From positions 308,450,001 to 308,514,000 of the forward strand of contig OZ024742.1 of assembly GCA_964016885.1 (NCBI GenBank): DNA of 64,000 nucleotides, in the 5' to 3' direction. Below, one piece after another: positions 1 to 64,000 of the stretch. A program made the position numbers and the translations under genes. How positions within the stretch are numbered: position 1 is the first letter of the stretch; each line of letters starts with the position of its first letter. Below the pieces are notes generated by a model. It had not been told where the DNA came from and searched no databases. It saw only the letters and a list, made by a program, of their open reading frames with translations. Source of the DNA: Eledone cirrhosa. Its lineage: Eukaryota.

Positions 1-51
1 TATTTCACGAGGCTGGATTAGGATAAATATATAAGAACCCTAGAGCAAATC

Positions 52-86
52 CATCCCGAGTAACGCTGGACGGACCATTCTGCTAG
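52..86 (+). mobile_element. Helitron-like 3' terminus (GC hairpin followed by CTAG|T)
   Basis: cccgagtaacgctggacgg...tgCTAGt resembles the Helitron 3' end at 48666-48693 (cccgagcaacgccggg...CTAAt). Confidence 0.45.
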
Positions 87-639
87 TATTATCTAACGTG
101 TTTCATTAACTGATAAACACTGTGACGTTCGACATTCATACCCCAACTTTCATATGAGGTTTGAAACCGTGTTGAAGTTAGCTTACATTTTGTTCTATGA
201 CATTTTTCCTACTCGTTGATAAACATTATCAATAAATATTATCGCCTTTAGCGTTCATATTTTATAGGTCAACCATTCTGACAATTTATCCTATGTCTAC
301 TTCAAAGACATATTATTTACTGATTGTAGATGATTTTACATTTGTATGATTATAGAGTTTGACGTTGTTTTATAAGGTAACTGATCTATCAGTCACCATT
401 CGGTTTTCTATGAGGTATAAATTATAGCCACGGAAGTGAAAATATTGTAATATAGTTATGACATATTTCATTTTACACGAAGTAAGGCTAAAAATAATAA
501 AATAGCCATTGTCAGTGTCGTAAATTTCTGTCTTGCGTTTTCGTTTGTTTATGTACATTTTCAATGAGTATTTTTATGGTATATCAGAAATTCTCGAGTT
601 TATTGAATGGACGTCTCATGTTATTTGTATCACAATAAA

Positions 640-1078
640 GGCTGTCGATTTGAAAATCGTTAGTGTATCGGGAAATGCTTTGCAGTATTTGATCCAGCTC
701 TATACAAACTGAGTGAAAATCTCACGGAGGCCAGTTTTGCCTTTTATCCCTCCACGTTCGATAAAATAAAGTACCAGTAATGCACTGGATGGATTTAATC
801 GCCTTTCCTCCTCCCCGAAAATTGTTCAGCTTCTGCCTATATCAGAAATCATTATAAAGGGCGTCAGATTGATAGAATAGTTAAAGCGTTCGGTTAAACG
901 TTTTGCAGCATTTGGTACAGTACTTTACGTTCTGAGTTCAATTCCCGCCAAGGTCAACTTTGCTTTTCATCCTTCTAGACTCGATAAAATAAAGTACTTG
1001 CAACGTTATGTGATCAACTTATTCAACATGCCCCTTCCCCGATGTAGCTACCCGTGTATCTGTATTATAAAGAATTAT
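640..1078 (+). mobile_element. Two adjacent copies of tRNA-type SINE family A
   Basis: Both carry the shared core 'gagttcaa-tcccgccgaggtcaactttgcctttcatcc...tcgataaaataaagtaccag' (B-box-like GTTCAA in the second copy). The core recurs more than 15 times in the window. Confidence 0.7.
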
Positions 1079-2597
1079 TTGTATCACAATGACAACCTTC
1101 CTCATCTAAGAGCAGATAGGCGTATGTAACCCCAGTAATCTCTCTCCAATTTATTAACAGGGGTCCCATTAATGAATTAATTTCTTACTTAGATAGAATG
1201 CTACAAATTCCAACCTATCTAACCTCGGTGAGATCTGAACTAAGAACATTAAATTACGTAAATATGACTGGGCCTTTTCCCGACAAGCCATTGATTCTGC
1301 TAATACACTTCGCTCTGTAATACATTGATTTTTAATCTTGACACTAATCTACATTTGGTGAATAAGTGTATTCGATTAAATCGATCACAGTAATATATGT
1401 TATTGACTCCAATAAAATGAAAGGCAAAGATAACCATGCTGAAATTTCAAACAAAAACACTTAAAAACAGTAACATATTTTTCCTACACTCAACGATTTT
1501 GCTAATACAATGTATTAATCAAAGAAAAGATAGAGGGAGAGAGAGAGAGGTCCACACGCCCTCTATCATCTGGCAATGTGCCAAGAAAATGGTATATGGA
1601 ATTAACAATGCATACCAGCATGTGTTAGAGGGTGTGTCGAAGGAAATTATTGCTAGATAAATGTAAAAGTAAAATAGTGGCAGAAGCAGAAAAAGAAATC
1701 CTGGAAAACTTTAACATGTTAATGATTGTTTAAGGTCGTAGATGTAAAGGGATAAGAGTAAGGTTTCAAAAGGGAAACTGACATTCGTAGGATTTAGTAA
1801 CATATCCGAGGAAGCCAAGCTCCATTAGGGACACTGTAACGGTCCCCGAGTCTGCTAGAAATGACAGCCACATCTCCTTTAAAAAAGGATGGAAGCTGTA
1901 TGGTCATAGCTGGAAGGCGTTTGGCTTCAGGTCTGATAGATTAGGTCTGACTTGTCGCTAAAAAAAGAAAAAATACCGGGGCTTGTAAACAAATGTTTAT
2001 CGGTTATGGAATGGGGAAGATGTAAATGTGTTGGATTCAATATGGAAGATTCAATATGTTGCAAGGAAGACGTGGGTGCTTTTTGGTTGAATTGTCGTTA
2101 AATGTGTAAGGGGCAAATCGAATTATAACCAACAGCATGAATATTTAGCAATTCCAAATATTCCCCGGCAAATTCGATTTCCTACTTGCGATTTATTTCT
2201 TGAGTAAAAAGCTGACAAAACAGATAAAACTAAAGTGGCTGTTTTCTAGTATGAAGTTATTTTTTCTCGAAATAATTTAAACTCCGTCCAAATCTTCGAA
2301 TAATACGTGGAAAACACGGGGGTAAACGAAGATTAATCATAAGAAGTTAAACAGCGCAAAGATTGTGAATTACAAAATGTTTGTGTATAGATAAATTATA
2401 TGAAAGATTGACGAGAATAAACTCTGAATGTCGTGATGGCATATTTTGAAAGAATTAAAAAATTAATGAAATAGATGCTAACGATGTCGGAAAGAGATGT
2501 GAGAGAATAAACGATCTCACTGGTCAGGAGTGGCCTAGGATCACTGTCATGTCTGCTACTAATGGACATTTACTGTAAAATGCAAACCTGTTAACTC

Positions 2598-2765
2598 TCT
2601 CCGTCCAATAGTGAGATCTCCCACCCACTTGGGGAGGGTGAGAGATGTCTACTCTTGTGAAAATGGAGATAGCTTTCATTATGTAAAATCTCCTCATTTT
2701 GCCTCATTTCTCCCCGTTTTGGGGCACTTATTTCATGGTAATCCTCGTTTGGGGTTTTAGTGGTT
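2598..2765 (+). repeat. Interspersed repeat, second copy at ~32575-32730
   Basis: Shared 'tctcccacccactt...gggtgaga.atgtct.ctcttgtgaaaatg...tatgtaaaatc.cctcatttt'. Confidence 0.6.
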
Positions 2766-4189
2766 GGAAGGTCTGAGAGAGAAACCTGATGACACCTTCG
2801 TTAATCAAAACTACGATGCCATGCAGTGTTTAGTTAATTTGACGGGATTGGTCCCGTAATTTGTTGTATAATTACATGCCAATTCAAACAATATGTAAAT
2901 AGCCGTTGTTTTATACACAATAACGAACGTATTAATGACAAGTCTATTATCATTATAAAATGCTACATTTTAGGATTTTGTCAATGGAAATGCTGACCTA
3001 TGTATGAGCGAAAATTCATTACAATTCTCTGTAGTTAGATACTAGGATTATGTTGTTTAGTCACAAGCCAATCCTGAGGAAATTTTAGGGGCGCTGTCTT
3101 GACATACGACATGATCGGGGTATTCAAAATCGATCGAACTCATTCCTCTCTAGTTCGCGGTTCGATTCATCGAATAACTGTATTATTCACCATTGAAACC
3201 GACCGATGATCCGCCTAAAATTTGAGATGATCCCTGATGGAATATATTTGATTATATGTCTGTTCCAGCAGTGTTTATATAGTGATAAACAACACAAGAG
3301 CAATAATATTCCTTTCTTAGGAATTCCTAGCTAATGCCACCTTTTGTAATAAAATAACGCGAAACATCTCTGGTGTGGTTATTTATTTCTACAATAAGGA
3401 AATGATTCATCTAAACAAATGAAGTATAATATGGATTTCTATCTTTCGCACATTCATTTATTTGTATTTGTATTTTGAATCGTAATTGGTGCAAATTGCA
3501 TCGTTTTTATACGCTTCCAACTTATCACTCGCTGGTTCATTATATCTCTCAATGCTAAGAGTGAGAGGTGATTGTATGAGCCTCAAATTACAGCCTACTG
3601 CCTAAACATACAGTCTATTTAGGATATCATTCTAAATACACTGTATTTGCAAACCAGAAAATAATTGACGTGATGGACACGGTAGGAATGTCTTCTAGTC
3701 ATATGTCTGCTTGATGAGAGTTGACCTGGGGTTAAACAACATCAACAATTGTCACTATTTGCGGATTATTAATCACCTAAGCGATGTGTGTACCTTCAAG
3801 TAAGGCCATGCATTAGTTATTAGGTAGTCGTAAACCTGTCACTAAGATTGTATTTATTGAACAGAATACATTTAGAAGATTATTTTTCCATTCTTCATAA
3901 ATAAACGAATTAGCCTCCATCTGTATTTGTAAACAAAAAGAAATATGAAAATGCCAAAAACGTCTATCGTAATTCGTTTATACGTTAATTTAGATGGCCT
4001 TTCATTAAGAATGATCTAAGATTCTCCTCTATCACTATGTACTTATTTCTGTTGTTTTGTTTTCCAGTAAAATTGTTATTAAAACATTGTTTAGTACATA
4101 TCATGACAAAGCCAATAATATTCAACGTAGTTTCAAACCTCTGGTCTAAATCATTTTTACGATATGCATATATATATATATATATATAT

Positions 4190-4392
4190 AGAAGTGGTTA
4201 CACAACAGTTAGTTCATAATACCGAGAAAAATTGTTTCACCTTAGCGGATCCTCAGCTCATTATGGATCCGCTAAGGTGAAACAATTGTTCTCGGTATGG
4301 TGAACTAAGTGTTGTGTAACCACTTCTACCTAACTCGTCCCATGGACTGAGTGCTCTACCACTACGGATATTATCTTCCAGTGTTATACCAC
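4190..4392. mobile_element. Foldback (hairpin + tail) element in a (TA)n tract; PLE-derived non-autonomous candidate
   Basis: ~63-bp inverted arms (4190-4252 / 4265-4328) plus a 64-bp tail, with (TA)n on both sides. A related copy with a shorter hairpin is at 52640-52751. Confidence 0.75.
4224..4259 (-). ncRNA. Minimal type-I hammerhead ribozyme motif
   Basis: Reverse complement reads gag-CTGAGGA-tccgctaaggt-GAAA-caattt-TT-ctc. The mirrored arm has the palindromic stem III GAAA-CAATTG-TT-ctc. Confidence 0.6.
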
Positions 4393-4420
4393 TATATATA
4401 TATATATAGAGAGAGAGAGA

Positions 4421-5835
4421 GCAGCTATTTCTAACACACCTATGGACCACCATGAAGTTCCCGTGTTTAGCTACTATTTCTAGCGCACTTATGGACCCCA
4501 GTGATGTTCCCCTTGTTTAGCTGATATAGCCGCTATTTCTAGCACACCTATGGACCACCATAATGTTCCCCTATTTAGCTGCTATTTCTAGCACACCTAT
4601 GGACCACCATGAAGTTTTCCCTTATTTAGTTGCTATTTCTCGCGCTCACCTATCAACCAGCATGAGGTTGCCCCTAATTAACTGATGTAGCTGTTACTAT
4701 TTCTAGCACACATACATTGGCCATCATAGGGTTCCCCTATTTAACTGCTATTTCTAGCACACATACGAGCCACCATGAGAATCTACCTATTTAGTTGCTA
4801 TTTATAATAAACCTATGGACCACCAAGATGTTCCCCCTGTTTTGCTTCTATTTCTAGCGCACCTATTTACCACTATGAGGTTTCCCATATTTACCTGCTA
4901 TTTCTAGCACACCTTTGGGCCACCATGGGGTTCCTCCTATTTAGCTGCTACTTCTAGCACATGTATGGACCACCATGATGTTCCCCCTATTTAGCTGCTA
5001 TTTCTAGCAGACATATGGGCCACCATGAGGTTCCCCGTTTTGCTGCTATTTCTAGCACACCTGTGGACGCCAGGAGGTTCCCCAATTTACCTGATGTAGC
5101 TTCTATGTCTAGCACATGTATGGATCACCATATCTGTTTCCCTTATTTAGCTGCTATTTCTAGCACAGAAATGGGCCACCATAAGGTTCCCCCTGTTTAG
5201 CTGATGTATTTGCTAATTCTAGCACATCTATGGTTACCATGGCTACACCTATTTAGCTGCTATTTCTAGTACACCTATGGACCACCATGAGGTTTCCCTT
5301 GTTTAGCTGCTTTTTCTAGCACATCTATATACCACCTTGAGGTACACCTATTTAGCTGCTATTTCTAGTACACCTATGGCCCACCATGACGTTCCCCTTG
5401 TTTAGCTGCTATTTCTAACACACCTATGTACCACCTTGAGGTAGACCTATTTAGCTGCTATTTCTAGCACACCTATATACCACCTTGAGGTACACCTATT
5501 TAGCTGCTATTTCCAGCACACCTATGTACCACCTTGAGGTACACCTATTTAGCTACTATTTCTAGCACACCTATGGACCACCATGAGGTTCCCCTTGTTT
5601 AGCTGCTATTTCTAGTACACATTGTCCACCATAATTTTCCCTTTATTTAGCTGCTATTTCTAGCACACTTATGCACCACCATGAGATTCCCCCTATTCGG
5701 CTGCTATTTCTAGCACACCTATGGATCACCATGAGGTTCCTACTATTTAGCTTCTATTTCTAGCGCACCGATGGACCACCCTGATGTTCCTCCTAATTAG
5801 CTGCTATTTCTAGGACCACCATGAAGTTCGCCTTT
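4421..5835 (+). repeat. ~50-bp minisatellite array
   Basis: Degenerate tandem unit 'tttagctgctatttctagcacacctatggaccaccatgaggttcccct', roughly 27-28 copies. Confidence 0.95.
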
Positions 5836-6440
5836 TTAGCTGATGTTGCTATTCCACTCATGTTTTCTGTTTAATTTTGGCTGGAGTTCGTTTATGTTTG
5901 TCGCCTCTGTGATTTGTCTGACCATTGCATCTTTTCTGCCTGTGGATATAATTTGTATCTCTATGTTCTCTAATGTGCCCCTATATTCTATTTTGACATG
6001 TTGGTAGAGTACTGATGAGTTTTTCCCATCCTGGAGTTCACCTATTCTTTCTCCTATGCTACGGGCTGTTTCACCTATGTATATTCTTATTCCTACCCTG
6101 TCACCCAGTACATCTTATGCTATATTCTACGTTCCTAGTTTTGCAGTCAGTTTGCGGCCTTAGTTTGCAGACTATGTATTTGCTATCAGCACAGGCGGAT
6201 CTTTGAAATGGGTATGTTTTACTAATTGAGGTTTTTATGGGAATACCTGATCTGTCAAATATCTTAATATTTAATTTGAGCTTGTCAAGGGTCCTAAATA
6301 TGTACGCTAGTTCGCCTTTAGGGGTTGTACTGACGAACATCCAGAGTTTTATTACAATAAATAAGAGGGACGGTTTTTTTCGTACATCCCTATTTTATTC
6401 GGTATTTCGAAGATGTAAGCTTGTAAATATGGCATGGAGG
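5836..6440 (-). pseudogene. Penelope-like element fragment: linker plus GIY-YIG endonuclease (disrupted)
   Basis: Translates to ...DCKTRNVEYSIRCTG*...YIGETARSIGERIGEH...SSVLYQH...RQITEATNINELQPKLNRKHEWNSNIS*, with one in-frame TGA and a frameshift. Same family as 35690-35919. Confidence 0.85.
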
Positions 6441-6572
6441 AACTGTTAATCTATTCTATATATATATATACTTCCGGACTAGATTTTATTCACTTAGATA
6501 TTAATTTTAATTTTATATATTTGTACTGTGATGCTAATGTTATAATGTATTTATAAATGGCTAATTAATTAT

Positions 6573-6608
6573 TAACCCTAACCCTAACCTAACCCTAACG
6601 CCAACCCT
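6573..6608 (+). repeat. Interstitial telomere-like (TAACCC)n repeat
   Basis: taaccctaaccctaacctaaccctaacgccaaccct. Confidence 0.6.
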
Positions 6609-6804
6609 CAATTTGTTACATTTAAATGCCAATACAAATCCAATACATGATGTGATGAATTACATTGAAACCGATAGTAATTTATATATTTGATAAAAAT
6701 CCCACTTCTTTTCAGAAAATGCTTTCTCCTTTTTACACTTCCGTGCTGTTTCCATACTTCCTTTTCTTCTATACTCTACGATTTGTATAGAACTTTACAC
6801 CCTT

Positions 6805-7290
6805 GCTAGTCCATAGGTGTGTTAGAAATAGGAGCTAAATTTCGGGTACCAAATGGTAGTCCATAGGTGTGCTAGAAATCGAAGCTAAATAAGGGAACCT
6901 CATGGTGGCCCATATGTATCCTAGAAAACGCAGCAAAACGGAAAACGTCATGCTGGTCCATAGGTGTGCTAGAAATAACAGCTAAACAGGATGAACCCCA
7001 TGGTGGTCAATAGATGTGCTAGAAATTGTAGTAAATTTGGGGAACCACCTGGTGTTCTATAGGTCTGCTAGATATTGCAACTAAGTAAAAGAACCTTATG
7101 TTGGCCACTAGGTATGCTAGAAATAGAGCAAAACATAGGTACTCATGATGGACCATATGTGTGCTAGAAAAAGCAGCTAAATGGGGGGCATCATGAAGTT
7201 CCGTAGGTGGGCTAGAAATAACAGCTAAATAGGTGGAACCCCATGGTGGTCAATAGATGTGCTAGAATTAGCGGCTAAATAGGAGGAAAA
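6805..7290 (-). repeat. Inverted, more diverged array of the same ~50-bp minisatellite
   Basis: Repeated 'ccataggtgtgctagaaata.cagctaaat', the reverse complement of the 4421-5835 unit. Confidence 0.9.
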
Positions 7291-7294
7291 TTGA

Positions 7295-7978
7295 TAGTAG
7301 AAGGGTCAGTGATAAGCACATTTTTCAAACGCAGGTAGGATCAATAGAAGTGGTTGATAGCCTTCAATATCTAGGAGATCAGATTAGCAAGGGAGGAGGA
7401 GGATGCTCTAAGGCCATAATATCTAGAATAAGGACAGGATGGAAGAAGTTTAGGGAGCTGCTTCCTCTGTTGACAATGACGGGTTACTCCTTTCGAATGA
7501 AAGGTCGTTGCATGATGCCTGTGAGGGATGCACGATGCTGCATTGTAGTGACACATGGGCAGTGGCTGCAGAGGATATGCTAAGGCATGAAAGAAATGAA
7601 GCAAGCATACTCCGTTGGATGTTCAATGTCAATGTGTGTGAGCGACCAAGCATGGGCGAGTTGAGAGGGAAACTGTTTAAAAGGAATAAAAAGTATTGTT
7701 CAAGAGAGAAGACTACGTTGGTATAACCATGTGATGCGCATGGACGATGATCACTGGGTGAAGAAGTGCCAAGAAATCCCGGTCGAAGTAAGATGCGGTA
7801 GAGGAAGACCACGAAAAACATGGGCAGAGATGGTGAGAGCTGACCTCAGATCGCTAAGCTCACAGAAGAGTTGATGAAGGACCGTGACGTATAGAGAGAT
7901 GCTGTGCTGAAGAGGACACATCCCACTCTTGCAAGCAAGGAAAAGTGGACGTAAAATGAAGAAGATGATGATGATGAT
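7295..7978 (+). mobile_element. 5'-truncated RTE-clade LINE, RT C-terminus and 3' tail
   Basis: Across frameshifts: DSLQYLGDQI...SRIRTGWKKFRELLPLL...DTWA...ERNEASILRWM...RLRWYNHVMRM...GRGRPRKTW. Ends in a (GAT)n tail. Confidence 0.9.
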
Positions 7979-8098
7979 ATATTTATATATTTATTTATTT
8001 ATTTACAAATATATTAGTAAAGATTAATGTTTAAGCAAAGAATCGCTGTTTTCACCCTATTACGGGATCTTCTGAGTAATAGGGTGATATCTATATGC

Positions 8099-8187
<89 letters not shown>

Positions 8188-8212
8188 CAAAGCTATGTTC
8201 AAATCATTTTAT

Positions 8213-8259
8213 TGCTGACATTCGTTTCTTCCAAACTATCGTTTGAAATCATCGGAGCA
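8213..8259 (-). ncRNA. Degenerate hammerhead motif 3' of the Naiad element
   Basis: Reverse complement: tgct-CCGATGA-tttcaaac gata gtttggaa-GAAA-cgaatg-TC-agca. Stems I and II pair; the core has U4>C. Confidence 0.5.
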
Positions 8260-9062
8260 TTAGCCATGTCTGTACATATAATTAACCACCTGTTCAATTG
8301 AACAATCATATAGATACATGGATATTAATGCTGTCAACAACAGTTTCGTATTTACAGAGTGGAATGGATGCGACATAGATTTCGAGAGAATTGTACAATA
8401 ATTATAATTTAAATTTAAATGTTAAAAAGCACAGAGTGGAATGCATCCGACAGAGATTAGTAAAAATATTAGAGACATTAAGGTAGAAAGTTACTCCTGA
8501 AACGAGGACACTAGCAGTATATATGCAAGCGTATAGAGAGTGCAAATGCAATAGGCATATACAGAAAGGAAACAAGCAATGGCACTAGGTATATATAATT
8601 TCTGCGAGACAAAGGTATCACATGAAACAACATATGTTTACAAGCAGGCAAAGCTGTTTTTGTATTAACATTATTAGTTTATGGTGGATGTAGTGTGATA
8701 ATTGTTTCTGTAATGTTCAAATGTGTATGTGCTGAGAGTATCAATGTTATTGCTATCTTTTCCATTACATTGGCTATGTTTTATTTTAGTGAATGTTTTT
8801 AATCAGTCACAGCCATGGATTGTATACCCGTCCTAATATATTGTTATCCGGGGTTCGAGTTGTTGTCGAGTGATTCCTCTAACGGTTTAATTTCCGGAAG
8901 TGAGTTTGATCTATATTAAGGGGAGCTAATACGAAAGGGGAGGTAACTAGCGATTACATTGTAAATAAATTTGGAAAAATGTAAAGTTGTTTACAGCTAC
9001 AGTTAGTTAAAATTCTTTGTGTTGCTATACATTATATTGCGTCATAAGTGAATCCCTTTTAT

Positions 9063-9190
9063 ATAATTGTTTCTACTTTAGGCACAAGGCCAGCAATTAC
9101 CCAGTGAATTACTGGTACTTTATTTTATCGAGCCCGTAAGGATGAAAGGCAAAGTCAACCTCGGCGGGATTTGAACTCAGATCGTAAAGG
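9063..9190 (-). mobile_element. SINE family A fragment
   Basis: tttaggcacaaggccagcaatt...ggtactttattttatcga...gatgaaaggcaaagtcaacctcggcgggatttgaactcag. Confidence 0.75.
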
Positions 9191-9771
9191 GACATAACTA
9201 TGCTAGAAACCCTTTTATATAATGCTATTTGTTTGTGTTTTATTTTAAATATAATCTATTTTACATTAAAGGTCTCATTATATTGTTATCTATCCATTAT
9301 AGAATAAAGTATATGTAATGTATAGGAAATGGGTAAGAATGTATAGTTGTTTACAGATCTAATTAGTTAAAACTCTTGTATATATATATATGAGATTCAC
9401 TTATAACATAATATAATATACATTATATTATGTTATAAGTGAATCTCATATATATATATAATGCTTTTAATTTATATATTTAATTATTAATACAATTTAT
9501 ATTCCTATACTACATTAAGTGTATCATCATATTATTATTTATCCATTCCTGAATATAATATAAGCAAGACATAGTGGTTATATTAAATGGTGTTAGTTTT
9601 ATATTTATTCCTAATAGTTATTGTACAATATAAAGTTTGAGATAAAAAGGAGTTAGGTAGAGTGATGAGCTGATCACATAGTGTGGTGCTGTGGGGGTAC
9701 TAATATGCTGATAAGACCTAGAGGTGAAGTGTTAATGGTGGTGAGGAATTCAGATCTGACATTGTTATATA

Positions 9772-12070
9772 TCAGCAGCTAGATTTAAAGCTATGGAAAG
9801 AGTATCGGTGGTAGTGCTGGCACATCGAAAAAACCTCTGATTTTCTATTTACGAGGTCTAGCTTAGAATAGATTATTGTTCGGGTCTCTAGAAGACAGAG
9901 GTTACGTAATTTATTTGGTGGTTTATACGATGCGGCCCTATCTACTATCTCCCATTGAAGTGTATATGTTCTATTCCTAGATATCAGAGAGTGTATGTAA
10001 CTGGATAAACAAGTGGAGTTGGCTAGATTGCGATTTTTGAACGTGTGGAGATGCGAGTTATACCTCGTCTGGAAGCAGTTCGAAGTTGAACCGATATATG
10101 TTTTAGAAGAGTTGTTTGTGTTGACTGTGCATGAGTAAATGATGTCTTTGGTTAAGTAATTTTTACCTAAGGGGAAAGTTCTATTTGTTCTACAGTTACA
10201 GTTATTCTGGTTGTTTGCTTGCTGGTTACTATGTTGTGTAGATGCCTGGTTGTTAGGGATAGCATTAGGGTAATGATGGTTGTCATTCCCATTGTTATTA
10301 ATTTCATTAGTGCTATTATCATTATTATTATTGTTACTAGAAATCTCTGGTACTATGTTGCCCCTTGTTGTGATTTAATTAGTTGGAAATAATTATTAAT
10401 CTTCCTTTTATTACTACTAGCTATATGGTATGCGATGTTAGGTGTAGTAGAGTAAGAGATTCTAATGATATTTTTATTGATAAGATTATGGTATTCGAGG
10501 CCGGCTGGGAAGTTCTTTTCCAGGATTTGAGAAGAAAGCCTTCGGAAAGTTGGTAGAGGCGTTTAGATTGAAAGGGGGATTGAAGAATGTATTAGTTCTT
10601 CTATTTCTGTTTTTTTGTAATGTTACTTGAGGTATTGTTTATATTTCTGTATATATTATTATTGTGGTGTTTATTCTGGTGCGAGATAAGTTTGATATTA
10701 CCCTTTGTATTAGATTTAGAGTGACTAGTACTTTTATTATTTTTCCTCATGGCTATATTGTGAGAAATAATGTTGTAACTAGGTGATTTTACCGGTAGAA
10801 ATTTAATCTCATTTTTATGTCCTGGTTTAGCTAAGGCTTCATTATAGTATTGGGAATTATTGTTAAATATGGTTTCGTTATGTGATAGATTAGAGATTCT
10901 ATTTGATATTCCTTTAGTAATTGAGTTTAATATAGATTTAGGGTGGTTAGAGTTGATATCTACATAAAGTAGTTTTTCGTTTGGTTTATGAAAGGGTGTA
11001 TATATTTGAGAGTCTAGGTAAATGGTAACATCAATGAAGTTAACGATTTTAGTGTTTTTATCTAAGGTGATACCCAAGTTGAAGTTTTTGAAAATGTTAT
11101 GTAATTGTTTCCTAGTTCTTTCTATATTAATTTATTTATAATCAATAAGAAGTAGTGCATCATCGCGGTATAAACCACCATCGAGGTAGGGTAGGTTCCT
11201 ATGAATTTCATTTAAGAGATATAGGCCGATCAAATCGGTGACCTGTGCCGAGTCACTAGACCCCATAGTTATGTCAAAGTTGTTATGTGTATCCTTGCGG
11301 GTCCATAATTGATCTTCAAAAGTAATTATGGTTTTTCGAGTCGCAAGGATGACATCAATTTCGGATCTAGTAAGGTCACTATTGTTCATTGCCATAATTA
11401 ATGCCTTATTTAATAGGATAGGGGAAATAGAAGTGTAGTATGAATTAATATCAAATTTTATAATTTTTTTATTTTTATTCTCTTTAATATTATTGAACCA
11501 TTCAATAACTTCACCAGTATTTCCCCACTGGTTAAGATATATTTTATGCTTAAATTGTGGGAAGATTCTATGTAATATTTTCTTGCTGATAATTCCAATG
11601 TCAGATTTGGAAGGGCAAATTAGTCTTATAGAAGAGTTACTATTGAACCTTATGGTTTTTTCAGAGAGAATCTTTGAGGGGGCGGGATTAGGGGTGTATG
11701 GCTGTGTATGTCTCTGAAGTCCTAATTTACACACTATACTATGGCCTTCTATATTTATATCTTCTAGGTTTTTAATAGTGGTTTTCTTATAGCTCCTATG
11801 TAGTTCTTTATATATAAATTTTCTATATGTATCGTAATCCAGGCTATATATATTATTAGTTTTATCTGCATGTACAAGAATTCTTTTTTTTTTTATTAAA
11901 TCCTTTAATAGAGGAGTTAAGATTGTTTAAGAAGGTATTGTTCCTATTATGATGTTTTTGTACCTTATATTCTTAACTAGTTTTATTAGATTATTTTCGA
12001 AAGAGTTTAATAAGGAGTTGTGCGGAGGGCTTTTAAAAGTTTTATATTCCGGCTCTGTAAAACATCTCAT
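9772..12070 (-). pseudogene. Near full-length decayed Penelope-like retroelement ORF, Naiad-type (RT plus C-terminal GIY-YIG)
   Basis: Joined across frameshifts: MRCFTEPEYKTFKSPP..FENNL; ADKTNNIY; RLICPSKSDIG; QWGNT; FDINSYYTSI; MGSSDSAQVTDLIG; GLYRDDAL; NFIDVT; SNHP; FFNPPF; ISYSTTPN; CNCR..(C>F)PLG; IIYSCTV..YIGSTS..FQTRYNSH; LCLLE; LVNRKSE..CQH. These motifs match my knowledge of Naiad-clade PLEs. Confidence 0.9.
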
Positions 12071-12239
12071 GTATTTTTCTTACTGATAATAAGGTAGTAA
12101 TAAATTACTGACCTTTCATCTTTATAGTTGTATATAGTGTATACATAACTATAAATAATATTATTATATTTCGTTTCTGAATTTGTTTAGCAAGATTCTT
12201 TATTGGCAACATGACCCTCCCAAAGTATAACAATATTAT

Positions 12240-12510
<271 letters not shown>

Positions 12511-13032
12511 ACATTTATGTAATTTTCTTTAAATGTAAAAAAGAATTGTTAATTTACTGGTCTCTAAATATTTCTATAAAGGTTTTGTATTGTTAGTATT
12601 ATCACTGAGTTAATAGAGATTAAACTGATAGAGAAAATGGGGAGACGGAAACTTTGAAATCTCGTCGAATGGACTGAACCTGTAATACAAAGAGTCAGCC
12701 TTGTCACACACTGTGTCATGTTGAATCTCCTAGTGAGTTATAGTAAGGCTACGTGTGTTGGTTGAATGCTTAGTCACTTACGTTAATTTCATGAGCAGGC
12801 TGTTCCACTGATCAAAAAGCTGGGAAACTCATCATTGAAACAGACGGAGGACCATTCTTTGTCCTTCTTTCGTTACCTTCAGATTACTTCTGGTTAAATA
12901 CATTACATTCAACATCTGTGCGTTCCCTTCAATGTCTCCTCAAGTATTTCACAATGGTGACATGAGATTGGAGATATCTGATATTTCTAGCAGTCTGAGA
13001 ATGTTTGTTGTTACTGTTGTTGTTGGTGTTGA

Positions 13033-13252
13033 GGGCGGTGGATTGGCAGTATCGGTAGAGCGTCGGACACCATACTTTGCAGCATAGACTTACGCCCCTT
13101 TATGATATGAGTTCAAATCCCGCCGAGGTTAGCTGTGCCTTTCACCCTTACGGGGTCAATAAAATAAAGCACCAGTAATGCACTGGGATAGATTTAATCA
13201 ACTTTCCACTCCCACCAAATTACTGGCCTTGTGCCTATACTAGAAATCATTA
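13033..13252 (+). mobile_element. SINE family A, near full length
   Basis: A-box-like ggcggtggattggcagtatcggtagagcg, B-box-like gagttcaaatccc, family core and tail. Confidence 0.8.
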
Positions 13253-13807
13253 TTGTTGTTGTTGTTGTTTTTTGCCGTAAACAAATTCTTGATGATATCA
13301 TTGTTCAAAGCATTCCAACCATGTCCATCACTCCTTATTTTCCGACAATGCATCAGGATTATTATTTAAAATATATCCTTCGTTTTCTAAAGATGCGAGT
13401 GTGGATTGGTCAGAATTGTACTTCTGTATATAGCACGTTCCCTACCTATGTAGACACTAACTGGTTGGCTGGTAATGGTGTTAGTTGTTCTATATAGTTT
13501 AAGCTGCTTTCAAGAATAATCATGATTAAAAATTAAATATTAAATAGCTACTGTGTAAAGAGCGACAGTTTCCAGACACCTTCTCCATTGGATTCGAGAA
13601 AAGGAAACCGGTAAATCAATTTATCTGTTGCTAATAAGATTTTAAATAATTAAATGTAATTAATTTTCGACAAACATACATTGCTGAAAATCATTATGTT
13701 AAAAGAAGAAGAAAAGAAAAGGAAATAAAAGGACGATATTATATTTCTCAAATTCAATTATGTTAATTCCACCCACCAAAAAACTGATGTCCGTTTAGAT
13801 TCTTTGA

Positions 13808-14585
<778 letters not shown>

Positions 14586-14586
14586 A

Positions 14587-14794
14587 GTCGATCGACTTTC
14601 GTCAAATCGGACCGAGGAAACAATGTTTCCGTTGGTCTTTCCAATTGCTAATACTCTCTATCGGTCGCAACTCCAGGTAGAAGGAGCAACGGGAAATAAA
14701 GTGTCTTGCTCAAGGACATAACGTATCGCCTGGTCCGAGAATCGAACTCTCAACCTCACGATTGCGAATTCAATTCTCTAACCACTCACCCACG

Positions 14795-14797
<3 letters not shown>
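14587..14797 (-). mobile_element. tRNA-type SINE family B inserted in (TA)n
   Basis: Reverse complement: tRNA-like head (gagtggttagagaattg...gttcgattc) then tgtccttgagcaagacactttattt. A close copy with the same tail is at 58666-58872. Confidence 0.85.
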
Positions 14798-14856
<59 letters not shown>

Positions 14857-14858
14857 CA

Positions 14859-14896
<38 letters not shown>

Positions 14897-15040
14897 CATA
14901 CATACATGTATATACATACATGCATATATACATATATATACTTACATACATACATATATATATATATACTTACATACATATATATATATACTTACATACA
15001 TACATATATATATATACTTACATACATATATATATATATA

Positions 15041-15432
15041 TAAACAAGGTTTAGCAAATAATGAAAAAGTTTCAAAATAAATTTTAAAAAATTGACTTTA
15101 CCTACTATAGTTACCTTTACCGATCGGTTTCGAATCCCAAAAATAAACGGAGACCATACGGCCTTCGTTGCAAAGAAAGATTTCTTTCTTTGCAACGAAG
15201 GCCGTATGGTCTCCGTTTATTTTTGGGATTCGAAACCGATCGGTAAAGGTAACTATAGTAGGTAAAGTCAATTTTTTAAAATTTATTTTGAAACTTTTTC
15301 ATTATTTGCTAAACCTTGTTTATATATGTTCTGGCTCGTTAATTTATTAACCTGCCATTGAACCACATTGGCATTTGGTTGGACAATACATGCGTCCCTT
15401 AGCGCCTTGTGCGTGAAGGAACACATATCCTA
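15041..15432. mobile_element. Perfect ~140-bp-arm foldback plus ~105-bp tail in (TA)n
   Basis: 15041-15180 is the reverse complement of 15183-15322 (2-nt loop). The arm contains an HHR 3' half, GAAA-CCGATCGG-TA (15232-15245). Confidence 0.8.
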
Positions 15433-16311
<879 letters not shown>

Positions 16312-16721
16312 TCTGCATGATGTGGAAAATGTTCCATCATCACTGCCCAAATGATGTTGGCATCGCCTTCAAGATACACCCAAGGCTTGGGCCCCGTGCT
16401 ATCCGTCCCATTCAAAAATCTAAATCGCAACTCATAACAACAATACGGCACAATTATTTCACCTCAATCGGCCCTGCTCTCTTCAACATCACACCAGGAC
16501 ACGTCAAAACAGAAACTGACCACACAAAATTCAAGAAGTCTTTGGACAAATTCCTCCAAGTAATCCCGGACAAACCACCCACACCCGGATATGTCTCCGC
16601 AAACAGTAATTCTCTTCTCGAATGGGCCATGGTGCCCAAATCCTGAATTGAAAGACTTCGCCAGGTGGTGCTATTAAGTTAGACATGGCCTGGGCCAATA
16701 CTGGCCAAAACATTTCAAAGT
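16312..16721 (+). mobile_element. CR1/L2-group LINE 3' end (RT C-terminus plus 3' UTR) within (TA)n
   Basis: HPRLG...[13 protein letters not shown]...[29 protein letters not shown] is typical of CR1-like ORF2 ends. Confidence 0.8.
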
Positions 16722-16732
16722 TATATATATAT

Positions 16733-16835
<103 letters not shown>

Positions 16836-16914
16836 CATATATATATATATACATACATATATATATATATATATACATACATATATATATATATTCATAC
16901 ATATATATATATAT

Positions 16915-16995
<81 letters not shown>

Positions 16996-17021
16996 CATAC
17001 ATATATATATATATACATACA

Positions 17022-17061
<40 letters not shown>

Positions 17062-17078
17062 CATACATATATATATAT

Positions 17079-17109
<31 letters not shown>

Positions 17110-17126
17110 CATACATATATATATAT

Positions 17127-17157
<31 letters not shown>

Positions 17158-17186
17158 CATACATATATATATATACATACATATAT

Positions 17187-21380
<4,194 letters not shown>

Positions 21381-21383
<3 letters not shown>

Positions 21384-21872
21384 ATGTATATATAATGTAT
21401 TTTGCAATACATTTTATGCTTAATTAAAAGCATTTTGAAGACCGTAAGCTATTGTTTTTTAGAGTAGTGACAAATTCACTTACTTTGATCACAGCAAACA
21501 GGGGAGATAAGCCGACAAGGCCGTGTTTCGCTTTTGTTGAAGATTACCAAGGCTAACTACTCTCACCTGTCTACCGAGATCACTGATGTTATATTCTTAT
21601 AGAATTCTAGTAAATAATCAGGAGCTGATTATGCAGAGCGGTTGTTGGTCAGTCAGAAATTAAAAATTAGAATTGGAGCTCTGAAATAGCAATATATATA
21701 TATGGATGTATATATAATGTATTTTGCAATACACTTTATGCTTAATTAAAAGCATTTTGAGACCGTAAGCTATTGTTTTTTAGAGTAGTGACAAATGCAG
21801 CATAAAGTGTATTGCAAAATACATTTTCTATACATCCATATATATATTGCTATTTCAGAGCTCCAATTCTAA
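21381..21872. mobile_element. Non-coding element with partial direct repeat and inverted segment (PLE pLTR-like) in (TA)n
   Basis: 21381-21476 is repeated at ~21702-21796; ~21799-21872 is the reverse complement of ~21667-21741. A diverged relative is at 38127-38725. Confidence 0.65.
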
Positions 21873-21884
21873 TATATATATATA

Positions 21885-21944
<60 letters not shown>

Positions 21945-21984
21945 CATACATATATATATATATATATATACATACATATATATA

Positions 21985-22016
<32 letters not shown>

Positions 22017-22020
22017 CATA

Positions 22021-22625
22021 TGGTGGCTGCCAACTCGTTTTCGAGTACGGCCACTACTTTATATCCATGTAGGAGAACCCCTACCGATGCGCTGAACGAA
22101 TGTGACTTTTTAGTCCAGCCAGCGACTTGAAAACTCTGGTACAAAGACTACACTTGTGACCATTATTGACACATAGTGCAGGGCCCATGGTACCATGTGA
22201 TGACAAGTGCAGAGAGATCTCCAGATATAAAGCAATGCCTGTGCTGTGGAGCTTTTATAGTGAGCAAAGGCACTGCACAAAGCCAGTCCCACTCTCTTAA
22301 CCAAGATGATATTTACCAAAAAGAAGAACAAGTCAACATCATTGGATACCATCAGGGTTGCAGGTGTTATATCAGAGTTTTCCTTCTCCTAGAATTCTGC
22401 CTTGACAAAGGCTAAGGGGTCATCTCTCCCGGTGATTTTGGATGGCTATTGAGTCTTAAGAGCTCCCTTGCCCTTTGACAGGTTTTGTTTTTAGTCCTGC
22501 AGGATGTCCAAAGTCACCCTCCTCACCAAGAAACCTTGGTGGGGTTGCCAGTTTAGTCGCCAACGACCCGACCATGAGACAGGTTGTACTGGGATACATG
22601 TTACCAGTAGCACCAACTGGTGACC
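22021..22625 (-). mobile_element. GC-richer interspersed repeat, possibly the 5' region of an RTE-like LINE; second copy at ~46535-46938
   Basis: Both copies share 'tttgtcctgcaggatgtcca...ccagtttagtcgcc.acgacccgaccatg.gacaggttgtactggg..acatgttaccagtagcac' and end at the same point against (TA)n. Confidence 0.55.
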
Positions 22626-22658
22626 ATACATACATATATATATATATATACATACATA

Positions 22659-22690
<32 letters not shown>

Positions 22691-22742
22691 CATATACATA
22701 TATATATACATACATATACATATATATATACATACATATACA

Positions 22743-22774
<32 letters not shown>

Positions 22775-22822
22775 CATATACATATGTATATACATACATA
22801 TATATACATACATACATATACA

Positions 22823-22854
<32 letters not shown>

Positions 22855-22883
22855 CATATACATATGTATATACATACATATAT

Positions 22884-22918
<35 letters not shown>

Positions 22919-22964
22919 CATACGTATATATACATACATATATATATATATATACATACATATA

Positions 22965-23023
<59 letters not shown>

Positions 23024-23069
23024 ATATATATACATACATATATATACATATATACATATATATATATAC

Positions 23070-23132
<63 letters not shown>

Positions 23133-23169
23133 CATACACACATATATATACATACATACATATATATAC

Positions 23170-23208
<39 letters not shown>

Positions 23209-23246
23209 CATATATATACATACATACATATATATATATACATACA

Positions 23247-23278
<32 letters not shown>

Positions 23279-23343
23279 CATATATATACAAACATACATA
23301 CATATATATACATACATACATATATATGCATACATATACATAC

Positions 23344-23380
<37 letters not shown>

Positions 23381-23557
23381 CATACATATATATACATATA
23401 TATATATACATACATATATATATACATATACATACATATATATACATATATATATATACATACATATGTATATATACATACATATATATATATACATACA
23501 TACATATATATATATATATACATACATACATATATATACATACATACATATATATAC

Positions 23558-23636
<79 letters not shown>

Positions 23637-23649
23637 CATACATATATAT

Positions 23650-23680
<31 letters not shown>

Positions 23681-23761
23681 CATACATATATATATATATA
23701 TACACATACATATATATATATACATACATATATATATACATAGATATATATATATACATAC

Positions 23762-23802
<41 letters not shown>

Positions 23803-23913
23803 CATATACATACATACATATACATATACATATATATACATACATATATATACACACACATATATACATACATACATATATATACATACATACATATACA
23901 TACATACATATAC

Positions 23914-23966
<53 letters not shown>

Positions 23967-24091
23967 CATATATATATATACATACATATATATACATACA
24001 AAACATATATATACATACAAAACATATATATACATACAAAACATATATATACATACATACATACTTACATACATACATATATGTATATATA

Positions 24092-24146
<55 letters not shown>

Positions 24147-24205
24147 TCATACATATATATATATATACATATATATTCATACATATATACATACACATAT
24201 ATATT

Positions 24206-24237
<32 letters not shown>

Positions 24238-24310
24238 TATTCATACATATATATATATACATATATATTCATACATATATACATACACATATATATTCAT
24301 ACATATATAC

Positions 24311-24380
<70 letters not shown>
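22626..24380. repeat. (TACA)n/(TA)n microsatellite
   Basis: Direct reading. Confidence 0.95.
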
Positions 24381-24384
<4 letters not shown>

Positions 24385-25138
24385 TAATAATAATAAATTT
24401 GAAGACTAAAATCCAACGAGGGCTCGATTTGGATAAATATATATCAACTATATAAGAACCGTAGAGCAAGTATTTATTAAAATAACAGATTAAAGTTTAA
24501 GCAAAGAATCGCTGCTTTCACCCTTAAAGGGATCTTCTGAAACTAACAAAGTCAATCTGTAAACGCAGAAGTGGATATTTCAAAAACCGTTGCAACCGGA
24601 GGAAGACCGGGAGACGATACTTTGGTTCGTGGAAACGTTGCCTATTCAAATAGGTAATGGTATAAACAAAACATATACTTAGCTACCACATCAAGACGTA
24701 AAATATCCACGTATAGATCGTACTATCCGTTAGGGTATAATGTAGGGCAGTAATACAAGAAAGTTTTGTGCAATGTATGTTTACAAGCCGAAATTGCCTG
24801 AGATTTTTTGTTTAATATGTGGTCTGTGGCGTAGAGTATTTCTAGGGCCTCAGCGGCGCAGAGGTCACATGGTCTTTTATTTCCGTTATACGATCTAGCC
24901 CTAGCTAGGATCTCCCAGTATAACTTAAATTGGGTGTGGTTGTCTTTTAGACTCCAGATATAAGCTGAAAGTGTGGTAGCTAAGTATATGTTTTGTTTAT
25001 ACCATTATTTACATGCAACGTTTTTTGAAATATCCACTTCTGCGTTTACAGATTGACTTTGTTAGTTTCAGAAGAGCCTGTTAAGGGTGAAAGCAGCAAT
25101 TCTTTGCTTAGACTTTAATCTGTTATTTTAATAAATAT
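24381..25138. mobile_element. Foldback element with nested inverted repeats in (TA)n
   Basis: 24471-24594 is the reverse complement of 25014-25138, and ~24654-24689 of ~24972-25006. Pieces recur at 8020-8075, 52468-52570 and 1-50. Confidence 0.7.
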
Positions 25139-25236
25139 ATATATATATGTACGGAGAGAGAGATATGGAGAGAGAAAGAAAGAGATGAGTACAAATAGTA
25201 CAGAGGGAGACAACCAGACAGACAGACACACACACT

Positions 25237-25281
<45 letters not shown>

Positions 25282-25574
25282 AAGATGTGGTGGCGGTAGA
25301 TATTAAGATAATACGACGCTGGCAGTCAAGAATGATCAGAGATGGCGATGAGGGAAATTTATTTAGAATTTCGAGATACGTAGTTAATTAAAACAATATA
25401 AAATTTGAGACTGAGGTACGTTAGTGTGGTGTGTGTGTGTGAGAAGTATTTAGATTGCAGGAAGATTCTTTAATCAGAAAGATTTTTTTCTAGGTGCAAA
25501 AATATACGTCATTTATTTTAGACATTTACGCTAGACTCTGTTGCAGACACCAATAAAGATCATACTAATTAAAT

Positions 25575-26200
25575 AAATTATGGTTTCTAGTTTAGGCACG
25601 CAGCCAGCCATATACAGAGAGGGGGATTTGGAAGGTGAAATTTGAACATATGAAAAAGAAAATACCGACGCACTAACCTTTGGACTGCTTTCTAATTGAA
25701 TACTTAATTACGTTACAGGTATTTTATTTTATCAACCTCGGAAGGATGAGAGGCAAAGTTGACCTCGGCGACATTGGAAACGTAAAGGGCCGTAACTAAA
25801 GCATTTTGTCCGACGCAATGACAATACTGCCAATCTATCCCTTTTACATAAATAATTGTTTTCGCCTTGTGCATAAGGACAACAATTTGAAGGAAAGGAA
25901 GAAAGTCGACTAAATCGACCCCAGTGTGTTACTAGTACTTTATTCTATCGGCCCATTTAGATGAAAAATAAAACTAACCTCGTCAGGATTTAAACACAGA
26001 ACGTAAAGTGTCGTAACTATATGTGGCAAAGCATAATATTACTAATTGTTTCTGATTTAGGCACAAGATCAGTGATTTGGGGAGAGGGGAATGTCGATTA
26101 AATTGTCCAAAGTGTACTACTGGTGCTTTATTTTATCGATTCCGTAAGAATGCAAATCTAACCTTGGCGGGATTGGAACTCAGAACGTAACTATGTGTCG
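25575..26200 (-). mobile_element. Cluster of three SINE family A copies
   Basis: Three repeats of 'ttgtttc...ttaggcac...ggtactttattttatcg...acctcggcgggatt.gaac'. Confidence 0.7.
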
Positions 26201-27138
26201 CAAAGCATAATATTAATAATAACATATATTTTAAATGCTGTCCGTTAACGGCGGTTTAATATTTGCCTGTATATACGGTTAATACTCTAAATTTCTGTTA
26301 GCTTTCCAATTCAGGGGAATTTATAGCTAATTAAATTACCTATTGTAGTCACTATTCATGAGAAGCTGGTTCATATCATACGCCAATATTTCATTATTTT
26401 TTCAGTTGATCATTCACATATTCTTGTATGGGTGTATGGAGTCATAAAGGCACCTAGTGACATACAGCCTGTCTTGAGTATTTTAATACCTGATAGTTAT
26501 ATTACTGTGTTTTACATGTCTGCTGAGATCATACTAGTTGGCTATCGGAATGTAATGTGTCCTTTCTTGATCGTGAAGGAACACAGAAACGTAAAATACT
26601 GGATATATTCCATAATCCAAGAAGCCTTATGGCGTTGTAGATATATGTTTATAAAGTAAACCTCATATATTTATGTGGAAAATACAATAATGTCAGTCGA
26701 TATTAAATTAATATGAACAATATTTGTTGGTAAATAGCTATACAACGTTATGGTTATATGCCTAGAACAGAGTGAACAGGAAGTTTGGAAAATAAATATT
26801 TGCTTTCCTGCGATCATGTTTCATTTTCACCTCACGTATATATCCATATGTACATGCATTCACATATATCCACGTGTAAATAAGTGCGCACGCATACACG
26901 TTCGCATGTTTCATATTCATACATGTTCAAGCTTATACAAATATGCATATATTTGCTCATTTATATAAGAACGCGTTGCTGTTTGCACATACCTGACTTT
27001 CACACAGACACATTCGCACGTGAAGGATAACCTACACATACGAACACATAAAGCTGTCTGAAATAGTAACATACTCCACGTTTTATGAAGGTTCAAACAC
27101 ATAAAGAAAACTTGTTCTTCTAATGCTTGTGTCCAGAG

Positions 27139-27680
27139 TTACAGCATATGTTCCAAGTGATCCCTGCTTGAATCCATACATTCTTTGAATGTCCTTAAAA
27201 ACTGTCCTAAGGATGGCCCTCATCTCTTCCCTGATAACTTTCTTTAGTTCAGTTATTGTTCCGGGTTTGTTGACATGTAACCTATCCTTCAGATAGCCCC
27301 TAAAGAAATCCGGGTGTTTAACTCAGGGCTGTGTGGGGCCCATACAAAATCAGTCTTTAAACTGATCACACGATTTCCAAAGTTATTTTTCAGCCATTCT
27401 CGTGACTCACTGGAGGTATGAGGGCTTGCTCCTCCACCTTGCTGGAACCCAAACATATTAATTAGTACAAAGTCAGTATTTCCATTTTGAAGTCACCAGG
27501 AACTCTAAATAGCGTTCCTTTGTTATTGTAGCAATGACAACATTTTCCACGAATAGGAATGAGTCAATCAACCCTATCTCAGAAATTGCAACACAAATGG
27601 TACATTTAGCCGAGTGGAAAGGTCTTGCAACCAATTCTATGGGTTTCCGATAGATCTCCACTTTGTACGCCAGTCCATTT
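27139..27680 (-). pseudogene. Tc1/mariner-superfamily transposase remnant (DD41D/rosa-like spacing)
   Basis: HSAKCTICVAIS..GLI..ERYLEFL...FQQ(G)GGASPHT..SREWLKNNFGNRVIS....WAPHSPELN(PD)FF..GYLKDR..NKPGTITELK...HLEHML*. About 41-42 residues lie between the second and third catalytic positions. Confidence 0.85.
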
Positions 27681-28714
27681 CTCCTACGTATATCTAACAT
27701 TTAACTGAAATGTTATTGTATGTATTGTTTTGGAACTCCTGATAGAGTCGTAGGGGCGACATATTGATATACAGCGATTTCTTGGGCATTTTAAACCTGG
27801 CGGTCCCATCCCTCTCCAGGCCTGAGTACAGCAGATTTCTTCCAGAGAAAGATAGAAAGTGGCAGAGAGGAAAAATGAGTAAGAGATAGAGAGGAAGAAT
27901 CGACCACAGTACTACACTGATACATTTTTTATCGACTTCACAAGGATGAAAGGCGAAGTTCATCTCGGCGGGATTTGAACTCAGAGAACAGAGACCCCGT
28001 ACGAATGACATAAAGCATTCTATCCTACGTTGTAACGACTCTGAAACAGTCATATGTGTATGTCTCTTTTCCTGTGTTTATGTCTGGTGGTCGTATATGT
28101 GTACAGATATACCTTTATATGACCTTACAAATTGAAATGTCACGTTATTCTTTATTTACTGATCCACAGAGCCGTCCTCTAGTTTATCATCATACATATA
28201 TTTATATATATTTATATATTCAATAATTACAGTCTTAGTTCAATATTACAGTTAAATTTATAGAGCATCACCATCATTCTTTCTATAAAAAACATATAAT
28301 TCAAACTCGAATATTCATCGAGTTATATATGAGTTAATGTTGTGATATTCACTAATGTGTGTGTTTGTTTTGTTCGTTGTTACTAACTTTCAATGTACAG
28401 GGCTCTATGAAATTTTTTTCCTTTTCATCATTCTCACATTATCTTCTTCGATATATTTCATCTCGTTCTTCTCTGTGATCTCTTTAATTCATCACCGACA
28501 TCCATTTACCTTCTCTCTCTCTATCTATCTATCTCTCCATATATATATATATATATCAGTATACATATCATGCATGAACTATTTATAGTTACGTGTTTAA
28601 ATATTCATCATAAACATTCATTCTATGTAGCATGCAATTTAAATATTCACACATATTTATGAGTATATATGTTCAATGCATCTGTGTAGATTTAGATAAA
28701 TTTTGTATATTTAG

Positions 28715-29030
28715 TTAGGCCCATAGCTTTGTGATTACGATTTTCGTCTCACGATCGTAACGTTGTGCGTTCGATTCCGAGCGATGCATTATGTCCTTGA
28801 GCAGGATACGATATTTTACACTGCACCAGTCCACTCAGATGGAAAGAAAATGATTTGTAGATATATATTAAAAGGATCAGGATTTGTACACATTTTGACA
28901 TGCTGAATCTCACTGAAAATTATTTTAAGAGAACATATGTCTGTGGAACGACAGAACCTATGCACGTTAATTTCACGACTAATCTGTTCCGTTCATCCAA
29001 TAACTAGAACATTCGTCGTAGTAACTGACA
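28715..29030 (+). mobile_element. SINE family B, old copy
   Basis: gttcgattccg...atgtccttgagcagga...ccagtccactcag...tgcacgttaatttcacg. Confidence 0.65.
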
Positions 29031-29215
29031 GAGATCCATCCCATTATTGTGTATATTTACGATATACAACACGCAAATGTATTTACGTCTCTTAGTTGCT
29101 GTATTATTCAGTGTATATATAAAGTCATTTGCATTTGGAATCAATTTGTAACTTAATAAAATTTGTTTGCGTAAATCTATTTCTAATGTTAAGCTGCAAA
29201 TGGGTTCCATTTTTC

Positions 29216-30100
<885 letters not shown>

Positions 30101-30212
30101 CGTGTTACTACGGCTGTGTGTATGATGTTGTACGTAGGTGTATATATGTTATATATGGCTATTTAACATGATTACAACATTACATCTAATCACTTTCTAA
30201 AAGCACACACAG

Positions 30213-30281
<69 letters not shown>

Positions 30282-30288
30282 ATATATA

Positions 30289-30392
<104 letters not shown>

Positions 30393-30946
30393 GGTGTGTT
30401 TATATTTGTGTGTTTATATATTCGGTATATAAAGTGCATATACATATGCCTGAGGATGTACGCTTCTCTATATAAATAACACCTTTCTCCACACTAAAAC
30501 GCAATATTAATATACTATATTGCATTTCATAAAAGTAAATTCCAACCAAATTGCTTTTGACAGGTTTTAAATTAATTATTCCAGGAAACTGTGCATGTGA
30601 TAGAATTGGAATATCATTTCATAAGATTACATAGAATTGAACGCTGAAGTGATACAGAATATCTGAAGCGTTAGTGCAATAGTTTGAAACTGAATTAACT
30701 CTACTCACGGTAGTTTCCTTATATTCTGATAGCTAACAAGGCAACCTTTATATATCAATGACATCTCCCTCAATCACAACCTACTTTCCCCGCCCAAAGT
30801 CTTCCTTATTCATACTGACTGCTATTGAAACGATAGTTTTTGTTTGTGATAAACAGGCGAAACTCCTGCGTGACAAAACTCAATTTTTACCCTTAATATA
30901 AATGAATATTAAAACTCTACTTCGGTATATATATATATATATATAT

Positions 30947-31270
<324 letters not shown>

Positions 31271-31492
31271 CTGTGTGTGTGTGTGTGTGTAAATACATAT
31301 ATACGTATATATATATATATATACATATATATACATACACACATATATATATATATATATATTTACATATATATATACATATATACATATATATATATAC
31401 ATATATACATATATATATATATATACATATATATATACATATATATATACATATATATACATATATATATATACATATATATATACATATAT

Positions 31493-31877
31493 ATACGATA
31501 TTAACAAATGGAAACTATATATATAAAACCATATTTATTTCATTATACATATTTCAAGGACACCAAGTTAAATTATGGTGCGCTTTCATCAGACAAAATA
31601 TAATATAGATCCGGGAGCTTCCAACAGTAATGGTCGCATTTTTTAAGGGTATGTCAATATTTATTTATAGAACTGATCTATATTATATTTTGTCTGATGA
31701 AAGCACACCATAATTTAACTTGGTGTCCTTGAAATATGTATAATGAAATAAATATGGTTTTATAAATATAGTTTCCATTTGTTAATATCGTATGTTTACT
31801 CCAAATACTTGTTGAGTGCTTTATATCAGTTATAAAAATATTTGCTTGTTGTATCCCAACAATTTAAATAGAACTTT

Positions 31878-31880
<3 letters not shown>
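31493..31880. mobile_element. Foldback (~118-bp arms) plus tail in (TA)n, with an HHR-like core in each arm
   Basis: 31493-31611 is the reverse complement of 31675-31793. The plus arm reads CTGATGA-aagcacacca...tggtgtcctt-GAAA-tatg-TA (31694-31740). Confidence 0.75.
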
Positions 31881-31928
<48 letters not shown>

Positions 31929-33353
31929 TAACAGTGCAAATGTGTGGGAAATGTCACTACCCTTCACTGACTCTCGGAATCTATTTTGCGTTCCACGTTC
32001 AACAGACTCTAGCTTACATAGAAAACTATTATTGATAAATGAATAAATAAATAAATAAATAAAATAAAGTTCATCGAGCCCTATACATTTGACTCGAATC
32101 TGAATGTATAACATATAAACGAGTAGCTTAATGATCCAAGCTTATTATCACTACTCTTGGATATTTGACACCGTCTCTCATCTACCTCATGCAGAAGGGA
32201 AAGTGAAGCTATGAAGCGTATAATAGAAGATAGCGGAAATCTTGCAACAGGCTTCCAAACGGTTTCCTTTTATTCAGTTTCATTAATAACTCAAGTATTG
32301 AACCTAGTCAATGGTAAATCGCATTTGTCGAAGATACAACGACACCTAATTATTATGAAGCAAACTTTTTAACCATTCGGTCATACTGCGTTCATTTCAC
32401 TGCGTATATCAGGGAGATGTATGATAGCTAATTACATTATGTGATATGATTGATCCTGCGAGGGATAAACGTGTTGACTATGTTTGACAAAATGAATTGA
32501 CCTTCATTGAAGAAAACAAATCCAATCACCCCCAATTTGCCAGAGTATTTATACGAATGTCAGACCTTTCAAATCTCCGCGTCCGACGGGAAAATCTCCC
32601 ACCCACTTTGGATGGGTGAGATATGTCTTCTCTTGTGAAAATGAGTAAAGCCTTTACTATGTAAAATCGCCTCATTTTACATCATTTCTCCTCGTGGGGA
32701 ACTTTTTTGCATGGTCCTCCTTGTTTTAGATTTTGAATTCAAATCCCATTAGAATAAATGTATAGCATTTTATAAGTTCGTGGGAATACGTCTACCAAGT
32801 TTCAATCATAAGCAATGGGGTGGCCCGAACCGATAGTAAACGACACTTGAACAGGACGCAGTGTTCTCGAACCCAGCACCTAATTTTTGCAAAGTGAACT
32901 TTTCAACAGTTTGACCATGTTTTGTCCACAAGATCCACTTCTCAATATATTCAGATATGTGTCTTTTGTCCCTGCAAGAAGTCAATATTCAGGAAATAAT
33001 GAATGACTATATTATGGAGAAGATAGAATTATAGATCCTAAAGTGCTTTAATTAGTGATTCGAAATTATCACACAAATTATCATCCTTAATTTTTTTTAA
33101 TTTTCGGTCATTTTAAGTAATTATGAAAATGTTATGTGGCACTTTTTTTTGTTTTTGATTTTTTTTGTTTTGTGTTTTTTTGTTTTGTTTTGTTTTATTT
33201 CTATCATTCTCAAATTAATTCTCTAAAAATATTTATTTACGAAATTTCTATTAGTTCCATTATTTTGTTTTTTCTTTTTTTGTTTTACTATTCAAACTAC
33301 TTTAATACAACGGTATATATACATATAAAGTAAGTGAGTTATACACACACACG

Positions 33354-33438
<85 letters not shown>

Positions 33439-33442
<4 letters not shown>

Positions 33443-34741
33443 AATTAAGTTAAAAATGTACATCCACATATGTATACTGAAATACTAGTATGCATATGAA
33501 TACACACACGTATACATATGTAGATGTACCAAGTCTTTCACTGGTCACTTTACTGCGAGTGTCCAGCCATTCTGTATGTAAACACACAGACAAACCGGTT
33601 TTTAGAGTCATACTGGTTTTTGAGGAAACACCTTTCCTCTATTCTCCAGAAAGCCAGACAAGGAATATTGAACTAGTTTCGTTGTTGTTACAACTCATCA
33701 GCAATATTTACCTATCTCCCGGCCTTTCTGGAGAATTGTAAAAGCACATATCGTTATATGCTTTTTCTATGAAAATTAGTAGTGGGCAGACTAATTTGCA
33801 TAGAGTGTGAGTACGTACCGGTTCAACGGAGACGATAAAAACAAATAACGAAACGAGATTAAATTTCGTTTCGTTTGTAACTCACTTTTGCATGACTGAC
33901 GCTTAAACAATTAAGTTAAAAATGTACATCCACATATGTATACTGAAATACTAGTATGCATATGAATACACACACGTATACATATGTAGATGTACCAAGT
34001 CTTTCACTGGTCACTTTACTGCGAGTGTCCAGCCATTCTGTATGTAAACACACAGACAAACCGGTTTTTAGAGTCATACTGGTTTTTGAGGAAACACCTT
34101 TCCTCTATTCTCCAGAAAGCCAGACAAGGAATATTGAACTAGTTTCGTTGTTGTTACAACTCATCAACAATATTTACCTATCTCCCGGCCTTTCTGGAGA
34201 ATTGTAAAAGCACATATCGTTATATGCTTTTTCTATGAAAATTAGTAGTGGGCAGACTAATTTGCATAGAGTGTGAGTACGTACCGGTTCAACGGAGACG
34301 ATAAAAACAAATAACGAAACGAGATTAAATTTCGTTTCGTTTGTAACTCACTTTTGCATGACTGACGCTTAAACAATTAAGTTAAAAATGTACATCCACA
34401 TATGTATACTGAAATACTAGTATGCATATGAATACACACACGTATACATATGTAGATGTACCAAGTCTTTCACTGGTCACTTTACTGCGAGTGTCCAGCC
34501 ATTCTGTATGTAAACACACAGACAAACCGGTTTTTAGAGTCATACTGGTTTTTGAGGAAACACCTTTCCTCTATTCTCCAGAAAGCCAGACAAGGAATAT
34601 TGAACTAGTTTCGTTGTTGTTACAACTCATCAGCAATATTTACCTATCTCCCGGCCTTTCTGGAGAATTGTAAAAGCACATATCGTTATATGCTTTTTCT
34701 ATGAAAATTAGTAGTGGGCAGACTAATTTGCATAGAGTGTG
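33439..34741 (+). repeat. 466-bp tandem repeat, ~2.8 almost identical copies
   Basis: Units start at 33439, 33905 and 34371; I noticed only one difference (agc/aac). Confidence 0.95.
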
Positions 34742-35032
34742 AAGGCTTCATACATAGAACAATTGGACCAGTATTTAATATGAACTCAATGCAAAATGTG
34801 TCAAAAATCGGACACATGAACACAGCAGCTGAGTATATATATATCACAATTTTTATTATTGCCGTTCCATACGAGTGCCATGCTGATCGATGTGTTGTCC
34901 ACTAAAGACTGGTTGAGACAACTACGCTAGTCCTAGAGTGTGATATTGAAACGATCGTATGGAACAGATTAAGTAAAGAGAACCATGTGCGTGTGTGTGC
35001 ATGCTCGTGTAGGTGTATGTGTAGGTGTGTGA

Positions 35033-35141
<109 letters not shown>

Positions 35142-35157
35142 GCGTGTGTGTGTGTGT

Positions 35158-35229
<72 letters not shown>

Positions 35230-35609
35230 TGTGTGTGTGTGTGTGTCTGTGTGTGTGTGTGTGTGTGTGACCCTGAAAGTTTTACAAAATGTTTAAAAAA
35301 TGTGTCATGATTTTTGTCAAAAGTTCAATGGTATACATTTTTCTATTATTTTGATTATTTCAACCTTTCTGGTGAACTGCCTTCACGAGGCAGTTATTTC
35401 ATCGTTCTCAAAGACAAGAAATTCAAGTGACAGAAATACAGATCAAAACCACAAAAAAATGATTGCGAAACAAAAAGACTTTATAACCACCTATGCTAAC
35501 ATGCCATATATGTCTCCTTATTTGCTGCCAAGATAATATGATGTATTACAATACATCATATTGTAACTTATATAGATATGAACATAGCTATAACATACAT
35601 ACGAATACT

Positions 35610-35648
<39 letters not shown>

Positions 35649-35689
35649 TGTATGTATACTGAACACTGTATATATATATACTGTATGTA

Positions 35690-36372
35690 TAAATGAACAC
35701 TGGCGAGAGCTTCAAGATAGAAAAGAATCATCTGTACTCCACCAACATGCTAAAATAGAACATAAGGGTAAATTAGAGAACATAGAAATAAAAATAGAAT
35801 CTCCACACAGAAAAGACGCAATGTTTAGACAAATCACAGAGGCAATAAAGATTATTGAACTCCAACCAAAATTAAATAGAAAACATGAATGGAATAGCAA
35901 CATAACAACTTACAATTAAGGACAAAATGAAAACACACACACACATAGAACAAACAACCAACCAGTAACATGTAAATAAACAAATAAATAAACAAATATA
36001 AACACACACAGACACCGGATGTAATACATGCGCAAACTAAGTACACAACACACACAAAAACAAGATGGCGTAGGACAGAACGAAGGAGAGGCACAAAAAC
36101 AAAGAAAAGGATCCCAGTCACTGAAGAGGTCACAGAATGTGTGACGAAAGAATTTTGACAATATATGAACAGCCGTCCGGTTGTGGAACCAACCAACCAA
36201 CCGGAAATTTATAAATTCTTAAATTTATAAATTTAATTTATAATACATTGGAGTGCACAGCTGGTGCGTGTGTTTCTTATTGGCAACATGACCCTCCCAA
36301 AGCATAACAATATCGGTTTCAACACGTTTTCAGATAAAGAATCTTGCTAAACAAATTCAGAAACGAAATATA
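35690..36372 (+). mobile_element. 5'-truncated PLE: GIY-YIG C-terminus, 3' UTR with HHR, and tail
   Basis: INEHWRELQDRKESSVLHQH...RQITEAIKIIELQPKLNRKHEWNSNI; flanked by (TA)n. Confidence 0.85.
36117..36159 (+). ncRNA. Hammerhead motif in PLE 3' UTR
   Basis: gtca-CTGAAGA-g-gtcaca gaatg tgtgac-GAAA-gaat-TT-tgac. Stems I and II are perfect; stem III is imperfect. Confidence 0.6.
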
Positions 36373-36388
36373 TATATATACATAGATA

Positions 36389-36427
<39 letters not shown>

Positions 36428-36441
36428 TATTACATATATAA

Positions 36442-36491
<50 letters not shown>

Positions 36492-38094
36492 AGGGGCGGT
36501 GCATGTGGGGAGCCAGAGAGACCATGGCCCCCCAATAATTATATTTTCTCCCCACACTATCAAAAGACACATCTATTTGTGTGTGTGCTACAATTTCTGT
36601 ACATGCTATGTAGAGACAGATGGGAGAGATAGTTATAAATAAAGAGAGGAGGAGAGTGTGTTGTATATTAGATATAGAGGAGGGGAGAGATTGAATTTCA
36701 TTGACATAGAGAGGGGGATTGGAAGAGAGTTCCGTGAGGTAGATATATAGAGAGAGGGGTTTGATAGTGACGGATGGAGTGAGAGGTAATGATAGAGAGT
36801 GTTGTATGGTAGATATAGAGAGGGGGAGAGTTAAGTATTAATTGATGTAGAGAGGGGAATTGGAAGAGAGTTATGTGTAGTAGATATAGAGAGGGGGGGG
36901 GCGTTTGATAGTAATGAATAGAGTGAGAAGGAATGAGAGAGTGCTGTATGGTAGATATAGAGAGAGGGATACTTTGGTAGTAATTGGTATAGTGAGGGGA
37001 GTTGGGAGATTGTGTTGTATATTAGATATAGAGAGGGGGAGAGATTGATGTTTATTGATATACAGAGGGTTATTGGAAGTGAGTTCCGTGTAATAGTGTA
37101 AGTTTTGGTACTTTCTCCCCAAACTACCAAAACACACATCTACAATTTAAACGTCTTTGATAGAGCAAAGGCTCTTTTGAAGTACTTTCCTAAACATTAT
37201 ATCTTGTGACAAGCAAACCTGTCATACAAGTACATAGCAATTTATTAAACAATAACATTACATATGCAGTTACAAAAGATATATGTTCCAAATACTCGAT
37301 AAAAAATGTCACTCGAGAAAGATTACGGGAATAATTCTATTCTCATATACTGAGCGATTTCTCTCAAGCCTATTATACACGAAAAGTTTTCCTATATTAT
37401 TCCCAATCACATGCACACAGACATATTTCATACATTGCTACTTACACTAAAAGCCTTCCTATAGATCGCCAAATTAATTTCTATTATATATACAGAGACA
37501 CATATTTCACACACGTCTACTTATTTGCACAAGAAGCTTTTTTATCCAAATGAATGTACTTTTTGCATTGACCAACACATTACATCTTTGAGAAACTTAT
37601 ATTGCTCCATTTGAGTAGCTGTTTTGAATTTACCTAAGAATTTTAATTGGCGGATATAATTTGTAAGCTATCAATGTTTAAATCAACCAATTCACGTGAA
37701 ATTTATCTAACTGTTGTATAACATAAATAGCATGAAAATATTTTTCTACACCAACCACCGTTATATCTTTATGTGTGAGTGTTCTTTGGCCAGCATGTAT
37801 ATTGCAACTGCTCGAATCGAAAAAATATAATCTCCAGAAATGCACGAAGAACATCATCATTAACAAAACAAAGGAAAAGGAGGAACACGCCACTGAGAAA
37901 ATCGAATCACTCCCAAAGTGTGGTTTTTTGTTTTTGTTTTTTTTATTTGCGAAAAAACACAAGGTCACTGTCTCAACTGTTAGCCCTCAGGTTGATGAAA
38001 ATGGCACTCTGCAAGACTATATGCTAAAACAGTGCTATTAAATAAGATACGACGTGGACAAATACTGCCTCAAACCTATCAATGTAATGAAAGT

Positions 38095-38126
<32 letters not shown>

Positions 38127-38130
<4 letters not shown>

Positions 38131-38719
38131 GATTGGTGCTCTGAAATAGCGATGTATATATGAATGTATGTATAATATATTTGGCAATATACCGTATGTT
38201 TCATTAAAAACATTTAGAAGACCATACGCTATCGGTTTTAAATAGAGACTATGTCACTTACTTCGTTTCGGCGAAAGAAGCGAGAAAAGCTAACAGTATG
38301 TTCCACGCACCCCTGCTTCCACCGAAAAGTATAGAAGCTGGATTCATATAGAATTCCAGTAATAATCATAGTCACCTCTTTAGAACCGATAGTGTATGGT
38401 CTTCTAAATGTTTTTAATTAAACATACGGTATATTGCCAAATATACTATACATACATTCATGTATACATCACTATTTCAGAGACCCAATTTTTGTTGGAC
38501 CGGCAATTGCTCTGTATGATAAGCTCTTGATTATTACTGGAATTCTATAATAATCAAGCTTCTATAATTTTCAGCGGAAGCAGGGGGTGCGTGGCTCTGA
38601 TGAACGTCCAACCAGCGAAAAGAAGTGACATAGTCACTACTTTAAAACCGATAGCATATGGTCTTCTAAATGTTTTTTTATTAAACATACAGTATATTGC
38701 TAAATATACTATACATACA

Positions 38720-38725
<6 letters not shown>
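38127..38725. mobile_element. Non-coding element with one forward and two inverted partial units, flanked by (TA)n
   Basis: 38130-38240 is mirrored at ~38380-38490 and ~38640-38725; related to 21381-21872. Confidence 0.65.
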
Positions 38726-38775
<50 letters not shown>

Positions 38776-38780
<5 letters not shown>

Positions 38781-38897
38781 AGAGTCAGGACCCATGGGAT
38801 CCTAACTCTTTTCCTATTATTCACTCTACTACCCTAAGTGTCGAGTAATCTTGTGCGTTATGGTCCACCTGGTTTCTTACCACACTTTCTTTGTTAT
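38776..38897. mobile_element. Short hairpin plus tail element (family of 30947-31154)
   Basis: Hairpin gaaaagagt...actcttttc, then the shared tail cctatt...cactctactacc...gtgcgtta.ggtccac...cttaccaca. Confidence 0.65.
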
Positions 38898-38964
38898 ATA
38901 TACATATATTGATCACCGGCAGATATGATGTTCAATATTTCATTTATTAAATCGTACATGAATT

Positions 38965-39003
<39 letters not shown>

Positions 39004-39157
39004 AAACATACCAAAGGATCTGACGCCATATATATGCAGACACACGTTCACGGAATCAGATAATATTCTTTCAATATCATGCGAATATATATTATATTAT
39101 ATTATATTATATTATTTTATTTTTTATATATATATATATGCGTGTGTGTGTGGGTGT

Positions 39158-39233
<76 letters not shown>

Positions 39234-39908
39234 TGTGAAGGTATGTCTCCACTGTCTATATATATGTGTATATAATGTATTATGGAAATAACAAGCCAGG
39301 TAAGGGTCTAAGGTCTTAAGCTAAACCATAAACAGAGAAATATTGCTCGACAATATCTTTGCTTTGGAAACAATACTAGTAATACAAATTACTTTATGAA
39401 TATAAAGCTGCATGGGGAAATATAAATATAAAACTTGCTCATCAATATGCTCCATAGATGTAAATAAAACAAAGAAATAAGTAAACAGACTTATAATGAA
39501 TAAAAACAATAATTGTCCGATTGAATGAAGATGTCTGGTTATATAAGTTTTATATATTCAGACCTGTCCCTTGATGCAGGTAGATGATCTAAATCATGCG
39601 AGACAACGCGTACAGTAATTGACAAGCAGCGGCAGCGTCTAAACGAGGAATGTCTGACGTCATAAGTGTCTGACGTCAGAGGTAGTGAATAGTGTCAATA
39701 GCATCAAACTATGCAACTGCTGGCTACTTCAGCTTCTATTGAAAACCACTATTGATTTTTCGATCGTTTTACCTCTTGTTTACCTTTTATATAATGCATT
39801 TTGATTTATTCATACACGTATATATTTATAAAGCAGAAATTATATTTTCCAGAAATGATTCAGAAGAAATTATTTGCAAATAAAGAATTTTTATATTGAA
39901 ATAGATAT

Positions 39909-39957
<49 letters not shown>

Positions 39958-39959
<2 letters not shown>

Positions 39960-40148
39960 ATATAATATAAGATCAAAAGATGGTTAAAACAGTTCCATGT
40001 ATTTTATTAAATGCGCATAATAAAATACATGGAACTCTTTTAACCATCTTTTCATCTTATATTATTTATACTCCAGTCCTACAAACTGTAGAGTGCTACT
40101 TATCCGATATCTGCATCGCTTTATTGTACTAAAATAAAACTCACCTCC

Positions 40149-40150
<2 letters not shown>
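39958..40150. mobile_element. Foldback (~48-bp arms) plus tail in (TA)n
   Basis: ataatataagatcaaaagatggttaaaacagttccatgtattttatt / aataaaatacatggaactcttttaaccatcttttcatcttatattat. Confidence 0.7.
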
Positions 40151-40195
<45 letters not shown>

Positions 40196-40593
40196 GGGGG
40201 TAATATGTGTGTACGTGTATGTGTATGTATGTGTGCATAAATTGTGTTGGAGGATGTCTGTGTCGGTGTTTATGTGTATAAGTATTTATGTAGCTGTGCA
40301 TACGTACGGATTTAGGATAAAATGGGTGAAGACTGCTTATCAGTATATGTAATTGCATGTACATGTATGCAGTAGATATGATTTCTTAATATAGATATAG
40401 TACATGCAGACGGAATATCTGAGCTTGGTACACAATATTCACTAGTGGTTGCATCGTCTCGTCTAGACACAGATATAAATATATTAAATTGTTGTTCTGA
40501 CAGGAAATAGGAGAAATAAGATTGGGCCCACGTTTGGAAGAACATTATAGCGGATACCACGTTTCTTTATCTTATGATAGTGATATATATATA

Positions 40594-40744
<151 letters not shown>

Positions 40745-40799
40745 GGTAAACAGAAATAACAACACTATTGGTACACAGTATATGGAAGGAGTATATATA

Positions 40800-40904
40800 C
40801 AGGGTTTCTCAAAAATATTTATACCCGCTTTCTTTGATTACTTGTACAGGTAATATTTATTAGAATGCTGTTGAAGTCTGTATACATTTTGGGGGGGCAC
40901 CCTG
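40800..40904. mobile_element. Tc1/mariner-type MITE
   Basis: TA|CAGGGT...ACCCTG|TA with ~25-bp imperfect terminal inverted repeats (TIRs). Confidence 0.6.
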
Positions 40905-41257
40905 TATGTATAACTTACACCATGCTGTTAGACCAGTTGAGGCCCTCCTTTGAATAACAGGTGAATATTAATTCATACTTTCAAAGAATTCCATTGGACT
41001 TGGCTCAGTTCTTCAATGTTGATTCATTTTACTTTATGTAATGGAATGACCAATATTATGTAAGCTGGAATATGCAGCAATGGCGAAATTATTAGTGGGG
41101 TAGGCTTCATTTAGGAATCTACCTAGAGTTAACTTTGTATAAGTTGTTATATATATGTTGACCTAATTCTCGAAGTGATATTTTTAGCTCTCATTTATTG
41201 AGATTTTCTGCATATCAGTGACAAATAACTTTCTCCTTGATACCGAACGGATTTTTA

Positions 41258-41626
41258 AGTTACGGGAAAATATACCAGATAATCTTATGCACAAGTATGT
41301 GTACATCTCGCGTTACGAAAATTTGAAAATTGTACTTAGGGAGGGTCATACAGTCAATCAAATATACAGACACTGGTAGAATTTGACCATGCCATCTTCT
41401 GTAACCAGTGTGTGGCGTCATTACATTTTCCGTCCACTAACTCCCACTCATGAATTATTGAGTTACTGAACATGGGAAATTACTGAATTGGTTAATAAAA
41501 CAGAAGACAACTACAACCAGTGCCTGTATCTTTGATTGACCGTGCAAAGTACAATTTTCAAATTTCCATAACGCGAAATACACACATATTTGGGCAAGCG
41601 ATTACCTGGTATATTTTCCCGTAACT
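41258..41626. mobile_element. MITE with ~120-bp imperfect TIRs and TTA duplication (PIF/Harbinger-like)
   Basis: TTA|agttacgggaaaatatacca...tggtatattttcccgtaact|TTA; the inverted match extends through 'ttgaaaattgtactt' and 'tcaatcaaa..tacag.cactggt'. Confidence 0.7.
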
Positions 41627-43274
41627 TTAGGTCATATTTCTTCAGATAATTTAATGTGGGTTCATAAATAAAATTCAGTCAATCCTGAAAGAATATATAA
41701 CTAAAATCAAGGGCATCGCAGCTACGTTTAGTAAAGCAATTAACAGTACTGCAATATTCCATATAAATTTAGTATATTTGTAGTAACCTCTTTGAATATA
41801 TATTTTCTGCTGTCACCAGTATACAAATGTGATTATATTATTTCTCCTAACAAAATATCCTTTAGGAAGAAACTCCGAATAAATAAGCTTTTCCCTCCAC
41901 AAAATCAACTTTATTTCTTGTAACTAAAAGCAACAGAGTTGGAATACATTATGCATTTTGCTGTTAACAATCGAGACAGAGTTTATTCACTTTTCAGCTT
42001 TTTCCTTGTCATCTGTGCTTCCTTCCTCTTGTTTATTTACTCTTTCCTTCTCACTTGTCATAGCTTCCTACATTTTTATTATTTCTACTGGTTATACTAG
42101 CTTCTTCCTTCTGATTTCTCTGACAAGCTTTTCACCTTTTCTTTTTTCTTCCACTTGCCGTTTGTTTTCATGGTTCTTTATATTCATATTTGGTCACTTA
42201 AAATTATTGCACTCTCCAATTCTAAAAGTATTCTATATTTCTTTTGTATATAGAGTTTATGGTCGTTTTTTTTTCGATGATAAAAGGGCAGTGAACAAGA
42301 CACTTTAATGGAATGCGGTGCTGGTGAATGGAATAGAACTAAAAAGGTATCATCAAACCGGTGACCTAATTCAAATACTTACAATAGAGTGAACCCCGCT
42401 AAAGGCACTCAACGTCCAAGTTAAACCGGATGCCGCATTAAGTCTTACTAAAGTAAGTCACAACATGTCTTAAACTCAGAATACAGAAAGGCAAAACAAA
42501 TCCTGCAAAGCATCACATTCAATGGTCTAACTTACTTCTTAATCCACCGAAAGGATAAAAGGCATCGTTGACTTTTTCGAGATTTGAACTGAAAACACAG
42601 AAACAACCTTTATCAAGTACAGCAACGTATTTCGTCCTACGCTCTAACCACCCCGCCAAATTGCCGTGAGTGTTGGTATTGTTGTACCTTACTGTAGAAT
42701 AATATATAGGTGATAAGTCAACGATACTAACGCTGATACTTCTATACAGGTGATAGGTCAACGATACTAACTCTGATACTTCTAAATCTCATTTTTCTTG
42801 TACCCGTTCGAAACATTATGATAGTTGCTGAAAACTTATGAATCTGACTTCCTAAACGATTTTCACTTCCTCCACAATTTATATTGCTATTCAATAAATC
42901 ATAGAAAATAAATTATTCTAAAAACAAAATGCTTTCGAACCCTCCTATTCAAATGGCAGCATATGTCGGTTTGTTGAATTTAACAAACCGTTAAAAATTT
43001 CCATTTCTATTTATTTGCACAGTCTTCTATGTAATGAGATAACATGAAACTTGATCCGTGATATTTCTCAGTTTCATATTATGTCTAGCTAGCAGGCTTT
43101 TATGTTGGTACAAAAAACTTCATTTTACTTTTATTACTTGCCTAACTGAGTTTTGTACGGGCATAAAAACTTACAAGGTGCCACTGAACATTATAGGCTC
43201 GGCGTTTGAGTTAAGTTAATTTAACGGAACAGAGTAAAAGAATATATGAATATACACACACATATATATATATA

Positions 43275-43359
<85 letters not shown>

Positions 43360-43469
43360 TATATATATATATATATATACTATATATATATATATATATA
43401 TACTATATATATATATATATATATACTATATATATATATATATATATACTATATATATATATATATATA

Positions 43470-43500
<31 letters not shown>

Positions 43501-43546
43501 CTATATATATATATATATATATATATACTATATATATATATATATA

Positions 43547-43617
<71 letters not shown>

Positions 43618-44016
43618 ATACAGTACATGTATTTCCAAGAACAGCCGCTAAACATCCCAACGCCAGAGCCGGATTATCAAAGCTAAAAATAATTATATAT
43701 TTAACGCTGAATCATAACGAGATATCTGAAATAAGATATGATCTATTCATCAGACGATATATATATATATATATCCTCTAAGCATGGTAACCCCAGTTCC
43801 TAATTATGCTACACATTCCAAAGACGGGAGCCAATTAAAGCTAGGATGAAATGTTGATATCCTATAGGTTTTTGGCATCATTTATCAGTATGATTTGGAA
43901 ATACGTTTTCATATAATTTAAATCCTGGGCGTAAATTTTATTGCTAAAAATAGTCAGTTATTTACATATCCATTGCATCTTAAACATAAAAGTGTAGTTA
44001 AATGAACTTTCTCCTG

Positions 44017-44092
<76 letters not shown>

Positions 44093-44476
44093 TAAAGGTT
44101 AACATATACATAAAGTTATAGATATATACATGTTGCAACTGGTCACTTTTAAGCTCTATGAAGAGTTAATAAATTAAAAAATTAGAGCAATATATCATAA
44201 ATCATGTCTTTAGAATCATCAGATAAAATATATACTATTTCTTCTTCTAATTAGCATAATTAAACACATAAGAAATCAATTAGATCAAGCTATAAGAAGA
44301 AAGGCTCTTATGGAGAAAACTCTGACAAATAACCGAACGTAGCCTCTTCGCGGTGGTCCCAATCGAGTATTTATCCAACATTTCGACAGCATGTAGAAAT
44401 TGACTAAATATACCATCAACCATACACAATTAGGTGTAAAATTAAACTTAGAAGAAATGCGTACATACCGTAATTA

Positions 44477-44555
44477 TATCTCTACCATGGTTTCATCCTT
44501 ATTTTTAGACATCCAAATAATAGGAATGTCCTGAGTTAGGATTCATCAGGAGACA
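44477..44555 (-). ncRNA. Type-I hammerhead ribozyme
   Basis: Reverse complement of 45442-45520. Confidence 0.85.
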
Positions 44556-45441
44556 AACTCAAAATCAGACATCTAGTTTTTCAATCCGATCCCGCCAAAA
44601 ATAGATTAAAAAATGGCTAAGAATCGCTATGTGGCTGTGGTCAAGCCAGAAAGAATGAGATTGGTTGCTTACGGCGGGTAGGCTTGCTGCTAGAAAGCGC
44701 AGCCAAATATCGCCAAATTTAATCTCAACCTATCGAGAGATTATTAAATATAAATGTTAACATATACATAAAGTTATAGATATATACATGTTGCAACTGG
44801 TCACTTTTAAGCTCTATGAAGAATTAATAAATTAAAAAATCAGAGCAATATATCATAAATCATGTCTTTAGAATCATCAGATAAAATATATACTATTTCT
44901 TCTTCTAATTAGCATAATTAACCACAAAAAAAATCAATTAGATCAAGCTATAAGAAGAAAGGCTCTTATGGAGAAATCTCCGACAACTAACCGAACGTAG
45001 CCTCTTCGCGGTGGCCCCAATCGAGTATTTATCCAACATTTCATTATAGCTTGATCTAATTGATTTTTTATGTGGTTAATTATGCTAATTAGAAGAAGAA
45101 ATAGTATATATTTTATCTGATGATTCTAAAGACATGATTTATGATATATTGCTCTGATTTTTTAATTTATTAATTCTTCATAGAGCTTAAAAGTGACCAG
45201 TTGCAACATGTATATATCTATAACTTTATGTATATGTTAACCTTTATATTTAATAATCTCCCGATAGGTTGAGATTAAATTTGGCGATATTTGGCTGCGC
45301 TTTCTAGCAGCAAGCCTACCCGCCGTAAGCAACCAATCACATTCTTTCTGGCTTGACCACAGCCACATAGCAATCCTTAGCCATTTTTTAATCTATTTTT
45401 GGCGGGATCGGATTGAAAAGCTAGATGTCTGATTTTGAGTT

Positions 45442-45520
45442 TGTCTCCTGATGAATCCTAACTCAGGACATTCCTATTATTTGGATGTCTAAAAATAAGG
45501 ATGAAACCATGGTAGAGATA
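45442..45520 (+). ncRNA. Type-I hammerhead ribozyme with palindromic stem III
   Basis: tgtctc-CTGATGA-atcct...aggat-GAAA-CCATGG-TA-gagata. Intact core, 6-bp stem I, 5-bp base of stem II, GUA cleavage triplet. Confidence 0.85.
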
Positions 45521-45796
45521 TAATTACGGTATGTACGCATTTCTTCTAAGTTTAATGTTACACCTAATTGTGTATGGTTGATGATATATTTAGTCAATTT
45601 TTACATGCTGTCGAAATGTTGGATAAATACTCGATTGGGGCCACCGCGAAGAGGCTACGTTCGGTTATTTGTCGGAGATTTCTCCATAAGAGCCTTTCTT
45701 ATAGCTTGATCTAATTGATTTTTTATGTGGTTAATTATGCTAATTAGAAGAAGAAATAGTATATATTTTATCTGATGATTCTAAAGACATGATTTA

Positions 45797-45845
<49 letters not shown>

Positions 45846-46304
45846 AGTATGTATGTATGTATACGTACATACATATATGTATACAGACGTACAGTAGTAT
45901 GTATATATATACATACATGCAAAGATAGATATATATATGCACGTATCAGTTTACCGAACATTTATTATAATGTTCGGTTTGTTTGTTTGTAAACAAACAA
46001 ACAGCCCGAATTACGCCGTACAGAGTTTAGGCAACCACGTCACCTTTGTGTTCGACACAGGAACGATGTACTAGTTTCAAGCTTATTAGCTAGTGTCAGC
46101 ATCGTATACCTTCCTGCCAGATGGTTGAACGTCTGAAACTATATACTTTCCTTATACATATTAACGGTTGAGCAGCCTAATTTGCATATCGAGTAAGTTC
46201 AGTCGGCCGGGCGCACCGAAAAGGGTGTTCAATCGGGGGTAACCACAGTAAGTAAGATACTCAATACATAGCCGAATATAAATATTTGATATAGAAATTG
46301 CTTC

Positions 46305-46388
46305 TACAGTACTAGAACTGTTTCATTCGCAAGAAATCTTCAGGGCTTCCTGAAGATTTCTCTCGAATGAAACAGTTCTAGTCCTGTA
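46305..46388. repeat. Small foldback with an HHR-like core in each arm
   Basis: tacagtactagaactgtttcattcg..agaaatcttcagg gctt cCTGAAGAtttctctcgaatGAAAcagttcTAgtcctgta. Confidence 0.5.
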
Positions 46389-46401
46389 AATTCCATTTCT
46401 T

Positions 46402-46451
<50 letters not shown>

Positions 46452-46941
46452 GTATGGCCATTGCACGATATAGCATTATTGATAATTATTAATTAATTCT
46501 ATCGTACAATGCCTGTGCGTGAAGATATTTTTTAAAGTGATGACACATTCTGCACTGAGCCTTCTCCCAGAAGAATGCCCTGACAAAGGCTAGGGGTCCT
46601 TGACTCCCAATGGTTTAACCGCACCATCGAGTGTCCAGCCCAACTATTTTTATGTCCCCGCGCATATACATACACATGCACCCATATATATATACATATA
46701 TATACATATACACACATATGTACATGTGTATATACATATTTACACACTTTTCGATGGCCGTTGACAATTATGAGTTCTTACGCCCTTTATCAAATTTTGT
46801 ATTTTGTCCTGCAGGATGTCCAAAATCACCCTCCTCACCAAGTAAACTTGGTGGGGTTGCCGGTTTAGTCGCCGACGACCCGACCATGCGACAGGTTGTA
46901 CTGGGTTACATGTTACCAGTAGCACTCTAGAGTGACCCGAC

Positions 46942-46981
<40 letters not shown>

Positions 46982-47198
46982 TCTGTACTTATATGCTCTC
47001 ACTTATCCTTATTTCTTTATATTTGTATTATTTTTCCATTTTCTTACTTTTTTACTGTATCTTTTCTTATCTTTTACTTTTTACTTTTTACATCTATAAC
47101 TTCTGTACTTATTTATCATATATATTTTATTATTGTTGTTATTGTTTTGATTATACGCTATTTCTCTATATATATTTTGCCTTGTGTGAATTATTTTT

Positions 47199-47309
47199 GT
47201 ATTCTGAGGAGTTGATCAGAGGTAAACAATGTAATGGAAATCGAGTGACGCAACTTCAAGCGATTAGCGACCTCTAGACTCACCTGATCAATGAAACAAT
47301 TGTCAATAC
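47199..47309 (+). ncRNA. Type-I hammerhead ribozyme with long stem II
   Basis: gtatt-CTGAGGA-gttgatcag...ctgatcaat-GAAA-CAATTG-TC-aatac. It sits at the end of a T-rich, UTR-like tract (46981-47365). Confidence 0.8.
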
Positions 47310-47367
47310 CTTAAATAAAGCCCCTTGTTGTACAGTCAACCATGTTACTCTTCATTCTTTCACTATA

Positions 47368-48689
47368 TCTATATATATATAAAACGTAAGATGTCTGTCT
47401 GTGTGTGTGTATAATTTTTATGCATTTCCACATTTCTCTACCGATTTTGATGATTTTTTATCCAATGTGCTCCAAATTTACCAACGGTGGTCAATGTGTA
47501 ATAAACTTTGCCAAAAGTTTCCTGCTTCTATTAAGAAAATCAATAAAACTAAATGCATGCTGTAACCCTCTCTCTTACACGCTTATTCACTCTCTCTACT
47601 ACCCAACAGCGACAAAACTCCGTTCAGGAACGCGACATAAACTTTGAAAACTAAGCAACACATCATTTTATACAACAACAAACAAAGTCATAACGCTCTC
47701 TCCGTCGCTCTTCCCTCTCTCTATAATAGATCATTACCTCTCTCTATAATTTAATTACTTCACTCTCTATATGACAACACTGTTTTACACATTCCCTTAT
47801 AGTTTCTTAGCTTTACTCTCTCCATCGCTCTTCCTTCTCTCTATAATAGATTATTCCACCTCTCTATAATTTAACTGCTGGGGGTCTCATTGGAGTTCCG
47901 TATTGACATACGGCTTTTCTGGGGTATTTTAAATCGGCTTATTGCAAATAAAAACCCGCAAAATAGCACTTCTTATAACAGATTAATGCTACAGACATAT
48001 GAATCGGAATGTTTAAATTATTTATTTGTTACGACTTTCATTGGTTAAGTATTAATATGACAACACCCATAGTGTTGTACTTCTGGCAATTATGCTGAAT
48101 ACATTGCCAAGGATGAACCTTTTCCCCTCGGCGTCAGATATCCCGTTCGATTTCCGGCGATCCCAATTCCCGGTGTGACCATGTTTTGCCATGTCTATTA
48201 ACATGTCTCAAGGGCAAACATTGTCGGTGGAGGGCATCCATTTGGGGGAGCCATGCTTCTCTCATGGCCAACTTTATGTTACCTGTTCCCGCGTAGGTAG
48301 CAGGAATGGACTTTTTGCTTACACTGCTCAAGGGATGACACGCAATATCGTCTATAAAGAGGTGCTATAGATGTTGGTGCAGGTGTTGGAGGTGTTGGAG
48401 CTATGTCGTCTGGAAAACTATTTCCTGGTAGGGTCACCCATGGCAGACATATCTGACACCCAATGGCATCAGGGCCACTATCTTGCAAGTTTGGTCTGCT
48501 AAATTCGCTATTGGAAAATTATTAACCCATCATTGATTGTCCAAAATGCTAATTGGCTCGTAACTTTTAACAACCGGTTCAACTGCTTTATGCACTTAAT
48601 TTATAAGCTTATTCGCTATCAAGTCACGTTTACCTGTATGTAACTTTTCATAGCAAATGAACAAACCCGAGCAACGCCGGGCTAAATTG

Positions 48690-48693
<4 letters not shown>
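47368..48693 (+). mobile_element. Non-autonomous Helitron
   Basis: 5' A|TCTATATATATATAAAA...tgtctgtctg; 3' hairpin cccgagcaacgccggg then CTAA|T; internal helicase remnant; internal ~122-bp duplication (47695-47870). Confidence 0.85.
48107..48370 (+). pseudogene. Helitron RepHel PIF1-helicase C-terminal remnant
   Basis: PRMNLFPSASDIPFDFRRSQFPV*PCFAMSINMSQGQTL..GIHLGEPCFSHGQLYVTCSRVG...TRNIVYKEVL* (SF1 motifs V/VI), with one internal stop. Confidence 0.9.
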
Positions 48694-48732
<39 letters not shown>

Positions 48733-48736
<4 letters not shown>

Positions 48737-49348
48737 TAAATCATGTCTTTAGAATCATCAGATATTAAAATATATACTATTTCTTCTTCTAATTAGCATA
48801 ATTAACCATATACAAAATCAAATCTAGCTAGCTTTAGGAATAAATTTTCTTATGGGGAAATCTCTGACAAACAATCGATCGTAGCCTCTTCGCGGCAGCC
48901 CCGTTCAATTATTTATCGAACATTTCGACAGCATGCAGACTTCGACTAAATATATCATCAACCACACACAATTAGTAGTAAAATTAAACTTAGAAGAAAT
49001 GCGCACATACCGTAATTATATCCCTACCATGGTTTCTTCCTTATTTAGGACATCCAAATAATTTGAATTTCCAGAGTTAGTTTCATCAGGGGATAAACTC
49101 AAAATCAGACATTTAGTTTTTCAATCCGATCCCGCCAAATTTAGATTCAAAAATGGCTAAAAATCGCTATGTAGCTGTGTTCCAGCCAGAGAGAAAGAGT
49201 GTGATTGGTTGCTTACGGCGGGTAGGCTTGCTGCTAGAAAGCACAGCCATATATCGCCAAATTTAATCTCAACCAATTGGGAGATTATTAAATATAAAGG
49301 TTATCATATACATAAAATTAAAGATATATATATGTTGCAACTGTTCAC
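48733..49348 (-). mobile_element. Diverged, circularly permuted monomer of the 658-bp retrozyme-like unit
   Basis: Homologous throughout to 44192-44805 and flanked by (TA)n. Its HHR (49019-49095) reads tatccc-CTGATGA...GAAA-CCATGG-TA-gggata. Confidence 0.8.
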
Positions 49349-49906
49349 TATATATATATATACATATATATCATAGGGCGATTGTTTTTTTATATTTATA
49401 TTACAGGACATTAGTTGTTTGTTTGGGGTTTCTTTTGGTAGGTGGGGGGGGGGGGGCATGAAGCCAAAATGATTATAAGTAACTGGCATGGCAATTAGTT
49501 GCGTTTCTTTTTAAGACGCAGTGCCTGGTTGAACTAAGTTTTCATTTATTTCTGTCGCCGTCAATGTTTCATATACTTTCTTATACTTTCTGTCGAATTG
49601 TTTTAAAGCAGTAAAACTTGTCCTAGGAGGTGCCAAGTATATCGATATAGTTGAAGCCATCAAAAATAAATTAGAATAAGTCCAATTCTGAAGCGAATAA
49701 TAAAGTGTCATGAAAGACATTTATTAGACTATAAATATTTTACTGCTATAGTCTATCACTTCTACGCCTAGAAATGCCACATTAAATACTCATATAAACG
49801 GAGTTCAATTAACTTAGTTCACATCAGGTGAAATCAGGAAAGCGCTTACTAGGAATCTATACACACATCCGCATACAGGCGTGTATATATTAATATATAT
49901 ACCTAA

Positions 49907-49939
<33 letters not shown>

Positions 49940-50306
49940 CGTGTGTGTGTGTGCGCGTGTGTGGGTGTGGGTGTGTGGGTGTGTTCATATATTATAAATA
50001 TATGTATATGAAGATAAAGAAAACAATAATTGGTCACTTGTAGTTAGATCAACATATACCAAAATGGATCACCCACCTTCATTCTTAGAATAGATATAGG
50101 TTCTCAAATTATATAGTCATTTAGTTACTGTATTGATTACATAAACCTTTTTAATAGCTTTTATCGGTTTACGCATTCGAGTTTGAAATTCATACAACAC
50201 GAATAACCACATAGAGATATTTTGGTGCACGTTACTGGAAAATTTAATCACTTCTGAAAAATTTAATCACTTCTGAAACTTCTGTACGTTTGATTGTATT
50301 ATATTA

Positions 50307-50815
50307 CCAGCAGCAGTACCCAGCGTTGCCTGTGTAGGTAAAATAATATGTGCTTTGATGACTGCGAGTTTCTTGAAAATCGGTCGTAAGGTGTAGCAAA
50401 TGGCGAAATGTTGAGTGAAATCGTATGGAATATGTGGGAGGTGGAATAAATCGTATTTTGAAGAGTTAAACGGCTGCCACGCCGTCCCTGAACAAAAAAT
50501 GCAAAGTGTAAAGCTACTATAAGATGTGCAATGATAGGTTCTATCGTAGTATAAACGTTGAACCAAATAAATTGATTTATGTGTGAAGTGGAGCTGAAGT
50601 TTCGAATTTGAACGAAATCGGTTGAGAAATGTGGGAGCTAATGATAGGTCGCCATTCCTGAACAAAAGATGCAAAGTGTAAAGCTACTATAAGATGTGCA
50701 ATGATATGTTCTATCGTAGTATAAAAGTTGAACCAAATAAATTGATTTATGTGTGAGGTGGAGCCGAAGTTTCGAAATTGAACGAAATTGGTTGAAAAAT
50801 GTGGGAGCTAGAGCC
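50307..50815 (-). mobile_element. Helitron-like non-autonomous fragment with an internal 171-bp duplication
   Basis: Reverse-complement 3' end ggcaacgctgggtactgctgCTGG|T; duplicated block ~50487-50640 / ~50658-50811. Confidence 0.55.
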
Positions 50816-50819
50816 GAAT

Positions 50820-52230
50820 AGGTGCATATTAAAGGGAAATTGTCTTAGGATATAAATGTAAAAATAGCACTAAGGACTCAACTTATTCATATATAGGATC
50901 TACTTCTAACCAATTTAAAGTAAGATTTAATACCCACAAACATAGTTTTTAAAATTCCGCATTAGCTAATACAATATCCTTGGCTGAAACAATTAATAAT
51001 TATAGAAAAAAGAATACCGATTACAACCTGAGCTGGAGTATGCTCAAAACCCCTTATCAAAATAACAGATATGAGAGTAGATTATGCTCCCAGGAACTTT
51101 TTGAAATAGTTGTTTCTACTTTAGGCACAAGGCCAGCAATTAATCAGTACATTACTGGTACTTTATTTTATCGACCCCGTAATGATGAAAGCAAAGTTAA
51201 CCTCGGCGGGATTTGAACTAATGAAATCTAAGGATATCCTATTAAATAAGCGACAAGAATTAATTATATCTTGCAATCATAGAATTAGAAAAAACTTTCA
51301 AATATTATAAACCTAATTAATATACACCTTAAACTTATATTTTACATATTATTATAATTAGTATTTTAATTTAGTTAACCTATAATTAGTACTTTACTAC
51401 AGAGAACTTCATAATTTTATTTCCCTCTAACAGCTCTATTTTCCTAAAATTAATACCTAAAAGTATACATATAAATTAATTTAATTTCCTGTTATGAATC
51501 TAAATTCCTTGTAGTTTATATAAAATTGGTATCTCTCACTAATACATTTATTCCAAAAATGTTATTTTCCATCGTTTTTAACAACACTCTTTAATAACAT
51601 CTAATTCTTATTTATCACATCCATATGAATTAATATAAATTTATCCCTATAAGTATACTTATCAATCAATTTAATTTCTTGTTATGGATCTAAATTCCTT
51701 GTGTTTTAAATAAGATTGGTATTTCTCACTAACAACTTTACCCTAAAACTTTATTCTCCCTCGGTTTTAACATTAGCATTATTCTTTAATAACATCAAAT
51801 TTTCGTGTACCTTTCACCGGCTTGACCTCTTTTCATCCCCAAAGTATTCTTTTCATTCAAAGTATTCTTTCCATTCAAAACTTAAGTTTGCATTCCTCTA
51901 CCCCTAAATTAAATTTCTACTAATACTATTCTATCAACTTGACCTCTTACTACTTTTCTATTGGTCAATTCAAAACCTGTTCCCAAACAGACCTACTATA
52001 TTAAACCTGTGTTGGGTTTTTCAATAAACAAATATCATTATTTCTGAAGACAGCATATATATGTGAAGGTATGTATATTTCCTCTGATAGTTTTTAAAAT
52101 CTTTACATAGATTTATATTATATACATACCAACACACATATATATCCTAGAAACGATCGTAAAATGATGAATTTTTTAATATAAGGAACTTGTTCTTTGT
52201 TTTTATTCATTGTTTTTATTAATTTATATA
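50820..52230 (+). mobile_element. Decayed Naiad-type PLE 3' fragment (GIY-YIG, UTR, HHR) interrupted by SINE A at 51106-51220
   Basis: CILKGNCL..YKC...YIGSTSNQFKVRFNTHKHSF...LSWS...LCSQELFEI [SINE] MKSKDILLNKRQELIISCNH. Confidence 0.8.
52035..52170 (+). ncRNA. Type-I hammerhead ribozyme with long stem II
   Basis: tcattattt-CTGAAGA-..atatatatgtg...cacatatatat..-GAAA-CGATCG-TA-aaatgatga. 9-bp stem I and palindromic stem III. Confidence 0.8.
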
Positions 52231-52639
52231 TATGTATACATACATTGTATGCAATAACAGAGTATGAGAATAATACAATGATAATATATTAATTTACCGC
52301 CTGAGATATTTGGAAAAGTGTCGTAAAGTTTGGGTCTCTTATCTTTCAACGGAAGAAGCTAAAAGACCTAAAAGAGGGGGTTAAGGAGAGAGAGAAGGAG
52401 AAAGAGAACAGACATGAGAAAAAAAGTAGAGAGGAGAGATATTATGTTTGTAGTCAGCCATATATATATAGTAATAATAATAAATTTGAAGACTAAATTC
52501 CAAAGAGGGCTCGATAAGGATAAATATGTATCAAATATATAAGAACCGTAGAACAAATATTTTAATAAATATATATATAAGGGTGTTTAACTCTAACACA
52601 CTCTAGTATTTTAATTCTTATATATACATATATATATAT

Positions 52640-52751
52640 AGAAGTGGTTACACAACAGTTAGTTCACTGTTGTGTAACAACTTCTACCTAACTCGTCACA
52701 TAGACTGAGTGCTCTATCAATACGGATATTGCCTTCCAGTGTTCTACCACC
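52640..52751. mobile_element. Short hairpin plus tail element (family of 4190-4392)
   Basis: Same start (gaagtggttacacaacagttagttca) and same tail (tacctaactcgtc...ttccagtgtt.taccac), with most of the hairpin absent. Confidence 0.75.
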
Positions 52752-52776
52752 ATATATATATATATATATATATGGT

Positions 52777-52839
<63 letters not shown>

Positions 52840-54254
52840 AGGTAGTGTAACGTGAAGATACTGTAGGTTCCCCCATGTTAACACTCTAGCACTCGATGTT
52901 TAGGTTCACGTCAGTGGCGAGGTGTCATTACAACAACTGAGGTACGAAGAGCTTCTGATTCCAGAGTCGGGCCAGATCGATACAGATCAAACCTTGAGCT
53001 GGTCAATAGTGAAACACAAATGAAATAATCTACTGCAAACGGATGAGAAAACCCCCACCTTGATCACATCAGGTCCCCTCTAAACTTTGACCTTTTCCCT
53101 TGCCTCGCGCCTTGTCTCGTAGTTTAATTCATTGTTCGTCTGAAAACCCATCTTCAGCATGTTAGGGATTGAGACATCCTATACTAGGTCCACATTGTGG
53201 TGATGGTTTACGTAAAGTTCTTCTTAGAATTTCTCTTCGCTTTTTATGAACACCCTGTCATTCTCTGGCAACAAAATCATTAGAGCTCATTTTCTCGCCA
53301 ATCCACACTAATTCTGCATCCAAATATTAGGTCCTTTTAGCTTCCTCTCAATCCTTTGTTTGTTAATTTGGAACTTATAATTGATCTTTAAAATTTTCGA
53401 TTCGATAACTTCTAACACTCTCAATTACCTTAAATATCCCTTTTAAACTTGAACACGGCTATGCAAGTTTTACACCTAATTCATGTGCTATGAAAGGGTG
53501 GTTTTCGTATTTATCTCGGAAAAAATACAGATTTCAACAAAAAATATAGATATTATTGTAAATTCCCGTGGCAAAGCCTGCGGAAGTCTGGGAACTACGG
53601 GAGCAAACAGAAGGCAAGCCATCGAAAACAACACGGAAGTAGCAGATAAGGCATCTAGGTAGCTATGGCTGAAAAGAAGTAACCGGTGGGGTCTGTACTA
53701 TATATGCCTCTCGGAAACAGAGTGATGCTTGATCAACCTTGGTTAGGTGTATGTTGTAAGACATTACAAGCAGTGATTTCAGTATATAACACTGATGAAG
53801 TCTCCAAAGTTTTGAATTCGTGGATGTGTGAACAATTTAAGTAGTGCACGCGATATGATTGTAATGTAATGACAAAAGTGTTATACCTAATACTGAAAAA
53901 TGAAAGTATTATTTGAGAAACAGATATCTATAGATTAACACAAAATACATTTTGCCGAAATTAGAGCAAATTGTAAATAATAGTAAACAAATAGATCTAG
54001 TAATAACAGGCGACAACATAAAAATATACTCCAGCAAAATAGTAAATATATTTTGTAATGACAGACGATGACGTAAATATAAACTCCAGTAAAATACTAA
54101 ATAGATTTAGTATCATCAGACGACATTTAGTAATACCAGACAACGACGTAAATATATATAATAAATTATCCAACTAAAATCACCTTGTTATTTATGATTG
54201 GTGTAGGCAGTTTCGAGTTGAAACACATAACGCAGTGTCTTATCCAAATTTATT

Positions 54255-54638
54255 CTATTGTAGTTTCATTATGATTATAGTCGCGTGGCTGAAACTTGGT
54301 AGAACTTGACTGTATACAATTCTTTCAAAAGGACCGCTTTCGTTTTTCAATGACAAATGTAATCCATTATTCGATTTAACATCAAACCTGGTCTTTGGAT
54401 ATTTGTAGCAGTGATCATTCTTTGACAAGCACTTATCCTCTGTCTTATCTCTGAGAATAAAGTCTGTGCATCCTTCTTGGAAATTATAAGGCATGGCTGA
54501 TGTCCTTCCTCCTCTATCGAAGTCATTTAATAATAACACATAATCTGTGGGTTTGAAATGTGACTTTATACCATAACTCCATAACTGTGTATTTATTGAA
54601 TTCATGGTAACAAGAGACCAGTTACGCAGCCGCTTGAC
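54255..54638 (-). CDS. Candidate terminal coding exon of an unidentified host gene (127 aa)
   Basis: Non-repetitive open frame VKRLRNWSLVTMNS...HATIIIMKLQ* with a protein-like composition, preceded by a possible acceptor tttactatctcaaacAG. Product not recognised. Confidence 0.45.
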   Translation of the reverse strand, partial: VKRLRNWSLVTMNSINTQLWSYGIKSHFKPTDYVLLLNDFDRGGRTSAMPYNFQEGCTDFILRDKTEDKCLSKNDHCYKYPKTRFDVKSNNGLHLSLKNESGPFERIVYSQVLPSFSHATIIIMKLQ

Positions 54639-56568
54639 CTGTTTGAGATAGTAAATATAGCTACTCAACTAAACACTCGCGCATCTCCTAAAAAGAAAGT
54701 TATACATAGGATGTTCTAACCCAAAACACATTATGTCAGAAGAATAAATCCTAATGGCTACGGCCGGAACGTCTTTTGTAGTGAACCTGTTCAAACAAGT
54801 AAATATTTAATTAATATTATACATCTAAATGTTTAATTAATATCATAGCTCTAAAGCAGATATTCTTTTCGTAGAGTAGATAGAGCTGCAACTAGATAGA
54901 GCTGTTCTGGGATTGAAAACCAGAATAAGAGCAATAAGTCTGATATCCGTAAACCAAACATGAGTTACCTGGCATGACTTGAAATTTTTAACTTATTGAG
55001 AGAATAAATCGCCCCAGTAACATTCATTTGTGAATCACAATGAAAAGAGGAAATATTTTGAATCGATTGGAAATTAACTTCAGAGAATTGAATTATCTCA
55101 TTTTTCTTTGTGACTCGCTAACTAATGCACAAAATGATAGAAGAAACGGAATAAAGTTAGGCTAATTTCTTATTAGAGGAAGCCCCGAGTGAAGGTAAAA
55201 CTGGCATATAACCTAATTCCTTATTAAAAGGCTAATAAATGGTAGAGTTACCAGAGAATATAAGACAATTGATTAGAAACGAAATCAATATCTACAGGTG
55301 AATAATTGAGTAATTCTTAAATCTATAACAGAATATTTGATGTTGAACGCTTGTTCCGTTTACATCGTGTGGTATATATGACATTTTTCAATTTGGTAAG
55401 AAATGAGCGTATTACGAAAGACATCCAGTACAAACGTAAATCTCATCCATTTTATGAATAAACTTGAAGCTGACTACAAAGATACAAAGTAAGAAGACTA
55501 ATTAGACGTTTAAATTTTAAACATATCACAAACTCAGTAAGATATTACGAAGTTGTTTCATATTAAGAAACTTGGAATTCTAATACTAAATAGAGAAAGA
55601 CAGAGGTACGAAATTTACACATAAGGAAATTTAAAACCAGGACATAAAGCGCCGCGAATAATGAGCTGTAACAGGAATCAATGAGAGTAATATTTAGGAA
55701 ACAGTTACAAAGAAATAATTATTTCTAGAATTAGCACAAAGCCAGTAATTTTTTTTTTTGGGGGGGGCAACACTCACTATATCGACAAGAGTACTTGACT
55801 GTTTGTCGAGATTTGAACTCAGACGACAAAGAGCCGAAAGAATTGGCGCAAAGAAATTAGCCGCGTTCTGACACTTCTGCCAATCTACTGTCATTAGAAG
55901 AAAGAAATAATGGAATATGTAAGCAATGGTGCTTAATTCTTGTGAAACACTTGAGATAGAACTAGTTTTTATCACGTGGCTCATACATTCACTATACATC
56001 AAAAAAGGTATCATGAGATGTAATATGGAAGGAAAGATAAGTTTAAATAAGAGCAATAGTAATATCCTTATATAAATCATTATATACCGAACGGGATATT
56101 AATAAAGGGAAGGAAGAAGAAGGATTATATTCTAAAAATGAACTGAGCTAGAGAAGTAATAACTTTGTCATACGTAAAATAAGGATGGAATTATTTTAAA
56201 CTGCCGGTTTTTTTTTAAGTTTAAATTAATAATACCGAAGAATGCACGACAGCAGAAAATTCAATATGATAAATGTTTAATAATAACATAGAGGGCTCAT
56301 GCAAATATGAATATCTCAGTATATTGAAATATTAGTGAATGTAGATAAAGGTTGATAAATAGCAGAGTTGTTAAAACGCCCGATAGAATGCGTCACAATA
56401 TTCGTTCCACTTCTGTGCTCTGAGTTCAAATTGCTCCGATGTCAACTTTGCTTTTCATCCTTTTGAAGCCGATAAATAAAATAACAGTCCTGTTCAATAC
56501 CATTACCAATTCTTCCTCTATTTCTATGTCTCTTTATATATATCTCTCTATCTCTCCCACTCTCCCAG

Positions 56569-56631
56569 GAAAAGATCGGCTACGATTACGGCGCCCATAC
56601 GACTCAATTAGTGTTCGTGGCCCCAATAACG
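56569..56631 (+). CDS. Candidate 63-nt internal exon
   Basis: Polypyrimidine acceptor ctctcccactctcccAG, donor cg|GTATGG, GC-rich, length divisible by 3, open in two frames. Confidence 0.3.
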
Positions 56632-57037
56632 GTATGGTATGTATGTAGATAATTAAGTTGCTCCAGAGTAATAAATCAAATAAATCTTTACAGTAAAAGA
56701 TTGATAAACCTATCACTGAAACAAAATCGAAAAGCAAACATCAATTTGAATATTGCTAAAATATCGAATTTTCATTCAGTAGTATTTGTGGAAAGCAAAG
56801 TGAAAGCCTAGCACATTTGATAAATGAATGGATCTTAGATGGAATATGAGAGAAAGTAAGATAATGTCAAACAGATAATTCATTAGGAATTATGTAGAAA
56901 GTATTAATAAGAAGAAACAATATAAGGGGAAATTGTATGAACATGAAACTACCAGGATAAAAGAAAATATCCAGTATCTGAATAATCCGGATTTTAGCTT
57001 ATATATAAATATATATATATAAATATATGTGTGTGTG

Positions 57038-57084
<47 letters not shown>

Positions 57085-57093
57085 ATATATGTA

Positions 57094-57145
<52 letters not shown>

Positions 57146-57146
57146 C

Positions 57147-57205
<59 letters not shown>

Positions 57206-57596
57206 GAGGGGAATGGGTGGGAGAGAAAGAAGAATGCTTGCATTTATAGAAGTGGTTGTTGGTAGGTGATGAGGATGAGGATGATGATGATGAAAGAAAT
57301 ATTACTGTATAAATATATTTGATGTATCATGAATCCAACCTGGACTCTATGGCGAATTAATACTAAATGAATTAATATAAAGTGAATTAATATAAAGAGA
57401 ATTAATACAAGCTAAAAAGGATGCGTTGTTAATCGTATAATCAGAGAGTACACAAAAAACTAAACACATTAACCATCTGAGAAGGAAGCAAAAATACAAA
57501 GAAAATAGGAAAAGGCATCTAAACATGTTCAGCAGCAAAATTTAGGCTCAGAATCCATACTACTACATACACATAGATCAACACGTTATAGTTGTA

Positions 57597-57920
57597 GTGG
57601 CACCTCCTTTATCGGTTACGACGATGAATATTCATGTTGATATGATCAACGCAACCTTGCTCATTAAATTAACTTGCAAATGGTTGAACATTCCACAAAC
57701 TCGCGTAGCTATAACGTTGTTCTCATGGAGATTCAGCGTGACACAATGTGTTACAATGTTGGCCCTTCGAATGACAGCATCAATTCGTTTTTGCCAGCTG
57801 AGTGAATTGGAACAATGTGAAATAAAGTGTCTTGCTCAAGGACACAGCGTGCGGCCGGGAGTCGAACTCACGACCTTACGATTGTGAACCGAATACCCTA
57901 ACCACAAAACCACACGCCTC
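57597..57920 (-). mobile_element. SINE family B, near full length
   Basis: Reverse complement: ggaggcgtgtggttttgtggttagggtattcgg...gagttcgactcccgg...gtgtccttgagcaagacactttatttc. Confidence 0.8.
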
Positions 57921-58279
57921 CACAAATCAACACATTAGAACGCTACTGTACTCCCTGTATATGTATATTGAATTTTCATTCTCATTACTCGAGATTTATC
58001 CCACTGCGATATTCAGACAAGATCGCAGCGGGTTGAAACACGAGCATCGGGAATGAAAATTCAATTTAAACAAAACATATACTCTGCGGTGAGTATTGTG
58101 TGACACTTTCTAAATGATTTCACCGCATATATATATATATCATTACAAAATAGTGAATGACATATATACATATATATTTAATGATATATATGTGCCAGAT
58201 TTATACTTTGAGCTTATTCTTGGGCGATAAGGCGCATGTTCGAGATTATCTCAAACATCACATATATAATTTTAAATGT

Positions 58280-58322
<43 letters not shown>

Positions 58323-58665
58323 AATGTCGGCGTAGTTAGAACATCGGATAAAATACATTGCGGTACTCTTTCCAGCTTTTCTCTGAGGTGAACCTTGCCT
58401 TTCGTCCTTTCGAGGTTGATAAAAAAGGATCAGTTTAGTAATGAGATCGACGATTCATCCTCTGTATTTTTCTCTCTTTCTGTCCTTCTCTGGAAGAAAT
58501 CTGCTTTATTCAGATCTGGAAAGTGGTGGTTTTCATGACACACTGCCCGTACGTCTCCATCGGGAGTTATGGGACAAGAAAAGAGAGGGACAATATATAT
58601 ATATACATATATTACATAGTGTGAGTGGGAGGTACAGAAACTTGTCTTCCATATATATATAAGGA

Positions 58666-58872
58666 ACGATCGACTTTCGTCAAATCGGACCGAGGAAACA
58701 ATGCTTCCATTGGTCTTTCCAATTGCTAGTACTATCTATCGGTCGCAACTCCAGGTAGAAGGAGCAACGTGAAATAAAGTGTCTTGCTCAAGGACATAAC
58801 GCATCGCCCGGTCCGGGGATCGAACTCACCATCTCACGATTGCGAATCCAATTCTCTAACCACTCAGCCACA
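58666..58872 (-). mobile_element. SINE family B in (TA)n
   Basis: Close copy of 14587-14797. Confidence 0.85.
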
Positions 58873-58873
58873 C

Positions 58874-58915
<42 letters not shown>

Positions 58916-59009
58916 TACACACACACACACACACACTAATGGTTATTCATGTTATACATTCGAACCCCCGAACCTATGTGCGAAGCGAACGTCTCAACTG
59001 CACAACAAT

Positions 59010-59212
59010 GTATCAATGTATCAGTAGAGCGTCGGACATTATGCTTTGCAGCATAGAGTTACATCCCTTTACATTCCGAATTCAAATCCCGCCGAGGTTA
59101 CCTTTGCCTTTCATCCTTACGGGGGTGATAAAATAAAGCGCCAATAATACACTTAGGTCGAATTAATCGACTTTCCCCTCCTCCAAAATTACTGGCTTTG
59201 TGCCTATAGTGT
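59010..59212 (+). mobile_element. SINE family A
   Basis: Close relative of 13033-13252. Further decayed copies lie near 27890, 42540, 55720, 56350, 58325, 60620 and 61690. Confidence 0.75.
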
Positions 59213-60149
59213 AAATGCTTATTTTGGTTACAATTTTATGCTTTATTTTCGTCGTTAGGCGTTCATTTTCAGTGAGAGTTATATCCTATAATTTTGGTAA
59301 AGTTAATGTTTAACTGTTTTACCTCCAATATTGTGTCCTTAAGAGCTTAGGTGCATCATTTAGTGGAGTTCCCACTTTTTCAAGTACTAGACTTCTAAAT
59401 CTGTCTTCTACAAAGTTTTTATCTGCATACAGTAACGTGCCTATATACAGATTGGCTGTTTCCCGCCCATAATTACTAACTCATGTTAATTACACCATAT
59501 GTAATCAAGCTAGTGGTTACATATGGCATAATTAACATACATTTAACATCTGTTGAGACAAATAATTTATGATGTTCATTTATTTTTATCGAACATTGTT
59601 AGACAAATGACAATGTCGAATCGAACGTGATATTAAAGTTAGAACGTGAATTCTTCTTCAGTGCACTGGTTCTTCAAATTTTCAATAACGTTCATTATAT
59701 CTTTTGTTACCGATGCTTGTTGCATATACATATAGAGAAAAAAGATAAATGCTGTTGTTGCTATTGGTATTGTAGTATTTTTTTTCTTTACCTCTGTAAA
59801 TGAATAGACTTATTTCGCCTACAGTTTTATTGTTATTCCTCGCTTGCTATATATTTCTATTCCTGAGAAATAAAATATGAGAATAACAAAATTGCAATGT
59901 AAACCTTCAGCTCATACTTCCTATGAAAGAGAGCCATTAATGCCTTTATTGTATGGAAGCAACAACACAAATTAAACGAAAAAACACTAACATGGAACTG
60001 TTAGATTTTTCCCTGTAATACTATCTCTTATTTATTTATTTTTCCAACTCTCACACAAACACAGGCACATCCTGTTCTCCATTTGTCTCCTCCTCTTTCC
60101 CTTTATAAGGTTTTTCCATCCAAATGTCTGCCTCTCTATCTCTACCTAC

Positions 60150-60181
<32 letters not shown>

Positions 60182-62849
60182 TACTCTTTCCTACACACAC
60201 ACACACACACCCACTCACACGCCTTACTTTAAATTTGTTTCAATCAACACATGACGTTACCGGTATGCTTTCGCAAGAAATAGAGAGAAGAAAGGAAAGT
60301 AAGATCATTATTGAAAAGAATGATAATTGCATTTGTATATATATATATGATTCATTGGCTCATTATTTTGTAATTCAATCAACACAAACTATAGCGAGAA
60401 TGGAAAATGTTGGCGATATTTGGATGGCAGGTAATGAACCTGGTATATTGGAAGGATTCTTAATGGAACTTAATTTGAATAGATTTACTCAACAAATACA
60501 TTTATAACTCACAGATGTGGTGGAACTGTTGTGCGCCTGCACAAATGGGTTACATAATCTCTTTAGAATAGCATCTAACTCCTGTCTAATAGAGTTTCCG
60601 ACAAATAGAGAATTTTGTGAGGGCGGTGGATTAGCAAAATCGTCAGAGACGTGGGAGAAATTCCTTGCTATACTTACGATTTTTGTTCAAAACCCTACCG
60701 AATTCGACATTAGTTTTCCTCATTCTGGACTCGATAAAATCATGTAACATCAGAGGTGTGGGTACAACAGACGTTACCCCTCCCCCAAATTTGAGGACTT
60801 GTGCCTGTGTTAGACATTAATATATAACTACAATCTGTCGAAACATCTGTACTTATATACAGTTACATAGAATAAGCAATAACGGCTTAAATGACACATA
60901 TGCCTAAAATTCGTCTTGATCAAATAATTGTTAGAGTCGTTAAAAGCACGAACGAGAAAACTTAATATCATGAACATGTTATTTCAAAGGTTTTTTTCTT
61001 AATATTGTTGGCTTTAAATTCTTGTGAGATTTTCATTCCTATTGGAGTGATTTCTGTGAACCTTTCAAACTGCGTTAAATGATTGTAACACTGCAAGAAA
61101 GCAGAGTGGATTTTGAACGCAGTTTTTTTTTTTTTTTTCTAGTGGCAGATGCTCAACACATATCTGTGAAACTCCATGAGCAACGGAGGGCATGATTTAT
61201 GGACAATTGCCATAAACAGACGACATGTCGAGATTTGATTCTTTAAGACAATCTTTTTTTTTATTTCCCAGTGTTTTTTGTCAGAGTAACTCGCAATATA
61301 CATTACCATATTCTTTAAATTATTTCTTTGTAATTACTTTGAGAAGTGACTTTAATTTATGTTAGAAATATTTATATTATAATTTATATAAACATTTTGC
61401 CTGTCATAATAACATTAAGACATAACTTGCCTGGAGTGTATCAAAGTCTTGGCGCCACTACACTTTGCTATATATGTGGGGTAAACACAAACAAATCTAC
61501 CGTCCAAACTTTCGTTCAATCGATATTTCAGTCGGATTTATATATCAGCAGATTGGTTAGAAATGATTGTGAATGCCATAAACATTGTAATTACTCTTTC
61601 TGTACACACGTCTGCCACTGTGCGTTCGCCTGTCTTTAGATTTCCTTAACATATATCTATTATTTTAGGAATATGGTCCACGTTTGTTTGGTAATACTAT
61701 TCCGGTTCTTTCCATTCTAAATTCAAATGCAACGAAGATCAACTTACGTCCTTCCGGGCTCGATAAACTAAAGAACCAGTCAATTACTGTTGTAAATTCA
61801 TTCCACGTTTCCGTTTCTTCACAACTGCTGGTCTTGTGCCTAAATTAGAAATCGTTGTTTATGAAATCCAGGATAAACGTAATATTCATTAATAAATTGT
61901 ATTCATAAATCAGCATGATGAAAGTGTGGGAATTATAGGAAATTGCATGGCTTCGTACAATTAAATATATCTTCAATTAGAGATTGGAATTCACAGGAGC
62001 AGGAAGATGAGGAAGTCCAAATAGATAATAGCATCAATTTAATTTGTAGTAGCTGATAAATTCCGGTTTCTCAGAACAGCATTAGTAACATACGGTAAGT
62101 AATATAAATGGAAATAACGAAGATATAAACCGAACTTAACGTTATTTCAAACGTATGTGCTCTCATGGACTATTAAATACAAAAGACGTTAGCATTCCTG
62201 AAATCTACATAGATTTATCCTGAATATCTCCAATAAACGGCTGAACTCTTTGTCCGGGTGAATTATTTGAATAAATGTTCATCCACCAGTTAGTGATTAT
62301 CAGCAAGAATACGTAATCAGTGATGTTACTACCTACAACACAGTATTTTTCCTACACACCTTATCGGAAAACAGATTAAACCTTTCTATACACACTACTG
62401 TTCAAAGAGCAATGAACATGACTTTATCAACCCAAAATTTATTTCCCTACCACAGCCTGAAAAGAAAATATTCTTTACTACTCCAGTACTTTTATTAAGG
62501 CAGGTTTCGATGGAGTTGTAATTGCCCTATATGTGCCATTTTTCTGTTGCCTATTTGGCAATCCTGCCGTGTTATTTAGTTTTTACATATTAATATATCT
62601 ATATTATACATAATGTGTCTGTGTGAGTGTGCACATGCATATTTAACATACATACCTCCCCACACTTTAATAAAAGAACGCTGCGTTATCTGCTTGACGT
62701 CTAGAGGCAGAATTTACGTTCTTTTGTGCTGAGGTACAAGTTTTTAAAGGGACTTTTGCGGAGGTGGGGATTTTATCGATGCATAATATTGCTTAATACC
62801 GTGTCTGGAAATCTGGAATCGGATTTGTCGATGACTAAAGTCTGTCTTA

Positions 62850-63110
62850 AGCCAGAAGTCTCGTTAGACCGGTGCTTATCCCGGTTTCATGGTGTGAAGC
62901 AACTGAGAATACAAGACTCCCCCATAGATAGGACGCCAGGCCATCGCAGGGTTAAGCTATTGCTAGTACTCATTTTCAGCTGAGTGTACTGGAGCAACGT
63001 GAAATGAAGTGTTTTGCTCAAGAACACAACACGCAATCCAGCCCAGGAATCGAATCCATAACATTGTGATTGAAAGTCCAATACCTTTACCCCTAGGCCA
63101 TGCGCTTCCA
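62850..63110 (-). mobile_element. SINE family B variant
   Basis: Reverse complement: ggaagcgcatggcctaggggtaaag...gattcgattcctggg...gtgttcttgagcaaaacacttcatttcacgttgctccagt. Confidence 0.75.
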
Positions 63111-64000
63111 CTGTCGATGACTAGAACCAAATAAAAACTTTCAGTCGGAATGTTCCTGAAGCTTACGTAAATATTTATCTAGAATTATTTTACTTTTAAT
63201 GCCAATGTCAGATTTGGTCAGGTTAACGTTACCTATGAAAGGTTATTTATTAAGATTACATTTATGTTTCATAATTGTGGAGTATGACTGCATAGCATTT
63301 AGAAGTTATGCTCGGTTGTTAAAAGTAATTCTAACCCCCATGAATATTAATCTCATGCAGCATATGCCATGATGTTTCTCACATGAGTTTGTGGTGGTGT
63401 TTTAGATACAATGCTTAATGGTAGTGTTATCGATTTCATATAGATTTATAATTTTATCGGACAACACATGCACTAAGTAGCACATTATTACAGCTTTAAT
63501 TCTTCTGCTTAAATCTGAATGGAATGCTTTATTACATTTTCTCAATTGAATATTTCTTATGCATTGCAAAGTAACATTTCCAAATGATCCCTAGTGCTGG
63601 TCATTTGTTCGTTTTAAATCCATATGTGAATTTGTTCTCATTGTTTCTATTTAGCTTTAAAAACCATTATGATAATTGTCTTTGTCTTTTCATAAAGTTA
63701 TTGTATTTTTGCATATGCCATTCAAATTAGAACATTCTAGTGGGAATTATGATTTCTGTTTTCTTTGTTTTTTTTTGTTTAGTTTTTTATTTGATGTTAT
63801 TTGTAAAGATATTCAATTGTGTTTGCATCAGTAAGATTTGGGGATATTAGCTACTAACATCCGGCAATGATTTAGTAGAAAATATCTAAAAATTCTGATT
63901 TTTTAAATGCTGATGTTTATAGTAAGTTTAATAGTAAAGATATGTGCCATTCTGGAAATTTACAGTAATAAGTTAAAGAAGATAATTATTAATATGATGT

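What the first reader, a model, noticed from the sequence alone, without database searches (positions are those of the whole stretch)
4190..52751. A recurring 'foldback + short tail inside (TA)n' architecture shared by many unrelated sequences
Seen: at least nine insertions with inverted arms, usually a ~60-105-bp one-sided tail, and (TA)n on the flanks (4190, 15041, 24381, 30947, 31493, 38776, 39958, 46305, 52640). Within a family the tail is constant but hairpin length varies (4190 vs 52640; 30947 vs 38776). Several arms contain HHR cores or halves. This does not fit MITE architecture, because the inversion is not terminal on both sides. Inference: these are extreme 5'-truncated PLE insertions in which cDNA synthesis folded back or switched strand, generating palindromes at microsatellites on a large scale.
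Basis: partly seen in the sequence, partly recalled or inferred. Interest (0 to 1): 0.75.

Follow-up and report, generated by a model that had tools for sequence, protein, structure and literature searches.

The report
Twin-primed Penelope run-off palindromes
The hairpin-plus-tail inserts are real, very abundant pieces of a known kind of jumping gene (Penelope-like retrotransposons) and a related non-coding unit, and their fixed ends suggest they likely form when both strands of a cut TA repeat copy the same RNA and run off its capped front end, which would expose a step of this class's poorly known copying cycle.

Summary
All nine inserts are real (18 local inverted pairs versus 0-1 in shuffles). 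They belong to seven families: five link to Hydra-clade Penelope-like ORFs, one is a retrozyme-type unit, one link is unproven. Single families give 4,000-11,500 exact motif matches. Inverted copy plus one-sided tail is a published PLE layout.

Simple cDNA fold-back is disfavoured. All 87 resolved pairs carry exactly one tail. The tail-less arm is often the longer one (27 versus 12), and six tailed arms hold only tail. Both arms share subfamily variants in two families, so one RNA likely templates both.

Arm inner ends are not random truncations. They pile up at a family-specific base, 4 to about 85 nt before the ribozyme core, 29-30 nt behind a TATA box in two families, often with an added G. 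Long arms pair with long arms (33 of 38).

Best reading (0.6): twin target-primed copying from two start sites, running off the capped RNA leader. Seven paper searches did not find this stated. This scan noted the layout in this genome and the cap run-off idea in other genomes. No RNA data could be tested.

The parts
4191..4259 (-). Family A tail-less arm (ends at internal site S1 next to TA); carries an intact hammerhead core on the minus strand
4265..4392 (+). Family A tailed arm 4265-4326 plus 66-nt tail 4327-4392 (ends at S2)
   Evidence: family links to a GIY-YIG ORF in L017/L096/L349
52641..52750 (+). Family A short copy: arms of about 21-26 nt, tail 52685-52750
30950..31007 (-). Family B tail-less arm, inner end exactly at candidate +1
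31016..31153 (+). Family B tailed arm from candidate +1 (31016) to S1 (31073), then 80-nt tail; 8-nt filler 31008-31015
   Evidence: full-length 3,547-bp unit with RT + GIY-YIG ORF in L081/L082/L352
38777..38895 (+). Family B-related subfamily: arms of about 17-25 nt, tail 38815-38895
39963..40151 (+). Family D: arms of about 50 nt (well short of candidate +1), 89-nt tail
   Evidence: 821-aa open frame in L353
31496..31880 (+). Family E: tail-less arm 31496-31611 (antisense), tailed arm from about +4 (31612) to 31790, 90-nt tail; hammerhead cores on both strands
   Evidence: ORF pieces in L345/L346
15042..15433 (+). Family F: perfect palindrome of about 139-nt arms plus 111-nt tail; end of a 485-bp hammerhead-bearing unit that forms tandem arrays elsewhere (retrozyme type)
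24382..24960 (-). Family G tailed arm: tail 24382-24473, arm, then C-terminus of a Hydra-type endonuclease (about 24690-24960)
24972..25134 (+). Family G tail-less arm with an internal gap
46225..46400 (-). Family C: tail on the left (about 46225-46292), tailed arm 46293-46344, tail-less arm 46345-46400 starting at candidate +1 (30 nt behind a TATA box in long copies)
   Evidence: link to an ORF not shown
9393..12240 (-). Degraded near-full-length PLE of the same type (RT with DKT and YRDD, C-terminal GIY-YIG) with a small palindrome at 9393-9446

Best explanation
These inserts are ends of Hydra-clade Penelope-like retrotransposons (one is a related retrozyme-type unit) joined head to head in (TA)n, and they likely form by twin target-primed reverse transcription of one RNA that often runs off the RNA's capped 5' end. 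Shown: each family has two fixed outer ends, S1 and S2, separated by the tail; a pair has one of each; inner ends pile up at a family-specific base. Inferred: the element protein, probably as a dimer, nicks both strands of the self-complementary TA repeat; one 3' end primes at S1 and the other at S2 of the same RNA. On a capped transcript both copies stop after about 58-185 nt at the cap, often adding a C opposite it (read as an extra G). The S2 copy has to pass the S1 copy and is more often cut short. The two cDNA ends are end-joined with 0-2 nt overlap or a short filler, and repair makes the palindrome. Long and full-length copies would come from RNA with no 5' end at that place (tandem read-through or a ribozyme-made circle), so the short palindromes are dead-end by-products.
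For: PLE identity: ORFs with RT and C-terminal GIY-YIG linked to tails in A, B, D, E, G; Hydra motifs (definitions from PMC8557442); predicted fold pLDDT 93.6 with telomerase TERT as best PDB match. One tail per pair: 87 of 87 resolved pairs in position-ordered samples of B, A, D, E (7 rows with an unresolved arm and 1 duplicate row left out). Tail-less arm reaches 8 nt or more further 5' in 27 pairs, tailed arm in 12 (23 vs 3 in B+D+E, p=9e-5); six tailed arms hold only tail. One template: shared-variant discordance within vs between insertions D 3/280 (0.011) vs 0.382, E 3/75 (0.040) vs 0.460. Hard edge: D 3,271 matches ending at +1 with a non-templated letter vs 110 at +7, of which 15 of 30 checked were point changes; B edge at -57 to -61; C mode 30 nt behind TATAAATA, 16 arms. 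Extra G: 11 of 20 unexplained letters at +1 vs 9 of 45 at internal ends, p=0.008; G:A 48:8 at +1 vs 27:26 at +6 in B (by-eye counts of the 100 listed rows); both arms carry it in L277, L437, L440. The edge lies about 4 (B), 5 (C), 8 (A), 70 (D) and 85 (E) nt before the ribozyme core, so it does not track the ribozyme. Long arms pair with long arms in 33 of 38; 0 of 11 resolved 5' ends of body-containing B copies lie at +1. In vitro precedent: a PLE nicks and extends both strands, starts at two sites flanking the tail, and needs RNA downstream of them (PMC11167929). Cap-derived G is reported for full-length L1 inserts (PMC11702581).
Against: No RNA data: the transcription start is inferred, not mapped. 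A, D and E lack a canonical TATA box at -30. Family A has a diffuse edge, 29 of 68 arms long, and the opposite length bias (4 vs 9); its arms differ at shared variants almost as much within as between insertions (0.104 vs 0.161); B had no usable variant columns. Unexplained G is also common at B +6 (9 of 30 loci by reading), so it may be a second start or a general habit of the enzyme. 44 of 100 letters before B +1 are C, partly templated by a sister subfamily. Several G's could come from the partner arm. The D +7 control pattern covers fewer subfamilies than the +1 pattern. Three of the nine window copies (38776, 39958, 52640) end far inside the leader. Later deletion at palindrome centres could blur arm lengths. 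Four long-range pairs are mixed.
Confidence: 0.6

Rival explanations
1. One cDNA primed at the tail end folds back on itself, copies itself to S1 and is resolved there; unequal arms come from later deletion at the palindrome centre (the first reader's mechanism; Arkhipova 2013 proposed self-priming on an antisense template).
For: Both arms share variants in D and E; one tail per pair and long/long concordance follow naturally; three D joints overlap at a 6-nt palindrome; PMC3846280 Discussion.
Against: It predicts tailed arm >= tail-less arm; seen 3 vs 23 the other way in B+D+E, with six tail-only arms, three of them 96-99% identical to the reference. 33 of 49 B rows have 0-2 nt overlap, and joints such as L437 have a 1-nt centre between two G-capped arms. 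Tail-less arms also occur alone, and both sites are initiation sites in vitro.
Confidence: 0.13
2. Twin priming is right, but the template is a separate short capped RNA made from 3' or solo pseudo-LTRs, so the short palindromes behave like a non-autonomous family and not as abortive copies of the mRNA leader.
For: Only 176 tail-to-body junctions vs 9,829 arm matches in B; the 15041 family is a genuine non-coding 485-bp unit; Penelope has an internal promoter element (PMC2377424).
Against: Four short B derivatives run from near +1 through the tail into the ORF start (L172, L173, L184, L192), so mRNA leaders are used; the in vitro PLE needs RNA beyond the start sites; joints differ in nearly every copy, so palindromes are not copied as units.
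Confidence: 0.15
3. The edge is a reverse-transcriptase block at RNA structure or bound protein on a long RNA, with G added by general terminal-transferase or repair activity; there is no cap run-off.
For: In A, B and C the edge sits just before the ribozyme; G also appears at B +6; a few tailed B arms stop 3-7 nt upstream of the predicted cleavage site.
Against: Edge-to-ribozyme distance varies from 4 to about 85 nt; TATA spacing of 29-30 nt in B and C; G enrichment over internal ends; a block acting on each arm separately would not give 11 of 12 long/long pairs in B.
Confidence: 0.1
4. The palindromes are assembly or chimeric-read artefacts, or MITEs.
For: One fetched locus (L342) is a 7.5-kb inverted duplication that includes flanks; palindromes are a known library artefact (own knowledge).
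Against: Fixed ends, one tail per pair, arms diverged up to about 7%, joints and loose ends in raw reads of other samples, link to RT ORFs and no terminal inverted repeats on both ends.
Confidence: 0.02

Closest known systems
Hydra clade of C-terminal EN+ Penelope-like elements (Craig et al. 2021, PMC8557442; passages and supplement rows seen), including Hydra-1_Obim of Octopus bimaculoides
   Same: RT followed by GIY-YIG, RW and DKT motifs, CxCX5C linker, no CCHH, CxxC and CxH near the end, (TA)n target, hammerhead in the pseudo-LTR.
   Different: Units here are about 3.5-3.7 kb (the clade is described as generally under 3 kb); the third residue of RWK is R, T or C; no tree was built and identity to Hydra-1_Obim was not tested.
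Complex EN+ PLE insertions: inverted 5'-truncated copy plus optional tail (PMC3846280 passages and Discussion; PMC8557442 passages)
   Same: Head-to-head inverted copy, tail at one end, palindrome at the joint.
   Different: Tails are 66-111 nt, not 30-40; here the tail is on exactly one arm in 87 of 87 pairs; inner ends are fixed at a likely transcription start, which those passages do not report; they invoke self-priming or endonuclease resolution.
Poseidon PAc of Anolis in vitro (Frangieh et al. 2024, PMC11167929; parts 1-2 of 4 read)
   Same: Two internal start sites flanking the tail, both DNA strands nicked and extended, AT-rich target, predicted dimer, ribozyme cleavage not needed.
   Different: Different clade; the text read does not link this to inverted inserts, strict one-tail pairing or run-off at the cap. 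Its supplements were not read.
L1 twin priming and cap-derived 5' G (PMC11702581, passages)
   Same: Second target strand primes internally on the same RNA; extra G at ends that reach the cap.
   Different: L1 primes at poly(A) and at variable internal sites and gives mostly non-overlapping segments; here both sites are fixed and the arms usually overlap.
Retroviral minus-strand strong-stop DNA (recalled, no call)
   Same: Short cDNA primed near the RNA 5' end that runs off the cap.
   Different: Primed by target DNA, two copies, inserted as a dead end; no sign that homologous transfer to the 3' repeat is the main route to long copies.
Non-LTR retrozymes (bioRxiv 10.64898/2026.07.22.740005, passages)
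   Same: 15041 family: 485-bp hammerhead-bearing tandem unit.
   Different: It also shows the S1/S2 inverted layout; circular RNA not testable here.

Membership tests
Hydra-clade PLE | Single ORF with telomerase-like RT and C-terminal GIY-YIG | tested here: met
   786-aa and 821-aa open frames in B and D, pieces in A, E, G; best PDB match TERT. Pfam gave only a sub-threshold GIY-YIG hit.
Hydra-clade PLE | DKG motif changed to DKT; RWK-like motif | tested here: met
   DKT in B, D, E and the window ORF; RLRW in A, B, D. DKT not seen in the A and G pieces examined.
Hydra-clade PLE | CxCX5C linker; CCHH absent; CxxC and CxH flanking E and N | tested here: met
   A, B, D, E, G
Hydra-clade PLE | Insertion into (TA)n | tested here: met
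Hydra-clade PLE | Canonical hammerhead in the pseudo-LTR | tested here: inconclusive
   Canonical core by motif reading in A, C, D, E, F; variant core in B and G; cleavage not testable.
Hydra-clade PLE | Phylogenetic placement with named Hydra families | not tested
EN+ PLE complex insertion | Head-to-head inverted copy with tail at one end | tested here: met
   87 of 87 resolved pairs; 37 of 39 long-range rows
EN+ PLE complex insertion | Partial or full tandems forming pseudo-LTRs | tested here: met
   3.54-kb tandem arrays and partial tandems in B
Naiad/Chlamys PLE | N-terminal endonuclease | tested here: not met
   The endonuclease is C-terminal.
MITE | Terminal inverted repeats at both ends and fixed length | tested here: not met
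   One-sided tail; arm length varies from under 20 nt to several kb.
Non-LTR retrozyme (15041 only) | Short hammerhead-bearing unit in tandem arrays | tested here: met
   485-bp period, arrays of up to 10 listed matches
Non-LTR retrozyme (15041 only) | Self-cleavage and circular RNA | not testable with these tools
   No RNA run was available.
L1-type twin priming (works-like) | Both target strands prime on one RNA | tested here: inconclusive
   Supported indirectly; not observed directly.

The most novel reading that the evidence does not exclude
Endonuclease-bearing Penelope elements prime twice, at two fixed sites in the 5' leader of one RNA. On capped linear RNA this yields tens of thousands of double strong-stop palindromes that record the transcription start to the base; only circular or tandem read-through RNA yields long, promoter-bearing copies. 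One rule would then explain the tail, the inverted copy, the pseudo-LTR tandems and the purpose of the hammerhead.
Probability: 0.45. Interest if true: 0.75.

Novelty: new member of a known kind. Interest (0 to 1): 0.5.

Why it matters
How PLEs make their tandem and inverted structures and regenerate the pseudo-LTR is stated as open in PMC8557442 and PMC2377424. The copies here turn that into exact tests: a predicted transcription start for each of five families, one tail per insertion, and two template classes. They also show that much of the short palindromic DNA in this TA-rich 3-Gb genome (four families with 4,376 to 11,506 exact motif matches each) is PLE by-product that annotation could mislabel as MITE or SINE. 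The elements and the layout themselves are not new.

Tried and rejected
Rfam scan: dominated by microsatellite miRNA hits, none of the 150 rows shown reached a gathering score. Pfam and PDB sequence searches did not recognise the RT; the fold search did. First guess of Naiad dropped: the endonuclease is C-terminal and motifs fit Hydra. DNA search with the family B core returned nothing because its words are too common. No RNA holder listed; this says nothing about expression. Read laying on family D was dominated by restriction-site ends and did not test the +1 letter; one run showed a loose end at +1. The stop-at-ribozyme-cut idea was rejected as the main mode: only a few tailed B arms stop near it. 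Two random RNAs as templates rejected for D and E. Homologous strand transfer on linear mRNA as the main route to long copies is disfavoured. Single-sequence folding of eight tails gave no significant z-score (best -1.83). Family C: an endonuclease C-terminus lies 1.5 kb upstream in L541, but contiguity was not shown. The D +7 listing had an indexing error and was redone. First-letter counts are by eye. Empty versus filled alleles could not be compared, and target duplications cannot be seen inside (TA)n.
Full report
Setting. The window is G000:C3:308450001-308514000 in a 3.0-Gb, 1,796-contig animal genome, 31% GC and rich in (TA)n. An octopus-like host is my inference from size and repeat content; it was not verified.

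Observation. All nine sites have head-to-head arms and a one-sided tail. The masked window has 18 local inverted pairs at E<=1e-4; 20 shuffles gave 0 nineteen times and 1 once. The nine fall into seven families: A (4190, 52640), B (30947, 38776), C (46305), D (39958), E (31493), F (15041), G (24381). At 24381 and 46305 the tail is on the left, and 46305 lacks (TA)n on its tail side. Raw RAD reads from three other samples show opposite-strand joints in family B and 2,593-2,903 reads per run with a (TA)n loose end at the internal end S1. Three runs, possibly the source sample and so not independent, hold 86-88% of the sampled words around 4190.

Identity. [quoted passage not shown] Motifs match the Hydra clade as defined in PMC8557442: RW, DKT, CxCX5C, no CCHH, CxxC and CxH. 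That paper's supplement lists Hydra-1_Obim with (TA)n preference. The B protein has 653 homologues at E<=0.001 among 7,995 scored; its model (pLDDT 93.6) matches telomerase TERT best (E 2.3e-8). F is a 485-bp hammerhead-bearing unit in tandem arrays. For C the ORF link is unproven. Exact motif counts: B 9,829, A 4,376, D 11,506, E 5,252, with reversed controls at 0. B has 176 tail-to-body junctions.

Known layout. An inverted 5'-truncated copy with an optional tail is described for PLEs (PMC8557442; PMC3846280). PMC11167929 shows in vitro that a PLE nicks and extends both strands and starts at two sites that bracket the tail.

Test 1, tail state. I took the first pattern matches along contig C1 as position-ordered samples (B 90 of the first 100 listed matches, A 51 of 100, D 30 and E 30 of 100). 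All 87 pairs with both ends resolved have one arm ending at S1 and one at S2 (B 45, A 20, D 10, E 12). Seven rows with an unresolved arm and one duplicate row were left out. In 39 long-range rows, 37 have one tail; the exceptions are a 7.5-kb inverted duplication (L342) and a tandem junction (L343).

Test 2, which arm is longer. A fold-back of a tailed cDNA cannot make a tail-less arm longer than its template. The tail-less arm reaches at least 8 nt further in 27 pairs and the tailed arm in 12; in B, D and E it is 23 to 3 (p=9e-5), in A 4 to 9. Six tailed arms hold only tail. Of 49 B rows, 21 overlap by 1-2 nt, 12 are blunt, 4 overlap by 3-5 nt and 12 have filler.

Test 3, one template. At columns with shared variants, arms of one insertion differ at 3 of 280 (D) and 3 of 75 (E), against 0.38 and 0.46 between insertions. 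A is weak (20 of 193, against 0.16) and B had no such columns.

Test 4, the inner edge. B arms pile up 58 nt upstream of S1, with a few at 62, on an initiator-like site 29 nt behind a TATA-like box; a sister subfamily has TCAGT there. In D, 3,271 matches end at +1 with a non-templated letter, 2,323 read through, and 110 end or differ at +7, half of 30 checked being point changes (the +7 pattern covers fewer subfamilies). In C the modal start, 16 arms, is 30 nt behind TATAAATA. E has an edge at about 185 nt with more internal ends, and A is diffuse. The distance to the ribozyme core ranges from about 4 to 85 nt. The initiator and TATA labels rest on my knowledge of Pol II consensus, not on a call.

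Test 5, the added G. Among letters not explained by the partner arm, in loci not chosen for that letter, G is 11 of 20 at +1, 12 of 58 nearby and 9 of 45 at internal ends (p=0.008; two A ends upstream of +1 fell into the internal bin). By eye, the letter before +1 is G 48, C 44, A 8 of 100 in B and G 51, T 39, A 10 of 100 in D; at B +6 it is G 27, A 26, T 47. In C it is G in 13 of 16, some ambiguous. Against: 9 of 30 B +6 loci also show an unexplained G, and many C and some G letters are templated. A cap-derived G is reported for full-length L1 inserts.

Test 6, long copies. Of 38 long-range pairs, 33 are long on both arms, 3 pair a long arm with one at +1, 1 is long/short and 1 has both at +1. 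None of 11 resolved 5' ends of body-containing B copies lies at +1; they lie 99-1,387 nt upstream of S1, and some copies form arrays of four or more units. Four short derivatives run from near +1 through the tail into the ORF start and contain a jump back into the same RNA.

Mechanism. Shown: identity, two fixed outer ends, one-tail pairing, edge position, class concordance. Inferred: both strands nicked, twin priming on one RNA, run-off at a cap, collision shortening the tailed arm, end-joining, and circular or read-through RNA as the source of long copies. Of the nine window copies, 30947 has both arms at +1, 46305 one, 31493 one near it and 4190 both within 12 nt; 38776, 39958 and 52640 end well inside; 24381 is long; 15041 is the retrozyme-type unit.

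Novelty. The elements and layout are known. Paper searches listed no paper whose title or abstract opening states twin-primed cap run-off for PLEs; subscription papers are not covered, and the supplements of PMC11167929 and of the preprints were not seen and may bear on this. Papers seen: PMC11167929 parts 1-2 of 4 plus passages; PMC8557442 passages and supplement rows; PMC3846280 passages and Discussion; PMC2377424, PMC4209133, PMC13282606, PMC11702581 and bioRxiv 10.64898/2026.07.22.740005 passages only. This scan's earlier notes report the layout, Hydra assignment and twin priming in this genome and cap run-off in other genomes. I had stated that reading before opening them, and they are not counted as evidence. 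What this window adds is the edge being uncoupled from the ribozyme across families, the directional arm bias and the long/long rule.

Verdict. A real feature; new members of a known kind; a mechanism that is likely but untested at RNA level. Interest 0.5.

Noticed in passing
window 33438-34742: 466-bp tandem (2.8 copies) with a hammerhead-like motif on the minus strand in each unit (Rfam HH9 35-37 bits, below the 52-bit cut-off); retrozyme-like.
   Followed up: no
window 17187-18734: 495-bp tandem (3.1 copies, 99% alike) between TA arrays, with a CUGAUGA box near the unit junction; possibly another retrozyme.
   Followed up: no
window 44089-45798 and 48735-49348: Large palindrome with 657-bp arms at 98% and a partial tandem, between TA runs; a single 87% copy lies at 48735.
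   Followed up: no
window 21383-21871 and 38128-38721: Another family with nested inverted arms next to TA runs and a hammerhead core at 38597.
   Followed up: no
window 41257-41627, 57964-58068, 59483-59538: Older diverged palindromes (71-83%) without adjacent long TA runs.
   Followed up: no
window 4425-5813 and 6809-7281: A 50-bp minisatellite in two inverted blocks flanking a short (TAACCC)n run at 6573.
   Followed up: no
window 35542-35916 and 5843-6039: Short open frame that resembles an endonuclease C-terminus (recalled likeness; no Pfam hit), with an 82% inverted match at 5843.
   Followed up: partly
tails of families A, B, D, E (and C): Shared ACTC...GAGT stem starting 7-9 nt after S1 with a 12-17-nt spacer; candidate protein-binding mark for the start site; single-sequence folds not significant.
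   Followed up: partly
L172, L173, L184, L187, L192, L195: Short family B inserts in which copying jumped back to a downstream place of the same RNA after reaching about +1 or the ribozyme region.
   Followed up: partly
L148, L159, L166: Family B arms that start at +2 preceded by an unexplained GC dinucleotide.
   Followed up: no
L342:1-7473: 7.5-kb inverted duplication at 99% that includes flanks and has two tail-less ends; true duplication or assembly error.
   Followed up: no
L038-L041: Family A tail joined to a different upstream sequence, repeated in a 2.6-kb tandem; possibly a non-autonomous partner that shares the tail.
   Followed up: no
many fetched loci, e.g. L003, L028, L284: Different families stack side by side in the same TA run, since each insertion leaves (TA)n targets on both sides.
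   Followed up: no
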